Source: Escherichia phage phiEC1. Taken from it: a stretch of DNA of 64,000 nucleotides. The position numbers and the translations under genes are program-made. Positions within the stretch are counted from its first letter, which is position 1, and each line of letters starts with the position of its first letter. The notes beneath the pieces are model-generated. The model did not search any database. It had not been told where the DNA came from and saw only the letters and a list, made by a program, of their open reading frames with translations. This document shows, piece after piece, positions 1 to 64,000 of this stretch. Location of the stretch: sequence record KY608965.1. One strand, 5' to 3'.

Positions 1-3
1 AAT

Positions 4-639
4 ATGGCGACATACTACAGATTGTATATTACAACATTTGAAACATCCACTGGTATAAAGATTTATGGTGGTAAACACAAATCAGTTTACGAAGACCCTT
101 CAAAAGACCCTTATACTGGGTCTGGTACCTTTATACGAAGGGCCAAAAGAAAATACGGTCCGTCTTGTATAAAAGAAATTATATGGTCTAAGCCATTTGA
201 ATCTAAAGCTCTAATGGATGAAGCTGAAGAGTTACTGGTAGATGAATTATCCATTTTAGAAAATTGCGCAAATCTTGTTAAAGGTGGTGCAGGCGGAAGG
301 TCGTATATTAACCCAGAAGATAATCCATCTATAGGACAAAAACGTTCAGCCCAATCTAAAAAGAAAATGTCTGACGCCGCAAAATCAAGAAAATGGACTG
401 AAGAAGGGTTAAGAAAACGTAAAGAATCTACAGCAAGAATGTGGAAAGATTTCAAACATAGACATCCTGATTTTTCTGGTTCAAAAAATCCAGCAGCTCG
501 AAAAGTTAGTGTAAATGGTAAAATATTTAACACCTGCAAAGAATGTGGTGAAGAATTTAATATCACATCAAGCGCGGTTATAGGCCGATGCAAAAACAAC
601 AAACCTAAATGGGCAGGATGGAATTATGTCGACGTATAA
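4..639 (+). mobile_element. Free-standing GIY-YIG homing endonuclease gene (seg-like), immediately upstream of and overlapping gene 14
   Basis: N-terminal YYRLYITTFETSTGIKIYGGKH (GIY...YIG-type spacing) and ENCANLVKGGAGG (conserved Asn-GG region); basic C-terminal half with NUMOD3-like repeats; 3' end overlaps the gene 14 start by 14 nt. Confidence 0.7.
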
Positions 640-1390
640 TTCAAATTTATTTGCAAAGTTAGAAACCCGAGAAGGCTATTCTAAAACTAATGAAACCGAG
701 ATTTTAAACAAATACGTGAACTTCAACAAATACGAAAATAGTCAAACCCTAGCTGATGTGTTAGTAGCAGAAAGCATACAGATGCGCGGTATTGAGTGTT
801 TTTATGTTCCACGTGAATATGTTGCCGTGGACCTTATCTTTGGTGAGGACCTTAAAAATAAATTTACTAAAGCATGGAAATTTGCTGCATATCTGAACTC
901 TTTTGAAGGTTATGAAGGAGCGAAATCGTTCTTCAGCAACTTCGGAATGCAAGTTCAAGACGAAGTTACATTATCTATTAACCCAGGTCTTTTCAAACAC
1001 CAGGTCAACAATCAGGAGCCCAAGGAAGGTGATTTAATATACTTCCCAATGGACAACAGTTTGTTTGAGATTAACTGGGTTGAACCATATGACCCATTCT
1101 ATCAAGTAGGTAAAAATGCGATTCGTAAAATTACTGCAGGCAAGTTTATTTACTCTGGCGAAGAAATCAATCCGGTGCTTCAGAAAAACGAAGGTATCAA
1201 TATACCTGAATTTAGTGACTTGGAACTTAACCCTGTTAGAAATCTTGACGGTATCCATGACATTAATATCGATGAATATTCTGAAGTTGAGCAAATCAAT
1301 TCAGAGGCAAGTGAATACGTTGAGCCGTATGTAGTAGTTAACAACCGTGGTAGACAAAATTCACCATTTGACGATGGGTTTATGAATTAA
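626..1390 (+). CDS. 14: Neck protein gp14
   Basis: Near-identical to T4 gp14 as recalled (…LFAKLE…ESIQMRG.EC.YVPREYV…[30 protein letters not shown]…); synteny 14-15-16-17. Confidence 0.93.
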
Positions 1391-1439
1391 TAAATAGATA
1401 AGATAAAGCAAACACCGGTCGAAAGGCCGGTTAGGAGAA

Positions 1440-2264
1440 ATGATGTTTGGTTATTTTTACAACTCGTCGTTCAGGCGATATATCACAATGATGGGCGATT
1501 TGTTTTCAAATATCCAAGTTAACCGTCAATTGTCTACAGGCAATAAATTAATTAGAGTTCCTATTACGTATGCATCTAAAGAGCACTTTATGATGAAACT
1601 TAATAAATGGACCTCTATAAACTCACAAGAAGATGTGGCTAAAGTCGAAACTATTCTACCACGTATAAATCTCCAAATGGTAGATTTCGTTTATAACCCA
1701 ACGTTTAAAACGAATATATTGAATAACTCTCTTTTGAGTAAATCGACTAAGGATATTGTAGACCAATACAACCCATCACCAATTAAAATGATTTTTGAAC
1801 TGAGCATCTTTACTCGTTATGAAGATGATATGTTCCAAATCGTTGAGCAAATTATTCCATATTTTCAGCCGCATTTTAATACGACTATGATTGAGCAATA
1901 TGGGCAGGATATTCCATTTGAAAGGGATATTAAAGTCGTATGGATGGCAGCAGCAATGGATGAACAAATAGACGGTGATAATTTATCCCGTCGACGTTTA
2001 GAGTGGTCATTAACATTTGAAGTAAATGGATGGATGTATCCTCCGGTAGGCGCAGCTGAAGGCCTTATTAAAACGACTTATCTTGATTTTCATGCTAATG
2101 AACGAGACCTTCAAACAGCCGCCAGCGTTTTTGAATCAGTTGATACAGAAATTAAACCGAGAGACGTTGAAGCACAAGATTGGAATGGTGAAGTTGAACA
2201 AACTTATACTCATGATATTCCAATCCCGACTCCACCAACCCCTCCTGGTCCTAGAAAACAATAA
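1440..2264 (+). CDS. 15: Tail sheath stabiliser / tail completion protein gp15
   Basis: MFGYFYNSSFRRY… matches T4 gp15; true start may be the second ATG at 1443. Confidence 0.92.
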   Translation: MMFGYFYNSSFRRYITMMGDLFSNIQVNRQLSTGNKLIRVPITYASKEHFMMKLNKWTSINSQEDVAKVETILPRINLQMVDFVYNPTFKTNILNNSLLSKSTKDIVDQYNPSPIKMIFELSIFTRYEDDMFQIVEQIIPYFQPHFNTTMIEQYGQDIPFERDIKVVWMAAAMDEQIDGDNLSRRRLEWSLTFEVNGWMYPPVGAAEGLIKTTYLDFHANERDLQTAASVFESVDTEIKPRDVEAQDWNGEVEQTYTHDIPIPTPPTPPGPRKQ

Positions 2265-4587
<2,323 letters not shown>

Positions 4588-4617
4588 ATAAAATAAAGCA
4601 AATTAAGAGGAATTAAA

Positions 4618-6600
4618 ATGTCACTTCTCTCTCCGGGCGTTGAGCTCAAAGAAACTACCGTACAGAGTACTGTAGTTAATAACTCCACTGGTACTGCTGC
4701 CTTGGCTGGAAAATTCCAATGGGGACCTGCATTCCAGATTAAACAAATCACTGATGAAGTTGCATTGGTTGATATGTTTGGTACTCCTAATACGGATACA
4801 GCAGATTATTTCATGTCTGCTATGAACTTCCTTCAATATGGTAATGACCTTCGTGTTGTACGCGCAGTTGACCGTGATACTGCTAAGAACTCATCTCCTG
4901 TAGCAGGCAATATTGAATTCACAATCTCTGCTGCTGGTAGTAACTATGCAGTTGGTGATAAAATTATCGTTAAGTATTTGACCGAAACTGTTGAAGCAGA
5001 TGGTTATGTCACTTCAGTTGATGTCGATGGTAAAATTCTTAACATTTATATCCCAACCGGTAAAATTATTGCTCGTGCAAAAGAAATTAATGAATATCCG
5101 GCATTGGGTTCTAACTGGACCGCCGAAGTTGCCAGTTCTTCTTCTGGACTCTCTGGCGTTATTACAATTGGTTCTATCGTAACCGATTCGGGTATTCTGT
5201 TAACTGAAGTTGAAACTTCTGAAGAAGCTATTACTTCTCTAACTTTCCAAGAATCTATTAAAAAATATGGTGTCCCAGGCGTAGTTGCTCTTTATCCTGG
5301 TGAACTTGGCGACCAGCTCGAAATTGAAATCGTATCTAAAGCAGACTACGACAAAGGTGCTTCAGCCCAGTTAAAAATTTATCCTGATGGTGGTACTCGC
5401 GCATCTACTGCTAAAGCAATCTTTGGGTATGGCCCACAAACTGATGACCAATATGCAATTATCGTTCGTCGTAACGATGCTGTAGTCCAGAGTGTAGTTC
5501 TTTCTACTAAACGCGGTGAACGCGATATTTATGGTAGTAATATCTTTATTGATGATTTCTTTGCTAAAGGCGCAAGCAATTATATTTTCGCTACAGCACA
5601 AGGTTGGCCAAAAGGTTTCTCTGGCGTAATCAAACTTGGCGGTGGCTTATCATCTAATGAAACGGTTGACGCTGGCGATTTAATGGAAGCTTGGGATTTG
5701 TTTGCTGACCGCGAATCTGTTAATGCGCAGTTGTTTATTGCAGGTTCTTGTGCAGGTGAATCTTTAGAAGTTGCTTCTACAGTTCAGAAACATGTTGTAG
5801 CAATTGGTGATTCTCGCCAAGATTGCTTGGTTCTTTGCTCACCGCCACGTGCAACTATAGTCGGTATTCCTGTTAATCGTGCAGTTGATAATCTGGTTGA
5901 TTGGCGTACTGCGTCAGGAACTTACACTGATAATAACTTTAATGTAAGTTCTACTTATGCCGCTATTGACGGTAACTATAAATATCAATATGATAAATAT
6001 AATGATGTGAATCGTTGGGTTCCATTAGCTGCTGATATTGCTGGTCTTTGTGCTCGCACAGACAATATTTCTCAGCCTTGGATGTCTCCTGCCGGTTATA
6101 ACCGTGGACAAATTCTTAACGTTATTAAGCTTGCGATTGAAACTCGCCAAGCACAACGTGATCGTTTGTATCAGGAAGCTATTAACCCTGTTACTGGTAC
6201 CGGTGGTGATGGGTATGTTCTGTACGGTGATAAAACTGCCACTTCCGTTCCTTCACCATTTGACCGTATTAACGTTCGTCGTTTGTTCAATATGGTTAAA
6301 ACGAACATTGGTTCAGCATCTAAATATCGCCTGTTTGAATTGAACAACGCATTTACCCGTTCTTCTTTCCGTACAGAGACTTCTCAATATCTACAGGGTA
6401 TTAAAGCTCTCGGTGGTGTATATAACTTTAAAGTTGTTTGTGATACTACCAATAATACCCCAGCAGTTATCGACCGTAATGAATTTGTAGCTACTTTCTA
6501 CTTACAACCTGCCCGCTCGATAAATTATATTACGTTGAACTTTGTAGCAACAGCAACTGGTGCCGATTTCGACGAACTGATTGGTGCTGTAGGTGGTTAA
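4618..6600 (+). CDS. 18: Tail sheath protein gp18
   Basis: 660 aa, colinear with T4 gp18; SD aagagga 8 nt upstream. Confidence 0.95.
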   Translation: MSLLSPGVELKETTVQSTVVNNSTGTAALAGKFQWGPAFQIKQITDEVALVDMFGTPNTDTADYFMSAMNFLQYGNDLRVVRAVDRDTAKNSSPVAGNIEFTISAAGSNYAVGDKIIVKYLTETVEADGYVTSVDVDGKILNIYIPTGKIIARAKEINEYPALGSNWTAEVASSSSGLSGVITIGSIVTDSGILLTEVETSEEAITSLTFQESIKKYGVPGVVALYPGELGDQLEIEIVSKADYDKGASAQLKIYPDGGTRASTAKAIFGYGPQTDDQYAIIVRRNDAVVQSVVLSTKRGERDIYGSNIFIDDFFAKGASNYIFATAQGWPKGFSGVIKLGGGLSSNETVDAGDLMEAWDLFADRESVNAQLFIAGSCAGESLEVASTVQKHVVAIGDSRQDCLVLCSPPRATIVGIPVNRAVDNLVDWRTASGTYTDNNFNVSSTYAAIDGNYKYQYDKYNDVNRWVPLAADIAGLCARTDNISQPWMSPAGYNRGQILNVIKLAIETRQAQRDRLYQEAINPVTGTGGDGYVLYGDKTATSVPSPFDRINVRRLFNMVKTNIGSASKYRLFELNNAFTRSSFRTETSQYLQGIKALGGVYNFKVVCDTTNNTPAVIDRNEFVATFYLQPARSINYITLNFVATATGADFDELIGAVGG

Positions 6601-6712
6601 TAAGACGCCTGATGGGCTATTTCGGTAGCCCATATAAATATACTATATCGTTTAAAAATTAATTCTATGGGCGTCTGGTTAATCCTAAGCCCATATTACT
6701 ACAGAGGCTAAT

Positions 6713-7204
6713 ATGTTTGTAGATGACGTAACTCGCGCCTTCGAATCTGGTGATTTCGCTCGCCCTAACCTGTTCGAAGTAGAAATCTCTTATCTTGGGC
6801 AAAACTTTAGCTTCCAGTGTCGTGCTACGGCTCTTCCTGCTGCAATCGTTGAAAAGGTTCCTGTTTCTTATATGAACCGTAAAATTAACGTGGCCGGTGA
6901 TCGTACATTCGATGATTGGACTATTACAGTAATGAACGATGATGCTCATAGCATTCGTCAGAAATTTGTTGATTGGCAAGGTATTGCAGCAGGACAAGGT
7001 AATGAAATTACCGGTGGTAAACCTGCTGAATATAAAAAGACTGCTATCGTTCGTCAATTTGCTCGTGATGCTAAAACGGTCACTAAAGAAGTTGAAATTG
7101 TCGGCTTGTGGCCTACTAACGTTGGTGAAGTATCTCTTGATTGGGATTCGAATAACGAGATTGAAACGTTCGAAGTAACTCTTGCTCTTGATTGGTGGGA
7201 ATAA
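6713..7204 (+). CDS. 19: Tail tube protein gp19
   Basis: 163 aa, T4 gp19-like; TATAAATA late promoter upstream. Confidence 0.94.
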   Translation: MFVDDVTRAFESGDFARPNLFEVEISYLGQNFSFQCRATALPAAIVEKVPVSYMNRKINVAGDRTFDDWTITVMNDDAHSIRQKFVDWQGIAAGQGNEITGGKPAEYKKTAIVRQFARDAKTVTKEVEIVGLWPTNVGEVSLDWDSNNEIETFEVTLALDWWE

Positions 7205-7276
7205 TCCGGTTGGGGAGAAATCCCCAGCTTCCCGTGATGACGGAGAAGTCCATATAAATATAACTATAATTCCCAT

Positions 7277-8860
7277 TTGGAGAATACAATGAAATTTAAT
7301 ATCTTAAGTTTGTTTGCTCCATGGGCAAAAATGGACGAACGTGATTACAAAGACCAAGAAAAAGAAAATTTAGAATCTATCACCACACCAAAATTAGACG
7401 ATGGCGCTAAAGAATACGAAGTATCTGAAAATGAAGCACAGCAAACATATAATGCTATGTTTCAGAGAATGTTCGGTAGTCAAGAACCAGGGCTCAAATC
7501 AACCCGTGAATTAATCGATACGTATCGAAATTTGATGACGAACTATGAAGTGGATAACGCGGTCTCTGAAATAGTTTCTGATGCTATCGTATATGAAGAT
7601 GATACAGAAGTCGTTTCTATAAATTTAGACAACACAAAATTTAGTCCAAATATAAAATCAATGATGTTGGATGAATTTAACGAAGTGTTGAATCATTTAT
7701 CTTTCCAACGTAAAGGTTCAGACCATTTTAGGCGTTGGTATGTAGATTCTCGAATTTTCTTCCATAAAATTATTGACCCTAAACGCCCTAAAGAAGGTAT
7801 TAAAGAGCTTCGTCGTTTAGACCCACGCCAAGTTCAATATGTCCGTGAAGTTATTACAACCACTGAAGCCGGTGTTAAAATAGTCAAGGGTTATAAAGAA
7901 TATTTCATTTATGACACATCACACGAATCTTATGCTTGTGATGGTCGCATATATGAAGCTGGCACAAAAATAAAAATCCCTAAAGCCGCGATTGTTTATG
8001 CCCATTCTGGTTTAGTTGATTGTTGTGGTAAAAATATCATCGGTTATTTGCATCGGGCTATTAAGCCGGCGAACCAATTAAAACTTCTTGAAGATGCCGT
8101 CGTAATTTATCGTATTACTCGTGCTCCCGATCGTCGTGTATGGTACGTTGATACAGGTAATATGCCTTCAAGAAAAGCAGCAGAACATATGCAACATGTT
8201 ATGAATACGATGAAAAACCGTATTGCATATGATGCTACTACAGGCAAGATTAAAAACCAGCAGCATATTATGTCGATGACCGAAGATTATTGGTTACAAC
8301 GACGTGATGGTAAAGCAGTAACAGAAGTTGACACATTACCAGGTGCAGATAATACTGGAAATATGGAAGATGTACGTTGGTTCCGTAATGCGCTTTATAT
8401 GGCTTTACGTATTCCTATTACCCGTATTCCAAGTGACCAAGGTGGTATACAGTTTGATGCTGGTACTTCTATTACACGAGATGAATTATCATTTGGTAAA
8501 TTTATTCGTGAGCTGCAACATAAATTTGAAGAGATATTCCTAGACCCGCTTAAAACTAATTTAATTCTTAAAGGAATTATTACAGAAGATGAGTGGAATG
8601 ATGAAATAAATAATATTAAGATAAAATTTCATCGGGATAGTTATTTCTCGGAATTAAAGGATGCTGAGATTCTGGAGCGTCGAATTAATATGCTTCAGAT
8701 GGCCGAACCATTTATTGGTAAATATATTTCTCACAGAACAGCTATGAAAGATATTCTTCAGATGTCTGACGAGGAAATTGAACAAGAGGCTAAGCAAATT
8801 GAAGAAGAGTCGAAAGAGGCTCGTTTCCAAGACCCCGACCAAGAACAAGAGGATTTTTAA
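7277..8860 (+). CDS. 20: Portal protein gp20
   Basis: 527 aa colinear with T4 gp20; late promoter TATAAATA upstream. Confidence 0.95.
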
Positions 8861-9096
8861 TGGACGATTTAATTCAAGCTATTAAATCAAACGACCTCGT
8901 TGCTACTCGAAAGTTTTTTGAAAGTGCAATGGCAGAAAAAGCGGTTCGTTTGATTGAAGCGCGTAAAGCAGAAATCGCTTCTCAATTTTTGATTGAAGGC
9001 GAAGAACCTGAAGAAGAAAAGAAAGCTAAAGCTTCGGAAGACGACGCTGATGAAGGCGATGACGACGAAGACGAAGATGATGAGGACGATGAATAA
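8860..9096 (+). CDS. 67: Prohead core protein gp67 (acidic C-terminus)
   Basis: 78 aa with poly-Asp/Glu tail; position between 20 and 68 as in T4; TAATG overlap with gene 20. Confidence 0.85.
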
Positions 9097-9521
9097 TGTA
9101 TCTTATCCCTGAATCTTATGAATTGGTACTCGAAAATGTCGAAGCACTTATTCCTGAAGCACAGGGCCGAATCGATGCATTGTCTTCTGCTCTCGATATT
9201 GACGATATAAATACTATTATCGAGAACATGCTTGAAACTGAAACGGATTTAGCTGTTGCAATGGCTTCCATTATTAATGAAGAACAGTTAAATGAGTTTA
9301 TCGTTAAACATGTTTCTTCTCGTGGTGAAGTCACCCGCACTAAAGACCGTAAAACTCGTGAACGTAACGCGTTCCAAACCACTGGTCTTTCTAAAGCAAA
9401 ACGTAGACAAATCGCTCGTAAGGTCGTTAAAGCTAAAAAAGCTAACCCTTCAGGCCAAGTTAAAGGCTTGCGTAAGCGTAAAAAGGCTCTTAAACGTCGT
9501 AAAGCATTAGGATTAAGCTAA
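9096..9521 (+). CDS. 68: Prohead core protein gp68
   Basis: 141 aa, basic C-terminus; synteny 20-67-68-21. Confidence 0.85.
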
Positions 9522-10168
9522 TGAATAAACCCGAGTTACTTATTGAAACTTGGGGTCAACCCGGTGAGATTATTGATGGCGTTCCAATGTTGGAATCTCA
9601 TGATGGAAAAGATTCTGGCTTAAAACCAGGGCTTTATATAGAAGGTATTTTTCTTCAGGCAGAGGTTGTTAACCGAAATAAACGTTTATATCCTAAACGC
9701 GTTTTGGAAAAAGCAGTAAGTGACTATATTAAAGAACAAGTCGCAACCAAACAAGCCCTTGGAGAATTAAACCATCCACCTCGTGCAAATGTTGACCCTA
9801 TGCAAGCCGCTATCATTATTGAAGATATGTGGTGGAAAGGAAACGATGTATATGGACGTGCTAGAATTATTGAAGGCGACCATGGTCCCGGCGATAAATT
9901 AGCTGCTAATATACGAGCTGGTTGGATTCCGGGTGTTTCCTCTCGTGGTCTTGGTTCTTTAACCGACACCAATAAAGGGTACCGTATCGTGAACGAAGGA
10001 TTTAAATTAACCGTCGGCGTAGATGCCGTATGGGGACCTTCTGCTCCAGATGCTTGGGTTACTCCTAAACAAATATCAGAATCAGAATCAGAAAATTCGG
10101 TGGAAATCACCAAAAACAGTGCTGACGAAGCATTTAAAGCTCTCGCAGAGAGTTTAAAAGCATTATAA
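9521..10168 (+). CDS. 21: Prohead core protease gp21
   Basis: 215 aa colinear with T4 gp21. Confidence 0.92.
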   Translation: MNKPELLIETWGQPGEIIDGVPMLESHDGKDSGLKPGLYIEGIFLQAEVVNRNKRLYPKRVLEKAVSDYIKEQVATKQALGELNHPPRANVDPMQAAIIIEDMWWKGNDVYGRARIIEGDHGPGDKLAANIRAGWIPGVSSRGLGSLTDTNKGYRIVNEGFKLTVGVDAVWGPSAPDAWVTPKQISESESENSVEITKNSADEAFKALAESLKAL

Positions 10169-10201
10169 ATAATAATGTAATCTAAACCACAGGACACTAA
10201 A

Positions 10202-11014
10202 ATGATCAAAGAACAACTTTTGAAAGAAGCTCAGAACATCGAGACTTCAGTTGCTCTTAATAGTGTTTTCGAATCAGTAGAACTGTCTCCGGACGTTAAA
10301 GCTAATTTCAGCACTGTATTCGAAGCCACCGTTAAGCAGGAAGCAGTCAAACTGGCTGAATCTCATATCAAAGCCATCGCCGAAAAGGCTGAAGAAGAAG
10401 TTGAAAAGGCTAAAGAAGATGCTGAAGAGAAAGCTGATAAAAAATTGGCTGAACAAGCTTCTAAATTCCTGGACCATCTTGCAAAAGAATGGCTCGCAGA
10501 AAACCAAATCGCAGTTGATAAAGGCATTAAAGCTGATTTGTTCGAATCCATGCTTGGTGGTCTGAAAGAACTGTTTGTTGAACATAACGTTGTTGTTCCA
10601 GAAGAATCTGTAGATGTTGTAGCAGAAATGGAAGAAGAGCTGGCCGAACATAAAGAAGAAACCGCTCGTTTGTTCGAAGAAGTTACCAAACGTGATGCAT
10701 ATATCAATTACGTTCAGCGTGAAACCGCTATTAATGAAAGCGTAAAAGACCTGACTGAATCTCAGAAAGAAAAAGTTATTGGCCTGGTTGAAGGTATGGA
10801 TTATTCTGACGCATTTGGTACTAAGTTAACTGCTATTGTAGAAATGGTTAAAGGTTCTACTAAAGAAGAAGCCGATATTACCGAAAGTATAAATACAGTT
10901 GACAATGACGCTGCCGGTCTTAATTTTGTTGCCGAAGCAGTTGACACTACCACAACTCAGGTAGAACAGAATTCTAATGTAAGTTTATATGCGAAAGTCG
11001 CATCTCGTTTCTAA
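10202..11014 (+). CDS. 22: Prohead core scaffold protein gp22
   Basis: 270 aa, highly acidic/helical, directly upstream of the major capsid gene. Confidence 0.92.
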   Translation: MIKEQLLKEAQNIETSVALNSVFESVELSPDVKANFSTVFEATVKQEAVKLAESHIKAIAEKAEEEVEKAKEDAEEKADKKLAEQASKFLDHLAKEWLAENQIAVDKGIKADLFESMLGGLKELFVEHNVVVPEESVDVVAEMEEELAEHKEETARLFEEVTKRDAYINYVQRETAINESVKDLTESQKEKVIGLVEGMDYSDAFGTKLTAIVEMVKGSTKEEADITESINTVDNDAAGLNFVAEAVDTTTTQVEQNSNVSLYAKVASRF

Positions 11015-11031
11015 TTTAAAGGTTAACACAA

Positions 11032-12600
11032 ATGACTACTATCAAAACTAAAGCTCAGCTCGTAGACAAATGGAAAGAACTGCTGGAAGGTGAAGGCCTG
11101 CCGGAAATCGCTAATAGCAAGCAGGCTATTATCGCTAAAATCTTCGAAAACCAGGAAAAAGATTTCGAAGTATCCCCTGAATATAAAGACGAGAAAATCG
11201 CTCAGGCATTTGGTTCTTTCTTGACCGAAGCTGAAATTGGTGGTGACCACGGTTATAATGCTCAGAATATTGCAGCAGGTCAAACCTCTGGTGCAGTAAC
11301 CCAAATTGGGCCGGCAGTTATGGGTATGGTTCGTCGTGCTATTCCTAATCTGATCGCTTTTGATATTTGTGGTGTTCAGCCTATGAACAGCCCGACCGGT
11401 CAGGTATTTGCTCTCCGTGCAGTATATGGTAAAGACCCTATCGCTGCTGGCGCTAAAGAAGCTTTCCATCCGATGTATGCCCCAGACGCGATGTTCTCTG
11501 GTCAGGGTGCTGCTAAGAAATTCCCAGCTCTGGCTGCTGACACTACTACTGTTGTAGGTGATATCTATACTCACTTCTTCCAAGAAACTGGTACTGTATA
11601 TCTGCAAGCTTCTGCTATCGTAACACTTGATTCTGGTGCAACTGATGCAGCTAAATTAGATGCAGAAGTTAAGAAACAAATGGAAGCTGGTGCACTGGTA
11701 GAAATCGCTGAAGGTATGGCTACTTCTATCGCTGAACTCCAGGAAGGTTTCAACGGTTCTACCGATAACCCATGGAATGAAATGGGCTTCCGTATCGATA
11801 AACAAGTTATCGAAGCTAAATCTCGCCAGCTGAAAGCTGCTTACTCTATCGAATTAGCACAAGACCTCCGTGCAGTACACGGTATGGATGCTGATGCTGA
11901 ACTGAGCGGTATTCTGGCTACAGAAATTATGCTAGAAATCAACCGTGAAGTTGTTGATTGGATTAACTACTCTGCACAGGTTGGTAAATCTGGTATGACC
12001 CTGACTCCGGGTTCTAAAGCTGGCGTATTTGACTTCCAGGACCCGATTGATATCCGTGGTGCTCGTTGGGCCGGTGAAAGCTTTAAATCTCTGTTGTTCC
12101 AGATTGATAAAGAAGCAGTTGAAATTGCTCGTCAAACCGGCCGTGGTGAAGGTAACTTCATTATCGCTTCCCGTAACGTAGTTAACGTACTGGCTTCAGT
12201 TGATACTGGTATTTCTTACGCTGCACAGGGCCTGGCTTCTGGTTTTAATACCGACACTACTAAATCTGTGTTTGCCGGTGTACTTGGTGGTAAATACCGC
12301 GTATACATCGACCAGTATGCTAAACAGGATTACTTCACCGTTGGTTACAAAGGCGCTAACGAAATGGATGCAGGTATTTACTATGCTCCTTACGTTGCAC
12401 TTACCCCACTGCGTGGTTCCGATCCTAAGAACTTCCAGCCGGTAATGGGCTTTAAAACTCGTTACGGTATCGGTGTTAACCCGTTTGCTGAAAGTTCCCT
12501 GCAGGCTCCAGGTGCTCGCATCCAGTCCGGTATGCCGTCTATCCTGAACAGCCTTGGTAAGAACGCTTACTTCCGCCGTGTATATGTAAAAGGCATCTAA
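11032..12600 (+). CDS. 23: Major capsid protein gp23
   Basis: 522 aa, >90% identical to T4 gp23 as recalled (…LLEGEGLPEIANSKQAIIAKIFENQEKDF…GKNAYFRRVYVKGI). Confidence 0.98.
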   Translation: MTTIKTKAQLVDKWKELLEGEGLPEIANSKQAIIAKIFENQEKDFEVSPEYKDEKIAQAFGSFLTEAEIGGDHGYNAQNIAAGQTSGAVTQIGPAVMGMVRRAIPNLIAFDICGVQPMNSPTGQVFALRAVYGKDPIAAGAKEAFHPMYAPDAMFSGQGAAKKFPALAADTTTVVGDIYTHFFQETGTVYLQASAIVTLDSGATDAAKLDAEVKKQMEAGALVEIAEGMATSIAELQEGFNGSTDNPWNEMGFRIDKQVIEAKSRQLKAAYSIELAQDLRAVHGMDADAELSGILATEIMLEINREVVDWINYSAQVGKSGMTLTPGSKAGVFDFQDPIDIRGARWAGESFKSLLFQIDKEAVEIARQTGRGEGNFIIASRNVVNVLASVDTGISYAAQGLASGFNTDTTKSVFAGVLGGKYRVYIDQYAKQDYFTVGYKGANEMDAGIYYAPYVALTPLRGSDPKNFQPVMGFKTRYGIGVNPFAESSLQAPGARIQSGMPSILNSLGKNAYFRRVYVKGI

Positions 12601-12624
12601 TCTTAATTGATTAAATCTTATTTT

Positions 12625-12650
12625 GGGAGACTTCGGTCTCCCATTTTTGG
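12625..12650 (+). terminator. Rho-independent terminator after gene 23 (GGGAGACTTCGGTCTCCC + T-tract)
   Basis: Perfect 7-bp stem with TTCG loop followed by ATTTTTGGTTTT; an identical hairpin recurs after gene 35. Confidence 0.85.
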
Positions 12651-12652
12651 TT

Positions 12653-12922
12653 TTATTTCTGTGCAATTTCGATGTAAGTTTTCAAAATATTTTGCCAATT
12701 AGGCATACCTTCTTGGACATATGCCGGAGAACCGTCTTTGTTTTTGAATGATGCAAGTTTATCAGTGGCCCAATAACCTTTAGCTCGAGCTTCAGAATCA
12801 ACTTTCATCCATACTTTGTTGAAGGCATTACCATTAACTTTTGCACCATATTTTTCTACTAACTTAACTGCTTCAGCTTCCAGAACTTTTAAAGTATCTC
12901 GTAAGAAACGTGCTTTAGTCAT
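12653..12922 (-). CDS. Hypothetical 89-aa early protein, antisense to the late cluster, in the gene 23/24 interval
   Basis: ORF with GAGGAG SD 9-14 nt upstream of the ATG and its own early-type promoter; no recognisable domain. Confidence 0.6.
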   Translation of the reverse strand: MTKARFLRDTLKVLEAEAVKLVEKYGAKVNGNAFNKVWMKVDSEARAKGYWATDKLASFKNKDGSPAYVQEGMPNWQNILKTYIEIAQK

Positions 12923-12952
12923 TTTGTTTACTCCTCTGTAGTTGATAAGTCT

Positions 12953-12982
12953 ATAGTATCACATACCAAATACGTTGTAAAC
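12953..12982 (-). promoter_or_regulatory. Early (sigma70-type) promoter GTTTAC-N18-TACTAT for the 89-aa ORF
   Basis: Minus-strand GTTTACAACGTATTTGGTATGTGATACTAT, about 30 nt upstream of the ATG. Confidence 0.6.
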
Positions 12983-12988
12983 AATCTT

Positions 12989-12996
12989 TATAAATA
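12989..12996 (+). promoter_or_regulatory. Late promoter TATAAATA upstream of gene 24
   Basis: Exact TATAAATA 27 nt upstream of the gene 24 ATG. Confidence 0.7.
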
Positions 12997-13022
12997 ATCT
13001 ATATCACATAAGGAAAAATGCA

Positions 13023-14306
13023 ATGAGTAAAATCCAAAAATTATTGCGTGAATCTACAACGTCTACTAGCAACTCAATCGGTCGCCCAAATCTCGTTGCT
13101 TTGACTCGCGCTACGACTAAATTAATATATTCTGACATTGTGGCAACACAAAGAACTAATCAACCTGTTGCTGCTTTTTATGGTATTAAATATCTTAACC
13201 CAGACAACGAATTAACATTTAAAACTGGTGCTACTTATGCAGGCGAAGCTGGATATGTAGACCGAGAAAAAATTACTGAGCTCACAGAAGAATCAAAAGT
13301 CACACTAAATAAAGGTGATTTTTTCAAATATAATAATATCGTCTATAAAGTGTTAGAAGATACGCCGTTTGCAGATATTCAGGAAAGTGATCTAGAATTA
13401 GCTCTTCAGATTGCGGTCGTTCATTTAAAGGTACGGCTATTTTCAGATGCAGCGGTAACAAGCAAATTTGAAAGCTCTGGTAGCGAAATTTCTGATGCAA
13501 GATTCCAGATTAATAAATGGCAAACTTCAGTCAAATCTCGTAAACTTAAAACCGGCCTCACGGTTGAATTAGCGCAAGATTTAGAAGCGAATGGATTTGA
13601 TGCCCCTAACTTCTTAGAAGATTTGCTTGCTACTGAAATGGCTGATGAAATTAATAAAGATATTCTTCAGTCTTTAATTACTGTATCTAAACGTTATAAA
13701 GTTACTGGAATTACTGACACCGGATTTATTGACTTGAGTTATGCATCTGCTCCGGAAGCAGGTCGTTCGTTATATCGAATGGTGTGTGAAATGGTTTCGC
13801 ATATCCAAAAAGAGTCAACTTATACTGCAACGTTTTGCGTAGCTTCAGCTCGTGCAGCTGCTATTCTTGCTGCTTCTGGTTGGTTAAAACATAAGCCGGA
13901 AGATGATAAGTATCTTTCACAAAATGCTTATGGATTCTTGGCAAATGGATTACCTCTTTACTGCGATACCAACAGTCCGTTAGATTATGTTATTGTGGGT
14001 GTTGTAGAAAATATCGGCGAAAAAGAGATTGTAGGGTCCATCTTTTATGCTCCATACACTGAAGGAATGGATTTAGACGACCCGGAACATGTCGGTGCAT
14101 TTAAAGTTGTAGTTGATCCGGAAAGCTTACAACCGTCTATAGGTTTATTGGTTAGATATGCTTTATCAGCAAATCCTTACACAGTAGCAAAAGATGAAAA
14201 AGAAGCGAGAGTAATTGATGGCGGGGACATGGATAAAATGGCAGGACGTTCAGACTTGTCTGTTTTACTCGGTGTTAAATTGCCTAAAATTATTATAGAT
14301 GAATAA
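13023..14306 (+). CDS. 24: Capsid vertex protein gp24
   Basis: 427 aa, near-identical to T4 gp24 as recalled (…LLRESTT…SNSIGRPNLVALTRATTKLIYSDIVATQRTNQPVAAFYGIKYLNPDNE…). Confidence 0.97.
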   Translation: MSKIQKLLRESTTSTSNSIGRPNLVALTRATTKLIYSDIVATQRTNQPVAAFYGIKYLNPDNELTFKTGATYAGEAGYVDREKITELTEESKVTLNKGDFFKYNNIVYKVLEDTPFADIQESDLELALQIAVVHLKVRLFSDAAVTSKFESSGSEISDARFQINKWQTSVKSRKLKTGLTVELAQDLEANGFDAPNFLEDLLATEMADEINKDILQSLITVSKRYKVTGITDTGFIDLSYASAPEAGRSLYRMVCEMVSHIQKESTYTATFCVASARAAAILAASGWLKHKPEDDKYLSQNAYGFLANGLPLYCDTNSPLDYVIVGVVENIGEKEIVGSIFYAPYTEGMDLDDPEHVGAFKVVVDPESLQPSIGLLVRYALSANPYTVAKDEKEARVIDGGDMDKMAGRSDLSVLLGVKLPKIIIDE

Positions 14307-14310
14307 ACGA

Positions 14311-14336
14311 AAAAGGGACCGTAAGGTCCCTTTTTT
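14311..14336. terminator. Bidirectional rho-independent terminator between gene 24 (+) and rnlB (-)
   Basis: AAAA-GGGACCGTAAGGTCCC-TTTTTT: hairpin flanked by A-tract and T-tract. Confidence 0.85.
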
Positions 14337-14337
14337 G

Positions 14338-15336
14338 TTATGATACTAATTCAATCCATGCAGGACGCAGAACATCTTGCACCATTCTAATTAATTCTTT
14401 CTTAACAAGACTCGGGTCATTGGATGATGTTAATACAATACCTTCACGAGAAGTTTCTTCTAGAATATCTTTAACAGTCAATCCAGTCACTTTACCGAAA
14501 TCTTTTGGCGTTACAGTCCCAATCTTAGAAATCACATTGTTAACACGATTTAGTGTAACATAACAAGCTAGAACATCAAGCAAGTTTTTGTCAATTTCAG
14601 TTAATTGAACCTTAGTTTTAATAGGCTTATCAGACTTTTTCTTTTCACTGAATTTAGAGTTCTTGCACTTAATCGCTACACGAGTACCGTTTGGCAGCCA
14701 TTTAGGGAAACAAGGCTTCAGAACATAACCTTCTGCAGTATTATCACCAATAACATTAGCATCAAATACACAATTATTTGCTTCGACAAGGTCTTCCGAT
14801 GCCGTAGCGTTATAAGCGGCTAAGACGGAATCAAGGTCATTTGGAATCATGATAAGAGAATCAAATGTTCCACGTCCAAGCATTGGTGCCATTTTAAAGC
14901 CGAATTCATTACAGAAATCTTGCATTTCGTAATCGGTCAAATACGTATTATCACCACTTTCTGTATTGATAATGATATCGAACACATAAAAATCTTTTTC
15001 ACCGTAGTCAACACCTTTCTGGATTCCACCACCAGCGAATTCACCGAATACTTGATATGATACGGCTCGAGCTGTGTACATGACTTCTTGAACGGCTTTA
15101 ATAGCCTTATCATACTTCTTGAGTACGATTTCATAACCATAAAAATCTTCTGCTGGAAGAATAGGGCCTGTGCGCTTGGCGCATGTGACGTTGTCACGTT
15201 CAATTATTAACGAGAAGTTGGTCCCGTGGATTTTCTCACGTGCTACCCAAACACCAGTAGTCAAACCATTAGTGTAGAGTTTTTCAATAAACTTAGAGTT
15301 GTAGTGGTTTTCAAGACTGCTGTATTTCTTAAACAT
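14338..15336 (-). CDS. rnlB: RNA ligase 2
   Basis: 332 aa; adenylyltransferase motif EKIHGTNFS; colinear with T4 Rnl2. Confidence 0.93.
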
Positions 15337-15427
15337 AAATCACCATTATAAATAATAATATCAAAATAATTAGCAGAGACTCTATCTCCGACCCGATGTT
15401 TAATTTGAATGGATAGAACCTAGATTC

Positions 15428-15453
15428 ATTATACCATCAAAAAATGTAAAGCA
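15428..15453 (-). promoter_or_regulatory. MotA-box middle promoter (TGCTTTA-N13-TATAAT) upstream of rnlB
   Basis: Minus-strand ATGCTTTACATTTTTTGATGGTATAAT; classic T4 middle promoter geometry. Confidence 0.55.
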
Positions 15454-15455
15454 TA

Positions 15456-15707
15456 TTAGAACTTGATTTCTATCCAATGTCCATCACGTTGGTCGTGATT
15501 AATTTTGTACTGAAAGCCGTTATCACGAAGCCATTGACCGATTTGCTCGGTGATAGTTAAATCATTCTTTGACGGATAGTACGTGAATTGTGTCTGGCCT
15601 TTGTCAGCGGCTTTCTCTGCCATCACAGAGAAGTTAGTAATAAAATCACTCAACAAATTGGCCTTAGTGGCCAGAGCCCTTTCTCTTAATTCCTGTGCAA
15701 AACTCAT
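15456..15707 (-). CDS. Hypothetical protein (24.x-like)
   Basis: 83-aa ORF in the rnlB-hoc interval, translationally coupled to the upstream ORF. Confidence 0.6.
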   Translation of the reverse strand: MSFAQELRERALATKANLLSDFITNFSVMAEKAADKGQTQFTYYPSKNDLTITEQIGQWLRDNGFQYKINHDQRDGHWIEIKF

Positions 15708-15898
15708 TTCTTCACCTTTTTGTTAATCAAACGTTTACGGTATACAACTTTTTCTTTTGCTTTAAACTTTGACCGAGCTGTCTCGGCTTTAGTCCATAGT
15801 AATCCAACTTCTTTAGGTTGTAAACCAATTTTTTGAGCAATTTCTACGAATGAAAATCCCGCCTCATGTAATGTATAAACTTCAACTTCAGCTCTCAT
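15704..15898 (-). CDS. Hypothetical small basic protein with possible helix-turn-helix
   Basis: 64 aa; GFSFVEIAQKIGLQPKEVG resembles an HTH; lysine-rich C-terminus. Confidence 0.5.
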   Translation of the reverse strand: MRAEVEVYTLHEAGFSFVEIAQKIGLQPKEVGLLWTKAETARSKFKAKEKVVYRKRLINKKVKK

Positions 15899-15999
15899 AA
15901 TCGATCCCGTATTATTTGGTTTGTGCCATTATATACATCAATCTCAAGTTGTGTTTTGTATGCTTTAAAAACGAAGAAAGGGGCCGAAGCCCCTTACGA

Positions 16000-17130
16000 T
16001 TATGGATATGTATAGATGATACCAGTTTCTAAAGCAGTTTTATTGATGACGTATCCATTACGTGATTCTTGAACATCAACTTCCGGATAGTCTTTCATCA
16101 TCTTCTGAAGCGTATAACGATGCAGGTAGTATTTACTATCTAGATCGTCAATTTTCCAATCTTTACCTTCTTCAGTCATTTTTTGGATTTCATCCATAAC
16201 CCACCAACCGCACCAGATGTAAGCTGAAGTACGATGTGGAAGAGGATGAACATAAGGTAATTCACCTTCTGGTTCCGGAGCAACTTTATCAGTCACTTGA
16301 ACTTGACCTTCTGCTGTAATAGTTTTGCTATCATAGTCATCTGCAGTAACGATGGCAGTCACTTCAATAGTTTGACTTCCAACAGATGAAGTATCAACGG
16401 TATATACATTAGTTGACCCTTCTACAGGAGAAGAATCTTTCTTCCATGAATATTCAATTTGCGCTTCTTCTGGGGCATCAGTGACATTAACAGTAAATGT
16501 AGCTGAAGCATCTTGCTGAACGTTAATAGAAGGAGGAGTCAATGTAACCTGTGGATTCATTGTCTTCTTATTAACCGTTAATGATACTTCATTCGAAGTA
16601 ACTTCCTTTGCATCATAATCTGTCGCAGTTACTTGAGCTACACATTTAATTCTTTTTACTCCACTTGTAGTTGGAGTATAGCTAAATGTAGAGTTAGTTT
16701 CTCCACCAACCTGTGAATCATCTACATACCACTGATACGTAGCAGACGCTCCAGCCGGTTGAGAAGCTAAGGCAGCAGTAAATTGAACTGGGGTTCCAAT
16801 TACTCCAGCTGAAGGACTATTGGGAGTTACTGCCAACGTAGTTGTCTGAGTTTTATTTTTAACCGTGATAGTCGTAGTAATTTCTGCCGTTTCAGCGTCA
16901 GTATCAGGAATAGTATTTGTTGCAACAACTTTAATTGTTTTTGTTCCGGCAGGTCCTTTTAACACATAATCAAAAGTTTCTGCCGATCCTACTTGAGGAG
17001 CATCATCCACAGTCCAAGCATATGTAATAGTTCCACCTTCAGTTTCACCACTGGGAGTGGCAGTAAACTGCTTAGTCTCATCTATAACTCCAGTAGGTGT
17101 TTTAGGAGTTATATCAACTGTAAAAGCCAT
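16000..17130 (-). CDS. hoc: Highly immunogenic outer capsid protein Hoc (Ig-like domains)
   Basis: 376 aa, Thr/Val-rich Ig-like repeats, conserved C-terminal capsid-binding region (…YVHPLPHR…YIWCGWWVMDEIQKMTEEGKDWK…). Confidence 0.95.
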   Translation of the reverse strand: MAFTVDITPKTPTGVIDETKQFTATPSGETEGGTITYAWTVDDAPQVGSAETFDYVLKGPAGTKTIKVVATNTIPDTDAETAEITTTITVKNKTQTTTLAVTPNSPSAGVIGTPVQFTAALASQPAGASATYQWYVDDSQVGGETNSTFSYTPTTSGVKRIKCVAQVTATDYDAKEVTSNEVSLTVNKKTMNPQVTLTPPSINVQQDASATFTVNVTDAPEEAQIEYSWKKDSSPVEGSTNVYTVDTSSVGSQTIEVTAIVTADDYDSKTITAEGQVQVTDKVAPEPEGELPYVHPLPHRTSAYIWCGWWVMDEIQKMTEEGKDWKIDDLDSKYYLHRYTLQKMMKDYPEVDVQESRNGYVINKTALETGIIYTYP

Positions 17131-17139
17131 AAGTTATCC

Positions 17140-17808
17140 TTATTTTAATGTTACGAAAGAAGAATTACGAGTTTCACGAATTAGGACTGATCCATCGCGA
17201 TTAATATAATAAATTAAGCTAAATAATGTTTGGTGAGCAGAAGCATGCACAAAACTAGTTGGGCGGGATTTCCAATCAGGTGTTTCGGCTATCCATTGAT
17301 AAATCCACCAAGGAACAGTAACATACCCTGGGCCTTTGCCTAATTTAATAAGTGTAGGACTAAAATTTTCAGGCAGAACAAATTTTACTTCTTTATTTAC
17401 CTCTGACTCAGGCTCTTTTTCAGATTCAACAACCTGAGTAATTGCTTCTTCGAATATATCATGGTCGAATTCTTTTTCTTGTTCGACAACTTCTAATACT
17501 TCAACTTGTTCTGTTGGAGAATCAAACAACAGAATAGCTTCTTCTTTAACCTCTTCGTTGGTGAAATTAACACCGTCCACATCATCTGCGGCAGTAATTA
17601 AATCGGTGATAGATAATCCATCAGTTTCAGGTAACGGTTCATCAGCCAGTGCGTTAAGAGCTTCTTCAATATCAATAACAATATTATCGAATGATTTTGT
17701 TTTCTTAACACTAATGCCAAATTGTTCCGCATATTCAAACAGTTTAGCTTTGGCTTCCTTTTTATCGGAAAGAGCACGTAACTCTTCAATATAGTCTTTA
17801 TCGATCAT
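17140..17808 (-). CDS. inh: Inhibitor of prohead protease Inh
   Basis: 222 aa acidic protein between hoc and uvsW as in T4. Confidence 0.8.
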   Translation of the reverse strand: MIDKDYIEELRALSDKKEAKAKLFEYAEQFGISVKKTKSFDNIVIDIEEALNALADEPLPETDGLSITDLITAADDVDGVNFTNEEVKEEAILLFDSPTEQVEVLEVVEQEKEFDHDIFEEAITQVVESEKEPESEVNKEVKFVLPENFSPTLIKLGKGPGYVTVPWWIYQWIAETPDWKSRPTSFVHASAHQTLFSLIYYINRDGSVLIRETRNSSFVTLK

Positions 17809-17821
17809 AGTATTTCCTCAT

Positions 17822-17829
17822 TATAAATA
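17822..17829 (+). promoter_or_regulatory. Late promoter TATAAATA upstream of uvsW
   Basis: Exact TATAAATA about 30 nt upstream of the uvsW ATG. Confidence 0.6.
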
Positions 17830-17858
17830 TAACTATATTTATTACATGGTAATTTGAC

Positions 17859-19373
17859 ATGACTGACATTAAAGTACATTTTCATGATTTTAGTCACGTT
17901 CGCATTGAATGCGACGAAAGTACGTTTTACGAACTTCGTGACTTTTTTAGCTTTGAAGCTGACGGGTATAAATTTAACCCAAAATATCGCTATGGGCAAT
18001 GGGATGGTAGAATTAGACTTTTAGATTACAATCGTTTGTTACCATATGGACTTGTAGGTCAAATAAAAAAGTTCTGTAACAATATGAGTTATTCTGTATG
18101 GATTGACCCTAAAATCTTTGAGACTGAAGACCTTACCAGGGAAGATTTTGACGCATGGCTTTCTAAACAAGAAATTTATTCGGGCAACACCAAAATCGAA
18201 CCACATTGGTATCAAAAAGATGCAGTATATGAAGGACTAGTTAATCGTCGTCGAATTTTAAACCTTCCGACATCAGCAGGTAAATCACTAATCCAAGCAC
18301 TTTTAGCTCGGTATTATCTAGAGAACTATGAAGGTAAAATTCTCATTATCGTCCCTACAACAGCATTGACAACCCAGATGGCTAATGATTTTGTTGATTA
18401 TAGCTTGTTTAGTCATTCGATGATTAAGAAAATTGGCGGTGGTGCTGATAAAGCGGACAAATCTAAAAACGACGCTCCAATTATTGTTGGCACATGGCAA
18501 ACGGTAGTTAAGCAGCCTAAAGAATGGTTCTCTCAGTTCGGTATGATGATGAATGATGAATGCCACTTAGCAACAGGCAAAAGTATTTCTTCAATCATCT
18601 CAGGATTAAATAATTGCATGTTTAAATTCGGTTTATCTGGCTCATTAAGAGACGGAAAAGCCAATGTAATGCAGTACGTAGGTATGTTCGGCGAAATCTT
18701 CCGTCCTGTTAGCACGTCTAAATTAATGGAAGACGGACAGGTAACTGAGCTTAAGATTAATAGTATTTTCCTTCGTTATCCGGACGAATTCACGGTTAAA
18801 TTAAAAGGTAAAACATACCAAGAAGAAGTTAAAATTATTACCGGACTAAAACGTCGTACAAAGTGGATTGCTCAACTTTCGGTCAAATTGGCTAAGAAAG
18901 ACGAGAACGCCTTTGTAATGTTTAAACACGTTACACACGGTAAAGAAATATTTGAAGCTATTAAAGAGCTTGGATACGAAAAAGTTTATTACGTATCGGG
19001 TGAAGTTGATACTGAAACACGTAACGCGCTTAAAGTCATGGCAGAAAATGGTAAAGGCATTATTATTGTCGCATCATATGGAGTATTCTCTACTGGTATT
19101 TCAGTCAAGAATCTTCATCATGTTATTTTTGCCCATGGTGTTAAATCAAAAATTATCGTACTTCAAACCGTAGGTCGTGTGCTTCGTAAGCACGGTTCTA
19201 AAGCTGTTGCTACAGTTTGGGATCTCATCGATGACGCAGGTGTAAAACCTAAATCATTAAATACTAAAAAGAAGTATACTCATCTTAATTACTTGTTAAA
19301 ACACGGTATTGATCGTATCCAGCGTTACGCTGATGAGAAATTTAACTATGTAATGAAAACAATTAATTTATAA
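17859..19373 (+). CDS. uvsW: UvsW RNA-DNA/DNA-DNA helicase
   Basis: 504 aa; Walker A PTSAGKS, DEAD-like NDECH; colinear with T4 UvsW. Confidence 0.95.
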   Translation: MTDIKVHFHDFSHVRIECDESTFYELRDFFSFEADGYKFNPKYRYGQWDGRIRLLDYNRLLPYGLVGQIKKFCNNMSYSVWIDPKIFETEDLTREDFDAWLSKQEIYSGNTKIEPHWYQKDAVYEGLVNRRRILNLPTSAGKSLIQALLARYYLENYEGKILIIVPTTALTTQMANDFVDYSLFSHSMIKKIGGGADKADKSKNDAPIIVGTWQTVVKQPKEWFSQFGMMMNDECHLATGKSISSIISGLNNCMFKFGLSGSLRDGKANVMQYVGMFGEIFRPVSTSKLMEDGQVTELKINSIFLRYPDEFTVKLKGKTYQEEVKIITGLKRRTKWIAQLSVKLAKKDENAFVMFKHVTHGKEIFEAIKELGYEKVYYVSGEVDTETRNALKVMAENGKGIIIVASYGVFSTGISVKNLHHVIFAHGVKSKIIVLQTVGRVLRKHGSKAVATVWDLIDDAGVKPKSLNTKKKYTHLNYLLKHGIDRIQRYADEKFNYVMKTINL

Positions 19374-19398
19374 GGGCTTCGGCCCTTAGGAGATAAAA

Positions 19399-19632
19399 AT
19401 GGTACTTGAATTTAAACAATTTTTATACGAAGCATCTATTGACGAATTCATGGGTAAAATTGCTAGTTGTCATACCTTAGAAGGGCTTGAAGAATTGGAA
19501 GCTTATTATAAGAAACGTATAAAAGAAACGGAATTAAAAGATACAGATGATATTTCTGTCAGGGATGCCTTAGCAGGTAAGCGTGCCGAACTTGAAGGCG
19601 ACGATGATGAGGATGAGGAAGAAGACTTCTAA
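19399..19632 (+). CDS. uvsW.1: UvsW.1 small acidic protein
   Basis: 77 aa immediately downstream of uvsW; acidic DDDEDEEEDF tail. Confidence 0.85.
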   Translation: MVLEFKQFLYEASIDEFMGKIASCHTLEGLEELEAYYKKRIKETELKDTDDISVRDALAGKRAELEGDDDEDEEEDF

Positions 19633-19693
19633 TTAAAAAAAGGCCCGACCTTTTTGGAAGGGCCAAAAACCATAGGCAAAAAAGGTAACACTA

Positions 19694-19858
19694 TAGTAAA
19701 AGTTGGGTTTCGTTCAATTGCTCTTCTGAACTTTCTGAAACCGGCAATTGTTGTACATAATTATAACAAGGACCAGGATGTGCTGGACCTTTGTCTGTTT
19801 CAACAACCAATGCAGAATCGATTGGAGTTTTACAGACAACACAAATCTTATCTGACAT
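19694..19858 (-). CDS. Small Cys-containing protein (uvsY.-2-like), 54 aa; not in ORF track
   Basis: Hand-translated MSDKICVVCKTPIDSALVVETDKGPAHPGPCYNY…; AGGAGG SD about 6 nt upstream of ATG; C-x2-C…C motif. Confidence 0.5.
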
Positions 19859-19890
19859 GATTGCCTCCTAAGTTGAAATTACATATCTAT

Positions 19891-20115
19891 TTATACCATT
19901 CGCATGCACATATCGATACCCATATCTTTTGTATAAAAATACTCGTCGATGTACCCAGCAAACTTCCCTTTAATATAAAGGACGTCTTCGCCACAAGGAT
20001 GGTCTGCCAGGATACGAATATCCTGACGACGTAGATGATACTTTTCCATTAAGAATTTAATTTCAGTTTCAAATTCTTCATCATTATTAAAGGCATCTTC
20101 AATTGAATAACGCAT
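19891..20115 (-). CDS. Hypothetical protein (uvsY.-1-like)
   Basis: 74-aa ORF directly downstream of uvsY on the same strand, stop/start coupled. Confidence 0.65.
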   Translation of the reverse strand: MRYSIEDAFNNDEEFETEIKFLMEKYHLRRQDIRILADHPCGEDVLYIKGKFAGYIDEYFYTKDMGIDMCMRMV

Positions 20116-20528
20116 TATTGCCCCGCTTCAAATTCTCGCATATCTTGGATATGTTTAAGTGCAAAACTACGAGACTTAACTGCGTCAAGTGCACCACTAC
20201 AGAACTCAAGTAAAATTCCCCAGTATTGTAAAGTAGTCTCTATTTTAAGCACATCTTTATCTGCGGCCAGGACAGTTTTCATTTCAGATTTCTCATATCG
20301 GTCCATACTGAATTCATCACCATCACCTCGTCCCGAGTAGTAGTCTAATCTTGCTTTTAGAGCAGTTTTCTTCTGAGTCTCTATACGCAACATTTCTTTA
20401 CGAATAAATGAGTGCTTACGTAGCCATTTGCTGTATAACTTAACATTATTCGCCGTCTCATATTGCAACTTTGTCGTATCAATAGCTAAGTCTGCGTCTA
20501 ACTCTTCCTGTAAATCTTCCAGCTTCAT
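20115..20528 (-). CDS. uvsY: UvsY recombination mediator
   Basis: Colinear with T4 UvsY from MKLEDLQEEL…; track ORF extends 27 codons upstream, trimmed to the ATG that has an SD. Confidence 0.9.
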   Translation of the reverse strand: MKLEDLQEELDADLAIDTTKLQYETANNVKLYSKWLRKHSFIRKEMLRIETQKKTALKARLDYYSGRGDGDEFSMDRYEKSEMKTVLAADKDVLKIETTLQYWGILLEFCSGALDAVKSRSFALKHIQDMREFEAGQ

Positions 20529-20583
20529 AATGTTCTCTCTTTTAACTAATAATCTCCCGGCTGTATCGGAAGGACCTAAAACC

Positions 20584-20608
20584 ATTATACATAGGTTGCC
20601 TTGAAGCA
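20584..20608 (-). promoter_or_regulatory. MotA-box middle promoter (TGCTTCA-N12-TATAAT) upstream of uvsY
   Basis: Minus-strand AATGCTTCAAGGCAACCTATGTATAAT abutting the gene 25 stop. Confidence 0.55.
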
Positions 20609-21007
20609 TTACACTCTATTGCTTGATGCTAACTGAAGTTTGATTTGTTCGATATCATCAGGGTTATCTACGACCGAAAATCTAATCTCTACTATAACTG
20701 TATAGTCATCATATACTGGCATTACACTTACAGAAAGTTTGTCGATGCGCGGCTCATAGTTACGGACGGCTGCCTGGATATTACGCTCAATCGTATCAGC
20801 TGTAAGTGGTGTCATGTTCTCGAAAAGTTCATCAACCAAATCGCATCCAAATTCAGGGTCGAAGGGGCGTGAGCCTTTTCTAGTTGTCACTATACCAAGA
20901 AGACTATTTTTAATAGAACGAAGTCCTACAGAACGAGCAACGTCCTTGTTCCAATCCATACGCATTTCTGGGTCGATATCTGAATAAAGTTTATTGATAT
21001 TAGACAT
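20609..21007 (-). CDS. 25: Baseplate wedge protein gp25
   Basis: 132 aa, colinear with T4 gp25. Confidence 0.92.
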   Translation of the reverse strand: MSNINKLYSDIDPEMRMDWNKDVARSVGLRSIKNSLLGIVTTRKGSRPFDPEFGCDLVDELFENMTPLTADTIERNIQAAVRNYEPRIDKLSVSVMPVYDDYTVIVEIRFSVVDNPDDIEQIKLQLASSNRV

Positions 21008-21633
21008 TATAGTAACTCAAAGAATTCTTTGAGGCCTCGTATTGTGTGAACGTGTGACGCCCCACATTTGGGACATTTAATAGGCGTTGCCAGATAAATT
21101 GATGGCGATACCAAAAGATTTTTAATATTGATCATGTCATCTTCTGTTATAAGGCCGTAAAGGTCGTTTATTTCGGCTTCAGTTAAATCTTCAACAGGGA
21201 TGGACTCTCCATTGACAAAAACGGCCTCAATACATGAAGCAATCATTAATGCGATATTTTTATCGTCAAATAATTTAGGTTGGCGGAACTTAATTTTAAT
21301 ACCACTAAACGAATACCAGGGATCGGCCTGTTCATCCAATTGAGTATGCAATAAATTCATATAGACTTGAAATGAATGCCCACAGGAACAATTCCAGGTG
21401 TGTTCTTGATTCACTTCACCTAACGAATGTGCCCACAGATTTACCAACAATAGCTCGGCTTCTTGTTTAGTCAAGTTTTTAGCATTAGAGCAATTAGTGA
21501 TAATATTGTTCACTGCTGATTCAATAGTACCGGTAGCCCGCGCACCTATGAGTCCTAAATATTCTTTTAAAGTAAAGGCTCTACAATTCACTTCTTTATC
21601 GCCTAAACGTACGGTAAACGTATATTTGTACAT
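21007..21633 (-). CDS. 26: Baseplate hub protein gp26
   Basis: 208 aa, divergent from gene 51 as in T4. Confidence 0.85.
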   Translation of the reverse strand: MYKYTFTVRLGDKEVNCRAFTLKEYLGLIGARATGTIESAVNNIITNCSNAKNLTKQEAELLLVNLWAHSLGEVNQEHTWNCSCGHSFQVYMNLLHTQLDEQADPWYSFSGIKIKFRQPKLFDDKNIALMIASCIEAVFVNGESIPVEDLTEAEINDLYGLITEDDMINIKNLLVSPSIYLATPIKCPKCGASHVHTIRGLKEFFELL

Positions 21634-21651
21634 GTTAACTCCTTTATTGTT

Positions 21652-21663
21652 TATTTATAAATA
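21652..21663. promoter_or_regulatory. Overlapping divergent late promoters (TATAAATA on both strands) for genes 26 and 51
   Basis: tttatttataaataata: plus-strand TATAAATA and minus-strand TATAAATA share the palindromic core ATTTATAAAT. Confidence 0.6.
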
Positions 21664-21680
21664 ATAGAAAAGGAGTAATT

Positions 21681-22433
21681 ATGGCTAATATAATTCGTTG
21701 TAAATTACCGGATGGTGTTCATCGTTTCAAGCCGTTCACCGTGGCGGATTATAGAGACTTTTTACTAGTTAGAAATGACATCGAACATCGTTCACCACAA
21801 GAACAAAAAGAAATAATTGCCGATCTGATTGATGATTATTTTAATGAATACCCTAAAACATGGCAACCATTTATATTCTTGCAAGTTTTTGCAGGCTCTA
21901 TAGGCAAAACAAAAGTTCCCGTTATTTTCACTTGCCCTAAATGCTCTAAAGAAAAAACTGCACCATTTGAGATATATCAAAAAGAACTAGTCGAACCTGA
22001 ACTTGATGTTGCTGGTATAAAAATACGTTTTTCTTTCCCTGAAAAGTTTTATGACAACAAAGCATTAATGATAAGTGAAAACATAAAAGAAGTATATTAT
22101 AACGATGAATGGTACCCATGGAATGATTTGACTGAAGAGAACCAAATCCAAGTAATAGAAGCAATAGACATTGACTCACTCGAGAAGGTTATTGCTTCTA
22201 TGAACCCTATTAATTTGACCCTTAGATTAGGTTGTTGTGAACGTCATGTTAAAACATATACTGATATCTTAGAGGTTTTTAAATTGTTAGTTAACCCTGA
22301 TGAGATTTTTACATTCTATCAGATAAACCATTCACTAGTAAAGAGTCAATACACATTGGATTCTATTATGCAAATGATTCCTGTTGAACGTGGTATTGCT
22401 TTAACATTAGTAGAAAAGGACCATAAAAAATGA
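21681..22433 (+). CDS. 51: Baseplate hub assembly catalyst gp51
   Basis: 250 aa; position and Cys-x2-C motifs as in T4 gp51. Confidence 0.85.
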
Positions 22434-23605
22434 CAGTATTCCAACGTCCAGGATATCCTAACTTAAGCGTTAAATTATATCAAGATTATTCGGCTTGGCA
22501 AGAAAATAGATACGTTGAACTCGCAGCAACAATAACAACTTTAACCATGCGAGATTCGCTATATGGAAGAAATGAAGGGATTCTTCAATTTTATGACACT
22601 AAAAACATCCACACTAAAATGGATGGTAGACAGATAGTCCAAATCTCTGTTTCAAATTCAAACACACCTCTCCAAGTTAGAACTCGAATTTACGGATGTA
22701 GACATTATTCTGTGTCTGTGGACTCAAAAGGTGACAATATTATTGCAATTGAGCTTGGAACAATACATTCTATAGAGAACCTTAAATTTGGGCGGCCATT
22801 CTTCCCAGACGCAGGAGAATCTATACGTGAAATGTTAGGTGTCATATATAAAGACCGTACATTAATTACTCCGCCAATAAACACTATTAATGCTTATGTT
22901 CCTGATATTCCTTGGACAAGCACATTTGATGATTATTTGGCATATGTCAGAGAATTAGGACTTGCTACAGCGAGTGATAAGTTCGTATTCGTATGGCAAG
23001 ATATTTTAGGCGTAAACATGATTGACTACGATACTCTTATTGGTCAGGAAGGCATTAAGATGATTGTAGGCGAGCCAAATACCGTAGGTCAGTATATTCA
23101 AGAGCTTGAGTATCCATTAGTATGGGATTTCACCTGGATGACTAAAGCCAACCAATTTACAAGAGACCCTATTAAAAACGCCACAATATTCGCCCATTCA
23201 TTTTTAGATACATCTATTCCGGTTATTGTTACTGGCGATGGTGATAATGCTATTCTTGTGTCAAGATCCGGCGGATATTCCGAAATGACCTATCGTAATG
23301 GATTTGAAGAAGCAAGTCGTCTTCAGACAATGGCTCAATACGACGGTTATGCTAAATGCACTACTACAGGTAATTTTAACATAACGCCTGCTACTAAAAT
23401 TATATTTGTTGACCAAAAGAACCAATTCAAATCCGAATTTTACGTGGATGAAGTTATTCATGAGTTATCAAATAACAACTCACAAACTCATCTGTACATG
23501 TTTACCAACTCAATGGTGTTAGAACCTGTTAACCCAGTTAAGGTTAAAAATGAACTTAAATCTGATTCTACCTCTAAAGAAAATAATTCTACCACAGTCC
23601 AATAA
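22430..23605 (+). CDS. 27: Baseplate hub protein gp27
   Basis: 391 aa colinear with T4 gp27. Confidence 0.92.
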
Positions 23606-24083
23606 AAAGGTAATGATTCCCAAATTAGGGCTCAAACATTATAATCTTTTAAAGGACGTTAAAGGTCCTGATGAAAACATGAAAATCTTAGCTGATTCTA
23701 TTTGTAAAAATATGAGTCCTGCTGATTTTGATTTTGCATGTCTACATATATTGGAATTTAATAACAAACTTAAGTCTGAAGTTGAAAAAGACGGATTCAC
23801 ATATAAACTAGATGACGTCTATGTATGCCAACGAACAGAATTCCAATTCCAAGGCAATACTTTTTATTTTAGACCTCCAGGCAAATTTGAACAATTCGCT
23901 ACAATCAGTGAAATGCTATCAAATTGCTTAATAAAAGTTAATGACGAAGAGAAAGAAATTTCTTTCCTTGAGATGCCTGCTTTTGTAATCAAATGGGCAG
24001 AAGACCTTTCGACAACTATTGCTATTCCAGGCCCTAATGGTCCTATTAAGGGTATAGCAGAAATTATTGGATTGCTTGAATGA
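23550..24083 (+). CDS. 28: Baseplate hub distal subunit gp28
   Basis: 177 aa, overlaps gene 27 3' end as in T4. Confidence 0.85.
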
Positions 24084-25852
24084 AACCTGAAGAAATGAAA
24101 TCCATGCGTAGAAATAAGGTCATTGCCGATAATAAACCACAAAAAGTAGCTGCAACAGCAGCTACCGATTCATTAGAAGCATTGAATGATATTTCATCAA
24201 AACTAGACGATGTCCAAGCCGCGTCTGAACTCACATCGCAAAGTGTAGAAGATAAAGGCAATGGAATTATTGAATCAATTGGAGACTTAAAGAATTCGAC
24301 AGATAATACTGCTGAAGGCACAGAGCTTATCGCAGAAGTTATTGAAAAACAAACTGAAGTCACTAAAAGTATAAATGAAGTTTCTAGTGCAATAAGCTCT
24401 AAGTTAGACCGATTAGCTACATTATTAGAGCAAAAATTACAAACATCTACCGCTATTCAAAATACAGGAGGCACCTCTCTTGAAGTAATTGAGAACGCGA
24501 TACCTGTTAAAGTGGTTGAGAACGAAACTTCTGATGAGTTGTTTAAAGCATTACCTACACCTGAAAAGATTGATAATAAGCCAGACGAAGATTTCTTCCC
24601 AGCCCCGGTTCAAGAAAGTGCTAATTCTACTTCCGATTCTAAAGGTGGAATTAGCTTTAAATTGAGTGATAAAATTGCAATGCTCACCAAAACAGTTCAA
24701 GCCGGGTTTAATAAATCAATATCAATTTCAGACAGAATTGCTGGAATGCTTTTCAAATACACTATAACGGCTGCTATTGAAGCAGCAAAAATGGCCGCAC
24801 TTATTCTTGGTATTGTTATCGGTATTGATTTATTGATAGTCCATTTCAAATATTGGACAGACAAGTTCACTTCTGCCTGGGATTTATTTGATGAAAACTT
24901 TACTAAATTCTCTGACGAAGCTAAAGAGTGGGGTAAATTCTTAAGTGATATATTCACTTCTATTGACTCGATAAAACAATTGTGGGAAGCTGGAGACTGG
25001 GGTGGTTTAACCGTTGCTATTGTCAAAGGTGTAGGAACAGCATTAATGAACTTAGGTGAACTAATTCAATTAGGAATGGCTAAACTCTCCGCGTCTATAT
25101 TGCGTGCTATAGGTTTTGGTGATACCGCGGACGAAATAGAAGGACGTGCTTTAGAAGGATTCCAAGAAACTACTGGGAACAAATTAAAGAAAGAAGACCA
25201 AGAGAAAGTCGCTAAATATCAAATGAAGCGTGACGATGGGGAATTAGGAACCGTTTCTAAAGGTCTTGATATGCTACAACGCGGCAAAACATTCGTTACT
25301 AACTGGGTTCGTGGTAACGACAATAAAGAAGAGTTTAGTACAAGTGATGAGCGCGCTGCGGAATCAGCAAAATTAAAAGAGTTACCTGAAGAGGAACGTA
25401 AAGAGGCGTATATAAAAGCGAATGAAACTCGTGCTGCACTGGTTAGATTTGAGGATTATATCGATAAAATCGATATGACTAATCCGGAAAATGCTAAAAA
25501 CGTCGAGAAGTCTTATGCTGATTTAAGTAAACTTATTAAAGACCCTGAACTTAATAAAACTCCTGTTGTTAAAAAGGAAATAGATGCTAGATTTGAAAAG
25601 CTAAATAATAAAATGGCTGAAGCCAAAAAGGCTCAGACAACAGTTAAGCCTGAATCTTCGACTAAATCTCCGGAAGCAAAACAAGTTCAGTCAATAGAGA
25701 AAGGACGTGCTTCTGAATCTAAACAACAGCAACCGGTAGCGGCGATTAGTAACACAAATAATGTCGTCAAAAAGAATACCGTAGTCCAGAATATGACCCC
25801 TGTAACAAGTACAACGGCTCCTGGAATTTTCCATGCCACCGGTGTTAATTAA
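24080..25852 (+). CDS. 29: Baseplate hub / tail length determinant gp29
   Basis: 590 aa, helical tape-measure-like, colinear with T4 gp29. Confidence 0.92.
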   Translation: MKPEEMKSMRRNKVIADNKPQKVAATAATDSLEALNDISSKLDDVQAASELTSQSVEDKGNGIIESIGDLKNSTDNTAEGTELIAEVIEKQTEVTKSINEVSSAISSKLDRLATLLEQKLQTSTAIQNTGGTSLEVIENAIPVKVVENETSDELFKALPTPEKIDNKPDEDFFPAPVQESANSTSDSKGGISFKLSDKIAMLTKTVQAGFNKSISISDRIAGMLFKYTITAAIEAAKMAALILGIVIGIDLLIVHFKYWTDKFTSAWDLFDENFTKFSDEAKEWGKFLSDIFTSIDSIKQLWEAGDWGGLTVAIVKGVGTALMNLGELIQLGMAKLSASILRAIGFGDTADEIEGRALEGFQETTGNKLKKEDQEKVAKYQMKRDDGELGTVSKGLDMLQRGKTFVTNWVRGNDNKEEFSTSDERAAESAKLKELPEEERKEAYIKANETRAALVRFEDYIDKIDMTNPENAKNVEKSYADLSKLIKDPELNKTPVVKKEIDARFEKLNNKMAEAKKAQTTVKPESSTKSPEAKQVQSIEKGRASESKQQQPVAAISNTNNVVKKNTVVQNMTPVTSTTAPGIFHATGVN

Positions 25853-25860
25853 GGATTATT

Positions 25861-26970
25861 ATGATTAGTGTAAAAGAAATAGTAGTAGATGCAAAGGATT
25901 TAAATAAAGCAATCCCAGTCTCAGAAAGTGCTGGGCAAAGCACTAAAACCGAAACAACTACTAAAACTTATGTTGCTCAATTTCCTACAGGAAGAGCAGC
26001 CGGAAATGACTCCACAGGAGACTTCCAGGTAACAGACCTTTATAAGAATGGATTATTATTTACCGCGTACAATATGTCTGCACGTGATTCAGGATCCCTC
26101 AGGAATTTACGTCCGGCGTATGCCGGGACTTCATCTAATGGTATCATATCAGATTTAACTGATAATGTGAAAGATGCGGTGACTAAATTCTCAAATGGAT
26201 TGCTTCCTGCCGGAGCTAATAAGTCTACTATAAATAAAACTCCTGTTGCTAATATACTTTTGCCACGTTCCAAATCTGACGTTGATACAACTTCACATCG
26301 TTTTAATGATATCGGTGATAGCCTTATTACTAAAGGTGGAGGTACTGCTACAGGTGTTTTAAGTAACATTGCTTCTACTGCAGTTTTTGGTGCATTAGAT
26401 TCTATTACTCAAGGGCTTATGGCTGATAATAACGAGCAGATTTATACGACTTCTCGTAGTATGTATGGCGGTGCTGAGAACCGTACTAAAGTCTTTACAT
26501 GGGATTTAACTCCACGTTCGACTGAAGACCTTATGGCTATTATAAACATTTACCAGTATTTTAACTATTTCTCATATGGTGAGACCGGTAAATCACAGTA
26601 CGCCCAAGAGATTAAAAGTTATTTAGACGAATGGTACCGTTCAACGTTTATTGAGCCTATGACGCCAGATGATGCAGTAAAAAATAAGACATTGTTTGAA
26701 AAGATTACTGCGTCATTAACAAACGTATTAGTTGTAAGCAACCCTACAATTTGGATGGTTAAAAACTTTGGTTATACATCTAAATTTGACGGGTTAACTG
26801 ATGTATTTGGCCCGTGTCAAATACAAAGCGTACGTTTTGATAAAACTCCAAATGGACAATTTAATGGTCTCGCTGTTGCTCCTAACTTACCGTCAACATT
26901 TACGTTAGAGATAACAATGCGAGAAATTATTACATTAAACCGTTCTTCACTTTATGCGGGGACTTTCTAA
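25861..26970 (+). CDS. 48: Baseplate tail tube cap gp48
   Basis: 369 aa in 29-48-54 order. Confidence 0.9.
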   Translation: MISVKEIVVDAKDLNKAIPVSESAGQSTKTETTTKTYVAQFPTGRAAGNDSTGDFQVTDLYKNGLLFTAYNMSARDSGSLRNLRPAYAGTSSNGIISDLTDNVKDAVTKFSNGLLPAGANKSTINKTPVANILLPRSKSDVDTTSHRFNDIGDSLITKGGGTATGVLSNIASTAVFGALDSITQGLMADNNEQIYTTSRSMYGGAENRTKVFTWDLTPRSTEDLMAIINIYQYFNYFSYGETGKSQYAQEIKSYLDEWYRSTFIEPMTPDDAVKNKTLFEKITASLTNVLVVSNPTIWMVKNFGYTSKFDGLTDVFGPCQIQSVRFDKTPNGQFNGLAVAPNLPSTFTLEITMREIITLNRSSLYAGTF

Positions 26971-27932
26971 TGTACTCTTTAGAAGAATTTAATAACCAAG
27001 CTATAAATGCAGATTTCCAACGAAACAATATGTTTAGTTGTGTATTTGCTACTACGCCATCGACCAAATCATCTTCACTAATTTCGTCAATTGGTAGTTT
27101 TGCTTATAATAACTTAGGGTTGGATTCTGATTGGTTAGGATTGTCTCAAGGTGATATCAATCAGGGCGTAACAACCCTGATTACAGCAGGAACACAGAAA
27201 TTAATTCGAAAATCAGGTATAAGTAAATACCTGATTGGAGCAATGAGTCAACGTACGGTACAAAGCTTGTTAGGTGAGTTCACGGTAGGATCTTATCTGA
27301 TAGACTTCTTCAATATGGCATATAATAATACAGGTTTAATGATTTATTCTGTAAAAATGCCTGAGAACCGATTATCTTATGAAACGGATTTCAACTATAA
27401 CTCCCCGAACATCCGAATTACCGGCAGAGAAATGGACCCATTAGTAATAAGCTTTAGAATGGATTCCGAAGCATCTAACTTTAGAGCAATGCAAGACTGG
27501 GTAAACTCGGTCCAAGACCCTGTAACAGGTCTTCGCGCTTTACCACAAGACGTCGAAGCAGATATTCAGGTTAATTTACATGCACGAAATGGTTTACCAC
27601 ATACCGCTGTCATGTTCACTGGATGTATTCCTGTTAGTGTCTCTTCTCCTGAGTTAACGTATGATGGTGATAATCAGATAACAGTTTTTGATGTAACATT
27701 TGCTTATCGCGTTATGCAATCAGGTGCTGTAAATAGACAGGCTGCTTTAGAATGGTTGGAATCAGGACTTATTAGTAGTGTTTCAGGAATGTTTGGAAAT
27801 AATCAGAATGATTCTGGTCTAGGAAGTGCAGTATCAAGACTTTCTAGATTAGGTGGGACCGCTGGAGGTGTGTCTAATATAAACACATTGACAGGTGTGG
27901 TGAATTCTGCGTCAAGAGTTTTAGGACTATAA
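26970..27932 (+). CDS. 54: Baseplate tail tube initiator gp54
   Basis: 320 aa in 29-48-54 order. Confidence 0.9.
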   Translation: MYSLEEFNNQAINADFQRNNMFSCVFATTPSTKSSSLISSIGSFAYNNLGLDSDWLGLSQGDINQGVTTLITAGTQKLIRKSGISKYLIGAMSQRTVQSLLGEFTVGSYLIDFFNMAYNNTGLMIYSVKMPENRLSYETDFNYNSPNIRITGREMDPLVISFRMDSEASNFRAMQDWVNSVQDPVTGLRALPQDVEADIQVNLHARNGLPHTAVMFTGCIPVSVSSPELTYDGDNQITVFDVTFAYRVMQSGAVNRQAALEWLESGLISSVSGMFGNNQNDSGLGSAVSRLSRLGGTAGGVSNINTLTGVVNSASRVLGL

Positions 27933-27937
27933 GAAAA

Positions 27938-27960
27938 AGGGAGACAACGTCTCCCTTTAG
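27938..27960. terminator. Bidirectional terminator between gene 54 (+) and the alt.-1-like gene (-)
   Basis: AAAAA-GGGAGACAACGTCTCCC-TTT hairpin between convergent genes. Confidence 0.7.
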
Positions 27961-27964
27961 GGGT

Positions 27965-28258
27965 TTATTTACGGAATGAAAGGAATGCTGGTGCTCGGAA
28001 TGGAGTATCATCTTTAGAGTATTTAACTAATACGACCATTGGTACCTCTGTTTCTAAATGACCTGTCACTACACCGACAAAAATTTGATCAGTGTGCTCA
28101 GGGTCACGAAAGTTTTTAAGAGGTTCCATAGCAATATGGAATGCACCTGGGAATACTCGATTCAATTCGTCAATCACAGCTTCGTTAAAAACATCATCTG
28201 CCGGGATAACATCTTCAACTACTAGTTCTTGACCATTAAAGCGAAGCATAGATTTCAT
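27965..28258 (-). CDS. Hypothetical early protein (alt.-x-like), 97 aa
   Basis: Start trimmed to the ATG preceded by SD GAGGAAA; driven by an adjacent early promoter. Confidence 0.6.
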   Translation of the reverse strand: MKSMLRFNGQELVVEDVIPADDVFNEAVIDELNRVFPGAFHIAMEPLKNFRDPEHTDQIFVGVVTGHLETEVPMVVLVKYSKDDTPFRAPAFLSFRK

Positions 28259-28287
28259 AACGTTTTCCTCATGTTGTTGATGGGATG

Positions 28288-28317
28288 ATAGTATCACACA
28301 TCCATGTGTTTGTAAAC
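28288..28317 (-). promoter_or_regulatory. Early promoter GTTTAC-N18-TACTAT with inverted repeat ACACA/TGTGT in the spacer
   Basis: Minus-strand GTTTACAAACACATGGATGTGTGATACTAT immediately after the alt stop. Confidence 0.65.
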
Positions 28318-30404
28318 TATCCTTGGACAAATTTAAACGGAACTGATTCTAAATCCATTAAAGATGCTAACAATTTCAAACCTTTAGGTGCACTAGTTTT
28401 TTCTACAAATGAGGAGAACGATACCGGCTCATCTGATTCGATTTCACCCGTCATAGCAACCACCTCGCCTGTTTCCATGAGAACATCGCCATCATAAATG
28501 ACGGCTTCATCCAACTGGTCTGAGGACATGACTTCAGCTTGAATAAATTTAAGGTTGGATTCTAAACCTGCACCAGTATCAGATGACGCATCTGTAATTT
28601 TATTTATCTGCAAGAGAATGCCTCTAGGCAAAATAATTTCTTGCTCATTAGGGTGATTACTCAACTGTCCTGGATAAATCACGTTAACTTTATGGGCGCC
28701 ATCAATAGCCCATCCAACGTTAACACGGATTTGTTCTGGTGCATGCATAGCTGTTCTTACTTGACTAGGAGAAATAGTAACACCTTCGTCATTATTGTCA
28801 ATGTTAAGCTCTTTGCGAACTTCTTCAGGAGCAAGTCCAAGGGCAACGTTCTCTTTAAACCCGCCAAAAATAATAGGAGCTAGTGAAGTGGAAACATAGT
28901 TTCTGAAGTAGAATACCTTATTTTTAACCATTGCTTCATAAATAGGCATTCTGATAGACTGGGCTCTATACAACGTTAGTCCTTCAGGTAAACGGTCTCC
29001 ATTTAAAAACGCCGAATCAAGACCATCAATAGCGCGTTTAACTTCATCTTCATCTGCAACATCGTAAAAATCTGGTTTATAACGACCTAACAACATATTA
29101 TTGATATCGGTATACGCAGAAGAGGCATATTCACGAATAGCTCGTTTTTCAGCAACAGAGTATTGTTTAGGGTCCCGATTCATTGTTATATTAAAGGTGC
29201 CTCTAGCCGATTCTCGTGCATAAGTATACATCACATTAGACAAGAACGCTGATTTACGTTGTTTCCAAGTTCTTTCAGATACTTCAGCTAAAACATCGTC
29301 AGGCAGTTGGAAATTATCACGTCTAAAATCTTCAAACCATTCGTCTCTAATAGAGTCTGCAATTTCGTTTGCAGCTTCAACAAAAGCGGCTAATGCTTTA
29401 ACAGATGTTGTTTTTTCAGTTTTAATTTTCTTAGCAAACTTTTCTAAAGTTGGCTTAATAACACTGCCATAAGAAACTTCATCAGCAAATCTAAAGGATT
29501 CATCAATACGATTATAAATCTTATTTTCGATATCAGCAACTAAAGTGCCTTTTGCTGTGGACGATGCTTGGGCTAGTACGATTTCATATGCTTCAGGAAG
29601 TAATTCAGCTGTAGCTGGGCCACTAACTTCTTTAGCAGAATTTTCGTATTTCTGGAATAGCTCACCTTCTTGGCGGTCAGCTTCTAAAGATTGACTTGCT
29701 GCAATAGCGCGACGAGAAATTTTAGTACGAGCAATAACAGGCTTATCTTTACGTTTTTCTTCTACAGCAGCAATAGAACCAGCGATAGCCGTTTCTTTGG
29801 TGACCTTTTCGCCAGTCTTTTTACTCACATAAACTTCACCAACATCAGAATCTACTTTCGTGTACAACTCTGTGTTAATGTTAGGGATGCCTTTAATATC
29901 TTCAATGTTGGCATTTTTACGAACCATCATCACATAGGTGTGTTTACCTGTGAATTGATACATTGCAGACAATACTTTAAAACGACCACCAGTTTTAGTA
30001 GAAACTAAACGAGCAAGAAGAGTTTGAAGTTGTTGTCCACGTCCTTTCAATTTCTTAGTAGGGAATCGGAACAAAACTGCATCCATACGAAGAGCTTTAA
30101 CCTGTTCATACACTGTATTGAAAATGGTGTTGATTGCATCAATAGGAGCAGGACCAAGACCATTTTTCAATTCGGCGAGATTACCCTTTTCAGAAAGACT
30201 CATAATAACGACATGAGCGTATTTGTCACCAAGTTTAACTTGTTTTACAGCATCTCCTTCGGAAAGGTAAGAGAATAAACGAACTACGATGTTTGTATCG
30301 ATATCACCAATTTTCCAGACTTGTGGAACTTTAGCTTTAGGGTTCAAATTGACGACAGGAAGACTGCCTTCAGATTCAAACACTTCATTTAATTGTTCAG
30401 ACAT
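28317..30404 (-). CDS. alt: Alt-like ADP-ribosyltransferase (packaged, modifies host RNA polymerase)
   Basis: 695 aa; ART-type segment …YRAQS…FYFRNYVSTSLAP…; position between 54 and 30 as in T4. Confidence 0.85.
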   Translation of the reverse strand: MSEQLNEVFESEGSLPVVNLNPKAKVPQVWKIGDIDTNIVVRLFSYLSEGDAVKQVKLGDKYAHVVIMSLSEKGNLAELKNGLGPAPIDAINTIFNTVYEQVKALRMDAVLFRFPTKKLKGRGQQLQTLLARLVSTKTGGRFKVLSAMYQFTGKHTYVMMVRKNANIEDIKGIPNINTELYTKVDSDVGEVYVSKKTGEKVTKETAIAGSIAAVEEKRKDKPVIARTKISRRAIAASQSLEADRQEGELFQKYENSAKEVSGPATAELLPEAYEIVLAQASSTAKGTLVADIENKIYNRIDESFRFADEVSYGSVIKPTLEKFAKKIKTEKTTSVKALAAFVEAANEIADSIRDEWFEDFRRDNFQLPDDVLAEVSERTWKQRKSAFLSNVMYTYARESARGTFNITMNRDPKQYSVAEKRAIREYASSAYTDINNMLLGRYKPDFYDVADEDEVKRAIDGLDSAFLNGDRLPEGLTLYRAQSIRMPIYEAMVKNKVFYFRNYVSTSLAPIIFGGFKENVALGLAPEEVRKELNIDNNDEGVTISPSQVRTAMHAPEQIRVNVGWAIDGAHKVNVIYPGQLSNHPNEQEIILPRGILLQINKITDASSDTGAGLESNLKFIQAEVMSSDQLDEAVIYDGDVLMETGEVVAMTGEIESDEPVSFSSFVEKTSAPKGLKLLASLMDLESVPFKFVQG

Positions 30405-30459
30405 AGTGTTTTCCTTTTAGTAATAATTTATATTTATGCCAAAAAGAGCCCGAAGGCTC

Positions 30460-30648
30460 TTAATCCACAATCGGAAGCAAAGTACGATAAACTTCAAAAT
30501 TAGGGCCTTTTTCGTACTTATCAAAATTGTCCATAAAAATATTATAAGAATCGTTATTAGGAAAATCTAATATAATCTGAGAGCAAGAGGTGGAAACATC
30601 TCCACCATCCTTCTTAGCTACAATAACTGTTTCTAAATAAGCTTTCAT
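30460..30648 (-). CDS. Hypothetical protein, 62 aa, translationally coupled to ligase
   Basis: Track ORF uses a GTG start; internal ATG (MKAYLE…) overlaps the ligase stop as TAATG. Confidence 0.45.
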   Translation of the reverse strand: MKAYLETVIVAKKDGGDVSTSCSQIILDFPNNDSYNIFMDNFDKYEKGPNFEVYRTLLPIVD

Positions 30649-32141
30649 TATAAACCTGTCTGGGACCACGGTCCGAATACGTCTTCAAATGAATCCGCTT
30701 CTGTTTTATCAAAACGGAACCCTTTAATAATTGGAAGGAAAATACCTACAGTACCTTCACGGCCTTTAGAATGAACCCAACCATTACATTCGCAATCAGC
30801 AATACGTCCAATCAATTTACCTTCACGAGCTTCAGCCATTAATCGTTCACGGTCTAAATCATGACGCTCATCTAAAGGAATAAGAACCTTTACACCATCA
30901 ACTGTTTTATGAGTTGTATCTTTAAACCCTGAACCACAATCGGTTGTAATACGACGACAACGTGATACGAGTTCGACACCACCTAATTTGTTAGGGTCTT
31001 TAGAGTGTTCGTAGTATCCTACAACTTCTAAAGCGATATCAATAACTTCTTTAAATTTAATTAGGTTCTTAGAGCGTTTGTTTTCCCAATATGAATCACG
31101 GTTTTTAAGGATAATACCTTCAAGACCTTGGTCAACATATTTTTTATAAACCACTTTAGCTTCGTCAAGATTACGAACTAACTGATTTTCAATTGGCTCA
31201 ATTCGCTTAAAGCCTTCAGCCATATTTTCAAGAGCAGCAAAACGAACATCGTATTTCTGACCTTTAATTTTGCCATCAGAATAGACTTCATCTAAAGGAA
31301 CATAGTCCCAGGCTTGAAGAACCATACCTTCCGCTTCTTTAGGAGAAATAGTCCCTTGAAGAGATTTATTTGCTAAACCGTTTGAAGTGCTACGGTCTGC
31401 AACTTGTACTTCTTCAGATTCTTCATTATCACCAAATAAGAACGACAGGTCATTTCCTGAGCTCACAGCCTTTTTAATATCAAATGAATGATAAACCAAT
31501 TCACCGTCGATTAAAACCCCATTAGGGTGTTTTTCACGGGCTTCTTTAGTCATTTCCATTAGTTCATCTGCTAATAGGGTAAGACCATGGTATTCATTAC
31601 CAGCACGAGAAAAGAATTGAACACCGTCATCACGAACTTCAGCGAAACAACGAGCACCATCTGCTTTTAATTGAGCAAATGCAGGCCATTTAATATTTTT
31701 AGTAATCAATTTCTCGTCATATGCAGATGCTAACATCTGCGGTTGCAATTGAATAAGTCCAGGCCATACCTTATTCGCGATAGACACTGAAGCACCTACT
31801 TCAAGGTCTCGCATCATTACACGACGTAGTACTTCTACATCATCAGGTTTACCGTCAGCGATATAACCCATGAGCTCTTTAATTGCTGCATTACCAGTGA
31901 GCTTACGAGTGGCTAATGTGAACTCAATAAAATCCAACATGTCATCTAATTCAAGAAGGCCATACGCTTGAGACCTTTCACCTGGTCCTGGCCATTTCTT
32001 AATATAATACTGAATGCCACGTGCATACGTTAAACGATATACACGTTCAAGTAATTTGTTGTCCTTATTTTTCTTAAGGATTTCCTGTTTTGTTTTAGTA
32101 GAACCGATCGCAGCTATTTGGTTTAAAATATCTAAAATCAT
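30648..32141 (-). CDS. 30: ATP-dependent DNA ligase gp30
   Basis: 497 aa; adenylation motif KADGARC; colinear with T4 DNA ligase. Confidence 0.96.
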   Translation of the reverse strand: MILDILNQIAAIGSTKTKQEILKKNKDNKLLERVYRLTYARGIQYYIKKWPGPGERSQAYGLLELDDMLDFIEFTLATRKLTGNAAIKELMGYIADGKPDDVEVLRRVMMRDLEVGASVSIANKVWPGLIQLQPQMLASAYDEKLITKNIKWPAFAQLKADGARCFAEVRDDGVQFFSRAGNEYHGLTLLADELMEMTKEAREKHPNGVLIDGELVYHSFDIKKAVSSGNDLSFLFGDNEESEEVQVADRSTSNGLANKSLQGTISPKEAEGMVLQAWDYVPLDEVYSDGKIKGQKYDVRFAALENMAEGFKRIEPIENQLVRNLDEAKVVYKKYVDQGLEGIILKNRDSYWENKRSKNLIKFKEVIDIALEVVGYYEHSKDPNKLGGVELVSRCRRITTDCGSGFKDTTHKTVDGVKVLIPLDERHDLDRERLMAEAREGKLIGRIADCECNGWVHSKGREGTVGIFLPIIKGFRFDKTEADSFEDVFGPWSQTGL

Positions 32142-32407
32142 TTGATATCCTCGATTTTGGTTACGGTTCTATTATAAGCCACTTCATCTAGAAGCGATTT
32201 CAGCGTTTTCTGATAAGTGGTAATCCATTTACCGAGTCCTTCAACATAATATTCTGAAATGTAGATGAACCCTTGTTCAACACACTCTTTAAATATTTCT
32301 GCGTCTTTTACTGAACGAAACACCGGCCAGTCTCGAAAGAACATGTTAACATGACCGTAGTCACGTGTGGTGTTTTTGCCATCTGTAATATCATGAACTA
32401 CAAACAT
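32138..32407 (-). CDS. Hypothetical protein (30.1-like)
   Basis: 89-aa ORF overlapping ligase start by 4 nt. Confidence 0.65.
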   Translation of the reverse strand: MFVVHDITDGKNTTRDYGHVNMFFRDWPVFRSVKDAEIFKECVEQGFIYISEYYVEGLGKWITTYQKTLKSLLDEVAYNRTVTKIEDIK

Positions 32408-32416
32408 AATTAGCCC

Positions 32417-33232
32417 TTAACAATTTATAGACCAAGTCCATTTGGACGAATCTAAAGGAAAGTTTTGAATCGTCCACCATGGCTGCATATCGGTTGGTCC
32501 TGGAGTTCGCCAAGTATACGGATTCGACGGAGCGCCAATTTGATTAGGCCATGCACCTGGGCTTGTTGCACCTGATTCTTTAAGCAAATCCGCCAATCGT
32601 TTTAAAAGGTCTTCACGATCTGAATCTGAATTATGCTCAGGTGGAATCAAACGAGATTCAATATCATCCCACGTGTGTACACGTTGTGCAGTGCGAGGAA
32701 TATCATCACGTTCACCACGAGCCAACCAATAAATCGGTACATTAAGAATTTCTGCCGCATGGTCACAATGATGAGCTAAATCGTCAACGTAACAAATTAC
32801 GTTATATTTTGTTTTAGCTAGTTCGAATAATTGTTCCTTTGAAGAATCATGACCACACATCATTACTTCAGAGAAAGCGCCTGGGAACAAAGCATTCAAA
32901 TTAAATTGTCTATTCAATCGAGCATCAATTGAATCACCTAGCGCCGTCACGGCTACAAAATTATAGTCTTCTTTTAGTTTATTGATAACTCGAAGAGCAT
33001 CAGAATAAGGCGCTAAGTAACGAATAAAATCAGAGCTATTATATTTTTCTATTAATTGTTTACCAAGGTTATCGTCGGTATTGAACAGTTTACCAGGAGA
33101 AATAAATTTTTCGTCCTGAATCATTTTTAAAATATGTTCTAATGGAAGATTATATTTTTGGGCAAAATAAGGAAGTCCAGATTGCCAACTTAAACATACA
33201 CCATCAATATCAGTCAAAATAGTAGGCTTCAT
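32417..33232 (-). CDS. HAD-superfamily hydrolase-like protein (30.2-like)
   Basis: N-terminal ILTDIDGV (HAD motif I DxDG[TV]); 271 aa. Confidence 0.6.
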   Translation of the reverse strand: MKPTILTDIDGVCLSWQSGLPYFAQKYNLPLEHILKMIQDEKFISPGKLFNTDDNLGKQLIEKYNSSDFIRYLAPYSDALRVINKLKEDYNFVAVTALGDSIDARLNRQFNLNALFPGAFSEVMMCGHDSSKEQLFELAKTKYNVICYVDDLAHHCDHAAEILNVPIYWLARGERDDIPRTAQRVHTWDDIESRLIPPEHNSDSDREDLLKRLADLLKESGATSPGAWPNQIGAPSNPYTWRTPGPTDMQPWWTIQNFPLDSSKWTWSINC

Positions 33233-33696
33233 AAAGAGTCTCTTAATAGGTTTAACACATCAACAAATTCAGTTTCGGTTAGTATTGTATCATCTTTTGT
33301 TAGGTGGCTAGCCATGCTGTGCTTCAAAATTTTTCCTTTAGAGGCTTGTAAGGCATCACGAAATCCCTTATTTTGGATCGCTGCTTCAAAATATGCATTT
33401 GTGTATAATTCTTTCCACGCTTCAGAGTATCTTGAAAATGGAACTCCCAACCAGAAGAGGGTCCCACGGTCCTGAGCTCTTGCATAAGACCTTCCAGCTT
33501 GTTGGGCGGCAAGCCCGGATAGTCCAAATATACGTCTTTGTTGTTCAACATTTTTCACCTTACATCCTTGGAGAAACCCTTCAAGACCTCCGAATTGAAT
33601 ACCGTCCATAACAAAAGGCCATTGAGCAAAGTTACTTAATGCACATGACGGCCACTTAAAATTACTTCTTATTTCTAATTCAGACATCTTTAACAC
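33229..33696 (-). CDS. NADAR (YbiA/DUF1768)-like domain protein (30.3-like)
   Basis: ALSNFAQWPFVMDGIQFGGLEGFLQGCK matches the NADAR signature (F/L)SNF..WP…DG…E..(F/L)Q..K seen in E. coli YbiA as recalled. Confidence 0.6.
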   Translation of the reverse strand: MLKMSELEIRSNFKWPSCALSNFAQWPFVMDGIQFGGLEGFLQGCKVKNVEQQRRIFGLSGLAAQQAGRSYARAQDRGTLFWLGVPFSRYSEAWKELYTNAYFEAAIQNKGFRDALQASKGKILKHSMASHLTKDDTILTETEFVDVLNLLRDSL

Positions 33697-33895
33697 TTAT
33701 AATTTCAACATCAGCCCAATGACCATAACCAGGTATACGATCTTCGATAGATAAATTTCCGTCATTTTTAGGTAGTTTAATCGATGTGATATACGGTTCT
33801 AAATGGTCTTCTGTATGCGGAGAAACATCTGTCACACGATAAGTAACTTCAACCATTTCCGTACCAAACAATTTCTGGATTAGTTTATTCAACAT
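33680..33895 (-). CDS. Hypothetical protein
   Basis: 71-aa ORF in the 30.x variable region, coupled to neighbours. Confidence 0.5.
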   Translation of the reverse strand: MLNKLIQKLFGTEMVEVTYRVTDVSPHTEDHLEPYITSIKLPKNDGNLSIEDRIPGYGHWADVEIISVKDV

Positions 33896-34082
33896 GTTTC
33901 AACCCTTTAATAGGAGATAACTCTTTACCCATACGTATGTCAGAAGTCCAATCAACCCATTGAACAGCATACGCTTCATTGATAATTCCAGCGGCGGTTT
34001 TAAATTCAGGGAGAACTTTAAAAATCACCCCAGGAATTCCAACACCTTTTAATTGGACTGTTTGTGCTATTAAAAATTTCAT
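33885..34082 (-). CDS. Hypothetical protein
   Basis: 65-aa ORF preceded by an early-type promoter (GTTTAC…TATAAT) about 34090-34125. Confidence 0.5.
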   Translation of the reverse strand: MKFLIAQTVQLKGVGIPGVIFKVLPEFKTAAGIINEAYAVQWVDWTSDIRMGKELSPIKGLKHVE

Positions 34083-34136
34083 ATTTTTCCACTTAGTAAA
34101 GAAATCATTATACTCTAATCCGTCCTTGGATGTAAA

Positions 34137-34751
34137 CTACTTAACGAAATTAATTTCTACCGGATGAACAACAGGTTGAGCAGTGATATATTGAGTAATT
34201 GCTTTCATGACTAGAGCTTCAGAACCAGGATTTTTCTCAACGAATTCACGTGCTTGGTTATGAGCTTCAAGTTCACTTAGTAAACCACTTCGTTGGCATC
34301 CACGGTCTTGAGTACCCTGTTCAGATAAAAAGACGACGATGTATTTTTCATCGTCATAAGATTTAGACGGTTGAGCAAATGTTCCTTTACTTCCGAAAGG
34401 AGAGTTATGACGCCACATCACGCCGTGAGGAGTTTCAACCTTCGTATATTCGTGCGGGCCATTTTTCTTAATTTCTTGATGTGGAACTTCATGGACCTTA
34501 GGGTTAGGACATTCAATAAAATGCTCGTCTAAATCGGTCGAGAATATTAAAGTAAAACAATTACTGAATTTACCAACACCTGCCTGATAAATTTTACCTT
34601 CAGAAGTTCTAATTTCACAAACTGAGCCGGCATCAGTAACTTCTAAAACTTCAAAAGGCTCGATAAGGTCATATGAGAACATGTTTTTAAGGCGTGGAGT
34701 AATATCCCCATTTTTAAAATTCATTTTATAAAAAGTATTAACTTTAAACAT
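34137..34751 (-). CDS. Hypothetical protein, 204 aa
   Basis: ORF with SD GAGGAAA; preceded by GGGAGCTTCGGCTCCC hairpin; no recognised domain. Confidence 0.6.
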   Translation of the reverse strand: MFKVNTFYKMNFKNGDITPRLKNMFSYDLIEPFEVLEVTDAGSVCEIRTSEGKIYQAGVGKFSNCFTLIFSTDLDEHFIECPNPKVHEVPHQEIKKNGPHEYTKVETPHGVMWRHNSPFGSKGTFAQPSKSYDDEKYIVVFLSEQGTQDRGCQRSGLLSELEAHNQAREFVEKNPGSEALVMKAITQYITAQPVVHPVEINFVK

Positions 34752-34786
34752 AATTTCCTCAGTGGGAGCCGAAGCTCCCAGTTAAA

Positions 34787-35152
34787 TTAGATATCGAATT
34801 CATTAAGAACTACATCAAAGATTGCTTCCAGGTGTTCAGGTTTAGCTCGGTTGCTCAGGATGTGACGAATCCAAGTTTTAACCAGAAGCTTACGATTAAC
34901 ACCGTTCCAGCAAGGATGAGTACCTAAATCACGCTGACGGAAATCGTCATCTAATGCAATTTTGAAGTTGGAACCTTCCATCGTGATTGAAACCGTGATG
35001 CCATTTTCAAATCGCATATAAACGTAATTAGGAGTCATGCACTGTTCGATTTCACATACTGAACCATTTTTATGTTTCCATAAGCAAATAACTTCAGAAG
35101 AACCAGCGATACCGTTAGAAACATATTTACGTTCGAAGTTGATGTAGTTCAT
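34787..35152 (-). CDS. Hypothetical protein, about 121 aa
   Basis: Start set at MNYINF… (SD GGAGAA 6 nt upstream); track ORF extends 21 codons further. Confidence 0.55.
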   Translation of the reverse strand: MNYINFERKYVSNGIAGSSEVICLWKHKNGSVCEIEQCMTPNYVYMRFENGITVSITMEGSNFKIALDDDFRQRDLGTHPCWNGVNRKLLVKTWIRHILSNRAKPEHLEAIFDVVLNEFDI

Positions 35153-35182
35153 TTTATTCTCCAGATGTTTAAGTTGTTTGTT

Positions 35183-35222
35183 GGTACAGGTATATAATAA
35201 CATAACCTGTACCAAAGTAAAC
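35183..35222 (-). promoter_or_regulatory. Early promoter cassette: GTTTAC-N17-TATTAT with 9-bp inverted repeat GGTACAGGT/ACCTGTACC straddling the -10
   Basis: Minus-strand AAACAGTTTACTTTGGTACAGGTTATGTTATTATATACCTGTACC directly after the upstream stop codon. Confidence 0.6.
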
Positions 35223-35226
35223 TGTT

Positions 35227-35595
35227 TTATGCAACTTTAATCCAATTGTCTAAATTTAAAACACCTTTGGCTTTCATTTTTTCGATCAGGTTATCTGCTG
35301 TAATGCGTCCATTTTGATACCATGTAACATCTTCAGAGTAACCAGTTTCTTCGTCAACATATGTTTCTGAACGAATTTTACCTGTAATAATAGTTTTTAA
35401 TTCGTATGTGTCACCTGTGAAAAAGTTTGCTAACACAATTTTCCAAGAGAAATCATCAGAAGGACCTTCAGGGGTCATACAACCTACGAACTCAAATTGC
35501 TCTTTGTATAACATCCACTGGAATTCTTTAATTTCGATAGCTTTATAACCGTCGTGGTCTTTACATTTGATGTATGAGTTCAGATTGATTTTCAT
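35227..35595 (-). CDS. Hypothetical protein, 122 aa
   Basis: ORF downstream of an early promoter (GTTTAC-N17-TACTAT at about 35637-35665). Confidence 0.6.
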   Translation of the reverse strand: MKINLNSYIKCKDHDGYKAIEIKEFQWMLYKEQFEFVGCMTPEGPSDDFSWKIVLANFFTGDTYELKTIITGKIRSETYVDEETGYSEDVTWYQNGRITADNLIEKMKAKGVLNLDNWIKVA

Positions 35596-35699
35596 TTTAT
35601 TCTCCGGTTGTTTTATTGATTAGGTGGTACAAGTCTATAGTAACACATCCTACAGGAGAGTAAACATCTTTTTTAAACTTTTTCTGCCCTAAACGCACA

Positions 35700-35722
35700 A
35701 AAGGGAGACCGAAGTCTCCCTA
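35700..35722 (-). terminator. Rho-independent terminator (GGGAGACTTCGGTCTCCC + TTTTGTG) after the 59-aa ORF
   Basis: Same hairpin family as after genes 23, 35 and 32. Confidence 0.7.
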
Positions 35723-35725
35723 AAA

Positions 35726-35905
35726 TTATGCAACAACCTTTCCAAAACGAGAAGCATCATCTCGAAGAACTGCACGTGCTCTGCGCATGATCTTCTCAAC
35801 TGTTTGATTAATACGAGAGTTCGACCCACGCTTGTATCCAGCGCGTTTAGAGGTACCATCAACTTTCTTTTCAACTGCTTTCTTTGCTTTAGCTTGTTTT
35901 GCCAT
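35726..35905 (-). CDS. Small basic protein, 59 aa (not in ORF track; alternative frame to the track ORF 35689..35874)
   Basis: Hand-translated MAKQAKAKKAVEKKVDGTSKRAGYKRGSNSRINQTVEKIMRRARAVLRDDASRFGKVVA; ATG start with AAAGAGAA SD, terminator hairpin directly downstream. Confidence 0.5.
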   Translation of the reverse strand: MAKQAKAKKAVEKKVDGTSKRAGYKRGSNSRINQTVEKIMRRARAVLRDDASRFGKVVA

Positions 35906-36068
35906 TATAAATTCTCTTTAAATGAAAATGCAGGACTTATTGACATTGCCTGCGCAAGCCCTCAAGGGGAACATAGGTTTTGGGTATTTAACGACAGGAT
36001 AACCATAAACCCGTCATCATACCTACCATGACTTACACAGCTAACCTTTTGCTGACGCATGATAGCAA

Positions 36069-36317
36069 TTATTTCAAAGTAATAACAAAATGACGAACTG
36101 CTTTGCGTGCTGCAGAAGCCAGAGGCTTAGCATATTTCAATTCATCTTTAGCTTCCAGTTCAGAAGCCAAAGTAGCCTGAGCAGGATTCAGATGTTTGAA
36201 ATATCGCAGGATTTCCAGTGCTTCGGCTTCAACATCAATTGAAGCGCCGTAGTTTTCGTGACCGTTATTCCATGCGTTGCGTTGCAGTTCAAGAGCGTGT
36301 TGTAATTGTTTAATCAT
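36069..36317 (-). CDS. rIII: rIII lysis inhibition accessory protein
   Basis: 82 aa, near-identical to T4 rIII as recalled (MIKQLQHALELQRNAWNNGHENYGASIDVEAEALEILRYFKHLNPAQ…). Confidence 0.93.
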   Translation of the reverse strand: MIKQLQHALELQRNAWNNGHENYGASIDVEAEALEILRYFKHLNPAQATLASELEAKDELKYAKPLASAARKAVRHFVITLK

Positions 36318-36441
36318 TTTAAATTCTCAATTCGAGATAATATTTAGTAGCCACGTTCGTCTGAATTTCACCTTCTTTCGACAAGTCTCTCAGTTGTAGG
36401 CTACCGCTTAGAAGAGTGTTCTCTTCATATAGTTATTTATA

Positions 36442-36774
36442 TCACTTATAAAGACACGGAATAGCTTTATAGTGGCATGTTACGAATTTCTGTTTAATTT
36501 CTTTAGGTTGTTTAAGTCCCAAAGCCACAAATGGATGTGGAACATTTCGAATTTGTCCAACTGGTAGTGGAGTCAAATCACCAACTTCAACAAAACCTTC
36601 AGGAACATCAGGACCTACAGAATGAACTACACATAGTTCAGGAACTTCACCTTGAACACGTTTACCAATCACAAGTCCTGATTCGGTAACTTCTTCATCA
36701 CCTGCTTGAGCGGGTTCAGAAACCAGAATGACATATTCACCAACAGCACGAATTGGGAGTTGTACTTCAGACAT
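36442..36774 (-). CDS. 31: Co-chaperonin gp31 (GroES analogue for capsid folding)
   Basis: 110 aa, near-identical to T4 gp31 as recalled (…[54 protein letters not shown]…). Confidence 0.95.
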
Positions 36775-36804
36775 CTTATTTCCTTGTTGTTTGACGATAG
36801 ATTA

Positions 36805-36830
36805 ATAATACCATACTATTCGTAAAGCAT
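36805..36830 (-). promoter_or_regulatory. MotA-box middle promoter (TGCTTTA-N12-TATTAT) upstream of gene 31
   Basis: Minus-strand ATGCTTTACGAATAGTATGGTATTATTAAT. Confidence 0.55.
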
Positions 36831-36831
36831 A

Positions 36832-37140
36832 TTACATAAGAAGCAAACGTTCGACCGGAGTACCATCAACCGAAATTACTTTATCAAGGCGGAAAGAACG
36901 CCACTGACCTAACTTGGTATCGAATGCTCGAACTGATTCACGAGGTTCATAACGAACTTCTGTTGCTGGATTGTTATTGACATATTTGACTTCAAGTTCA
37001 TCGCGCGAAGCAAACATAGTGCGTACATCACCGTTAGCCTTTTCAAATACAACACAATGAACGCCTACAGACAGAATAGTTTTAATACGTTCACGAAGAA
37101 CCATAGTTTCTTGTTCAGTTAAAATCATATTATTCACCAC
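36832..37140 (-). CDS. Hypothetical protein (31.1-like)
   Basis: 102-aa ORF between cd and 31, overlapping cd stop. Confidence 0.6.
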   Translation of the reverse strand: MVNNMILTEQETMVLRERIKTILSVGVHCVVFEKANGDVRTMFASRDELEVKYVNNNPATEVRYEPRESVRAFDTKLGQWRSFRLDKVISVDGTPVERLLLM

Positions 37141-37711
37141 AAAAGTTTCGGATTTGTTCCCAATTCAGAGAACGAAGATTATTACGAGAGTACTGAATTA
37201 CTTCAATACCAGCTTGTTTTAGAATATCTGCCCAATTTTCAGGAGATCGGTCGTATAATTCTGCGTATACAACCTTTTTAATACCTGACTGCGTAATAGC
37301 TTTAGTGCAATCAGGACACGGAGAAAGCGTAGTATATAACGTAGCACCTTCAATAGAATTACCTTTACGAGCGGCAAACAAAATTGCATTCAATTCTGCA
37401 TGGATTTCATTATTAGCAGACCATGCACTATGAGCAGCTCGATGTTCTTTGGCTAAAACAAAATTATCTACCCGTCCAAATGCTGTAGTGCCTTCTTTAT
37501 GTCCAGCAACGATGACTGGGATTGGTTTATTCTTCAACCAACCATTTTCAGATGCATGTTCGCAACAGTTAACGCCACCTGCAGGTGAACCGTTATATCC
37601 AGTAGAGATAATGCGTCCATCTTTTTCAATGACGGCACCAACTTTCCATGAACAACATTTTGATTCTTGAGAAATCAGATATGCAATCTGAAGGTATGTG
37701 CTAGCTTTCAT
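37130..37711 (-). CDS. cd: dCMP deaminase
   Basis: 193 aa; zinc-binding HAE…PCPDC motifs; colinear with T4 Cd. Confidence 0.95.
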   Translation of the reverse strand: MKASTYLQIAYLISQESKCCSWKVGAVIEKDGRIISTGYNGSPAGGVNCCEHASENGWLKNKPIPVIVAGHKEGTTAFGRVDNFVLAKEHRAAHSAWSANNEIHAELNAILFAARKGNSIEGATLYTTLSPCPDCTKAITQSGIKKVVYAELYDRSPENWADILKQAGIEVIQYSRNNLRSLNWEQIRNFCGE

Positions 37712-38703
37712 TATTGAACCTTATTAATATAAGTTAACAGCTCTTTAGTTTGTTCCCAACTGATGCACGCATCGGTAACGGAAACGCCATAGGACATATT
37801 ATCAGAAATTTTTTGATTTCCTTCATGTAGGAACGATTCTATCATAATTCCTTTGACCAAATCATTAGCTGCTAAATTTTTACCAATACCAATTTGATTG
37901 CTATAATGCCCATCAGCGTTTGCATGGCTACAGTCAACCATTACATAATGATTCAGACCTACTGCCCTTGCTTTGTTAGAAGCTTCTTGAATATCAGAAG
38001 AATGATAGTTCGGGCCGTTGGTCCCGCCACGCAATACGATATGCGTATTCTGATTACCTTCAGCTTCAACAATGCCTACAGTACCATCGACGTCCATACC
38101 CATATACCGATGAGGCCAGGCGGCACTATACATCGCGTCTGTAGCTACTTTAATAGAACCATTGGTTGCGTTCTTGAAGCCTACGCACATCGGTAGACCT
38201 GAAGCAATTTCACGATGTGTCTGACTTTCAGTCGTACGGGCGCCAATAGCAACCCATGAGAAAATACCAGAAAGATACTTAATCGTGAATGGGTCTAATA
38301 CTTCAGTTGCTAATGGAAGTCCCATACGTAGAAGTTTACGACACAATGTTCGTGCAACTATAAGACCGTGGTTCATATCAAAACTTCCGTCAAGATATGG
38401 ATCATTTACAAGACCTTTCCAACCTACGGTAGTTCGAGGCTTTTCAAAATAAACGCGCATCACTAACAGAACATTAGGAAGACGAGTTTGAAGTTCAGCC
38501 AGACGTTTGCCGTATTCAACAGCAGCAATAGGGTCATGAATTGAACAAGGACCTACAACAATAAGTTTGCGTGGGTCTTCACCGTTCATAATCGAATTAA
38601 CTTGTTCGCGATGAGAAGCCACTTGTGATGCGTAAGCTTCCGACAAAGGAATAATCTCAGCCAGTTCTTTTGGAGAAATAAGTTTTCCGACGACAGGTAA
38701 CAT
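37711..38703 (-). CDS. 3-deoxy-D-arabino-heptulosonate-7-phosphate (DAHP) synthase, class I (AroG/F/H-like)
   Basis: 330 aa; LIVVGPCSIHDP, VMRVYFEKPRTTVGWKGL, IGARTTESQTHRE, GFKN, IVLRGG, SHAN, GVSVTDACISWE match E. coli AroG-type DAHP synthase blocks as recalled. Confidence 0.85.
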   Translation of the reverse strand: MLPVVGKLISPKELAEIIPLSEAYASQVASHREQVNSIMNGEDPRKLIVVGPCSIHDPIAAVEYGKRLAELQTRLPNVLLVMRVYFEKPRTTVGWKGLVNDPYLDGSFDMNHGLIVARTLCRKLLRMGLPLATEVLDPFTIKYLSGIFSWVAIGARTTESQTHREIASGLPMCVGFKNATNGSIKVATDAMYSAAWPHRYMGMDVDGTVGIVEAEGNQNTHIVLRGGTNGPNYHSSDIQEASNKARAVGLNHYVMVDCSHANADGHYSNQIGIGKNLAANDLVKGIMIESFLHEGNQKISDNMSYGVSVTDACISWEQTKELLTYINKVQ

Positions 38704-38823
38704 AACAATCCTTAGGAGATATAAACAGATTCTGATTCAACAATACCTTTAACCGGATTAGACAGGCTAAGTTGGTAGTGCTCAGATTTATGACCATTCT
38801 CGATAGTAATGAGATAGCTCTCA

Positions 38824-39060
38824 TTATAGTGTTCCATATACTCGAGTTGCTTCAACAAGACCATCACTGCCTAATTTAAGGCTAGTAATCTGGTCACCAT
38901 CTTTAGGATTAACGATTATGAGAAAAGAACGTGGAGATTCTTGAATAACTCGTAATGTTGCATCCTGGAAACGTTCAGACACTTTATTGATGAGTGCTTG
39001 AGCAAATTCTTTTACTTTAATCTGAAATTCGTGTACTGTAATTGGGGTTTCACTTAGCAT
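38824..39060 (-). CDS. Hypothetical early protein (cd.x-like)
   Basis: 78-aa ORF with SD GAGGAAA and upstream early promoter (GTTTAC…TACTAT at about 39090-39119). Confidence 0.55.
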   Translation of the reverse strand: MLSETPITVHEFQIKVKEFAQALINKVSERFQDATLRVIQESPRSFLIIVNPKDGDQITSLKLGSDGLVEATRVYGTL

Positions 39061-39121
39061 TTCGATTTCCTCATTGTGTTGGTAGAGTTATAGTATCACA
39101 ACTCCACCATGTTGTAAACCA

Positions 39122-39397
39122 TTAAATTGCTTTGCATTCAATTTTTTGTGTACCGAAATTGATATCACATTGGATAACTAAATCGCCGTCAAGATCAAAT
39201 ACCACTATGACGTGTGCAGACCCAGGGAGAAGAGTAATAGCAATAGAATCTACTTGGTCTGGGAGTAAAGCATTGAGTACATGAGTTAGTTGAGCATGAA
39301 CTCTGAGTTCGGCTGCATTATCAAGCACTTCAAACATATTATTAGCAATAATCTGACTGAAGACTACCTTTACAATTTCAGAATAAGTTGGGAACAT
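39122..39397 (-). CDS. Hypothetical early protein (cd.x-like)
   Basis: 91-aa ORF in same-strand array. Confidence 0.5.
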   Translation of the reverse strand: MFPTYSEIVKVVFSQIIANNMFEVLDNAAELRVHAQLTHVLNALLPDQVDSIAITLLPGSAHVIVVFDLDGDLVIQCDINFGTQKIECKAI

Positions 39398-39404
39398 AAT
39401 TACC

Positions 39405-39629
39405 TCAGTGCACAGTATTTACTTTAACTCGAACAACAAATCGCTCGGTTGGTTCACCTACAGGAACAAACTCTACATGATATTCGCCTTTGTATCGAGT
39501 ATTCAGGTCATTACGAATTCCTGCGAGTTTGTTGATTAATGTAGGACTCATATTAAGTCCCACTAGTTTACGAAGCATTTTGTATGCTTCATCTTCGATT
39601 TCATGATGTTTATCGTACATAGTTTTCAT
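39405..39629 (-). CDS. Hypothetical early protein (cd.x-like)
   Basis: 74-aa ORF in same-strand array. Confidence 0.5.
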   Translation of the reverse strand: MKTMYDKHHEIEDEAYKMLRKLVGLNMSPTLINKLAGIRNDLNTRYKGEYHVEFVPVGEPTERFVVRVKVNTVH

Positions 39630-39800
39630 TTAACCATTCAATTGCCTGGTCGACGTTATCAAATATGCCACCGTCCAAACGTTCTTCATGCTCATAGTTC
39701 AGCACATCAATACCGAACTGTCCATTTACTAAAGGCCAGGCAACAAACAAATATTCTTTATGCCGTTCAATGGCCTCAATCACTTCATATAATCGTTTCA

Positions 39801-39801
<1 letters not shown>
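39610..39801 (-). CDS. Hypothetical early protein (cd.x-like)
   Basis: 63-aa ORF directly downstream of pseT. Confidence 0.5.
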
Positions 39802-40887
<1,086 letters not shown>

Positions 40888-40888
<1 letters not shown>

Positions 40889-41187
40889 TATTTTATTCCT
40901 AAGAAAATTTCAAGAATACGAATGTTATGCTCGCGCCGGTCTTTATTAATTTCAGCAACGTTTTTATTAATTGACGTACTTCTAACGTTTGAAGAAATAA
41001 ATTTAATCATATGACTTTTGAGTTGTTGCAAATCCAACCCTTTTTCTTTAGCAGCTTTACGAAGAGCTTTACCTGCTTCATCTAGTGCCTTTGCTGCATC
41101 TTTGTCATAATTGCCAAGTGACATTCCACGGCAGATATCAATATACTCATCAGACCGTTTGATGTAATTCTCTAGTAATGTTTTCAT
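40888..41187 (-). CDS. Hypothetical protein
   Basis: 99-aa ORF downstream of an early promoter cassette. Confidence 0.55.
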
Positions 41188-41209
41188 TTAGATTTCCTCA
41201 ATTATCCAT

Positions 41210-41245
41210 AGGAGCATTATACTCTGCTCCTGAGAGTTTGTAAAC
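41210..41245 (-). promoter_or_regulatory. Early promoter cassette GTTTAC-N18-TATAAT with 7-bp inverted repeat AGGAGCA/TGCTCCT straddling the -10
   Basis: Minus-strand GTTTACAAACTCTCAGGAGCAGAGTATAATGCTCCT. Confidence 0.6.
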
Positions 41246-41469
41246 TATTTTACTAAAGATTCAATATACTCGTGAAGAGCTTTAGTCGCTACTGCCCACT
41301 TATTCTGATATTCATTTTTCAGATTAGCACGAGACTGAACTAACAAGCGGTCATTAGTCGGAGGCAAAGATTCTAATCGTTGAATCTGGCGCCCATAAAT
41401 CATAGCCGCCATTTCAGATTCATAGATAAGCCCTTTAATGTATTCATGCTGTTCTTTAGTCATTGGCAT
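41245..41469 (-). CDS. Hypothetical protein (pseT.1-like)
   Basis: 74-aa ORF downstream of the spanin pair. Confidence 0.55.
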   Translation of the reverse strand: MPMTKEQHEYIKGLIYESEMAAMIYGRQIQRLESLPPTNDRLLVQSRANLKNEYQNKWAVATKALHEYIESLVK

Positions 41470-41750
41470 TTTTCCTCTTTTAAACCACTACGATAATAAC
41501 ATATCATAGTTTTCTGGTCATGTACATATCTTTTTACATCGTTTAACCAGATACGAAATTCTTGAGAGTCTTCAAATGGCATTCCAACCCATGGATTACC
41601 ATCAATAACCTTTACTTGCCATTTCTGGTTATATTCAACAATAGATTCAGGCCATGGCGGATGTAAAGTTTCTTTAGGGCTTAAGGGCACATCCTGGGCA
41701 CATCCAGCCAAAATGCCAATAGATAATACAACTGCGGTTAATTTAATCAT
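41460..41750 (-). CDS. o-spanin-like outer-membrane lipoprotein (pseT.2 position)
   Basis: Signal peptide with lipobox LAGC (MIKLTAVVLSIGILAGCAQ…), several Cys; follows i-spanin-like gene. Confidence 0.7.
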   Translation of the reverse strand: MIKLTAVVLSIGILAGCAQDVPLSPKETLHPPWPESIVEYNQKWQVKVIDGNPWVGMPFEDSQEFRIWLNDVKRYVHDQKTMICYYRSGLKEEKCQ

Positions 41751-42103
41751 TCTGAGAGCTTCCTGAGGTCTTCTGCAAAGGAATCGAAGGACCTGTTGAT
41801 TTGTTTTTCGACCAATCCTGGCTTACTTGCCACCACGTTCTTCTTCTTCGAATCCTGACGGAGCTTTTCATTTTCAGCCTTAAGTTGGTCAACTAAAACA
41901 CGGTTCTTATAAGTCATTTCTTCGATTGACTGATATTGAACTTTGAAGTCGTCTAATACTTTAGCATTGTTTTTAGCAGCCTCTTTAACAGAAGCTAATT
42001 CAGTATTCAACGAATCAACTTTGTTGTTTAAGACAACTATTGTTACAGTAGAAACTAGAGCAAAAGCTGCTACTATAACATAAATCGGATTTACTTTAAG
42101 CAT
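41747..42103 (-). CDS. i-spanin-like inner-membrane protein (pseT.3 position)
   Basis: N-terminal TM helix (PIYVIVAAFALVSTVTIVVL) followed by coiled-coil periplasmic domain; 4-nt overlap with the lipoprotein gene. Confidence 0.7.
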   Translation of the reverse strand: MLKVNPIYVIVAAFALVSTVTIVVLNNKVDSLNTELASVKEAAKNNAKVLDDFKVQYQSIEEMTYKNRVLVDQLKAENEKLRQDSKKKNVVASKPGLVEKQINRSFDSFAEDLRKLSE

Positions 42104-42591
42104 GTTTGAATAATCTCAATGATTTCGTCTCGGGATAATCCATTGATAAGAACTGTTTTAGGCCCATCAGTTTGGATTTTGTAGGTCTCAAACATTACAC
42201 ACAACTCTTCTGCTGTATGATATGGACTTGAGATTCCGAGGCGGTTGAATTTGTCGGTAAGAGGGTCGCAAATGATGTAGAATTTTATACCTGCGATATG
42301 TACATTTGGTTGACTAATATTAATGAACACATTAGCGTCATATTTAGTTAAATTGTTTTGAAGAAATTCTACCATAGCATTAACTGCTTCCGGCATTGCT
42401 TCACGTTTCTCTTCAGCGTATCGGGTGGAATATTCCTTTTGCTTTAACTTCTTTTTAGCATTTTTCGCTAGAGTAGTACGAAGGTCTGTAAGATAACCAA
42501 CTGCACGGCCTTTCTTAAAGACCCGGATTCCATCTGTAGAATCACCAAATGCTGCCACAACCATATCGTTAGTAATCAATTGCATATTCAT
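42091..42591 (-). CDS. Hypothetical early protein at the position of T4 alc (identity not verified)
   Basis: Start set at MNMQLITND… (SD GAGGAG upstream, early promoter cassette 42621-42650); track ORF extends 14 codons. Confidence 0.5.
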   Translation of the reverse strand: MNMQLITNDMVVAAFGDSTDGIRVFKKGRAVGYLTDLRTTLAKNAKKKLKQKEYSTRYAEEKREAMPEAVNAMVEFLQNNLTKYDANVFINISQPNVHIAGIKFYIICDPLTDKFNRLGISSPYHTAEELCVMFETYKIQTDGPKTVLINGLSRDEIIEIIQTCLK

Positions 42592-42620
42592 AATTTTCTC
42601 CTCGTGTTGTTGATAAACCC

Positions 42621-42650
42621 ATAGTATCACCATCCTTGGTGTTTGTAAAC
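42621..42650 (-). promoter_or_regulatory. Early promoter GTTTAC-N18-TACTAT with inverted repeat CACCA/TGGTG in the spacer
   Basis: Minus-strand GTTTACAAACACCAAGGATGGTGATACTAT. Confidence 0.65.
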
Positions 42651-42652
42651 CG

Positions 42653-43786
<1,134 letters not shown>

Positions 43787-43803
43787 TCAGTTAGTTTTTT
43801 TAA

Positions 43804-43833
43804 ATTGTACCACAATCCTTGTGGTATGTAAAC
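43804..43833 (-). promoter_or_regulatory. Early promoter GTTTAC-N18-TACAAT with inverted repeat CCACAA/TTGTGG in the spacer, upstream of rnlA
   Basis: Minus-strand GTTTACATACCACAAGGATTGTGGTACAAT. Confidence 0.65.
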
Positions 43834-44243
43834 TACTTTTTCTTATGTTGGATATTCCAAGGCGGGTTGAACTTTTTGATAAAAAGTGGTTCTTCAAGGT
43901 CCATTGTTGCGATGGTCATTGAACCAAGTTCGTTAGTGACTGAAAGGTCAAAACATTGGCGGGCCCAGAATTCAACCTTTTTGCCTTGCATTAAGGCATC
44001 CAAAATCATAAGTGATTTTCTTGAATCTGAAGTCTGGTCTTTTCGATTTATGGCTGTTCGATAATAGTTAATGCGTTTCTTTAAATTCTTGGTTTTACCA
44101 ATATACACAAGTTCGTCATCTATAGCAATAGCATATATGACGTTTTTCTTATTAGGGACATCAACGGTTTTAATTGTTGCATCTTCTAATAGCTCCAATT
44201 CTATATATTTAATAAAGGAATATTCGGCGGCAATATCTTTCAT
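43833..44243 (-). CDS. denA: Endonuclease II (GIY-YIG family, host DNA degradation)
   Basis: 136 aa, near-identical to T4 EndoII as recalled (…YSFIKY.ELEL…NKKNVIYAIAIDDELVYIGKTKNL.KRINYYRTAINRKD…). Confidence 0.93.
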   Translation of the reverse strand: MKDIAAEYSFIKYIELELLEDATIKTVDVPNKKNVIYAIAIDDELVYIGKTKNLKKRINYYRTAINRKDQTSDSRKSLMILDALMQGKKVEFWARQCFDLSVTNELGSMTIATMDLEEPLFIKKFNPPWNIQHKKK

Positions 44244-44269
44244 AATAAAGTGGGACCGAAGTCCCGTCC

Positions 44270-45448
44270 TTAGAAATATTTTTTGTATGAATTGATTACA
44301 TTTTGGTCTACATCATTATCAATTTGTGCGACAAGATAAGAACTGATTTCAACTTCCTGAGGAGCTGCTTGAACTAAATCAGAGTTCAGATATTCACGAA
44401 TCCAAGGATACGGATGCTTGGTCGGAGCATCAGTGATTGGGCATGGCAAACCGCACTGTTTCATACGAGACACAGTCAAGTAATCAACAAAAGCACACAT
44501 ACTCTGCGTATTGATACCTGGACATGTACCATCTTTAAAGAGGTGTGCAGCCCATTCCTTCTCTTGACTATTTACTTCCATAAAGATATCTACTGCTTCT
44601 TGCTCACACTCTTTAGCAATTTGAACCCATTCATCCCCATCAACACCAAGTTGGAGCTGTCGAATAATGTACTGAGTGCCTTTAAGGTGGAGTTGTTCGT
44701 CACGAGCGATGAACTTCATAATCTTTGCATTACCTTCCATAATTTCCATGTTCTTATGGAAGTTGAAAGTACATGCAAAAGATACATAAAAACGAATAGC
44801 TTCTAAGGCGTTAATAACGTGTAAGCAGAGATAAAGAGACTTCATTAATGCACGTTTACATTCTTCCACATGCATAAGACTATTTGAATATGCATCCAAA
44901 TCATATTCATTTTCGGAAAAACATTTAAAAATTTCTTTAGCATTTTCCCATTCACGTGTTTTAACTAGAACATCATCATAATATTTGCCGATTGATTCCG
45001 CACGTTTCATAATTGCTTCATCTAATACAATCTCATCAAATACCTTCGATGGATCAGTATAAAGATTTCGCATGATATGAGTATATGAACGAGAGTGAAT
45101 GGTTTCACTGAATGTCCATGTAGCAACCCATGTATCTAATGAAGGGTCGGAAAGCAATGCCATAAGTACCGCAGATGGTGCCCTGCCTTGGATAGAATCC
45201 AATAATGATTGATACTTAAGGTTGTTCGTAAAGATGTTCTGTTGGAACTGTGGAAGCTTATTGAACTGCGCAGAGTCCAACATCAAGTTTACCTCTTCAG
45301 GGCGCCAAAAAAACGACAATTGCTTTTCAATAAGCTCTTCAAAAACTTTATGGCGTTGAATATCGTAACGCGCAAGGCCAAGACCAGAACCAAAGAACAT
45401 TGGTTCATTCAAAACATCAACTTTTTGGGTATTAAAAACTGTACTCAT
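44270..45448 (-). CDS. nrdB: Ribonucleotide reductase small subunit (uninterrupted)
   Basis: 392-aa contiguous ORF with di-iron/tyrosyl-radical R2 features; no intron-sized interruption. Confidence 0.95.
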   Translation of the reverse strand: MSTVFNTQKVDVLNEPMFFGSGLGLARYDIQRHKVFEELIEKQLSFFWRPEEVNLMLDSAQFNKLPQFQQNIFTNNLKYQSLLDSIQGRAPSAVLMALLSDPSLDTWVATWTFSETIHSRSYTHIMRNLYTDPSKVFDEIVLDEAIMKRAESIGKYYDDVLVKTREWENAKEIFKCFSENEYDLDAYSNSLMHVEECKRALMKSLYLCLHVINALEAIRFYVSFACTFNFHKNMEIMEGNAKIMKFIARDEQLHLKGTQYIIRQLQLGVDGDEWVQIAKECEQEAVDIFMEVNSQEKEWAAHLFKDGTCPGINTQSMCAFVDYLTVSRMKQCGLPCPITDAPTKHPYPWIREYLNSDLVQAAPQEVEISSYLVAQIDNDVDQNVINSYKKYF

Positions 45449-45464
45449 TATATTCTCTCAATAG

Positions 45465-45482
45465 TGACTCATCCATGAGTCA
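45465..45482. promoter_or_regulatory. Palindrome TGACTCAT-cc-ATGAGTCA about 17 nt upstream of the nrdB start
   Basis: 8-bp perfect inverted arms with 2-nt centre in the nrdA-nrdB intergenic spacer. Confidence 0.4.
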
Positions 45483-45498
45483 ATTATAAACAAAATTC

Positions 45499-47754
45499 TT
45501 AAAGCTTACAAGCGGAGCAATCTTCAGCTTTAGGCGTTTCTAACTCATAGTCATCTGTACCAGAACCATCTCGAGTGTTATGATAGTAAAGGTTCTTACC
45601 ACCAAAGTACCAGAAGTAAAGCAAGTCATCAAGCATTACAGACATTGGCACTTTGCCTTTCTCAAAGACTGAAGGGTCGTAGTATGTATTAGCAGAAGCA
45701 GATTGGCACACCCATTTTAACATGATAACAACTTGTGTCAGATAAGGCTTATTACCTTTCTTAGCGAGTTTCCACGCATAGTCATAAAGACCCATGTTGT
45801 GTTCAATATTAGGAACTACTTGACGGAAATTACCTTCTTTAGATTCTTTAATACTTACTGGGCCACGAGGTGGTTCAATACCATTTGTGCTATTTGAGAC
45901 CTGGCTGCTTGATTCGCATGGCATGAGAGCACTGAGTGTACTGTTACGAATCCCGTGTTCTTTAAGTTCGGCTCGTAGTTCTTCCCAATCACATACATAG
46001 TTTGGGGCTGCGATTTGGTCAATCTTTTTATTGTACCAGTCGATAGGTAATTCGCCTCGAGACCATTTAGTGTCTGAATAATACTCGCAACGTCCTTTTT
46101 CTTTGGCAAGTTTGATTGACGCTTTGATAAGGCCATATTGTAATCTCTCAAACAATTCATGAGTCAAATCGTTAGCATCTTCGTATGAAGCAAAGTTAGA
46201 AGCCAACCAGGCTGCATAGTTAGTAACACCAACACCTAGGTTTCGACGCTTTTTAGCTTTTAAAGCTTCTGGAACCGGATAGTCTTGATAGTCTAACAAG
46301 TTATCAAGTGCACGTACTTGCACTTCAGCAAGTTCATTAATTTTATCTTGGTCTTGCCAATCAAATTTATCAAGAACAAAAGCAGAAAGAGTGCAAAGTC
46401 CAATTTCAGCATCAGGACTATTAACATCATTAGTTGGAATAGCTATTTCACAACATAGATTGCTCTGACGAATAGGAGCTTTTTCACGAATAAACGGGGT
46501 GTAGTTATTCGTGTTATCAACAAACTGTGGATAAATTCGAGCAGTGCCAGAACGTTCAGTCATGAACAATTCAAAGAGTTCTAGTGCTTTGATTCTTTTC
46601 TTTCTGATTGTTGGGTCTTTTTCAGCTTTCTCATAAAGCTCACGGAATTTATCTTGATCTTCAAAGAACGAGTAGTATAGTTCGCCTGACATTTCGTGAG
46701 GGCTAAATAAAGTAATATAATCATTTTTACCAAGGCGTTCCATCATAAGGTCATTAATCTGAATTCCGTAGTCCATATGTCTAATACGGTTTTCATCCAC
46801 GCCTTTGTTATTTTTCAGAACCAACAGGTTCTCTACTTCTAAGTGCCACATCGGATAATACGCTGTAGCAGCACCACCACGAATACCACCTTGAGAACAA
46901 GATTTTACTGCAGTTTGGAAATGTTTCCAGAATGGAATAACACCAGTATGTCGAACTTCACCCATACCAATCTTAGAACCTTCTGCACGAAGCATACCAA
47001 CGTTGATACCGATACCAGCTCGTTTAGAAATATATTCAATAATTGATGCTGAAGTTTTGTTAATAGATTTTAACGAATCACCGGCTTCAATAACTACACA
47101 ACTAGAGAACTGGCGGGTTGGAGTACGAGCACCTGCCATAATTGGGGTTGGCAATGAAACTTGATGAGTAGAAACGGCATCATAAAAACGAATAATATGT
47201 TTCAAACGGTCATGAGTTTCGTCTTGATGTAAGGCCATGCCAATAGCCATGATAGCAAACTGTGGAGTTTCATAAATCTTCCCAGTTGTTTTATCTTTAA
47301 CTAGATATTTTTCTTTAAGCTGCATAGCACCAGCATAAGTCAGGTCAAAGTCTCGTTCATGTTTAATCTGTGAATCGAGATAAATGATTTCTTCTGCTGA
47401 ATATTGAGACAACAGCTCAGGGTCATATTTGCCTTCATTAACACAATAAGAAATATGGTCGATAAAAGCAGGTGGTTCAAACTGCCCATACACATCTTTA
47501 CGAAGTGCAAACATTAATCCTTTAGCGGCAACATATTGATAGTCAGGTTCTTCGACAGAAATCAAGTTAGCTGCAACTTTAATACAAATCTTCTGGATAT
47601 CTTTGGTGCTCATCCCATCAACCAGATGAGTCTTAATTTCTTCATACAATTCGTATGGGTCGATTTGTGTTCCTTCACACTGCCAAGTTAAGACTTGAAT
47701 AATTTTCTGTGCATCAAAATTTTGGGATACACCACTGCTCTTAGTTACTTGCAT
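45499..47754 (-). CDS. nrdA: Ribonucleotide reductase large subunit
   Basis: 751 aa class Ia R1, colinear with T4 NrdA. Confidence 0.96.
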   Translation of the reverse strand: MQVTKSSGVSQNFDAQKIIQVLTWQCEGTQIDPYELYEEIKTHLVDGMSTKDIQKICIKVAANLISVEEPDYQYVAAKGLMFALRKDVYGQFEPPAFIDHISYCVNEGKYDPELLSQYSAEEIIYLDSQIKHERDFDLTYAGAMQLKEKYLVKDKTTGKIYETPQFAIMAIGMALHQDETHDRLKHIIRFYDAVSTHQVSLPTPIMAGARTPTRQFSSCVVIEAGDSLKSINKTSASIIEYISKRAGIGINVGMLRAEGSKIGMGEVRHTGVIPFWKHFQTAVKSCSQGGIRGGAATAYYPMWHLEVENLLVLKNNKGVDENRIRHMDYGIQINDLMMERLGKNDYITLFSPHEMSGELYYSFFEDQDKFRELYEKAEKDPTIRKKRIKALELFELFMTERSGTARIYPQFVDNTNNYTPFIREKAPIRQSNLCCEIAIPTNDVNSPDAEIGLCTLSAFVLDKFDWQDQDKINELAEVQVRALDNLLDYQDYPVPEALKAKKRRNLGVGVTNYAAWLASNFASYEDANDLTHELFERLQYGLIKASIKLAKEKGRCEYYSDTKWSRGELPIDWYNKKIDQIAAPNYVCDWEELRAELKEHGIRNSTLSALMPCESSSQVSNSTNGIEPPRGPVSIKESKEGNFRQVVPNIEHNMGLYDYAWKLAKKGNKPYLTQVVIMLKWVCQSASANTYYDPSVFEKGKVPMSVMLDDLLYFWYFGGKNLYYHNTRDGSGTDDYELETPKAEDCSACKL

Positions 47755-47841
47755 ATATTCCTCAGTATAGGTTGATAGACATTACTCCAAACGGGATAGT
47801 ATTTATCCCGTTAATTTATTATACACTTTTAAACTGAAGCG

Positions 47842-48096
47842 TTAATTATCCTCAGCAATAATTTCTTCATATTCTTTAGGAGTCAAGACTGTAATATCGA
47901 AATAAACCAGAGGCTCTTTTTCCATACCGAATCCACCACAGAATTCACGATATTCATAAATTCGTTCATGTGAATGGCAAATGAATCGTTCACCTTTAAC
48001 TGTGATTTCACTATTCGGTGAAGGGATATCCAGTTCACTTGGATTTTTCATTTCAAAAATTGTGGTGCCATATGAATTAATAAAACGTAAAATCAT
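47842..48096 (-). CDS. Hypothetical protein (nrdA.1-like)
   Basis: Start trimmed to MILRFINSYG…, 1 nt after the td stop (TAAAATG). Confidence 0.55.
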   Translation of the reverse strand: MILRFINSYGTTIFEMKNPSELDIPSPNSEITVKGERFICHSHERIYEYREFCGGFGMEKEPLVYFDITVLTPKEYEEIIAEDN

Positions 48097-48097
48097 T

Positions 48098-48958
48098 TTA
48101 TACCGCCATTTTAGCTTTGATAGCTGGATGTGATTCGTAATTTTTAAGAATGAAATCACTCGGATTCATATGCTCTGTTACCCAATGAAGCTGTAATGTC
48201 GTGCTCCAATCAGAGAATCCTTCAGGCCAATCAATTTTAAGTTCACACAGTTCTTTAGGCTCACGACGAAGAACTTCTTTGCATTGTTCTACATGATTGC
48301 TGTAGATATGCGTGTTGCCGCCTGAGAACACTAAATCACCTGGGATAAGATTACACATCTTCGCTACGATATGAGTCAAGGCAGCGTATGAGGCAATATT
48401 AAACGGTAGTCCTAAGAATACATCTACTGAACGTTGATACCATTGCAGGTCAAGATGACCATTACGTACGTTGAACTGATAAAACATATGACATGGAGGA
48501 AGAGCCATTTGGTCGATTTCAGCCGGGTTCCATGCAGAAACAATTTGACGTCTGTCATTAGGAAGAGCTTTAATACGATCGATAGTTTTAACCAATTGGT
48601 CCACACCACCGAAATCACGCCATTGTTTACCATATATAGGACCAAGTTCACCACTATGATAACCAAGGTCTTTTGCCTGATTTTCGTAATTATCGTCCCA
48701 AATAGTTTTACCTTCAATAAGGCTACCATGAGTACGAAGACGTAAATCATTAACGTTGGTAGAACCAGATATAAACCAAAGTAATTCAGCGATACAAGCT
48801 TTCCATGCCAGTTTCTTAGTTGTTACTGCAGGAAATCCTTTAGTCAGGTCCCAACGCAATTTAGTCCCGAAAAGAGCAATAGTGCCTGTACCTGTACGGT
48901 CGTCTGTTTCATAGCCATTTTCTAGGATATCATTAATCAGGTATTGGTATTGTTTCAT
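48098..48958 (-). CDS. td: Thymidylate synthase (uninterrupted)
   Basis: 286 aa contiguous; active-site region …ALPPCHMFYQFNV…; overlaps frd stop. Confidence 0.96.
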   Translation of the reverse strand: MKQYQYLINDILENGYETDDRTGTGTIALFGTKLRWDLTKGFPAVTTKKLAWKACIAELLWFISGSTNVNDLRLRTHGSLIEGKTIWDDNYENQAKDLGYHSGELGPIYGKQWRDFGGVDQLVKTIDRIKALPNDRRQIVSAWNPAEIDQMALPPCHMFYQFNVRNGHLDLQWYQRSVDVFLGLPFNIASYAALTHIVAKMCNLIPGDLVFSGGNTHIYSNHVEQCKEVLRREPKELCELKIDWPEGFSDWSTTLQLHWVTEHMNPSDFILKNYESHPAIKAKMAV

Positions 48959-49542
48959 TTATACACACTCTCAGTAATTTCGGTGAGTTCATCGATTCTG
49001 TAGTAATGAGATTCTACCATAGAACGTTGAAGCATAATATCTTGGACGAAATCTTTATCAAGTTGAACATCGGAATTAACACGACATTTCTTAATGATTT
49101 TAGTCATCACGATTTCATCGGCATAAGGCAGTGCTTGTTTTAATAAAGCAGGACCGCCAATAACCGAGACATCAACATGTTCAGTAGAAAGTTTAAACGG
49201 TACGTCAGTTGCAGGGCTAAACAGGTTAATTTCGCCACCGGTTACCAAGGTAATAAATTCAGATTGGGTGATATAGAACCGTGCAAGTTCGTCGCTTTTA
49301 GTCCTAGGCAGTTTTCTAGACATATCGGTGACAACTACATGAGTACGATCTGGGAGTAGACGAGGTAATGATGCAAAAGTCTTAGCACCCATAACCATTA
49401 CAGTGTTTTTAGTGCGAGCAACAAAGTTACTCATATCTTGTTTGATATGCTTCCATGGAAGTCCATCACCTAATCCAAAAGCATATTCCAGTTTATCATC
49501 AACTGTTTTAGATGGTGCGCATGCGAATACTAATTTAAGCAT
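48955..49542 (-). CDS. frd: Dihydrofolate reductase
   Basis: 195 aa, colinear with T4 Frd. Confidence 0.93.
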   Translation of the reverse strand: MLKLVFACAPSKTVDDKLEYAFGLGDGLPWKHIKQDMSNFVARTKNTVMVMGAKTFASLPRLLPDRTHVVVTDMSRKLPRTKSDELARFYITQSEFITLVTGGEINLFSPATDVPFKLSTEHVDVSVIGGPALLKQALPYADEIVMTKIIKKCRVNSDVQLDKDFVQDIMLQRSMVESHYYRIDELTEITESVYK

Positions 49543-49544
49543 TT

Positions 49545-49793
49545 TTATTTCCTCAGATTTTTCTTAACAACTTTCCAATCAGCTTTAAACGATTCAACAT
49601 CAGAGTGGCAAATCCAGAATCCTGCGCTTTCGCCGTCTTCATAAAGTGGACATCCATCACATTCTTCATTCCAGCCCATTTCACGTAAAGCTGCTTCAGC
49701 TTGTTCAAGGAGTTCAGCATCTTTATCAAGGATGTTGAAGTACCATTTGCCTTTAACTTCAGAATCGTTAATGCTTTGGCGTTGTAATTTCAT
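49545..49793 (-). CDS. Hypothetical protein (frd.1-like), Cys-containing
   Basis: 82-aa ORF immediately upstream of frd, with early promoter cassette upstream. Confidence 0.6.
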   Translation of the reverse strand: MKLQRQSINDSEVKGKWYFNILDKDAELLEQAEAALREMGWNEECDGCPLYEDGESAGFWICHSDVESFKADWKVVKKNLRK

Positions 49794-49822
49794 TTTATTC
49801 TCCGTTGCTTCATTTGTTTTGA

Positions 49823-49859
49823 CAGGGTAATAGTATCACACCATTACCCTGTTGTATAC
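49823..49859 (-). promoter_or_regulatory. Early promoter cassette (GTATAC-N18-TACTAT) with 9-bp inverted repeat CAGGGTAAT/ATTACCCTG straddling the -10
   Basis: Minus-strand GTATACAACAGGGTAATGGTGTGATACTATTACCCTG. Confidence 0.55.
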
Positions 49860-50221
49860 TATTTTATTCCAAAAATTTCTTTAATTTCTGCAATCACATC
49901 TCGAGCATTTTCCGTAGTCACTTCAAAGATGAGTGATTGTTTAGAAATAGACTCTGGAGATACCTCGATGAAGTGTTTAAACTCATCATCATAAAGCTCA
50001 AAATATGAACCTGGCTTACCATCAAAACCGAATTCAGTACCGTCTCGCATAGTTACACGGGTTACACATTTATCATCATCATAATCTGTGTTCATGTCTT
50101 TTACAACAAAACTAGGACCATGAAGCTCAATCAAAGCCAGCATATCGGCGTTTTGTGGGCATTCATTGGCGAAGATAGCTTTACATTCTGGATTGATGAT
50201 ATAAGTTTTTCCAATTTTCAT
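49859..50221 (-). CDS. Hypothetical protein, paralogue A of a tandem pair (frd.2/frd.3 position)
   Basis: 120 aa; shares M.IGK.YIINP.(F/C)K..FANEC……ML.LIE.HGPSFVV…RVTM.DGTE… with the neighbouring ORF. Confidence 0.65.
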   Translation of the reverse strand: MKIGKTYIINPECKAIFANECPQNADMLALIELHGPSFVVKDMNTDYDDDKCVTRVTMRDGTEFGFDGKPGSYFELYDDEFKHFIEVSPESISKQSLIFEVTTENARDVIAEIKEIFGIK

Positions 50222-50244
50222 TTTGATTTCCTCTCATTTGTTTT

Positions 50245-50283
50245 GATAGGATTACTATAACATAGTCCTATCTTTTTGTATAC
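50245..50283 (-). promoter_or_regulatory. Early promoter cassette (GTATAC-N18-TATAGT) with 7-bp inverted repeat GATAGGA/TCCTATC around the -10
   Basis: Minus-strand GTATACAAAAAGATAGGACTATGTTATAGTAATCCTATC. Confidence 0.55.
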
Positions 50284-50669
50284 TACTTTTTAAAAGTTTT
50301 TTGCAAAAGTTTGATGATTTCGTCGACGTTGGTTTCATCTACGATACAATGGATTTTTGTTACACCTAAAGTTATACCTTCGTTAGTAGATTGAGGCTTT
50401 TCTAAAGTTACCTCAGTAAAGTATTTGAATTCTTCAGAGTAAATCTCAAAATACGTCTCAAGTGGGCCACCAGCCATGTATTCAGTGCCGTCTTCCATAG
50501 TTACACGTACCACACAGTCACCAGCACAATCATCACTTTCCATTTCATCTACAACAAAACTAGGTCCGTGCTTCTCTATTAAATTTAGCATCATTACATT
50601 GCAACGGCACTCGTTAGCAAAGTCATCTTTAAATAAAGGGTTAATGATATAAGATTTTCCGATTTCCAT
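50283..50669 (-). CDS. Hypothetical protein, paralogue B of a tandem pair
   Basis: 128 aa; see paralogue A. Confidence 0.65.
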   Translation of the reverse strand: MEIGKSYIINPLFKDDFANECRCNVMMLNLIEKHGPSFVVDEMESDDCAGDCVVRVTMEDGTEYMAGGPLETYFEIYSEEFKYFTEVTLEKPQSTNEGITLGVTKIHCIVDETNVDEIIKLLQKTFKK

Positions 50670-50698
50670 TTTGATTTCCTCATGTTGTTGATAGGTCT

Positions 50699-50727
50699 AT
50701 ACTAACACATTCAGGGAAGAAGTAAAC
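50699..50727 (-). promoter_or_regulatory. Early promoter GTTTAC-N17-TAGTAT upstream of paralogue B
   Basis: Minus-strand GTTTACTTCTTCCCTGAATGTGTTAGTAT, downstream of the gene 32 terminator. Confidence 0.55.
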
Positions 50728-50750
50728 AACTTTTTCAGCAATTTACAGAT

Positions 50751-50776
50751 ACTCAAAAGGGAGACCGAAGTCTCCC
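50751..50776 (-). terminator. Rho-independent terminator after gene 32 (GGGAGACTTCGGTCTCCC + TTTTGAG)
   Basis: Same hairpin as after genes 23 and 35, here in minus orientation. Confidence 0.75.
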
Positions 50777-50782
50777 GATTTA

Positions 50783-51685
50783 TTATAGACCAGCTAACAG
50801 GTCATCGAGGTCGCCATCATCAGAGGATGAGGTAGAGCTCATGAAGTCATCTTCAGTTTTTGCAGAACTAAAGGCTTCCATGTCTTTATCAAAATCGTCA
50901 AGGTCAGAAGCAACTTTATCTGCAACAGAAGCTGCTGCGGCTGCTGCACCACCAAGAGCGGCAGTACCAAGAACCTTAGCGAAAGATTCATTTAATTTTT
51001 CAAAGGACTTGAACTGGTCTTTAGCCGTCAAAGTAGTAAGGTCTACCATCTGGTCATATAGTTCTTTCTGGAATGCTTCGTCATTAATACGAGGAATTTC
51101 AGATTGACCCAAGAATTTAGATTCGTCGTAGTTGCTAAAACCAGAAACCTGCTTAGCTTTCAGAACGAAGTTGGCACCTTCAAACGGACAAGTAACATCA
51201 ACCGGAGTTTCACCCATTTCGGTATCAACTGCAATCATTGCATTGATTTTGTCCCAAATCTTTTTACCGAAACGATATTTAAATACTTTACCTTCGTTAT
51301 CTGGAGCTTGAGGGTCTTTAACAACCAGAATATTAGCCCAATAAGAAGTTTTACGTTTCAGTTGAGAATATTCAGTTTTGTTGGTATTGTACAGGTCATT
51401 TTTACTAATGTACTGACATACAGGACAAGAGTCGTAATCACCATGTGTAGAAGAGCAATTTTCAATATACCATTTACCATTTTTCTTGAAACCGTGGTTA
51501 ACAAGAATTGCAAATGGTAGTGCGTCATCAGTTTTTGCTGGCAGGAAACGAATTACCGCTTGACCATTACCTGATGCATCTAGCTTCAGCTTCCATTCGC
51601 CTTTATCTTCTGAAGAGAAACCTTTGTTACCGTTCAGTTTAGCCATTTGAGCAGCGAGGTCAGCAGTAGATTTACGTTTAAACAT
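50783..51685 (-). CDS. 32: Single-stranded DNA-binding protein gp32
   Basis: 300 aa, near-identical to T4 gp32 as recalled ([35 protein letters not shown]…); acidic C-terminus. Confidence 0.97.
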
Positions 51686-51801
51686 TATATTTACCTTTAT
51701 TTAGATTATTTAATTTATTTACAGTTGGTTGCTACGACACTTATACCTCGTAGCTGGTATGATTTATTTATAAAGTAATTTTAACACACAAGAAATAAAG
51801 C
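51686..51801 (-). promoter_or_regulatory. Gene 32 leader: hairpin plus long A/U-rich unstructured 5' UTR (autoregulatory translational operator-like), with TATAAATA-type element
   Basis: Minus-strand …CTACGAGGTATAAGTGTCGTAG CAACCAACTG TAAATAAATTAAATAATCTAAATAAAGGTAAATATA-ATG. Confidence 0.5.
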
Positions 51802-52455
51802 TTAATACTTACATGATTTGATTGTTTCTATGAACAATTTCTTAGCAGCATTTCCATCGATTTGAAGTATTTTTCGATATGCCTTTAATTTGGTAGAATA
51901 ATTTTGCCAGACTAAATTGTCAGTAAGTTCGTCATGCTTATCTATAATATTCAAGAATGAATCCAACAACAAGAAGGTTTCAAATGAAATTATATTGCTT
52001 TGTAGCAATTTGAATATGTAGCTCGACTGAACGTTGTTATTATAATCAAATATCTCTTGAAGCGCACTAACTTCAACTTTCTTACTGAAATAGTAGATGT
52101 TACGTACGTCTTCGGCAAATGTCTCTTTAGCTTGTTTGAGACGTCCAATATATTCCCTATAGAAAACTAATGCATCAGCGTCTGATATCTCACCAATCCA
52201 TGCGTCTTGGTTAGCAACTAAGTTGCTTATGAATATCAAGGTGAGTTCCTTCAATTTATATTTCTCTGCTAGTTTTTCAAAGAAATATTTATCTCGGCGT
52301 TTTTGATACGCATTATCCGAAACACGCATGCACCAGTTATATTTGATTACGTCATACCGACCACCAAAATGGTTTTTGCACATCAAGTATAGTTTATATA
52401 CCGATTTTCCATTAATATAACGTTCTCCATCAGGAGGCATGCGTATTTTAATCAT
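51802..52455 (-). CDS. 59: gp59 helicase-loading protein
   Basis: 217 aa, colinear with T4 gp59. Confidence 0.92.
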   Translation of the reverse strand: MIKIRMPPDGERYINGKSVYKLYLMCKNHFGGRYDVIKYNWCMRVSDNAYQKRRDKYFFEKLAEKYKLKELTLIFISNLVANQDAWIGEISDADALVFYREYIGRLKQAKETFAEDVRNIYYFSKKVEVSALQEIFDYNNNVQSSYIFKLLQSNIISFETFLLLDSFLNIIDKHDELTDNLVWQNYSTKLKAYRKILQIDGNAAKKLFIETIKSCKY

Positions 52456-53131
52456 ATTTCCATCCGGACCATTTTGAAGATTTAAGTCTATATGTAACTA
52501 AAGACGCAGAAATATTAAAAACATTTGAAACTTCTTTACACGAGGCGTATTTTATACCATCAATAATTATAGGTTTTTGTTTTTTAATAGTTCTTTCTTT
52601 AGAATGCGACTTTGAATTTGCTATTCTAAGAGCTTCTTTGGTTGAATCAGGCATCGGCTTATTCGTTTTTCGCCCTTTTCGGACTTTACTCAAGGCCAAT
52701 TTGTGAGCTTCAGATAGTTTCTTACCCTTATTAGGTGACGGTATTTTTCTTTCTAGTCTTGTTTTAGATACTTTAGCCTTAGTCTCTTCAGATCTAGGTT
52801 TACCTAATTTAGAAAGTGAAATAGACCTTTTAGCTTCATCACTTTGTTTTTTACCAGGACCACCTTTACCACCGGGAACTAAGTTATAAGTATCATCTCG
52901 CAAAACAAAATCTTCGTTAACCAATTCTGCTTCTTTTTTATAGGCGTCCTTGTCATTATCATATTCATAAAGAATTTCGGTATAAAAATTTTTTAGTCCA
53001 TATTTAGCTTTGGCCGCTAATATAGCGCGGCCTGATCCAATATACCAATCTTTCTCTTTATGTTTTTTGTGTACGCCTATATAAATTTTACCATTTATTT
53101 TATTGGTAGTTTTATACACAACGTATTTCAT
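52448..53131 (-). mobile_element. Free-standing GIY-YIG homing endonuclease gene (seg-like) inserted between genes 33 and 59
   Basis: MKYVVYKTTNKINGKIYIGVHKK… (GIY-x10-YIG), YNLVPGGKGG, C-terminal Lys/Ser-rich NUMOD-like repeats; overlaps gene 59 start (8 nt) and gene 33 stop (4 nt). Confidence 0.85.
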
Positions 53132-53466
53132 AATAAGAAATCTAACGTATTAGTTTTTTCACCACGAGCAACTGATGGGCGAAGCATGTTTTCGTCAATT
53201 GCTTCGCTTGTAATTTTTTCAACAATTCCTGTAGGAATAAATTTAGCAAATTGTGTTTCTGGAATAGAATTTTCTTCTAAGAAAGCAGTTGTTGCTTCTA
53301 AATAAGACATACCAAATTGTTCAACCATAGATTCGATAATGAATCCGTTTTCTTGACGGTCAAGCAATTTAGCGATATCATCTTTATCGTGTTTTACTGC
53401 TAATTCTTGTTCAGATAAACCGGCCTCATCAACCGGTTTAATATCACTTAGTGAAAACTGTGTCAT
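53128..53466 (-). CDS. 33: Late transcription accessory protein gp33
   Basis: 112 aa, colinear with T4 gp33. Confidence 0.92.
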   Translation of the reverse strand: MTQFSLSDIKPVDEAGLSEQELAVKHDKDDIAKLLDRQENGFIIESMVEQFGMSYLEATTAFLEENSIPETQFAKFIPTGIVEKITSEAIDENMLRPSVARGEKTNTLDFLL

Positions 53467-53713
53467 AAAGCTCGACTACCTCTTCGTTTTCAGCTTCAAA
53501 TTGGTCACGAGCATCTTTATGATAAAGAGCTAACAAACGATTAAACATTTTTCCATCGACACCAAGCTCTTCTTTAGCACGAGTACGAATGTCTTTAATC
53601 AGTTCATTATAACCAGAAATTTTAAGTTTGTTATCGGAAGCTTCCTTGACTAGTTTAGCCAGTTCTTCACCATGCACATCTTGATTAAATTCAACTGCTT
53701 CTTTCTTAGTCAT
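53444..53713 (-). CDS. dsbA: Double-stranded DNA-binding protein DsbA
   Basis: Start set at MTKKEAVEF… (SD GAGGTAA upstream; 89 aa); track ORF begins 6 codons earlier inside rnh. Confidence 0.85.
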   Translation of the reverse strand: MTKKEAVEFNQDVHGEELAKLVKEASDNKLKISGYNELIKDIRTRAKEELGVDGKMFNRLLALYHKDARDQFEAENEEVVELYDTVFTK

Positions 53714-53720
53714 GTTTACC

Positions 53721-54638
53721 TCAGAATTCATTAATTACACTTGTTAATTTAGAAAGTCCAGATTTTACAAAGTATGAATAAATCTTGCCTTTAGGTTGTT
53801 GTTTATATGAGTTATAATACTCTATAATGGTTGAAGCAATATTATCAGGGATATAATCAAAATCAATGAGAACCAAATTTTCTTGATACCGTTTATATTC
53901 TTCTGCACTTAATAATACTTCAGCTTGAGAACGGTCATTAGCAATTGCTTCAATAATTGATGTTTTCATGCTTGGAGTTCGTTCACCTTCAACTCTGGTA
54001 AACCAGAAGTCACCACGAACTCGAACAGATGCAACACCATCCTTACGGTCGCCTTTAAGAATTTTAGTCATGCAATCAATTTCAGCAGAACCGTTCTTAA
54101 TTTTAACCCATTTTTTCTGTGGTGGCGACCACTGTTTAACGTTAGGATATTTGTGTAATTGTGTAAAGTCACCATCTGATGCAACAATACATACCTTATG
54201 ACCGGCTAATGACAAATATTTAGTTAATACACCGATATGGTCATCCGCTTCATACTTGTCAATATCCATTACAACGTATGGCATGTATTTCTTAATCTCA
54301 TCAACAACTTGATGGAGTGCAGTAAAATATCCTTCCCAATCCCACTTTGAAGCTTCACGATCGGTTTTGCGATTTTTCTTGTAATAGTAAGCAAAGTCAC
54401 GTCGCCAATAACCTGAAGTAGCATTATCCATACACAATACAAATTTTGTATAGCCTTGCTTACGGAACATCACTACGTTTTTACGAATTGAATTCAAGAT
54501 TACATGGCGAACCATCGGAACAGTAATTTTATCACCATCTTCAAAGTTGTTTAATGCGGCTGCCAACGCAATGTTACTAAAGTCGGCAAGTGCAATACCT
54601 TCTTTGTAATCTTCATCCAACATCATTTCTAAATCCAT
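53721..54638 (-). CDS. rnh: RNase H (5'-3' exonuclease / flap endonuclease)
   Basis: 305 aa, colinear with T4 RNase H (MDLEMMLDEDYKEGI…). Confidence 0.95.
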   Translation of the reverse strand: MDLEMMLDEDYKEGIALADFSNIALAAALNNFEDGDKITVPMVRHVILNSIRKNVVMFRKQGYTKFVLCMDNATSGYWRRDFAYYYKKNRKTDREASKWDWEGYFTALHQVVDEIKKYMPYVVMDIDKYEADDHIGVLTKYLSLAGHKVCIVASDGDFTQLHKYPNVKQWSPPQKKWVKIKNGSAEIDCMTKILKGDRKDGVASVRVRGDFWFTRVEGERTPSMKTSIIEAIANDRSQAEVLLSAEEYKRYQENLVLIDFDYIPDNIASTIIEYYNSYKQQPKGKIYSYFVKSGLSKLTSVINEF

Positions 54639-54668
54639 ATGAACCTCTTGTTCAGTTAGTCAACTTGT

Positions 54669-54700
54669 CTATAGTAACACACTCATTTGAAAGCGTAAAC
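54669..54700 (-). promoter_or_regulatory. Early promoter GTTTAC-N18-TACTAT upstream of rnh
   Basis: Minus-strand GTTTACGCTTTCAAATGAGTGTGTTACTAT in the rnh/gene 34 divergent spacer. Confidence 0.6.
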
Positions 54701-54703
54701 TGG

Positions 54704-54711
54704 TATAAATA
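54704..54711 (+). promoter_or_regulatory. Late promoter TATAAATA upstream of gene 34
   Basis: Exact TATAAATA about 30 nt upstream of the gene 34 ATG. Confidence 0.65.
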
Positions 54712-54741
54712 AGTATTATTGAAACAATAAAGGAAAAACGA

Positions 54742-57700
54742 ATGGCCGACATCAAACGTAAGTTCAGAGCCGAAGACGGTCTGGACGCCGGTGGCGACAA
54801 GATTGTTAACGTAGCATTAGCCGACCGTACAGTAGGTACTGATGGCGTAAACGTTGACTTCCTGGTACAAGAAAACACCGTTCAAGTATATGATTCTACG
54901 CGTGGATACAACAAAGGATTTGTTGTTCTTTATGACAACCGTTTATATCAAGCAATAAATGATATCGTGTCTCCTTCCGGGGCATTTAACCTTTTACAAT
55001 GGCGTGCAGTTCGTACTGATGCACAATGGATAACTGTCGCTTCTGGGACTTATCAACTTTCTTCAGGTGAATCGATTTCGGTTAACACTGGGGCCGGCAA
55101 TGATATGGTTTTTACATTGCCAAATACTCCAGTTGATGGTGATACTGTTGTTTTGGCTGATATTGGTGGACGAACCGGGACAGTTAAAGTACAGATTAAC
55201 GCGTCTGTACAGAGTATTTTAAACTTTAGAGGTGAACAAGTTCGTACGGTTTTAATGACGCGCCCACGTTCACAACTATTGTTTGTGTTTAGTAATCGTT
55301 TGTGGCAGATGTATATTACCGATTATGGTAAAGAATCAATCACTGTTACACCTGCGACACCATATCAAGCACAAGCAAATGATTTTATCGTTCGTCGTTT
55401 TACTAGTGCAGCACCAATCAACATTACACTTCCACGTAATGCTAACAATGGTGATATAATCAGCCTAGTCGATTTAGATAGATTAAACCCACTGTATCAT
55501 ACAATTGTTAAAACATTTGATGATACAACGTCTATTGGTGAAGTCGGGACCCATATTGCTGAAGGCAGAAATGACTCTGACGCGTTTTTTGTTTTTGATG
55601 CTGCAAATAGTTTATGGCGTATATGGGAAGGCGACCAGAAATCGCGTCTTCGTATTATCCGTGCGGATTCAAATATTCGTCCAAATGAAGAAGTTCTTAT
55701 CTTTGGCACAAATAACGCTACAACCGGAACTATTAATCTTACGCTGCCTACCGGAATTTTGAGTGGTGACACTGTTAAAATTTCAATGAACTACATGCGT
55801 AAAGGTCAAACAGTAAAAATTAAAGCTGCCGAAGGTGATACAATTGCTTCCACTGTTGCATTGCTTCAGTTCCCTAAACGTTCTGAATATCCACCTGATG
55901 CTCAATGGGTCTCTGTTACTGAACTAGAATTCAATGGCACTACTTCATATGTTCCTGTATTAGAATTAGCGTATATCGAAGACACCGTTGCTGGTACACG
56001 TTATTGGGTTGTTCAACAAAACGTCCCAACCGTAGAACGTGTCGATGCTGGAACTGATGCTACACGAGCTCGTTTAGGTGTTATTGCTCTTGCTACTCAA
56101 GCGCAAGCAAATGTTGATTTAGAGAATACTCCAGCTAAAGAAGTGGCTATTACTCCTGAAACGTTGGCAAATCGTACAGCAACTGAAGCTCGACGTGGTA
56201 TCGCTAAAATTGCTACAACAGCACAAGTTAACCAGAATTCCACAGCAGCATTTGTGGACGATACTATTGTTACGCCTAAAAAATTAAATGAGCGTACAGC
56301 AACTGAAACTCGTCGTGGTCTTGCTGAAATTGCTACTCAGGTTGAAACCGATGCTGGTCTTGATGACACAACGATTATTACACCTAAGAAATTACAGGCA
56401 CGTCAGGGTTCTGAAACACTGTCTGGTATAGTTAAATATGTATCAACTACTTCTGCTACTCCTGCTGAAACTCGTGGGGCTGCAGGCACTAACGTTTATA
56501 ATAAAACCGTAAATAATTTAACTATTTCTCCTAAAGCCCTTGACCAATATAAAGCAACTTATGCTCAACAAGGTGCAGTAATTTTAGCTGTTGATAGTGA
56601 AGTAATTGCTGGTCAATCACAAGCAGGTTATTCTCACGCTGTAGTAACTCCTGAAACACTACATAAGAAAACTTCTACTGATGGACGTATTGGTTTAATT
56701 GAAATTGCTACGCAAGCAGAAACTAATGCTGGGACTGATTATACACGTGCAGTAACGCCTAAGACGTTAAATGATAGGAAAGCTACGGAAGGATTATCCG
56801 GCATAGCCGAACTTGCTACGCAAGTTGAATTTGATACTGGAACTGATGATACTCGTATCTCGACTCCACTGAAAATTAAAACTCATTTTGATTCTTCTGA
56901 CCGTACCAGTGTTAATTCTGATTCCGGACTTATTGAAGAAGGAACCTTGTGGAACCATTATACTCTTGATATTTCTAAAGCAAATGAAACACAACGTGGT
57001 ACACTTCGCGTAGCGACCCAGGCAGAATCTAATGCAGGAACTTTAGATGATGTTCTTATTACTCCTAAAAAGCTTTTAGGGACTAAGTCCACTGAAACGT
57101 CTGAAGGCGTAATTAAGGTTGCTACTCAGGCTGAAACTGTAACAGGAACTTCTGCTAATACTGCTGTATCTCCTAAGAATTTAAAATGGATTGTCCAGAA
57201 TGAACCAACATGGGCTGCTACTACAGCAATTCGCGGATTCGTTAAAACTTCATCTGGTTCTATTACATTTGTTGGTAATGATACAGTTGGTTCAACACAA
57301 CCTTTAGAATCGTATGAAAAAAATAGCTATGCTATATCTCCATATGAATTAAACCGTGTACTTGCTAACTATTTGCCATTGAAAGCTAAAGCTGCTGATG
57401 CAAATTTATTAGATGGCCTAGATTCATCTCAGTTCATTCGTAGGGACATTGCGCAGACGGTTAATGGTTCACTAACCTTAACCCAACAAACGAATCTGAG
57501 TGCCCCTCTTGTATCATCTAGTACTGCTACGTTTGGTGGTTCAGTTTCGGCAAATAGTACATTAACTATTTCTAATACTGGAACAGCTACTCGACTGATT
57601 TTTGAAAAAGGACCTCAAACTGGAACTAACCCAGCACAGACGATGACTATCAGAGTTTGGGGAAATGAATTTGGTGATGGTTCAGATACAACACGTTCTA

Positions 57701-58617
57701 CTGTATTTGAAGTTGGTGATGAAACGTCTAATCATTTTTATTCTCAACGTAATAAAGATGGGAATATAGCGTTTAGCATTAATGGTACTGTAATGCCAAT
57801 AAACATTAATGCTTCCGGTTTGATGAATGTTAATGGCGTTGCAACATTTGGTCGTTCAGTCACAGCCAATGGTGAATTCATTAGCAAGTCTGCAAATGCT
57901 TTCAGAGCAATTAGCGGTGATTACGGATTCTTTATTCGTAATGATGCTGCTAATACCTATTTTATGCTTACTGCATCCGGTGATCAGACCGGTGGATTTA
58001 ATGGATTACGTCCTTTGGCTATTAATAATGCATCTGGCCAAGTAACGATTGGTGAAGGCTTAATCATTGCCAAAGGTGCTACTATAAATTCAGGTGGTTT
58101 AACTGTTAACTCGAGAATTCGTTCTCAGGGTACTAAAGCATCTGATTTATATACCCGCGCGCCAACATCTGATACCGTAGGATTCTGGTCAATCGATATT
58201 AACGATTCAGCCACTTATAACCAGTTCCCGGGTTATTTTAAAATGGTTGAAAAAACTAATGAAGTGACTGGGCTTCCATACTTAGAACGTGGCGAAGAAG
58301 TTAAATCTCCTGGTACATTGACTCAGTTTGGTAATACACTTGATTCGCTTTACCAAGATTGGATTACTTATCCAACAACTCCAGAGGCACGTACAACCCG
58401 TTGGACACGTACATGGCAGAAAACTAAAAATTCTTGGTCAAGTTTTGTTCAGGTATTTGATGGTGGAAACCCTCCTCAACCTTCTGATATTGGTGCTTTA
58501 CCTTCTGATAATGCAACAATCGGAAACTTGACAATAAGGGATTTCTTAAGGATTGGTAATGTCCGCATTATTCCAGACCCTGTGAATAAATCTGTTAAAT
58601 TTGAGTGGATTGAATAA
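54742..58617 (+). CDS. 34: Long tail fibre proximal subunit gp34
   Basis: 1291 aa; internal repeats of the type TPE/KKL..R(T/K)ATE..RG(I/L)AEIATQ.E…G; N-terminus MA(D/E)IKR.F…. Confidence 0.95.
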   Translation: MADIKRKFRAEDGLDAGGDKIVNVALADRTVGTDGVNVDFLVQENTVQVYDSTRGYNKGFVVLYDNRLYQAINDIVSPSGAFNLLQWRAVRTDAQWITVASGTYQLSSGESISVNTGAGNDMVFTLPNTPVDGDTVVLADIGGRTGTVKVQINASVQSILNFRGEQVRTVLMTRPRSQLLFVFSNRLWQMYITDYGKESITVTPATPYQAQANDFIVRRFTSAAPINITLPRNANNGDIISLVDLDRLNPLYHTIVKTFDDTTSIGEVGTHIAEGRNDSDAFFVFDAANSLWRIWEGDQKSRLRIIRADSNIRPNEEVLIFGTNNATTGTINLTLPTGILSGDTVKISMNYMRKGQTVKIKAAEGDTIASTVALLQFPKRSEYPPDAQWVSVTELEFNGTTSYVPVLELAYIEDTVAGTRYWVVQQNVPTVERVDAGTDATRARLGVIALATQAQANVDLENTPAKEVAITPETLANRTATEARRGIAKIATTAQVNQNSTAAFVDDTIVTPKKLNERTATETRRGLAEIATQVETDAGLDDTTIITPKKLQARQGSETLSGIVKYVSTTSATPAETRGAAGTNVYNKTVNNLTISPKALDQYKATYAQQGAVILAVDSEVIAGQSQAGYSHAVVTPETLHKKTSTDGRIGLIEIATQAETNAGTDYTRAVTPKTLNDRKATEGLSGIAELATQVEFDTGTDDTRISTPLKIKTHFDSSDRTSVNSDSGLIEEGTLWNHYTLDISKANETQRGTLRVATQAESNAGTLDDVLITPKKLLGTKSTETSEGVIKVATQAETVTGTSANTAVSPKNLKWIVQNEPTWAATTAIRGFVKTSSGSITFVGNDTVGSTQPLESYEKNSYAISPYELNRVLANYLPLKAKAADANLLDGLDSSQFIRRDIAQTVNGSLTLTQQTNLSAPLVSSSTATFGGSVSANSTLTISNTGTATRLIFEKGPQTGTNPAQTMTIRVWGNEFGDGSDTTRSTVFEVGDETSNHFYSQRNKDGNIAFSINGTVMPININASGLMNVNGVATFGRSVTANGEFISKSANAFRAISGDYGFFIRNDAANTYFMLTASGDQTGGFNGLRPLAINNASGQVTIGEGLIIAKGATINSGGLTVNSRIRSQGTKASDLYTRAPTSDTVGFWSIDINDSATYNQFPGYFKMVEKTNEVTGLPYLERGEEVKSPGTLTQFGNTLDSLYQDWITYPTTPEARTTRWTRTWQKTKNSWSSFVQVFDGGNPPQPSDIGALPSDNATIGNLTIRDFLRIGNVRIIPDPVNKSVKFEWIE

Positions 58618-58625
58618 GAGGTATT

Positions 58626-59753
58626 ATGGAAAAATTTATGGCTAAGTTTGGACAAGGATACGTCCAAACGCCATTTTTATCGGAAAGCAATTCAGTACGA
58701 TTTAAATTAAGCATAGCGGGCTCTTGTCCGCTATCAACATCTCCTGCTTATATTAAGTTCCAGGATAATCCACTTGGGTCCCAGGTTTTTTCCGTTGGAT
58801 TAAACGTTCGTGTAATAAATCCTACAACAGGTGCAGTAGTTGAATCTAAGTCATATAATTTCTCTACTGAAAACGACGCAACGTCAAGTGCATTTGTTAC
58901 TTTCATGGACACATATGCTTCAAATTTTATATTTGCTCTTGTTACTAACGCTAAAACAAACTTTCCACCAGAAGTTCTTGCATGGTTTACTAAAGCTGGG
59001 AGTTCTGCTATTCCATTAGCTCAACAAGTTTTAAATATAGTGGACATTTCTTATTCTGCATTTTATATTTCTGGTAAGAATGCTATAGCGCTAGAACATA
59101 TTAAGTATAGTAATAAGAAAACTTCAACCGACTATAGTACACCACTTGATGTTGTGTACGACACGATCGATGATATTGGTGCTACAGGCTTCCCTAGACG
59201 TACGTACGAATCGACAGACACATTTTTATCTGCTGTTGGAGGTACTAATAATGAAATTAAAAGGATGCCTACAACATCCATTATTACGCCTCTCGCTGGG
59301 TATAAATTGAAGCCTGGAGATTTCCTTTATATGAAATTCCAACTAATGGCCGATGCTGATTTGTTAGCACAAGGGACGACACGACTTTCTATTCGTTTCT
59401 TTAAATCTCCTTCTACTTCACCTATTTCATTTAAAGATATAAACTTTGATGGGAGCGCAGGTGAATGGAAGATATATGAAGACTACATAGAAATTCCTGC
59501 TGGTGCTGACGGGTTCACGATTTATTGTTATCGTACAGCTCCAGTCGGCCAAGGTGGATTAAGAAACGTTATATTCACTGAAGTATCATGTAATGGAAGC
59601 GTTTCAAAACCGGCCGAGTTTGGTATAAATGGTATTCGTGTAAATTATGTTTCAGAATCTTTAAGTGCCCCAGACATAATGACACTACCTACTCAATCTT
59701 CAACTGATACTGGTAAGGTATTTGGACAAGAATTTAAAGAAGCATCAGAATAA
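58626..59753 (+). CDS. 35: Long tail fibre hinge protein gp35
   Basis: 375 aa between genes 34 and 36. Confidence 0.85.
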   Translation: MEKFMAKFGQGYVQTPFLSESNSVRFKLSIAGSCPLSTSPAYIKFQDNPLGSQVFSVGLNVRVINPTTGAVVESKSYNFSTENDATSSAFVTFMDTYASNFIFALVTNAKTNFPPEVLAWFTKAGSSAIPLAQQVLNIVDISYSAFYISGKNAIALEHIKYSNKKTSTDYSTPLDVVYDTIDDIGATGFPRRTYESTDTFLSAVGGTNNEIKRMPTTSIITPLAGYKLKPGDFLYMKFQLMADADLLAQGTTRLSIRFFKSPSTSPISFKDINFDGSAGEWKIYEDYIEIPAGADGFTIYCYRTAPVGQGGLRNVIFTEVSCNGSVSKPAEFGINGIRVNYVSESLSAPDIMTLPTQSSTDTGKVFGQEFKEASE

Positions 59754-59758
59754 ATTTA

Positions 59759-59783
59759 GGGAGACTTCGGTCTCCCATTTTTG
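59759..59783 (+). terminator. Rho-independent terminator after gene 35 (GGGAGACTTCGGTCTCCC + ATTTTTG)
   Basis: Hairpin identical to the gene 23 terminator. Confidence 0.8.
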
Positions 59784-59791
59784 TATAAATA
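59784..59791 (+). promoter_or_regulatory. Late promoter TATAAATA upstream of gene 36
   Basis: Exact TATAAATA about 25 nt upstream of the gene 36 ATG, immediately after the terminator. Confidence 0.7.
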
Positions 59792-59815
59792 TGGTATACA
59801 TATAAGGAGACAACT

Positions 59816-60481
59816 ATGGCCGATTTAAAAGCTGGTAGTACAACTGGCGGTGCTGTTATATGGCATCAAGGTAATTTCCCTTTAATGCCAGCAGGTGATG
59901 ACGTCCTGTATAAAACGTTTAAACTCTATTCAGAATATAATAAACCACAAGCGGCTGATAACGATTTCGTTTCTAAAGCTAATGGTGGTACGTATGCATC
60001 AAAGGTAACATTTAACGGCGGCGTTCAAGTCCCGTATGCTGTAAACAACACAAACCCGTGCGGTATTTATCCAGGTAACGGTGATAATGCTACTTTTGCT
60101 GTAGCAAATATCGATATTGTTTCATGGAATGGTATTGGTTTTAAATCATCGCAAGGTTCAGCAGCCCGAACTGTTGTAATTAATGCACGTAATGGTGATA
60201 TTAATACAAAAGGTGTTGTGTCTGCGGCAGGTCAAGTAAGAAGTGATGCAGCTGCTCCTATAGCAGCGAATGACCTTACTAGAAAGGACTATGTTGATGG
60301 ACGAATAAATATTGTTACGGATAACGCAAATTCCCGTGTATTGCGTAAAGGCGATACCATGACTGGTACTTTAACAGCACCAAACTTTTTCTCACAGAAT
60401 CCGGCGTCTGAGGCTAATCATGTTCCTCGTTTCGACCAGATTGTAATTAAAGATTCTGTTCAAGATTTCGGCTATTATTAA
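59816..60481 (+). CDS. 36: Long tail fibre distal connector gp36
   Basis: 221 aa; [23 protein letters not shown]… colinear with T4 gp36. Confidence 0.92.
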
Positions 60482-60489
60482 GAGGACTT

Positions 60490-63400
60490 ATGGCTACATT
60501 AAAACAGATACAATTTAAAAGAAGCAAAGTGGCAGGAGTTAATCCTACTGCAGCACAATTAGCCGAAGGCGAATTAGCGATAAACTTAAAAGACCGAACT
60601 CTTTTTACTAAAGATGACCTCGGTAATATTATTAGCCTGGGCTTTGCTAAGGGTGGGCAAGTTGACGGCAACGTTACTATTAACGGTCTTTTGAGATTAA
60701 ATGGCGATTATGTACAAACAGGTGGAATGACTGTAAACGGACCAATTGGTTCTACTGATGGCGTAACTGCAAAAGTTTTCAGATCTACACAGGGTTCGTT
60801 TTATACAAGAGCAACAAACGATACTGCAAATGCCCATTTATGGTTTGAAAATGCCGATGGCACTGAACGAGGCGTTATATATGCTCGTCCTCAAACTACA
60901 ACTGATGGTGAAATACGCCTTAGGGTTAGACAAAGAACAGGAAGCACTACTAATAGTGAATTCTATTTCCGTTCTATAAATGGAGGCGAATTTCAGGCTA
61001 ACCGTATTTTAGCATCAGATTCGTTAGTAACTAAACGCATTGCAGTTGATACAGTTATTCACGGTGGCAAAGCCTTTGGTGTATATGATACGGATTCATT
61101 AGTTAACTATGTATACCCAGGCACCGGTGAAACGAATGGTGTAAACTATCTTCGTAGAGTTCGTGCCAAATCCGGTGGCACTATGTGGCATGAGCTTTGT
61201 ACTGCTCAATTAGGCCAAGCTGATGAAATGTCTTGGTGGACAGGTAATACTCCACAGTCAAAACAGTATGGTATTCGTAATGATGGTCGAATGGCTGGCC
61301 GTAATAGCCTTGCATTAGGTACATTCACTACAGATTTCCCGTCTAGCGATTATGGTAACGTCGGTGTAATGGGCGATAAGTATCTTGTTCTCGGTGACAC
61401 TGTAACAGGTCTGAAATATATTAAACAAGGAGTTTATGATTTAGTTGGCGGTGGTTATTCTGTTGCTTCTATTACTCCTGACAGTTTCCGTAGTACTCGT
61501 AAAGCGTTATTTGGACGTTCAGAAGACCAAGGCACTACATGGATTATGCCTGGTACTAATGCTGCATTTTTATCAGTCCAAACTCAAGCGGATGTGAATA
61601 ACGCAGGGGACGGTCAGACGCATATTGGCTATAACTCTGGTGGAAAAATGTCGCACTATTTCCGCGGTAAAGGCCAAATGAATATTAATACCCAAGAAGG
61701 TATGGAAATTAACCCCGGTGTTCTTAAACTAGTAACAGGCGCTAATAATGTAAGGTTTTATGCTGATGGCGGTATTACATCTGTTAAGCAGCTTTCAATA
61801 TATAACGGCGTATATTTAGCAGCTAATAACTCAACAGCAGGTTTGACTTTTTCAGCAACTACCACGATTGATGGCACCAAACAAATCCTTTGGGAAGGCG
61901 GCACTCGAGCAGGCCAGAATAAGAGTTATGTAACTGTTAAAGCATGGGGTAATGCCTTTAACGCATCTGGCGATCATTCCCGTGAAACAGTTTTTGAAGT
62001 ATCAGATGGACAAGGTTACCATTTTTATTCTCAACGAGTTGCTCCTGGTGCAGGTTCTACTGTCGGACCTATTCAATTCCGAGTTAATGGCGGTTTATTA
62101 ACTTCAGGTAGTATTGTTGCTTCTGGTTCTATTACAACTGAATCTTCTTTGAGTGTTAATAATGGCATGACAGTAAATGGCCAGGCTAAGTTTGGCGGAA
62201 CTGCAGATGCGTTAAGAATTTGGAATGCTGAATATGGTGCTATTTTCCGTCGTTCAGAGGCGGCATTGCATATTATCCCGACTCCTAAAGATGCTGGAGA
62301 ATCAGGTGGAATAAGCAATCTCCGTCCATTAAGTATTAGTCTTAATAATGGTATGGTACAAATGCGCCATTCTGTCACGTTAGGCGATGATGGCGCTGGC
62401 GGTAATATGATTACTGTGGACAATGATAACAAACTTGTTGTTGTTACTAGTCATAGTCGTATTTCTCCTAATTACCGTATGCAGGTAGGACAAGCAGCTT
62501 ATATTGATGCTGAATGTACTGACACCGTTCGCCCGGCTGGTGCAGGGTCTTTTGCTTCACAAAATAATGAAAACGTTCGTGCTCCGTTCTATATGAATAT
62601 TAATCGCACAGATACAAGTACTTACGTTCCTATTTTAAAACAACGTTATGTTCAAGGAAATAGCTGTTATTCTTTAGGTACTTTAATAAATGGCGGTAAC
62701 TTCAGAGTTCATTATCATGAAGGTGGAGACGGAAGTTCAACAGGCGCAACTATAAAAGATTTAGGCTGGGAATTTACACGTTCTGGTGATTTTATATCTC
62801 CTAAGCGCATTTCTGCTGGGGGTTCAGTTTATTTAGGTACAGACGGTAACATTACTGGTGGTTCTGGTAATTTTGCTAACTTGAATACCACAATAAATAA
62901 CCTTAAGATAGATATTGTGTCGAGTTATCCAATTGGTGCTCCGATTCCTTGGCCTACTGATACACCTCCTGAAGGTTATGCCATCATGGAAGGTCAAACA
63001 TTTGATGTCGACTTATATCCTAAGTTAGCTGCAGTGTATCCTTCCGGCTCTCTGCCTGATATGCGCGGTCAGACGATTAAAGGTAAACCATCCGGACGTG
63101 CAGTATTAAGTACAGAAGCAGATGGTGTTAAGTCACATAGCCATAGTGCAAGTGCATCAAGCACAGATTTGGGTACTAAGACCACTTCTAGTTTTGATTA
63201 CGGAAGCAAAACGACTTCAAGCTTTGATTATGGTACTAAGACCAGTAATACCACTGGTAACCATAACCATACAGTGAGTGGTAATACTAGTTCCGCTGGT
63301 GCGCACCAACACGCGCGTTCAGGTCCTCAGGTACAAGGCGGCATACCCACTAGCGTATTCTATGATGGATACAATAGTGCGGGTCCAAACGGCAACGCTA

Positions 63401-63681
63401 AATTCACTGCAACCGTGAGCGGTGCTACTGCATCGTCGAATATGGCCAAAACTTCTTCAGACGGTGCCCACACCCATAGTTGGTCAGGAACTACTAGCGC
63501 TACGGGTAACCATGCTCATACTGTGGGTATTGGTGCTCATACCCATTCGGTAGGTATTGGTGCTCATTCTCATACTGTTGCAATTGGTTCCCATGGTCAT
63601 ACAATAACTGTAAATGCCACAGGAAATACAGAAAACACAGTTAAAAACGTTGCTTTTAACTATATCGTTCGTTTAGCATAA
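60490..63681 (+). CDS. 37: Long tail fibre distal subunit gp37 (receptor-binding, His-box needle)
   Basis: 1063 aa; conserved N-terminus [13 protein letters not shown]…; C-terminal HxH repeats ([33 protein letters not shown]). Confidence 0.95.
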
Positions 63682-63705
63682 GGAGAAGGGACTTCGGTCC
63701 CTTTT
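63682..63705 (+). other. GC hairpin (GGGACTTCGGTCCC + TTTTT) between genes 37 and 38
   Basis: Perfect 5-bp stem with TTCG loop, T-tract, about 6 nt before the gene 38 ATG. Confidence 0.6.
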
Positions 63706-63710
63706 TATAA

Positions 63711-64000
63711 TATGAAACTCTATCACTATTATTTTGACACTAAAGAATTTTACAAAGAAGAAAATTATAAACCATTAAAAGGCGTAGGATTTCCGGCTCA
63801 TTCGACACCAAAAAAACCTTTAGACCCTAAAGAAGGCTATGCTGTTATATTTGACGAACGCGAGCAAGAATGGGTATATGTTGAAGACCATCGCGGAAAA
63901 ACAGTATGGACATATGATAAGCAAAAAATTGTTATTGACACTCCAGGTGCTCTTCAAAATGTTACTACAGAAGAACCTGGTGAATTTGACATTTGGACAG
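63711..64000 (+). CDS. 38: Tail fibre assembly chaperone gp38 (T4-type), 5' partial; runs off window end
   Basis: Hand-translated MKLYHYYFDTKEFYKEENYKPLKGVGFPAHSTPKKPLDPKEGYAVIFDEREQEW… matches the T4 gp38 N-terminus as recalled. Confidence 0.8.

Follow-up and report, generated by a model that had tools for sequence, protein, structure and literature searches.

A minus-strand ORF of 89 codons lies between two plus-strand late genes of Escherichia phage phiEC1 (KY608965.1), those for the major capsid protein (gene 23) and the capsid vertex protein (gene 24). Is an ORF that runs against the late genes at this site a real gene, does it have an early promoter of its own, and what may its product do? 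A first-pass annotation made from the sequence had proposed a separately promoted early gene, plausibly an accessory or anti-defence one, in the interval where T4 carries segD. The locus has been analysed within a stretch of 64,000 nucleotides of the phage, referred to here as the window. The reading favored, with a probability of roughly 0.6, is that of a separately transcribed immediate-early gene whose product is a dispensable, basic accessory protein acting as a stoichiometric binder in host takeover or counter-defence.

A conserved gene on the opposite strand

The phage carrying the ORF belongs to the RB69-like T-even phages (genus Mosigvirus), and the 601 bp around the ORF are 99.5–99.8% identical to FP43, PhAPEC2, APCEc01, and many more. 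The gap from the stop of gene 23 (12600) to the start of gene 24 (13023) measures 422 bp and is mostly taken up by the ORF, which encodes a protein of 10.1 kDa with a pI of 9.6. The minus-strand ORF and its strong Shine-Dalgarno sequence, both named in the first-pass annotation, were recovered (Table 1), and a GGAG core at equal spacing to the ATG is present at every homologous locus aligned. ORF length by itself is no evidence for the gene, since the ORF list also contains a spurious antisense ORF of 156 aa inside gene 23. No paralog of the 89-aa protein was found in the window, where a weak match at 53444–53731 is a DsbA-like protein and was taken as noise. An Rfam scan of positions 12000–13600 gave no family at the gathering score.

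Table 1. Coordinates in the window of the 89-aa gene, its neighbors and the associated signals.
Feature	Position	Strand	Basis	Remark
Gene 23, major capsid protein	11032..12600	+		Convergent neighbor; gp23 94.6% aa identity to T4 gp23
Hairpin TGGGAGAC-TTCG-GTCTCCCA and T-run, intrinsic terminator of gene 23	12624..12653 (hairpin 12624-12643)	+	Terminator scan	
89-aa CDS	12653..12922	-	ORF list	ATG start; stop codon included
Shine-Dalgarno GAGGAG	12931..12936	-	Sequence	8 nt 5' of ATG
Extended -10 TGA-TACTAT	12953..12961 (hexamer 12953-12958)	-	Sequence, promoter scan, pattern count	
-35 GTTTAC, T-even early-promoter type	12977..12982	-	Sequence, promoter scan, pattern count	18-nt spacer to -10
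Gene 24 late promoter TATAAATA	12989..12996	+	Sequence	27 nt before gp24 ATG
Gene 24, capsid vertex protein	13023..14306	+		Divergent neighbor; gp24 95.1% aa identity to T4 gp24

A tblastn search with the 89-aa protein has revealed a homolog in 239 of 50,697 phage records, about 120 of them at least 80% identical and 119 less than 60% identical. About 117 Mosigvirus records have an intact ORF of at least 95% identity, and in many of them the protein is 100% identical. Two uncultured lineages encode syntenic proteins of 62–70% identity. Divergent homologs (31–38% identity) were found in Gaprivervirus (VR20) and Dhakavirus (WG01, 04086), always in the 23-24 gap and on the strand opposite to these genes, the position also seen in PhAPEC2, ATK47, RB69, L009, and L011. 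Conservation in close relatives, which the first-pass annotation had named as a check, is thus borne out. The family alignment is almost gap-free, with F6, G31, N32, N35, and Q70 invariant, and the members are all basic (pI 9.3–9.7). They fall into two deep allele classes, Mosigvirus-type and Dhakavirus-type, that are about 33% identical, and the family has been retained across genera despite a difference of about 65% at the protein level. Nei-Gojobori dN/dS was 0.158 for the window versus L009, 0.119 for VR20 versus WG01, and 0.136 for WG01 versus 04086, the three pairs for which it is measurable, synonymous sites being saturated between deeper pairs. AlphaFold2 models of both allele classes have mean pLDDT values of 89.1 and 93.9 and identical topology, with a compact predicted fold of helix 3–25, helix 31–48, beta-hairpin 56–70, and helix 76–88. 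On the strength of the conservation and the dN/dS values, the 89-aa ORF is a real protein-coding gene under purifying selection, and it is very probable that this real gene carries early-type signals.

The gene is already catalogued, as PHROG 6003 and as "hypothetical protein" in about 240 phage records. The 89-aa protein matches the PHROG 6003 profile with an E value of 2.1e-45, residues 1–89 aligning with profile positions 1–90 of 90, and PhAPEC2_170 is annotated as similar to RB69ORF188c. RB69ORF188c and ORF189c are the same gene as that of the window, in a region of 98% DNA identity; in the RB69 reference, however, the gene is split into ORF188c (41 aa) and ORF189c (29 aa), whereas the intact 89-aa form is the norm and is found in more than 100 other Mosigvirus genomes. 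The RB69 sequence (NC_004928 109291–109531; L012 1792–2032) has a +1 indel in a cluster of mismatches and then a -1 indel, which leave the middle out of frame; the split is either an old sequencing error or a lesion of the laboratory strain. The gene is also frameshifted in mogra and truncated in 310Ecol104PP. These broken copies, including the two frameshifts of the RB69 reference, could be read as signs that the ORF is in decay or has no function and that its promoter is a relic, a reading that is scarcely credible in view of the intact, nearly identical copies across Mosigvirus, the purifying selection, and the retention of the family between genera so far apart.

A family member has also been found in Acinetobacter phage ABPH49, which belongs to the Vequintavirinae and is not T-even. 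It lies at L007 3995–4261, with a GTG start, in a run of small hypothetical genes and is a 60%-class relative of a metagenomic member. Its location away from gene 23 indicates that the family is not tied to capsid genes. The ABPH49 member is flanked by GC-rich hairpins, GGGCCGAAAGGTCC upstream and GGCCCCGAAAGGGGCC downstream, and hairpins and context suggest that it moves horizontally as a small cassette. Nine proteins were matched when 1.84 billion representatives were searched with a profile; the real relatives among them are all 84–90 aa long and carry no annotation. The two large ones, P0022 and P0024, were rejected as relatives, being Big_2/Ig-repeat proteins that are significant only by summing repeats, as was P0020, an assembly chimera whose last 33 residues are a Dhakavirus-type protein. 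The 90-aa phage protein P0006 is named "NADPH-dependent curcumin reductase CurA" in one source, an obvious mis-annotation. Scans of IMG/VR and metagenomes returned the same T-even lineages only.

Promoters and terminator around the gene

T-even early promoters have been described as GTTTAC at -36 to -31, a spacer of 17/18 nt, and a TAnnAT -10 hexamer often with TG, with A-rich sequence around -40 to -44 (PMC1524935). The sigma70-type promoter GTTTAC-N18-TACTAT reported by the first-pass annotation is present upstream of the 89-aa gene. It carries GAAAT at -40 to -44 and, as GTTTAC-N18-TGA-TACTAT, has the sequence features of a T-even (T4-type) early promoter. A consensus scan calls the same promoter as TTTACA-17-TACTAT (9/12, with TG), and its hexamers agree with the T-even consensus TTTACW-N17-TAYWAT obtained from promoter-early stem-loop elements (PMC4122927). 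Transcription of the 89-aa gene would start near position 12946.

The pattern GTTTAC-N17-19-TANNNT has 14 matches in the window against 2.96 expected on both strands, every match lying on the minus strand. The promoter of the 89-aa gene fits the local consensus GTTTACAA...TGTGATACTAT; because several of the 14 sites have this extended form, the site belongs with the early-promoter set of the phage. Further matches, all on the minus strand, lie at 15796–15825, 28288–28317, 34107–34137, 35194–35222, 35637–35665, 39090–39119, 41216–41245, 42621–42650, 43804–43833, 50699–50727, and 54671–54700. Many of the sites in the window have GTTTACAA...GTGATACTAT in common, and the minus-strand sites chart the candidate early transcription units of the window.

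The sequences upstream of the gene were aligned for seven lineages, namely the window, L009, L011, VR20, WG01, 04086, and ATK47. All have the complement of the late promoter (TATTTATA), 6 nt, the -35 hexamer, an 18-nt spacer, the -10 hexamer, and the GGAG ribosome site in this order. The -35 hexamer is GTTTAC, GTGTAC (L009) or ATTTAC and the -10 hexamer TAYTAT or CATAAT, mostly with TG before it, and the spacer sequences between them are unrelated among the lineages. Hexamers that are kept while the spacer between them changes freely mark a functional promoter. Nolan et al. (2006) have predicted an early promoter of RB69 on the minus strand, Pe:109605, with a score of 29.9 (PMC1524935 supplement), and this maps onto the early promoter of the 89-aa gene. 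The canonical match, the conservation in seven lineages, and the RB69 prediction all speak for the separately promoted, early-type antisense gene that the first-pass annotation had put forward, as far as the sequence can indicate it. A literature search for RB69ORF188c and for Mosigvirus transcriptomes returned nothing.

The back-to-back arrangement with the gene 24 late promoter was likewise as proposed, 6 bp separating TATAAATA from the early -35 hexamer. The late motif has 18 copies in the window (7.07 expected), 14 of them on the plus strand. Its complement lies within an A/T-rich stretch upstream of the early -35 hexamer and is kept in all lineages aligned. The plus-strand late promoter Pl:109573 of RB69 (PMC1524935 supplement) maps onto the gene 24 late promoter of the window.

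At the other end of the gene, the terminator hairpin of gene 23 sits directly past the stop codon of the minus-strand ORF, and a TransTerm terminator of RB69 labelled "23-><-RB69ORF188c" (PMC1524935 supplement) maps onto it. The minus-strand RNA fold of the hairpin has an energy of -19 kcal/mol (z -4.4). On this strand, the hairpin is followed by AAAAUAAG and not by a U-run, so that it is plausible, or even likely, that some transcription runs on across the 3' end of gene 23 in antisense. The hairpin downstream of T4 segD likewise has no U-run on the segD strand. Read-through of this kind could mean that the RNA is the functional product, an antisense to the 3' end of gene 23 that damps premature capsid expression, with the ORF incidental. 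This is very unlikely, as dN/dS values of 0.12–0.16 denote strong constraint at the protein level, the ribosome site is conserved, and the fold is confident. In addition, VR20 does show a true U-run on the strand of the ORF, RB7-type phages have no promoter for that strand in the gap, and the Acinetobacter phage has a family member away from gene 23. Given the protein-level constraint, antisense read-through is unlikely to be the purpose of the unit.

Variable contents of the 23-24 slot

As the first-pass annotation had stated, T4 (NC_000866) has segD, encoding a GIY-YIG endonuclease, between genes 23 and 24; it lies on the minus strand, and the small ORF is absent. Upstream of T4 segD, ATTTAC-N18-TATTAT adjoins the gene 24 late promoter and is scored as TTTACA-17-TATTAT (10/12, with TG; L006 7254–7282). 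A 2010 review states that a segD-specific promoter could not be found (PMC2988022), and T4 omics data place segD in the early class as RNA and in the middle class as protein, the protein having been detected (PMC9697503 supplement). This sigma-70-type promoter of segD is homologous in position to that of the 89-aa gene and fits the early class of the segD RNA, which lends indirect support to early use of the promoter of the 89-aa gene; the early segD RNA could instead come from read-through. In RB7-type Tequatroviruses, the gap is 83 bp and contains the hairpin and the late promoter alone, with neither ORF nor early promoter.

The small ORF and segD have been found in tandem behind one promoter in 38 phage records. 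In Dhakavirus 04086 and Mosigvirus ATK47, the small ORF is directly followed by a SegD ortholog that is 58% identical to T4 SegD. ATK47 (L005 2040–3065, compared with L004) has a Mosigvirus backbone with a Dhakavirus-type cassette of ORF and segD that is 94–100% identical to 04086, and the replaced stretch takes in the last ~30 nt of gene 23 and continues to the ribosome site of the small ORF. Since its contents vary in this way among T-even phages, the slot can be described as running from promoter to hairpin, with contents exchangeable between genera.

The small ORF and segD are unannotated in the ATK47 record, where gp24 is mislabelled "homing endonuclease." The 04086 record has the major head protein as 1110 nt (3502–4611) and a spurious "hypothetical protein" on the opposite strand (4633–5046); the ORF list gives an intact gp23 ORF of 519 aa at L004 3502–5061, so this looks like an annotation error. 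Gaprivervirus (L002 1–2394), Dhakavirus (L003 1–2399), and the uncultured lineage L009 (337–2901) have two tandem paralogs of the vertex protein gp24; the window and T4 have one.

The tandem records, the joint acquisition of ORF and segD by ATK47, and the homologous promoter in front of T4 segD are consistent with a small ORF that is part of the segD mobile element, as a helper, regulator or hitch-hiker transcribed and spreading with the GIY-YIG endonuclease. Such membership is nevertheless distinctly improbable. Of the 239 carriers of the ORF, about 200 lack segD, T4 shows the reverse with segD alone, no annotated endonuclease occurs near the Acinetobacter phage homolog, and joint transfer as in ATK47 is expected for any flanking marker under co-conversion. 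A relation of the 89-aa protein to SegD or other GIY-YIG proteins was also rejected, with no Pfam match and an hhalign probability of 2% against T4 SegD.

Because 38 genomes carry both genes in tandem, the small ORF and segD are rather to be seen as independent modules, and the ORF has probably resided in the slot for long, in three or more genera. The gp23 and gp24 of the window are about 95% identical to those of T4 and 83% and 69% identical to those of Dhakavirus/Gaprivervirus. With such T4-like flanks (Table 1), loss or displacement of an old resident ORF in the T4 lineage is favored over its gain here, and the comparison suggests this as the simplest history. The comparison of the 23-24 interval among T4-like phages upholds one part of the picture drawn in the first-pass annotation, a distinct small gene in a variable slot that holds segD in T4. 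The other part, in which a different gene occupies the hotspot in place of segD, does not stand, as the small gene coexists with segD in 38 genomes and is no substitute for it. The description as an accessory gene agrees with its absence from T4 and RB7 and its disruption in the RB69 reference, mogra, and 310Ecol104PP.

Proposed expression and role

Scans of the 89-aa protein and its family against Pfam, NCBIfam, and PADLOC gave nothing above threshold. DUF4859 (17.9 bits, below the cutoff of 22.6, in only two of 14 members) and Ca_bind_SSO6904 (19.1 bits, cutoff 25, confined to P0004 and P0005) were rejected as too weak and too uneven over the family. A sequence search of the PDB with the family profile had a best E value of 0.026, to unrelated proteins, and Foldseek gave no PDB match at E ≤0.001. 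The top weak PDB matches of Foldseek, winged-helix-like domains with TM <0.3, are not significant, and the sole Foldseek match in BFVD is a member of the same family. No characterised anti-defence inhibitor was matched in the general libraries searched (Pfam, PHROG functional families, NCBIfam, PDB sequences, PDB folds, and BFVD), and no catalytic motif was found in the protein. The homology search proposed by the first-pass annotation has thus brought plentiful homologs in T-even phages and no relative of known function by sequence or fold. An early-protein screen of the Mosigvirus AV110 tested only genes with T4 homologs and so skipped the 89-aa gene, and phages of this kind fall outside HIDEN-SEQ.

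The site of the gene within the head-gene cluster, between genes 23 and 24, and a very weak PHROG match to an "internal virion protein" family (E 0.09) might point to a head-assembly or virion-associated protein. This role is highly doubtful, since the gene is on the early strand, an early-type promoter precedes it, and no exact TATAAATA is found upstream on the minus strand. It is also absent from T4, in spite of the close identity of gp23 and gp24, and disrupted in viable phages. The absence or breakage of the gene in viable phages (T4, RB7, the RB69 reference, mogra, and 310Ecol104PP) argues that it is dispensable. A protein that is small, basic, compact, without a catalytic motif, and dispensable may be a stoichiometric binder, and this mode of action is proposed tentatively. 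From the positive charge, one would first think of a nucleic acid, or of a protein associated with nucleic acid, as the target, a basic pI being a weak sign of nucleic-acid binding. The conserved Asn, Gly, and Gln residues could be purely structural (helix cap, hairpin docking) and not a binding site.

Early timing, binding mechanism, and target, as we infer them for the favored immediate-early gene, would combine as follows. Host sigma-70 RNA polymerase would start at GTTTAC-N18-TGnTACTAT in the first minutes of infection and give a transcript with a leader of roughly 24 nt, a strong ribosome site, and the 89-codon ORF. The polymerase would then meet the terminator hairpin of gene 23 from the wrong side, with some antisense read-through into gene 23. 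The 89-aa protein would bind a host or phage macromolecule early in infection, stoichiometrically. T4 early promoters are shut off once phage factors remodel the polymerase. The early promoter of the 89-aa gene would then be off and the neighboring gp55-dependent TATAAATA would fire in the opposite direction for gene 24, so that the two back-to-back promoters would be separated in time.

Small immediate-early proteins of T4 that serve host takeover include Alc, Ndd, MotB, Arn, and AsiA. The 89-aa gene is like theirs in being small, driven by an early promoter, dispensable under laboratory conditions, and present in some T-even genera but not in others; unlike them, its product has no sequence or fold similarity to any functionally characterised protein. 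The T4 segD locus is alike in slot, minus-strand orientation, homologous promoter with TG, and a similar hairpin after gene 23, and differs in cargo, which is unrelated to the 89-aa protein. The locus resembles the cassettes of T4-type phages called PeSLs, promoter-early stem-loops (Arbiol 2010; Comeau 2014), in that its early promoter fits the PeSL consensus and a small variable ORF lies between conserved regulatory sequences, where recombination junctions are found (ATK47). A PeSL stem-loop, however, stands directly upstream of the promoter, whereas the gene 24 late promoter and 5' UTR are in that place here; the only hairpin, at 12624–12643, is downstream of the 89-aa ORF, and the locus is not counted as a PeSL cassette.

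The gene matters modestly, as one of many early accessory genes of T-even phages that is already present in databases. Its analysis has exposed that the RB69 reference annotation splits an otherwise intact gene and that T4 segD, contrary to the 2010 review, has a candidate promoter of its own. A more specific and rather unlikely version of the role is that the family consists of immediate-early inhibitors, with a fold that has no neighbor in the PDB and BFVD searched, which neutralise a specific defence or host factor of E. coli. If this were true, the two deep allele classes would reflect an arms race, and counter-defence alleles could travel from genus to genus alongside segD, ATK47 being an instance of such exchange. 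If its function does lie in host takeover or counter-defence, the protein would bring a new fold to the factors of that kind and would bear on the use of Mosigvirus phages in therapy and biocontrol.

Follow-up and report, generated by a model that had tools for sequence, protein, structure and literature searches.

Gene 30.3 of bacteriophage T4 encodes AdfN, a guanine-ADP-ribose DNA glycohydrolase that is both necessary and sufficient against the DarTG1 defence (PMC11825919, PMC11125620, PMC11543638). In vitro, the T4 protein takes ADP-ribose off DNA and the E36A and K43A mutants are impaired; T4 phage deleted for adfN becomes sensitive to DarTG1, and ectopic AdfN alone rescues phage RB69 (PMC11825919, PMC11125620). 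Expressed in uninfected cells, T4 AdfN gives no rescue from DarT1 toxicity (PMC11825919, PMC11125620). AdfN may not act entirely alone, because its full activity probably takes a further factor encoded by T-even phages (PMC11825919). Hydrolysis by NADAR proteins gives the guanine back intact, with neither a phosphate nor a nick remaining (PMC11543638). In published transposon sequencing of T4 under DarTG1, insertions in 30.3 were lost (log2 fold change −7.25, adjusted p 0). Thus, both the NADAR identity and the anti-DarT role of gene 30.3 are already known and published for the T4 ortholog.

Here we describe the corresponding locus in a window of 64,000 nucleotides from Escherichia phage phiEC1 (KY608965.1). 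The window is a Tequatrovirus (T4-like) genome with 98% DNA identity to Escherichia phage p000y, and its DNA matches 691 phage records whose hosts are mostly Escherichia, Shigella and other enterobacteria. Gene order agrees with the T4 annotation, the block under study being that of T4 genes 30.3, 30.2 and 30.1. The features of the region are the following:

34107..34136, minus strand: sigma-70-like promoter candidate 5' of 30.5, from a consensus scan only
33885..34082, minus strand: T4 gene 30.5 homolog, 65 aa, phrog_1690 match
33680..33895, minus strand: T4 gene 30.4 homolog, 71 aa, phrog_2042 match
33229..33687, minus strand: adfN (T4 gene 30.3), 152 aa, NADAR-superfamily DNA ADP-ribosylglycohydrolase (activity by orthology)
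33324..33551, minus strand: 30.3', a 75-codon ORF in the +1 frame within adfN, a putative internal translation product in the T4 annotation
32417..33232, minus strand: T4 gene 30.2 homolog, 271 aa, HAD-superfamily phosphatase (by motifs and fold)
32138..32407, minus strand: T4 gene 30.1 homolog, 89 aa, DUF3045 (PF11243, E 1.1e-26)
30648..32141, minus strand: ATP-dependent DNA ligase (T4 gene 30; PF01068, E 1e-26)
28317..30404, minus strand: Alt, packaged protein ADP-ribosyltransferase (PF03496, E 6.5e-28)

A preliminary description of this DNA had reported a NADAR-like and a HAD-like ORF (33229..33696 and 32417..33232), both of which are present on the minus strand, and had placed the pair immediately upstream of the ligase, with 4-nt overlaps coupling the two genes to each other and to the ligase gene. 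The ATGA overlap of 30.3 and 30.2 at 33229..33232 is real. However, the 89-aa gene 30.1, which that description did not mention even though the region it delimited begins at 32138 and so includes it, lies between the pair and the ligase. It is gene 30.1, and not the HAD gene, that overlaps the ligase gene: direct reading of this junction gives another ATGA, with the stop of 30.1 on the ligase start, and a spacer of 9 nt lies between 30.2 and 30.1. At the other end of the block the stop of 30.4 overlaps the adfN ATG by 8 nt. The internal 30.3' frame is open for 76 codons in 14 of the 15 alleles examined. Upstream of 30.5, with which the transcription unit probably begins, a TTTACA and a TATAAT box with an 18-nt spacer (11 of 12 consensus positions) constitute a candidate early promoter for the block from 30.5 to the ligase; in the consensus scan, promoter-like sites in the region were not in excess of those in shuffled sequence. 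Identity to the T4 counterparts is 58% for gp30.1, 64% for the ligase and 52% for gp30.4.

The 155-aa reading of the first ORF carries the NADAR motif as described, but its start is most likely the ATG at 33687 (152 aa, as in the T4 annotation) rather than the GTG at 33696. The protein matches PF08010 (Phage_30_3) over profile positions 1-138 of 138 with 230.9 bits (cut-off 36; E 4.9e-69), and has the same length as T4 gp30.3, to which it is 95% identical in amino acids along its full length. The seven substitutions (window residue, position, T4 residue) are K11R, E89P, I120V, M125I, H128G, T139A and V142I, none of them at an invariant position. Catalytic E36 and K43, as well as the clade-specific H123, are present and invariant in 55 homologs. 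The C-terminal helix is also intact, the ORF ending at the same stop as in T4 and helix 138-151 being modelled with high confidence; the RB69 allele, in which the last 15 residues are missing, is inactive.

More distant relationships were found with family profiles and with structure. The window protein itself gave no match to PF08719 (NADAR) at E up to 0.1 and none in a direct sequence search of the PDB, and NCBIfam held nothing useful for AdfN, gp30.2 or gp30.1. One family member, P0165, narrowly missed the PF08719 cut-off (32.3 against 35.1 bits, E 1.5e-7), and a profile of 55 homologs reached E. coli YbiA (2b3w) in the PDB at E 0.006, with the Glu and the Lys in register. Structure prediction used an alignment without the T4 sequence; the AF2 model of AdfN has a pLDDT of 94 and a pTM of 0.89. 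When searched against the PDB with Foldseek, its top three matches were 2b3w, 8bau and 8bat, which are all three solved NADAR structures and the sole high-probability matches. The NADAR assignment made from the letters alone is correct, and so is the accompanying guess of an anti-DarT role; both have been shown experimentally for the T4 protein. We consider gene 30.3 of the window to be adfN, which would encode a stand-alone NADAR-fold anti-DarTG1 enzyme, its activity and phenotype being taken from the T4 ortholog. During infection, the host DarT1 toxin would put ADP-ribose on guanine bases of phage DNA; AdfN would then cleave the N-glycosidic bond between ADP-ribose and guanine, and the release of ADP-ribose would restore a replicable template and neutralise the DarTG1 defence.

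No DarT1 ADP-ribosyltransferase gene lies next to adfN, whose neighbours are 30.4 and 30.2. AdfN is an orphan, as published, because the operon has no DarT1 gene and the only ADP-ribosyltransferase nearby is Alt, a protein ADP-ribosyltransferase of the exoenzyme type (PF03496). The preliminary description had identified Alt and the ligase correctly, as Pfam confirms, but a functional meaning of the vicinity of Alt is not supported: alt is neutral in T4 under DarTG1 (log2 fold change −0.01), and Alt is a neighbour only, with no part in AdfN function.

The second gene had been taken for a HAD phosphatase from its N-terminal motif I, and this is confirmed by the remaining motifs and by the fold. 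The catalytic motifs of gp30.2 are D8 and D10 (motif I, DxD), T96 (II), K132 (III), and D150 and D151 (IV). Over 52 homologs D8, D10 and K132 are invariant and T96, D150 and D151 are found in at least 90%; in a core alignment of 27 sequences D150 and D151 are invariant as well. The confidently predicted fold is a Rossmann-like core interrupted past motif I by a helical C1 cap (residues 16-72). The HAD domain with its cap takes up residues 1-195; beyond it come a helix and a Trp/Pro-rich tail that is disordered. A frameshift relative to the T4 tail was considered and rejected, the frame being identical and the tails 28% identical. C1 caps are lids of the helical type that favour small-molecule substrates, and polynucleotide phosphatases are capless.

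Curated HAD profiles all scored gp30.2 below their cut-offs (HAD_2 with 16-17 bits against 23.8, TIGR01428 with 12.7 against 125.4). No curated model exists for this family, and HAD membership therefore rests on motifs and fold, by which gp30.2 is judged a genuine HAD-superfamily phosphatase. Foldseek matches of the model in the PDB include 3bwv, 2jao, 2i7d, 1q92 and 4mum, the nearest solved folds being 5'(3')-deoxyribonucleotidases. A direct phmmer search of the PDB gave a single match, the cytosolic 5'(3')-deoxyribonucleotidase cdN (2jao), at E 0.17. The NT5C Pfam model did not match at E up to 10, a profile of the full-length alignment yielded only noise in the PDB (an amidase, via the variable tail), and a Pfam scan of longer HAD-family proteins (P0241, P0285, P0229, P0186 and others, from a search of 1.8 billion proteins) revealed no informative fusion partner. 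Our literature search on gp30.2, alone or with 30.1 and 30.3, found no paper on its function. We take gp30.2 to be a separate enzyme, a Mg2+-dependent HAD phosphomonoesterase; from the predicted structure we infer that it most likely dephosphorylates a small nucleotide-type substrate.

The question is then what the adjacency of these two genes means. Our preferred reading, to which we give a probability of about 85%, is that 30.3 is adfN, that 30.2 encodes a separate HAD phosphatase, and that their adjacency is lineage-specific synteny with no two-enzyme pathway behind it. In the published T4 transposon sequencing under DarTG1, 30.2 (log2 fold change −0.12, p 0.61) and 30.1 (−0.01) were neutral like alt, and both were also neutral in LB and M9 medium. 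A survey of 78 loci points in the same direction. In 70 of 71 related loci, across genera, the HAD gene stands just before the ligase gene, and only 35 of 72 loci have adfN within 6 kb of it; the phages behind these 72 loci are related, so that the samples are not independent. Elsewhere adfN is found in tRNA clusters (KPV15, EnC15, EcS1) or beside NAD-salvage genes (AS-zj). In other lineages its upstream neighbours belong to unrelated PHROG families, and outside the T4-like cassette no partner gene of AdfN is therefore conserved.

On another reading, rather unlikely in our estimate, the conserved block would be HAD-(DUF3045)-ligase and not NADAR plus HAD, and gp30.2, together with gp30.1, would assist the phage ligase or DNA metabolism as an accessory whose importance is confined to conditions as yet unscreened; such an accessory might remove a phosphate block, or a phosphorylated nucleotide, made by another host defence. 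Another idea is that gp30.2, possibly with gp30.1, strips 3'-phosphates or similar blocks from nicks in preparation for ligation, as T4 polynucleotide kinase does with its own HAD phosphatase domain. The position of the HAD gene on the upstream side of the ligase across genera speaks for it, and so do the Aeromonas phages, in which the HAD gene sits between the gp32 SSB gene and the ligase within a replication gene cluster, and one metagenomic contig with a natural in-frame fusion of the gp30.2 HAD core to DUF3045 directly upstream of the ligase. However, the model of gp30.2 has a closed C1 helical cap, a lid that phosphatases acting on polynucleotides lack, and T4 already has the PseT 3'-phosphatase according to its annotation. 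Moreover, in T4 the 30.2 gene is fully dispensable (72 of 72 TA sites carry insertions) and the ligase is essential, and adjacency of phage genes is often historical rather than functional. We regard end processing of this kind as clearly unlikely.

The preliminary description had suggested that the two proteins may form one ADP-ribose-processing module. In such a module AdfN and then the HAD phosphatase would act on ADP-ribose chemistry, co-expressed with the ligase to finish the repair of ADP-ribosylated DNA; the phosphatase would, for example, process freed ADP-ribose or a phosphorylated ribose remnant. Such a module would fit the ATGA overlap within one co-directional block that includes the ligase, the direct contact between adfN and the HAD gene that is seen in Acinetobacter phage 133 as well as in T4-like loci, the similar taxonomic spread of the two families (about 1,440 and 1,510 phage records) and the AdfN-potentiating factor that T-even phages are said to encode (PMC11825919). 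Nevertheless, it is largely refuted by the contrast between 30.2 (−0.12) and 30.3 (−7.25) under DarTG1. In about half of the loci, and throughout whole genera, there is no linkage between the two genes, the conserved neighbour of the HAD gene being the ligase; the T4 protein by itself acts on DNA in vitro and alone rescues RB69; and NADAR hydrolysis, which yields intact guanine, offers neither a phosphate nor a nick to process (PMC11543638). A shared pathway is in our view very improbable. We also rejected, as hardly conceivable, a mirror of riboflavin damage control (a YbiA N-glycosidase with a YigB-type HAD phosphatase, acting on pyrimidine-ribosyl phosphate intermediates and not on DNA): among solved structures AdfN is closest to YbiA, whose role in the control of riboflavin intermediates has been cited (PMC11125620), and one gp30.2 homolog is labelled 'FMN phosphatase YigB' by JGI, but that label is an automatic annotation of a single homolog, the phage clade has His where Glu defines the YbiA subfamily (PMC11125620, PMC11543638), neither gene has a minimal-medium phenotype in T4, and T4 AdfN acts on guanine-ADP-ribose in DNA and decides DarTG1 resistance, a published phenotype that makes such a reading needless.

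A weaker side lead concerns gene 30.4, which could be the AdfN-potentiating factor because it and adfN form a two-gene cassette in T4-like lineages and because its insertions are partly depleted in the published T4 screen under DarTG1 (log2 fold change −1.79, adjusted p 0.014); this depletion could also be a polar effect. Gene 30.4 is found nowhere but directly upstream of adfN, in those loci that most resemble T4, and in lineages that lack 30.4 and 30.3 at this locus 30.5 directly abuts the HAD gene.

Through adfN, a lytic phage reverses ADP-ribosylation of its DNA by means of a bacterial antitoxin enzyme that it has as an orphan copy; as this story is already published, the window adds to it only one more intact allele. 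The new points are modest and comparative, namely that among T4-like phages gp30.2 is tied to the ligase and not to adfN, and that the HAD-DUF3045 fusion exists in one contig. Although widely conserved and endowed with a clear enzyme fold, gp30.2 has given no phenotype in T4 under any of the conditions screened to date. A contribution of gp30.2 that is redundant or confined to particular conditions could have escaped the T4 transposon screens. For annotation, the lesson is that the tight overlap of two phage genes is here no predictor of a common function.

Compared with the systems described so far, the closest is T4 AdfN (gp30.3; Johannesman et al., Nat Commun 2025, PMC11825919), encoded in a sister phage by the same gene at the same place upstream of 30.2, which also has E36, K43, His123 and the C-terminal helix and differs only by the seven substitutions. 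The DarG1 or DarT1-associated NADAR antitoxins (BC4488 subfamily; 8bat, 8bau; Schuller et al., Mol Cell 2023, PMC11543638) share the YbiA/NADAR fold and the catalytic Glu and Lys, and hydrolyse guanine-linked ADP-ribose as the window protein should by its orthology to T4 AdfN; in contrast to them, AdfN of the window has neither an adjacent DarT gene nor the N-terminal extension, and the Asp of the last strand is replaced by His. E. coli YbiA (2b3w; PF08719) comes closest to AdfN in structure (Foldseek E 4.9e-5, TM 0.68) and has the SNF...DG...E..Q..K motif in common with it at an identity of only 17%; however, AdfN of the window stays under the PF08719 threshold and belongs to the sister family PF08010, the Glu of YbiA being His in the phage clade. 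Concerning gp30.2, the 5'(3')-deoxyribonucleotidases cdN and mdN and 3bwv-like proteins (HAD subfamily I, NT5C) share with it the DxD motif I, the four-helix C1 cap and a similar size, and give the best TM (0.60-0.70, target-normalised) and the lowest rmsd among phosphatase matches, at 14-19% identity and with no NT5C Pfam match; unlike them, gp30.2 has its own invariant cap residues (W16, S18, Y64, N65, S67) and a long disordered tail. Finally, the phosphatase domain of T4 polynucleotide kinase/phosphatase (PseT) is capless and acts on polynucleotide 3' ends, whereas gp30.2 carries a C1 cap.

The genes at 32138..33696 are part of a block of genes, all on the minus strand and covering 28.3-34.8 kb of the window, in which the T4 map order alt - (alt.1) - 30 - 30.1 - 30.2 - 30.3 - 30.4 - 30.5 is found again. 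The DNA of this segment matches 691 phage records, with Escherichia and Shigella hosts in most, and is 98% identical to that of Escherichia phage p000y. The three products, listed below, all fall in PHROGs families of unknown function.

Genes of the segment in the window
33229..33687, minus strand, ortholog of T4 gene 30.3 (adfN, anti-DarT factor), 95% identity to T4, PF08010 Phage_30_3 (E 4.9e-69)
32417..33232, minus strand, ortholog of T4 gene 30.2 (HAD), 70% identity to T4, sub-threshold Pfam HAD_2 match only
32138..32407, minus strand, ortholog of T4 gene 30.1, 58% identity to T4, Pfam DUF3045 (E 1.1e-26)

Direct reading of the sequence and its junctions confirmed as real both ORFs named in the preliminary description and the motifs quoted for them. 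The ATGA overlap in which 30.3 stops and 30.2 starts was also correctly described; the HAD gene had been said to overlap the ligase gene (gene 30) as well, but an 89-aa DUF3045 gene, 30.1, intervenes after a 9-nt spacer, and it is the stop of this gene that is joined to the ligase start by another ATGA. Translation of 30.3 probably does not begin at the GTG at 33696; the ATG annotated in T4 is at 33687, where it gives an 8-nt overlap with the 30.4 stop. At 34136..34107, upstream of 30.5, a sigma-70 consensus scan found a strong match that agrees with the consensus at 11 of 12 positions. It is a candidate promoter from which 30.5 to ligase would form one early transcription unit; promoter-like matches over the whole region show no excess relative to shuffled sequence.

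The NADAR assignment of gp30.3 holds, as profile searches link the family to NADARs and the catalytic residues are present. E36, K43 and H123 (T4 numbering) and the PxxALSNF motif are invariant in an alignment of 55 homologs. The profile built from it matches YbiA of E. coli (2b3w, E 0.006), the Glu and Lys lining up, and one family member matches Pfam NADAR at E 1.5e-7, slightly below the curated cut-off. AlphaFold models gp30.3 with high confidence (pLDDT 94, pTM 0.89), and the only meaningful Foldseek matches of the model in the PDB are YbiA 2b3w and the NADARs of Phytophthora (8bau) and Geobacter lovleyi (8bat). The adfN allele of the window is full length, with all required features present. 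Compared with the T4 locus, its 95% identity constitutes an island of conservation amid more diverged neighbours (30.5 64%, 30.4 52%, 30.2 70%, 30.1 58%, ligase 64%, Alt 41%), which could reflect strong constraint or recent adfN exchange among T-even phages. Within adfN, the T4-annotated internal ORF 30.3' (+1 frame) spans 33324..33551 on the minus strand, 75 codons in the window. Of 15 alleles with a main frame 85-100% identical to that of the window, 14 keep the +1 frame open over 76 codons. The internal ORF may be a translated product or a by-product of composition. Among natural gp30.3 variants (protein clusters P0103-P0106, P0112-P0117, P0150, P0180), many are truncated to 83-126 aa, and others carry a fused domain from a gene nearby (PF11097, PF06919 Gp30.7, PF06019 Gp30.8). 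Such variants indicate that the 30.3-30.8 region often suffers deletions and probably that phages sensitive to DarTG1, like RB69, occur in nature.

The NADAR and anti-DarT part of the preliminary description stood, as did its ORFs and motifs, but the proposal that the NADAR and HAD proteins form a two-gene module is contradicted by published T4 genetics, NADAR chemistry and our synteny survey. On E. coli K-12, T4 needs none of 30.1, 30.2 and 30.3, and under the host DNA ADP-ribosylating defence DarTG1 the insertions in 30.3 are lost (transposon data, bioRxiv 10.1101/2025.11.20.689424).

Change of T4 transposon insertions under DarTG1 (log2FC; negative, depleted)
30.3, −7.25, adjusted p 0
30.2, −0.12, p 0.61
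30.1, −0.01, not significant
alt, −0.01, not significant

In minimal medium, too, insertions in T4 30.2 show no effect in these data. NADAR hydrolysis yields intact guanine and free ADP-ribose (PMC11543638) and, since the guanine is restored intact, no DNA remnant is left for a phosphatase or ligase to finish. For the survey, 78 viral contigs with a gp30.2 homolog were fetched and their neighbours located, giving 72 loci at 38% identity or more. Of the 71 among these that include downstream DNA, 70 have ligase just after the HAD gene and on its strand; only 35 of the 72 have an adfN homolog within 6 kb upstream. In loci lacking 30.4 and 30.3, gene 30.5 directly abuts 30.2, so 30.4-30.3 behaves like a cassette in a 30.5 / 30.2-(30.1)-ligase backbone. 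The HAD gene of Aeromonas phage AS-sw, related to AS-zj, lies between gp32 and ligase.

Three adfN homologs lie among the clustered tRNA genes of their phages, well away from both ligase and the HAD gene.

adfN homologs in tRNA clusters (compared loci)
L003 6001..6447, Kagamiyamavirus EcS1
L087 3001..3450, Jiaodavirus KPV15
L088 3001..3450, Karamvirus EnC15

In Aeromonas phage AS-zj (L004 6001..10509), the homolog has a PRPP synthetase gene about 400 nt away and a nicotinamide phosphoribosyltransferase gene at 2.5 kb, placing a NADAR near NAD-salvage genes; a weak HAD paralog of Vibrio phage D527 (L007) also adjoins a nicotinamide phosphoribosyltransferase gene. The slot between HAD gene and ligase in Aeromonas phages holds, in place of DUF3045, a 153-aa protein annotated as 'hydrolase' (AS-sw, L006 5603..6064), with homologs in L046, L049, L057 and L068-L073, a phrog_3668 match and no Pfam match.

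T-even phages probably encode another factor required for full AdfN activity (Nat Commun 2025, PMC11825919). By position gp30.2 is the obvious candidate, but the T4 transposon data argue against it. The same published data describe a partial depletion of 30.4 insertions under DarTG1 (log2FC −1.79, adjusted p 0.014) and a log2FC of −3.0, not significant, for 30.5; both genes occupy 33680..34082 (minus strand) in the window. This could be due to polarity on adfN or to a genuine contribution. In the survey, 30.4 was found in T4-like loci alone, always immediately before adfN, and the genes upstream of adfN in other lineages are unrelated. As a contributor to AdfN activity, 30.4 is a low-probability lead.

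Conservation of gp30.2 was read from alignments of 52 homologs and of 27 homologs (core). In both, D8 and D10 of the DxD motif I and K132 of motif III do not vary, and T96 of motif II is nearly invariant; the motif IV residues D150 and D151 do not vary among the 27 core sequences and are nearly invariant among the 52. A DxD in HAD motif I marks phosphatases and mutases, not dehalogenases. In the AlphaFold model the core has pLDDT > 90 and strand 1 is followed by an inserted helical cap, residues 16-72; a single helix comes after residue 195, and the remainder is a disordered tail. Residues and model together support well a predicted HAD phosphatase with a competent active site and a small-molecule substrate; a nucleotide 5'-phosphatase is a weak inference. 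A search of 1.8 billion representative proteins placed 1,131 clusters in the family at E <= 0.001, and the members scanned had neither a Pfam family of their own nor an informative fusion partner. The tail (residues 186-271, window 32417..32674, minus strand) is rich in Trp and Pro, which account for 7 and 10 of its 86 residues, and is predicted to be disordered. It is only 28% identical to T4, in the same frame, against close to 90% for the core, and homologs from Acinetobacter, Shewanella and Serratia phages are devoid of it. It may be a fast-evolving docking region.

The strongest clue to gp30.2 is its constant position before ligase. A second clue comes from a single short metagenomic contig, from a cluster of 3 sequences, that encodes the HAD core fused in frame to DUF3045/gp30.1; it suggests that 30.2 and 30.1 may be partners in a role related to DNA metabolism.

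Fusion on contig L089 (Logan, run SRR21148734; 1.4 kb)
234..1142, HAD-DUF3045 fusion in a single ORF, counterpart of window 32138..33232

Its HAD core is 69% identical to gp30.2 and its DUF3045 part, which takes the place of the disordered tail, 47% to gp30.1; ligase starts about 100 nt downstream, and adfN is absent upstream in this 1.4-kb contig. In Rosetta-stone terms, the fusion hints at joint action of 30.2 and 30.1.

NADARs reverse guanine ADP-ribosylation, and in phage NADARs a His replaces the last-strand Glu/Asp (Schuller et al. 2023, PMC11543638). The T4-phage NADAR gp30.3 hydrolyses guanosine-ADP-ribose in vitro (Toxins 2024, PMC11125620). Johannesman et al. (Nat Commun 2025, PMC11825919) mapped the DarTG1 resistance of T-even phages to 30.3, renamed it adfN, and reported that it is necessary and sufficient against DarTG1, that AdfN takes ADP-ribose off DNA, and that E36A, K43A and an RB69-type C-terminal truncation impair it. 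The anti-DarT role proposed for the NADAR protein of the window is correct but already published for its T4 ortholog, and the countering of DNA ADP-ribosylation by a phage NADAR is experimentally established. Beside this known system, the residual value of our analysis is that gp30.2 is put more clearly as a ligase-linked phosphatase without assigned function.

Follow-up and report, generated by a model that had tools for sequence, protein, structure and literature searches.

Do the six small open reading frames between rIII and 30.3 in Escherichia phage phiEC1 represent an uncharacterised cluster of early genes with a role against host defences, as a first-pass annotation of the raw sequence had suggested, or do they belong to a gene set that is already known? 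We addressed this question in a 64,000-nt stretch of the phage sequence record KY608965.1 (hereafter the window, to which all positions refer). We found all six frames with the boundaries that the annotation had given them, on the minus strand (identities to T4 proteins are from BLASTP):

33680-33895, minus strand: gene 30.4, 71 aa, 52% identical to T4 30.4; phrog_2042
33885-34082, minus strand: gene 30.5, 65 aa, 64% identical to T4 30.5; phrog_1690
34137-34751, minus strand: gene 30.6A, 204 aa, two-domain protein, 97% identical to TuIa gp30.6A; phrog_17531
34787-35152, minus strand: gene 30.7, 121 aa from its ATG, Pfam PF06919, 94% identical to T4 30.7
35227-35595, minus strand: gene 30.8, 122 aa, Pfam PF06019, 37% identical to T4 30.8
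35726-35905, minus strand: gene 30.9, 59 aa, 96% identical to T4 gp30.9; phrog_1427

Identity of the six genes

By homology, the window is a Mosigvirus, that is, an RB69-like T-even phage. The region is 96-98.4% identical at the DNA level to dozens of GenBank phages, and all six frames, the 59-aa one included, are annotated in those relatives. They are identified as the already known genes 30.4, 30.5, 30.6A, 30.7, 30.8 and 30.9 and cannot be called uncharacterised. Nor does the claim that they carry no recognisable motifs hold, since six of six match PHROGs and two match Pfam far above the cut-offs: 30.7 scores 174 bits against PF06919 (Phage_T4_Gp30_7; cut-off 27; residues 1-120 on profile 1-118) and 30.8 scores 149.2 bits against PF06019 (Phage_30_8; cut-off 25; residues 2-121 on profile 3-123). 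The neighbour, called the NADAR gene at first, is 30.3, whose sole Pfam match at E<=1 is PF08010 (Phage_30_3, 231 bits), with no separate NADAR model.

In T4 (AF158101), genes 30.4, 30.5, 30.7, 30.8 and 30.9 have the same order, strand and position from rIII to 30.3 (UniProt counterparts, in list order, Q02405, Q02406, Q02408, Q00305 and P17310/Y13A_BPT4), and T4 shares with the window the terminator 3′ of 30.9 and the GGAG in the 30.7 ribosome-binding site. Furthermore, T4 30.4-30.8 are early both as RNA and as protein (PMC9697503 Table S2), and CRISPRi-ART in T4 scored 30.3-30.9 as “Not Fit”, with 30.6 as “Semi-Fit” (PMC11879866 supplement). Gene content from rIII to 30.3 varies across nine genera; JS10, for example, is without 30.7 and 30.8, and SP18 has an extra, truncated 30.6A. 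The view of these frames as early accessory genes in a plastic T-even region is well founded in these three respects: early RNA in T4, “Not Fit” knock-downs and variable gene content. Taken as a whole, the best explanation, to which we give a probability of about 0.8, is that the region forms the stretch from 30.9 to 30.4 within the “gene 30 - rIII” hyperplastic region and encodes six small, non-essential early proteins.

The six genes differ in how closely they follow T4. Gene 30.5 is the positional orthologue of T4 30.5, of equal length (64% identity over 64 of 65 residues; phrog_1690, E=2e-28). The 30.8 protein is strongly diverged from that of T4 and 12 residues longer, and it is nearer to the SP18 and Moon type (87% identical to the SP18 counterpart). 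For 30.7, the length of about 121 aa proposed at first was correct, as was its ATG start; the mechanical ORF extends to a TTG at 35215.

Gene 30.6A, judged by homology, fills the slot where T4 carries an unrelated 30.6, to which BLASTP found no similarity. It is 97.1% identical over 204 aa to gp30.6A of TuIa (AJ621579.1, CAF21717.1) and matches phrog_17531 at E=6e-145. TuIa shares the layout of 30.7, stem-loop, ribosome-binding site, 30.6A, -35/-10 promoter and 30.5; this phage with the same gene is filed under Tequatrovirus, whereas the background of the window is Mosigvirus. No more than 120 of 50,697 phage records contain the gene, with 7 matches among 1.84 billion representatives, and deep homology searches (2 clusters, 7 representatives and 21 profile matches) returned T4-like phages only and no functional names. 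In Jiaodavirus, Kanagawavirus, Moonvirus and Gelderlandvirus the slot holds different genes of 158-170 aa. The slot presents a web of two-domain proteins that are distantly related to one another and change with host genus; it might repay work. A YegP/DUF1508-like C-terminal domain in 30.6A found no Pfam support at E<=5 across 13 family members. Likewise, paralogy between 30.7, 30.8 and the N-terminal domain of 30.6A, proposed from the shared “GSVCEI” and “CMTP” strings, was rejected (BLASTP E>=0.1; hhalign probability <1%).

Promoters, hairpins and a repeated regulatory cassette

The first-pass annotation had described each frame as individually framed by an early promoter and a hairpin. Using the consensus TTTACW-N16-18-TAYWAT, which is of the T4/PST type published with N17 (PMC4122927), we found 11 matches in the window compared to 0.84 expected, three of them in the region. 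Folding adds a hairpin between 30.7 and 30.6A:

35637-35664, minus strand: early promoter of 30.8, TTTACT-N16-TACTAT
35181-35221, minus strand: PeSL-like promoter/stem-loop before 30.7 (promoter at 35194-35221), TTTACT-N16-TATTAT
34107-34136, minus strand: early promoter of 30.5-30.4-30.3-30.2, TTTACA-N18-TATAAT, near-consensus; annotated in SA79RD and TuIa
34765-34780, minus strand: predicted hairpin between 30.7 and 30.6A, GGGAGC-UUCG-GCUCCC with a tetraloop and no U tract

A generic scan for sigma-70 promoters and terminators gave no enrichment over shuffled sequences (12 versus 9.3 and 3 versus 1.9, respectively), so that the T4-specific consensus is needed. The positions of the predicted promoters show three T4-type sigma-70 early units, driving 30.8, 30.7 (with 30.6A) and 30.5-30.4-30.3-30.2. 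If T4 is a guide, the unmodified host RNA polymerase would transcribe these genes in the first minutes of infection. Hairpins lie 3′ of 30.9, 30.8 and 30.7, with a fourth upstream of 30.9. The proposed framing is therefore correct for three promoters and three hairpins, and it fails for 30.9, 30.6A and 30.4, before which we found no T4-type early promoter; there is also no hairpin after 30.6A.

The third unit is read as one operon, in which 30.5, 30.4 and 30.3 overlap. Gene 30.4 overlaps 30.5 by 11 nt and 30.3, whose ATG is at 33687, by 8 nt, and these overlaps suggest translational coupling. In T4, 30.6 overlaps 30.5, whereas here the 30.6 slot and 30.5 are separated by a promoter.

The ribosome-binding sites of 30.7 (CUGGAGAAUAAAAUG) and 30.8 (CCGGAGAAUAAAAUG) contain GGAG, a motif that we did not find in those of 30.9, 30.6A, 30.5 and 30.4. 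As RegB cuts the T4 30.7 mRNA at the GGAG of its ribosome-binding site (PMC9409239), the messages of 30.7 and 30.8 would then be silenced by cleavage at this motif. The ribosome-binding site of 30.6A directly follows the hairpin at 34765-34780, where TuIa has an annotated stem_loop.

Promoter-early stem-loop (PeSL) cassettes have been described in T4-type phages (Arbiol et al. 2010, PMC2839356; Comeau et al. 2014, PMC4122927). The elements found here resemble them in that the early sigma-70-type promoters fit the consensus, are associated with stem-loops, are repeated and lie at the edges of replacements and indels. Promoter and stem-loop are fused at the 30.8/30.7 junction only, where an 11-bp stem (35181-35191 with 35205-35215) spans the -10 element (MFE -19.8 kcal/mol, z=-3.8) and SA79RD has an annotated terminator and promoter. 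The terminator hairpin at the 30.9/30.8 junction stands apart from the promoter, about 30 nt upstream of it, the 30.7/30.6A junction has a hairpin without a promoter, and the 30.6A/30.5 junction has a promoter without a hairpin. Given the hairpin without a U tract between 30.7 and 30.6A, and none after 30.6A, not every junction is a PeSL.

Comparison of the 30.7 and 30.8 promoter and leader sequences shows them to be diverged copies of one 91-nt unit:

35148-35238, minus strand: 91-nt regulatory cassette, copy 1, with promoter, leader and GGAGAATAAAATGAA
35591-35681: 91-nt regulatory cassette, copy 2 (direct repeat D1)

The two copies are 74% identical (nhmmer E about 1e-24 each), and weaker copies occur at 50684-50736 and at 49790-49843. 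In the comparison with T4, homology is interrupted at 34082/34745, flanking the 30.6 slot, at 35222, where the 30.7 cassette has its -35, and at 35738 and 36020; these breakpoints fall at cassette or gene-start boundaries. Repeated PeSL-type cassettes may, in line with the published work, serve as recombination points, through which single genes would be swapped, lost and gained between phages.

Coding frame and leader of gene 30.9

Gene 30.9 was proposed from the raw sequence in preference to an overlapping track ORF (35689-35874) in a different frame. We found that the 59-aa frame is open in 10 of 10 phages from nine genera and that sites vary at 25, 19 and 47 of 58 codons for the first, second and third codon position, respectively (10 orthologues; chi-square p=0.0008). 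The rival frame contains internal stops in seven phages (IME281, JS10, SP18, Kp15882, S16, ZX14 and Moon). The codon-position signal and these stops bear out the original choice, and we take the 59-aa frame, on this comparative evidence, as the conserved coding frame of 30.9. The gene is directly downstream of rIII, on the same strand and with its own intrinsic terminator, in ten phages. The claim of a Shine-Dalgarno sequence and a dedicated terminator for this gene stands for the terminator; of the Shine-Dalgarno motif only a part, GAG, is present, 8 nt from the ATG. The elements around the gene are:

35694-35720, minus strand: predicted intrinsic terminator of 30.9, GGGAGAC-UUCG-GUCUCCC followed by UUUUGUG
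35906-36020, minus strand: conserved leader of 30.9, with two hairpins, about 94% identical to T4
35930-35953, minus strand: leader hairpin GCAGG/CCTGC, followed by AUUUUCAUUU
35959-35969, minus strand: small leader hairpin CCC-loop-GGG

The terminator, annotated as such in SA79RD and NRG-P0074, keeps its hairpin and U tract in ten phages through compensatory stem changes. Across an alignment of 11 phages, the GCAGG/CCTGC stem of the leader becomes CTGG/CCAG, GAGAG/CTCTC or GGAGC/GCTCC, and this hairpin with AUUUUCAUUU is probably a terminator or attenuator on the rIII side. The leader contains no match to the T4 early, middle (GCTT-N13-16-TAnnnT) or late (TATAAATA) promoter consensus, and a weak sigma-70-like site (9/12, 36088-36059) is the only candidate promoter found near 30.9. 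Compared with T4, the window has a spacer between rIII and 30.9 that is shorter by about 80 nt. About 400 other T4-like phages carry, between these two genes, a highly conserved element of about 135 nt that lacks an annotation; it is absent in the window and, like the 30.6 slot, might repay work.

Could the 59-aa frame nevertheless be untranslated, with the 61-aa ORF at 35689-35874 being the gene or the locus being a non-coding RNA or regulatory element? T4 30.9 has early RNA, yet its protein was undetected in the T4 proteome (PMC9697503 Table S2), so that translation of 30.9 rests on evolutionary evidence. The weak Shine-Dalgarno sequence points the same way, as does the unusual conservation of the DNA of 30.9 with its 115-nt leader (94.4% identity to T4 over the block 35738-36020). 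However, a 58-aa protein with 18 Lys/Arg would give very short tryptic peptides, which makes the negative mass-spectrometry result weak evidence. Against this reading stand also the excess of variable third positions in a frame open in all ten phages and the interrupted alternative frame, and the search of the region against Rfam returned only chance matches below threshold. We consider this reading extremely improbable and retain 30.9 as a coding gene.

Possible roles of the six proteins

For 30.9, similarity to its family (phrog_1427, E=2.4e-31) extends over the whole length, including an SKRAGYKRGSN core and a C-terminal RARAVLR helix, with S19, K20, A22, K25, S28, N29, R42 and V46 invariant in 39 sequences. 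The protein has a pI of 11.35 and a hydrophobic moment of 0.59, compared to 0.26 in shuffles. The AF2 model (pLDDT 67.8 overall, 85-91 for the helix at 30-54) depicts a disordered Lys/Ala-rich N-terminal tail, the core and an amphipathic C-terminal helix. On the basis of composition and this medium-confidence model, the combination of a polybasic disordered tail, an invariant core and an amphipathic helix would most likely serve to bind either an acidic surface on a protein or a polyanion (RNA, ribosome or DNA). A Foldseek search of PDB with the model, which shows a helix only, gave no match, and neither structure nor sequence searches (Foldseek, PDB) yielded one that bears on polyanion binding. 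More generally, the six products may work in stoichiometric fashion by binding host macromolecules, as T4 30.5 does with polyphosphate kinase, and not as enzymes. These functional proposals, the one for 30.9 included, are the least certain part of the scheme.

The suggestion that the cluster is an anti-defence island, with some or all six proteins as inhibitors of bacterial immunity, has several points in its favour: the genes are small, early and dispensable in the laboratory host, their content tracks host genus, and the proteins of the 30.6 slot form a fast-diverging web of families. T4 30.5 binds the host polyphosphate kinase (Ppk) and is an activator of bNACHT11, a bacterial NLR-related defence protein (bioRxiv 10.1101/2024.12.17.629029), and such direct contact with a defence protein would fit an arms race. 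Both interactions are known only for the T4 protein; the 65-aa protein of the window is its orthologue by sequence and only 64% identical, so that Ppk binding may not transfer. However, the sole defence link is this activation, with a metabolic kinase as the host partner, and no inhibitory activity has been reported for any member. This makes 30.5 a trigger of immunity and not an inhibitor, and the anti-defence suggestion is unsupported here. Among T4, Mosigvirus, Dhakavirus and Gaprivervirus, genes 30.7 and 30.9 are 94-98% conserved, whereas counter-defence genes typically evolve fast. Sequence searches of PDB (single proteins, and profiles for 30.6A, 30.7, 30.8 and 30.9) returned nothing better than E=0.1 and no similarity to solved anti-defence proteins, and neither PADLOC, which covers defence proteins only, nor NCBIfam matched the proteins of the region. 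We regard an anti-defence island as unlikely on balance. That the frames are functionless cargo on mobile promoter/stem-loop cassettes would agree with the absence of a fitness cost on knock-down, the frequent loss and replacement between phages and the repetition of the cassettes. This is very unlikely given that 30.9, 30.7 and 30.8 are kept in up to nine genera under clear purifying selection, that T4 makes the 30.4-30.8 proteins and that 30.5 has a specific host partner.

The reading we prefer thus remains that of six small, non-essential early proteins of the hyperplastic region. A bolder extension, which we hold to be distinctly doubtful, is that gp30.9 is a conserved early host-takeover factor and, separately, that the 30.6 slot holds a diversifying family of host-specific binders or counter-defence proteins. 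If so, the tail and helix of gp30.9 would dock on a polyanion or ribonucleoprotein of the host, such as the ribosome, mRNA or nucleoid, the strong conservation of gp30.9 across T-even genera infecting Enterobacteriaceae would reflect an invariant host target, and 30.6A and the related 158-170-aa families phrog_622, 8920, 5804 and 3710 would be exchanged by cassette recombination.

Collectively, the original observation is correct but ordinary, as the genes were already known. Where the longest-ORF track fails, reading of the raw sequence identified the correct small gene, 30.9, and the right start for 30.7, and the promoter and hairpin punctuation noticed in this way is the PeSL architecture already published for hyperplastic regions of T-even phages. 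The genes of this region count among the many unassigned early genes of T4, and 30.5, through Ppk and bNACHT11, offers the sole functional lead here.

Identity of the 30.4-30.9 block

A megablast search with window positions 33200-36400 matched 774 phage records, with at least 80% query coverage in 111, and the top matches were Escherichia phages LF82-x (98.4% identity, full length). Among the relatives, the well-annotated ones, vB_EcoM_SA79RD for example, belong to Mosigvirus (RB69-like T-even phages). Every gene of the region is on the minus strand; the order is cd, 31.1, 31 (co-chaperonin), rIII, six ORFs, 30.3 and 30.2 (HAD-like). The six ORFs are present at exactly the coordinates claimed for them in the first-pass annotation, and were compared by BLASTP with the T4 genes of AF158101.

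Genes of the region (window coordinates; T4 identities by BLASTP)
36069-36317, minus strand: rIII
35726-35905, minus strand: 30.9 orthologue, 96% identity to T4 30.9
35227-35595, minus strand: 30.8 orthologue, 37% identity to T4 30.8
34787-35152, minus strand: 30.7 orthologue, 94% identity to T4 30.7
34137-34751, minus strand: 30.6A, 204 aa, 97% identity to phage TuIa gp30.6A
33885-34082, minus strand: 30.5 orthologue, 64% identity to T4 30.5
33680-33895, minus strand: 30.4 orthologue, 52% identity to T4 30.4
33229-33696, minus strand: 30.3, Pfam Phage_30_3

No similarity between T4 30.6 and the 204-aa ORF was found by BLASTP. Pfam families PF06919 and PF06019 are matched by 30.7 (174 bits) and 30.8 (149 bits), respectively, and all six ORFs match PHROG families, whose function is unknown. 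Because of these matches and the T4 and TuIa orthologues, the earlier description of the ORFs as having no recognisable motifs was inaccurate. The SA79RD record annotates all six, labelling the 59-aa ORF "similar to RB69 gp30.9", and the TuIa record AJ621579.1 already annotates an identical stem-loop, ribosome-binding site, promoter and neighbours for 30.6A. The six ORFs make up the 30.4-30.9 block of T-even phages, known and annotated before, here with a TuIa-type 30.6A allele.

Inside 30.3, the embedded out-of-frame ORF 30.3' (75 aa in T4, where it is detected early by proteomics; PMC9697503 Table S2) is open at 33324-33551 on the minus strand, with 81% identity to T4 30.3'. Directly upstream of cd, a 330-aa ORF (37711-38703, minus strand) with a KPRTTVGWKG motif looks, by its sequence, like a class I DAHP synthase; SA79RD and O157 typing phages annotate it as Tyr-sensitive phospho-2-dehydro-3-deoxyheptonate aldolase. 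If it is a DAHP synthase, its gene would count as an auxiliary metabolic gene for aromatic amino acids, one that T4 lacks there.

Coding frame and product of gene 30.9

The 59-aa frame of 30.9 had been preferred to a mechanically called ORF at 35689-35874. The comparison used 30.9 from ten phages in nine genera, among them Mosigvirus, Tequatrovirus, Dhakavirus, Gaprivervirus, Jiaodavirus, Gelderlandvirus, Kanagawavirus and Moonvirus. In every one of the ten the 59-aa frame stays open, with 25, 19 and 47 variable first, second and third codon positions across 58 aligned codons (chi-square p=0.0008), whereas the rival frame has internal stop codons in 7 of the 10. Together, the open frame, the third-position variation and the stops in the rival frame indicate that the first choice was right. 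The 121-aa start proposed for 30.7, an ATG at 35152 with GGAG upstream, also stands against the mechanically called 142-aa ORF with its TTG start. The Shine-Dalgarno sequence claimed for 30.9 is a partial GAG, with nothing fuller.

The predicted gp30.9 is a 6.6 kDa protein with a pI of 11.35 and 18 Lys/Arg in 59 residues, and its 65 database relatives are all from T4-like phages of Enterobacteriaceae, under uninformative names. An alignment of the family has a Lys/Ala-rich variable tail, SKRAGYKRGSN as its invariant core, and a helix that is conserved. In the AF2 model, residues 4-16 have pLDDT <50 and the helix at 30-54 reaches 85-91; this helix is amphipathic, with a hydrophobic moment of 0.59 versus 0.26 +/- 0.13 for shuffles. 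Neither structure nor PDB sequence searches returned a match. From composition only, our best guess for gp30.9 is a protein that binds polyanions or acidic surfaces.

The translation-initiation regions of 30.9 and rIII (35894-35916 and 36306-36328) share a 23-nt repeat of 83% identity (GAGAATTTAnAATG...), a sequence likeness that hints at a possible shared translational operator or common origin of both leaders.

Transcription units and modular gene content

A generic scan for sigma-70 promoters and terminators gave no enrichment over shuffles. The consensus of T4/PST early-promoter cassettes, TTTACW-N17-TAYWAT (PMC4122927), has 11 matches in the window versus 0.84 expected, 10 of them on the minus strand.

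Regulatory elements of the cluster
35664-35637, minus strand: early promoter upstream of 30.8, consensus match
35221-35194, minus strand: early promoter upstream of 30.7, consensus match
34136-34107, minus strand: early promoter upstream of 30.5, consensus match
35694-35720, minus strand: terminator 3' of 30.9, GGGAGAC-UUCG-GUCUCCC plus U tract

Eight more exact matches lie at 12953, 15796, 28288, 39090, 41216, 42621, 43804 and 60604. No match to this consensus precedes 30.9, 30.6A or 30.4, and a relaxed search upstream of 30.9 gave a 9/12 site at 36088-36059 and nothing else. The dedicated terminator proposed for 30.9 is borne out, being retained in all ten phages with stems that differ yet stay complementary. 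The hairpin 3' of 30.8, at 35181-35215, has an 11-bp stem (z=-3.8) that covers the -10 of the promoter of 30.7. At 34765-34780, 3' of 30.7, is a hairpin with a UUCG tetraloop but no U tract; folding found no hairpin 3' of 30.6A. Gene 30.4 shares 11 nt with 30.5, and its other end runs over the ATG of 30.3, an overlap of 8 nt. These genes therefore form one operon, and the claim that each ORF has its own frame of promoter and hairpin fails for them. From the positions of promoters, hairpins and overlaps, the units are [30.9]-terminator; P-[30.8]; P-[30.7, 30.6A]; and P-[30.5, 30.4, 30.3, 30.2...]. The cassettes and hairpins of the first-pass annotation are the published PeSL (promoter-early stem-loop) architecture, which only some of the junctions have.

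Promoter and leader of 30.7 (35148-35238) and of 30.8 (35591-35681) form two cassettes that are copies of a 91-nt direct repeat, 74% identical, each with E about 1e-24 (nhmmer). Weaker copies occur in the window on the minus strand at 49790-49843 (E=0.0017) and 50684-50736 (E=0.00015). Homology to T4 by blastn falls into blocks (32663-34082, 34745-35222, 35738-36020 and 36067-36413): it stops at the 30.5 start codon and restarts where the 30.6 slot has its start codon and ribosome-binding site; a second stop falls at the -35 of the cassette before 30.7, with a restart within 30.9. Genera differ in gene content here: JS10 lacks 30.7 and 30.8, SP18 has a T4-type 30.6 plus a 116-aa 30.6A fragment, and phages of Klebsiella, Enterobacter, Citrobacter and Salmonella carry other genes of 158-170 aa. 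The cassette repeat, the homology breaks and the changing gene content are what the literature reports of PeSL cassettes where T4-type genomes are hyperplastic (PMC2839356, PMC4122927).

Few phages carry 30.6A (120 of the 50,697 records; two 90% clusters; seven matches among 1.84 billion representatives), and the protein has two parts. Its C-terminal module (~121-190) is common to 116-152-aa proteins such as SP18 30.6A; its N-terminal module of ~100 residues weakly matches phrog_8920, 622, 5804 and 3710, the families of the 158-170-aa genes found at this locus in other genera. No relationship among 30.7, 30.8 and 30.6A was detectable.

The rIII-30.9 spacer (36021-36066; compare L002:3204-3497 and L003:4042-4285 in loci of other T4-like phages) is polymorphic. 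T4, NRG-P0074, IME281 and others have an additional ~80-130 nt with a hairpin, TAATGATT-TGCG-AATCATTA, and in some annotations two tiny ORFs are placed there. Neither the window nor SA79RD has this segment. Other phages carry between rIII and 30.9 a ~135-nt element (GCGGCAAGTGCATGCTACCCCGAGG...CAACAGATAAGAG) that is not in the window.

The ~135-nt element in other T4-like loci (local coordinates)
L005:2960-3100, minus strand
L006:2911-3051, minus strand
L007:3000-3140, minus strand
L009:2837-2977, minus strand
L010:2845-2985, minus strand

The element, mostly unannotated, is 90-100% identical across 403 T4-like phage records of many genera, and its neighbouring proteins are only about 50-75% identical. 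An Rfam search gave no match for it, and the RNAalifold prediction has three domains, with two compensatory pairs. It may be a structured RNA or what is left of a mobile element.

Expression and function of the T4 orthologues

In time-resolved omics of T4, 30.4, 30.5, 30.6, 30.7 and 30.8 give early RNA and early protein, and 30.9 early RNA with its protein undetected (PMC9697503 Table S2). In CRISPRi-ART of T4 the score was "Semi-Fit" for 30.6 and "Not Fit" for 30.3, 30.4, 30.5, 30.7, 30.8 and 30.9 (PMC11879866 supplement); these genes are therefore dispensable on a laboratory host. RegB cuts the T4 30.7 mRNA at a GGAG within the ribosome-binding site (PMC9409239); of the six ORFs of the window, 30.7 and 30.8 alone have GGAG upstream.

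Our literature search found no functional report for 30.4, 30.6A, 30.7, 30.8 or 30.9. T4 has three redundant activators of the NLR-related defence protein bNACHT11, and 30.5, with which host polyphosphate kinase co-purifies, is among them (bioRxiv 10.1101/2024.12.17.629029). The reading of the region as one of accessory genes is reasonable. For the anti-defence role that was also suggested, the only relevant datum, on T4 30.5, points to a defence trigger and host-kinase binder, not an inhibitor.

Follow-up and report, generated by a model that had tools for sequence, protein, structure and literature searches.

What are the motifs which recur between the early genes of this phage, and what could be the role of the inverted repeats found in many of them? 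We have studied them in the window, which is the whole stretch of 64,000 nucleotides of Escherichia phage phiEC1. It is 97-99% identical to Mosigvirus genomes (99% to Escherichia phage LF82-41), which identifies the phage, at the sequence level, as an RB69-like (Mosigvirus) T-even phage. The minus strand of the region carries the genes alt, 30, rIII, 31, cd, pseT, alc, rnlA, denA, nrdBA, td, frd and 32. The repeated motifs are compact early-gene promoters and about half of them have a conserved RNA hairpin built in. With a probability of about 80% we consider them regulatory cassettes between the genes of the early region, of the PeSL (promoter-early stem-loop) type; the use of the promoters and the function of the hairpins are what we infer.

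The motif GTTTAC-N17/18-TAYWAT has 10 exact matches in the window, all of them on the minus strand and co-oriented with the genes, while 0.17 are expected from shuffles; none of 100 shuffles reaches 10. When 1-2 mismatches are allowed, 50727, 49859 and 50283 (GTATAC) and 34137 (19-nt spacer) are added, to give 14 sites. All nine positions listed in the preliminary description are such promoter-like sites. Twelve of the 14 precede early genes between alt and rnh; 15825 falls within a coding region. The stop codon of the upstream gene had been described as usually lying right at the motif: it overlaps the -35 or is found at most 5 nt from it at 9 of the 12 early-region sites. The junction reads TAGTTTAC or TAGTATAC at 28317, 34137, 41245, 43833, 49859 and 50283. 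The 20 nt upstream of the promoters have 79% A+T and 48% A (background 62% and 31%). A cassette is 55-65 nt long, the whole gap between two early genes. It contains, in this order, the upstream stop codon (in an A-rich, UP-like tract), the GTTTAC -35, a spacer of 17-18 nt with TGn at its end (extended -10) and the TAYWAT -10, then a leader rich in C and A, a Shine-Dalgarno (SD) sequence, GAGG or GGAG, and the ATG. In three cassettes GGAGAATAAAA fits the strong RegB site GGAGRAYARAA (PMC3014915). The 39119 cassette has an orthologue in T4 which the record of that phage lists as the early promoter Pe133295, and the 57 early promoters predicted in RB69 have a GTTTAC-type consensus and prefer C from -3 to -1 (PMC1524935).

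The same architecture had been attributed to at least ten sites. Ten or more promoters are indeed present, but only five to eight of them have a hairpin. Five sites (35222, 39119, 41245, 49859 and 50283) fold far beyond dinucleotide shuffles (z -2.6 to -4.7), and only 0-3 of 200 shuffles fold as well. In these five cassettes the -35 abuts the upstream stop codon, one arm is in the spacer and the other lies across the predicted start site. The spacer pairs better with the segment after its own -10 than with those of other sites (permutation p = 5e-5), so that the complementarity of the arms does not follow from the promoter consensus. At 43833, 42650 and 28317 short palindromes lie within the spacer, and this class is marginal (p = 0.036). 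At 43833 12 of 200 shuffles fold as well, the 42650 palindrome taken alone folds no better than shuffles, and 28317 is a promoter whose hairpin is not significant. The sites 35665, 50727, 34137, 54700, 12982 and 15825 also fold no better than shuffles; at 35665 (z +0.4) and 50727 (z +0.9), which have no embedded hairpin by this measure, the promoter follows instead a stand-alone C(UUCG)G terminator. Since a significant hairpin is missing from about half of the promoters, a cassette does not require it. Of 38 unique strong cassettes, 29 have a sense fold more stable than the antisense one. G.U pairs are 55 of 448 in sense folds and 21 of 416 in antisense folds, an asymmetry which may be inflated by the GT-rich extended -10, as it makes the sense strand G/T-rich.

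Table 1. Cassettes, promoters and hairpins found in the window
Feature	Position	Strand	Details
30.8/30.7 cassette	35153..35226	-	-35 GTTTAC 35217-35222; -10 TATTAT 35194-35199; SD GGAGAATAAAA (fits RegB consensus); ATG at 35152
30.8/30.7 hairpin	35181-35215	-	arms TTGGTACAGGT / ACCTGTACCAA, straddles -10; 11 bp, -18.2 kcal/mol, z -4.7
cd.3/cd.2 cassette	39061..39121	-	-35 39114-39119; -10 TACTAT 39090-39095
cd.3/cd.2 hairpin	39080-39109	-	arms GGTGGAGTT / AACTCTACC; z -4.0
pseT.1/orf99 cassette	41188..41247	-	stop codon overlaps -35 (TAGTTTAC); -35 41240-41245; -10 TATAAT 41216-41221
pseT.1/orf99 hairpin	41210-41231	-	AGGAGC / GCTCCT, -10 within loop; z -2.6
frd.2b/frd.1 cassette	49794..49861	-	TAGTATAC; -35 49854-49859; -10 TACTAT 49830-49835; SD GGAGAATAAAA
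frd.2b/frd.1 hairpin	49822-49852	-	arms ACAGGGTAAT / ATTACCCTGT; z -4.7
frd.2a/frd.2b cassette	50222..50285	-	TAGTATAC; -35 50278-50283; -10 TATAGT 50254-50259
frd.2a/frd.2b hairpin	50245-50272	-	GATAGGA / TCCTATC; z -3.4
denA/rnlA cassette	43778..43835	-	-35 43828-43833; -10 TACAAT 43804-43809
denA/rnlA 8-bp hairpin inside spacer	43808-43826	-	TACCACAA GGA TTGTGGTA; z -1.7
rnlA/alc cassette	42592..42652	-	-35 42645-42650; -10 42621-42626
rnlA/alc in-spacer 5-bp palindrome	42628-42641	-	CACCA AGGA TGGTG
alt/alt.-3 cassette	28259..28319	-	TAGTTTAC; -35 28312-28317; -10 28288-28293
alt/alt.-3 weak in-spacer palindrome		-	ACACA TGGA TGTGT; fold z +0.6
30.9/30.8 module, separate parts	35596..35728	-	promoter -35 35660-35665, -10 35637-35642; SD GGAGAATAAAA
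30.9/30.8 C(UUCG)G terminator	35703-35720	-	GGGAGACTTCGGTCTCCC+TTTT, upstream of promoter
32/frd.2a module	50670..50785	-	promoter -35 50722-50727; -10 TAGTAT 50699-50704
32/frd.2a terminator	50759-50776	-	GGGAGACTTCGGTCTCCC TTTTG
orf204/orf65 cassette	34083..34139	-	TAGTTTAC; -35 34132-34137; 19-nt spacer; -10 TATAAT 34107-34112
rnh promoter, divergent 34/rnh intergenic region	54639..54700	-	-35 54695-54700; -10 54671-54676
Extra exact early-promoter match outside the flagged region	12953..12982	-	intergenic; SD + ATG downstream

The five strong hairpins are found again at the orthologous positions of T4, Dhakavirus and Gaprivervirus, where compensatory substitutions and G.U substitutions are seen. 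Orthologous hairpins are present in T4, PE37, WG01, VR20 and five Mosigviruses; the conservation on which the preliminary description had made its proposal depend extends over five T-even genera or lineages. In five stem pairs both partners have changed, and about eight pairs alternate between a Watson-Crick and a G.U form. In the cd.3/cd.2 helix 96% of the cells are paired, against 26-52% with the partner slid; three of its pairs have changed on both sides, a number reached by 5 of 500 shuffles, but all three double changes belong to one lineage (WG01) and the counts are not independent events, as the orthologues are related. The 30.8/30.7 cassette is kept in T4, PE37, WG01, VR20 and 14 IMG/VR loci. 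One stem pair of pseT.1/orf99 forms the series A-U / G.U / G-C across Mosigvirus, WG01 and VR20. The orthologue of frd.2b/frd.1 in T4 and PE37 is AGGGTAGTA/TACTATTACCCT; in WG01 and VR20 the arms differ, yet they are complementary. A cassette homologous to frd.2a/frd.2b is found in ATK47, F2, RPN187, PTK and AV114, with A-T, G.T or G-C as stem pair 7. The denA/rnlA repeat CCACA...TGTGG is retained in T4, where a GCTTC (MotA-box-like) sequence replaces the -35, and the rnlA/alc palindrome has shifted its register to ACACC/GGTGT in other Mosigviruses.

Host sigma-70 RNA polymerase would start the transcript of the next gene about 7 nt past the -10, inside the 3' arm. The hairpin would form only in read-through RNA, because its 5' arm would lie upstream of the start site, and there it would stand directly 3' of the stop codon of the upstream gene. 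At other gene boundaries in the region this position is taken by stand-alone C(UUCG)G terminator hairpins. We see an even chance that the hairpin is a 3'-end element of the upstream transcription unit, which may serve as a pause site or attenuator and may also block 3' exonucleases once RegB or RNase E has cleaved the leader. With no space remaining between the genes, the hairpin would have been squeezed into the promoter. In 10 genomes 21 of 37 unique stop-abutting cassettes have an embedded hairpin with a fold energy of -10 kcal/mol or lower. Where the upstream gap is long, only 2 of 15 cassettes have one (Fisher p = 0.005), and all 15 have a separate upstream hairpin.

A terminator or a processing site had been suggested for the upstream transcript. 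All five embedded hairpins lack a U-tract and a terminator scan of the coding strand calls none of them, so that we read them as attenuators or 3'-end protectors and not as canonical terminators; efficient termination is doubtful, and an attenuator, processing or 3'-stabilising element would be a better description. It is thus quite improbable that they are ordinary Rho-independent terminators which merely overlap promoters, even if they are directly 3' of stop codons and one RB49 PeSL stem-loop lowered lacZ expression to about the same extent as rrnB T1 (PMC2839356): the true terminators of the region are C(UUCG)G stems followed by TTTT. The hairpin might also alter translation or decay of the next cistron in read-through RNA only, each gene being expressed mainly from its own promoter, as in the T4 gene e / soc / 49 paradigm. 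The 5' arm is upstream of the start site in every case, gene e provides a precedent (reviewed in PMC3014915), and the spacer arm pairs with the SD region in T4 alc (CCTCGTGTTGTGT / ACATAACATGAGG, -17.5 kcal/mol), PE37 alt.-3 (13 perfect pairs, -19.8) and WG01 alc (CTCCTCAT / ATGAGGAG). However, the 3' arms of the five strong hairpins stop 20-30 nt before the SD, which is unpaired, and spacer-SD pairing in the window is a weak 5-6 bp, at 35665 and 50727. The way in which hairpins and stand-alone terminators complement each other in their distribution agrees better with a 3'-end role, and we regard this switch as unlikely.

An action of the inverted repeat in the DNA, as a cruciform or by modulating promoter melting, has very little probability. 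It could be a supercoiling sensor or part of the shut-off of early promoters, since the arms bracket the -10 and the mechanism of the shut-off is stated as unknown (PMC2988021, PMC3014915). But stem variation passes through G.T intermediates, which pair in RNA and not in DNA, and the folds are strand-asymmetric. Loops of 10-14 nt with arms of 6-11 bp, as found here, are unfavourable for cruciform extrusion. A common sequence-specific binding protein is also unlikely, as the arm sequences differ at every site. Finally, the repeats could be palindromes with no function of their own, due to chance or to the consensus of the promoter, which has ACAC after the -35 and GTGT before the -10. This is the case we believe least: 8 of the 14 sites fold no better than shuffles and the palindromes of the marginal in-spacer class depend on the GT-rich extended -10, which is conserved, but the shuffles, the cognate-arm comparison and the compensatory changes in orthologues exclude it for the five hairpins straddling the -10. 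It is still the default for 35665, 50727, 34137, 54700 and 12982.

By definition, a PeSL begins with the upstream stop codon in A/T-rich surroundings and ends with an SD and the ATG; between them are an early promoter of the sigma-70 type and a stem-loop which overlaps the -10 or lies between it and the -35 (PMC2839356). The resemblance proposed earlier is supported by our cassettes with a hairpin, about half of the sites, which have all the sequence-level features of this definition. Those of RB49/phi1 (Arbiol et al. 2010, PMC2839356) have the same stop codon context, strong promoter and 3' SD with ATG, a stem-loop, tolerant of G-T pairs, which mostly overlaps the -10 or lies between the two promoter boxes, and repeats between small early ORFs, with ORF gain or loss between neighbouring cassettes. 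They differ by a TTGACA -35 (GTTTAC, T4 type, in the window), polyG/polyC stems (mixed sequence in the window) and about 100 bp of homology between cassettes (12-18 nt in the window); in the window only about half of the promoters have the hairpin. The PeSLs of PST/T4 and nt-1/KVP40 (Comeau et al. 2014, PMC4122927) are also tied to variable ORFs in hyperplastic regions, and PST/T4 has the same TTTACW-N17-TAYWAT consensus. Its stem-loops are placed just upstream of the promoter, a situation found in the window only at 50727 and 35665, whereas our strong hairpins straddle the -10, as do those of the T4 orthologues of the 30.7, cd.2 and frd.1 cassettes. The early promoters of T4 and those predicted in RB69 (Nolan et al. 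2006, PMC1524935) share the GTTTAC -35, A-rich UP region, GT-rich/TGn extended -10 and TAnnAT -10, and the RB69 preference for C corresponds to our 3' arms; there the sites are treated as promoters only, and hairpin, stem-loop, palindrome or inverted repeat are never mentioned. The leader hairpins of T4 gene e, soc and 49 (PMC3014915) also have a promoter in the DNA encoding their 5' strand, with different structures in upstream-started and internally started transcripts. Their promoters are late and they occlude the SD, while ours have early promoters and do not reach it; the hairpins of the alc and alt.-3 cassettes of T4, PE37 and WG01 do.

The ORFs which vary among Mosigviruses are those flanked by cassettes (30.8, orf204 and frd.2b), a point which the earlier proposal had named as a check. 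Of these, 30.8 is missing in AV114, with the junction within the 15-nt GGAGAATAAAATGAA common to both flanking cassettes. The module of orf204, bounded by the orf204/orf65 cassette, is replaced together with its cassette in AV114, RPN187 and PTK, and the frd.2 modules are reordered among relatives. Database records number 113 for orf204, 116 for 30.8 (at least 95% identity) and 21 for frd.2b; there are about 150-165 Mosigvirus records in all. Insertions of homing endonucleases or introns, which have nothing to do with cassettes, make up about half of the structural differences of Mosigviruses in the region, and the identical stretches common to cassettes measure only 12-18 nt. The promoter-hairpin cassettes of the window are genuine, but largely ordinary: their type is already known as PeSL. 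As a second role, the repeated cassettes may supply short homologies at which accessory ORFs would be deleted, duplicated or swapped.

The phage studied belongs to the Mosigvirus group of RB69-like T-even phages: an 8-kb piece of the region 35183-50727 has 97-99% identity with many phages of Escherichia and Shigella, the closest match being phage LF82-41 (99%). Comparison with the annotated relative ATK47 shows the classical early and middle genes of T4 on the minus strand, from about 28 to 55 kb (alt, 30, rIII, 31, cd, pseT, alc, rnlA, denA, nrdB, nrdA, td, frd, 32, 59 and rnh), with numerous small ORFs interspersed among them. A peculiarity is a phage-encoded DAHP synthase (aroF/aroG-like, 330 aa, window 37711-38703), which is found between cd and cd.2 and takes the place of T4 cd.1. 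One of the relatives, phage F2 (NC_054913), is given as Tequatrovirus in its taxonomy line, yet its locus is about 95-97% identical to the Mosigvirus window; judging from this identity, its classification is probably wrong.

The early-promoter motif GTTTAC-N17/18-TAYWAT has 10 exact matches in the window, all of them on the minus strand, which is the coding strand, versus 0.17 expected from dinucleotide-preserving shuffles. When one or two mismatches are allowed, four near matches are added: 49859, 50283, 50727 and 34137 (each site is named by the upper coordinate of its -35). The first two are the GTATAC sites listed in the preliminary description, 50727 is the end of the interval delimited there, and 34137 has a 19-nt spacer. 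These counts bear out the motif as it was first described. Further features common to the sites are TGn ahead of the -10, a leader rich in C and A, and an ATG preceded by GAGG or GGAG; in every intergenic site this SD with its ATG is found 25-45 nt past the -10. The 20 nt upstream of the sites are A-rich, with 79% A+T and 48% A versus 62% and 31% in the background. The features of T4-type early promoters are present (GTTTAC at -35, TGn extended -10, TAnnAT at -10, A-rich UP region; consensus from PMC1524935 and PMC2988021). For RB69, a study of 2006 predicted 57 promoters of this type and noted that C is preferred at -3 to -1 (PMC1524935). By alignment, the T4 counterpart of site 39119 is the cd.3|cd.2 intergenic region, listed as early promoter Pe133295 in the T4 record. 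A scan with the generic TTGACA/TATAAT consensus was uninformative (68 matches, 58 expected): the enrichment is limited to the T4-type consensus. In the literature searched we found no usable genome-wide 5'/3'-end maps for T4 or RB69-like phages.

The location of these promoters at the stop codon of the upstream gene is also confirmed: in 9 of the 12 early-region sites the stop codon overlaps the -35 or is at most 5 nt from it, for example TAGTTTAC or TAGTATAC. As a result the cassette formed by stop codon, promoter, SD and ATG, with or without a hairpin, is the entire intergenic space of 55-65 nt. An additional exact match, 15796-15825, is found within a coding region and has no SD/ATG downstream; it represents a chance match or else a promoter internal to the gene. 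There are also two middle-promoter candidates of the MotA-box type on the minus strand: ATGCTTTA-N12-TATTAT upstream of gene 31 (36775-36834) and CGCTTCA...GTATAAT upstream of nrdA (47755-47844), the latter followed by a 9-bp hairpin AACGGGATA/TATCCCGTT.

Each site was folded from the -35 to +16 and compared with 200 shuffles. Strong hairpins are found in 35222 (30.8|30.7), 39119 (cd.3|cd.2), 41245 (pseT.1|orf99), 49859 (frd.2b|frd.1) and 50283 (frd.2a|frd.2b), with energies of -10.4 to -19.1 kcal/mol and z values of -2.6 to -4.7; only 0-3 of the 200 shuffles fold equally well. They share one geometry: the spacer holds the 5' arm, the loop contains the -10, and the 3' arm follows immediately. 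Three other sites, 43833, 42650 and 28317, have palindromes of 5-8 bp inside the spacer, between -35 and -10, which are marginal as a class (p = 0.036, best z -1.7). In 35665, 50727, 34137, 54700, 12982 and 15825 the folds are not better than those of the shuffles. The stem-loop expected in a promoter-early stem-loop (PeSL) cassette overlaps the -10 in five sites, is marginal in three, stands alone upstream of the promoter in two and is absent from 34137, 54700 and 12982. The preliminary description had placed inverted repeats in at least ten sites; the observation is real, but its hairpin part was overstated, as about half of the sites have them.

When each spacer is paired with the segment past the -10 of its own site and of every other site, cognate arms have a mean energy of -7.6 kcal/mol versus -4.6 for non-cognate ones (permutation p = 5e-5), and the five strong sites rank first or second of 26. 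This comparison excludes an artefact of the consensus in these five sites. The arm sequences are different at each site, so a common palindromic site for protein binding is also rejected. A scan of the whole window with Rfam at gathering thresholds gave 0 matches. A degenerate cassette, GTTTAT ... CACTAT, is found in the nrdA|nrdB intergenic region (45449-45501, minus strand); its 8-bp palindrome TGACTCAT GG ATGAGTCA is of the in-spacer, GG-centred type present in 43833 and 28317.

Searches for related loci gave only two loci with the cd.2 protein and only close relatives with the 30.7 protein, so that orthologues were taken from annotated phage genomes. The inverted repeats might have lacked conservation at orthologous positions, as considered at the outset; instead, hairpins recur at orthologous gene junctions in other genera (T4, PE37, WG01 and VR20 were compared). 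The 30.8|30.7 hairpin (TTGGTACAGG...CCTGTACC) is near-invariant in 14 IMG/VR loci and in all genomes examined, whereas the leader and the coding sequence upstream of it diverge freely; its stem variants are only of the G.U type. In the cd.3|cd.2 helix both partners of three pairs are altered in WG01 (A-U to G-C, G-C to A-U and U-A to C-G), and several switches from Watson-Crick to G.U also occur. In this helix 96% of the cells are paired, versus 26-52% when the partner is slid, and its covariation is reached by 5 of 500 shuffles. The frd.2|frd.1 (Mosigvirus type) and pseT.1|orf99 helices present a full A-U / G.U / G-C series in one pair each; at the frd.1 junction the arms of WG01 and VR20 differ and yet stay complementary. 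The sense-strand RNA fold is more stable than the antisense one in 29 of 38 unique strong cassettes, and G.U pairs are 55 of 448 in sense folds versus 21 of 416 in antisense folds. This asymmetry points to an RNA structure of the coding strand, not to a DNA cruciform, although the GT-rich extended -10 may contribute to it.

Stand-alone hairpins with a C(UUCG)G tetraloop are found in five places in the window.

Hairpins with a C(UUCG)G tetraloop and their position next to stop codons
Feature	Coordinates	Strand	Position
C(UUCG)G tetraloop hairpin	50759-50776	minus	directly past 32 stop codon
C(UUCG)G tetraloop hairpin	35703-35720	minus	directly past 30.9 stop codon
C(UUCG)G tetraloop hairpin	44252-44265	minus	directly past nrdB stop codon
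C(UUCG)G tetraloop hairpin	34764-34779	minus	directly past 30.7 stop codon
C(UUCG)G tetraloop hairpin	30446-30459	minus	directly past alt.1 stop codon

Three of the five are followed by a T-run and resemble classical T4-type terminators; the one past 30.7 has none and runs directly into the next SD. About 40 nt upstream of each of the hairpin-less promoters 35665 and 50727 there is such a terminator, GGGAGACTTCGGTCTCCC+TTTT. None of the five embedded hairpins, those found inside a promoter, has a T-run after it on the minus strand. On the coding strand a terminator scan calls none of them, only the stand-alone hairpins past 32 and nrdB. Efficient intrinsic termination by the embedded hairpins is therefore unlikely, and we reject it as their role. 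The 50283 hairpin (50245-50272) is followed on the plus strand by TTTTTG and is called terminator-like, so that it could stop antisense transcription; it is the sole embedded hairpin with this property, so that such a role is not general among them.

Ten T-even genomes, compared over their syntenic region, reveal the relation between both kinds of hairpin; besides the window, they comprise T4, PE37, Dhakavirus WG01, Gaprivervirus VR20 and five Mosigviruses. When the -35 is at most 12 nt from the stop codon, 21 of 37 unique cassettes contain an embedded hairpin with an energy of -10 kcal/mol or lower. Among cassettes with a long gap this is the case for only 2 of 15, and all 15 have a separate upstream hairpin (Fisher p = 0.005, calculated on orthologues which are not independent). 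Nearly every early gene boundary has, according to these counts, a hairpin just past the stop codon. When no space remains for it beside the promoter, the hairpin is folded into the promoter and replaces the stand-alone terminator.

The most likely reading of the promoter-embedded hairpins is that of a 3'-end element of the upstream transcription unit. The most novel one, with a probability of about one in four, is that they are a conserved discriminator of transcript origin in T-even phages, kept by compensatory evolution in at least four genera. Transcription would start about 7 nt past the -10, so that transcripts from the cassette's own promoter would begin inside the 3' arm. The 5' arm being upstream of the start, these transcripts could not form the hairpin and the structure would mark only the RNA which reads through from upstream. 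In read-through RNA the stem-loop lies directly past the upstream stop codon, 20-30 nt ahead of the next SD, which is unpaired. As a discriminator, the hairpin would give this RNA a fate different from that of own-promoter RNA: either the 3' end of the upstream cistron would be protected, or the downstream leader and SD would be masked, the latter in alc, alt.-3 and 30.8 of T4, PE37 and WG01.

In the most likely reading, each hairpin of the window would be a 3'-end element of the upstream unit, with a part in pausing or attenuation and in protection against 3' exonucleases. This fits with the SD GGAGAATAAAA, present in three cassettes and in agreement with the consensus for strong RegB cleavage, GGAGRAYARAA (PMC3014915). 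Such an element would do much the same as the terminator/attenuator proposed in the case of PeSLs; one of their stem-loops lowered the expression of a downstream lacZ (PMC2839356). The main rival is masking of the SD: the spacer arm would pair with it in read-through RNA only and block translation. Pairing of this kind is found in the alc cassettes of T4, PE37 and WG01, in alt.-3 of PE37 and in 30.8 of T4 and PE37. In the alc and alt.-3 cassettes the spacer is complementary to leader and SD over up to 13 bp, with -17 to -20 kcal/mol (about 12276-12343 in T4 locus L006, 257-320 and 15566-15633 in PE37 locus L003, 14246-14307 in WG01 locus L023); from their sequence, promoter-proximal RNA would leave the SD unmasked. 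Masking of translation on read-through RNA only has a known precedent in the late promoter of T4 gene e (PMC3014915). However, the hairpins of the window itself stop short of the SD.

Cassette-flanked ORFs, whose variability had been proposed as a check, do vary between the window and five Mosigviruses: 30.8 may be deleted, orf204 replaced and the frd.2 modules reshuffled. In AV114, from which gene 30.8 is absent, the sequence runs along the 30.8 cassette as far as GGAGAATAAAATG and then enters the 30.7 ORF, which places the junction within the 15-nt GGAGAATAAAATGAA common to both flanking cassettes. AV114, RPN187 and PTK have a 30.6-like gene instead of orf204 and its downstream cassette. From gene 32 to frd the modules frd.2a, frd.2b and frd.1 are arranged differently in every genome, with cassettes at the joints. 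The window has two tandem frd.2 paralogues (49859-50669; 128 and 120 aa, 58% identical), each with its own cassette ahead, while relatives have a single copy or both in reverse order. In the phage database, with about 150-165 Mosigvirus records, orf204 is found in 113 records, 30.8 in 116 (at least 95% identity) and frd.2b in only 21; for the conserved 30.7 the count is 708 records, across genera.

About half of all differences are unrelated to cassettes. They are homing-endonuclease (HEG) or intron insertions (nrdB, nrdA, td, seg-like), to which the variable rIII-30.9 spacer is added. The insertions in nrdB, nrdA and td are present in AV114 and F2 and absent from the window. A Seg-like HEG of 227 aa (52448-53131, between 59 and 33) is shared with AV114 and PTK and missing from RPN187 and F2. 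The rIII-30.9 intergenic region (36065-36069) is an insertion hot spot not related to cassettes, with 100-250 extra nt in relatives; near it the ATK47 annotation has an 'ori type 2 repeat'. Cassettes share identical stretches of only 12-18 nt at the longest, so that any recombination would be driven by microhomology, not by the homology of about 100 bp found between the PeSLs of RB49/phi1.

By definition a PeSL lies next to variable ORFs and comprises an early promoter of the sigma-70-like type, preceded by a stop codon within an A/T-rich tract, along with a stem-loop and an SD with ATG; the stem-loop can take five positions, most commonly overlapping the -10 or lying between it and the -35, and G-T pairs were noted (PMC2839356). 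The cassettes of the window have all these sequence-level features, with the stem-loop in only about half of the sites, which supports the PeSL interpretation of the preliminary description. The PeSLs reported for PST/T4 in 2014 have the consensus TTTACW-N17-TAYWAT and stem-loops placed upstream of the promoter (PMC4122927). Their promoter consensus is equal to that of the window; in contrast, the T4 orthologues at 30.7, cd.2 and frd.1 have the stem-loop across the -10. In a full-text literature search no paper describes PeSLs in RB69-like phages.

No new kind of system is revealed by these results, which extend the PeSL concept, known until now from RB49/phi1, PST/T4 and nt-1/KVP40, to the RB69-like Mosigviruses. 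Two modest additions go beyond the published descriptions consulted: embedded hairpins are orthologous across T-even genera, their pairing being kept through compensatory and G.U changes, and they stand in for terminators where a promoter abuts the preceding stop codon. In practice, these results map with precision the probable boundaries of early transcription units, together with the accessory modules 30.8, orf204 and frd.2b, in a group of phages used in therapy. If the embedded hairpins do discriminate the origin of transcripts, the paradigm of the late promoters of e and soc would be extended to early promoters, and this could add to the distinction between immediate-early and delayed-early expression.
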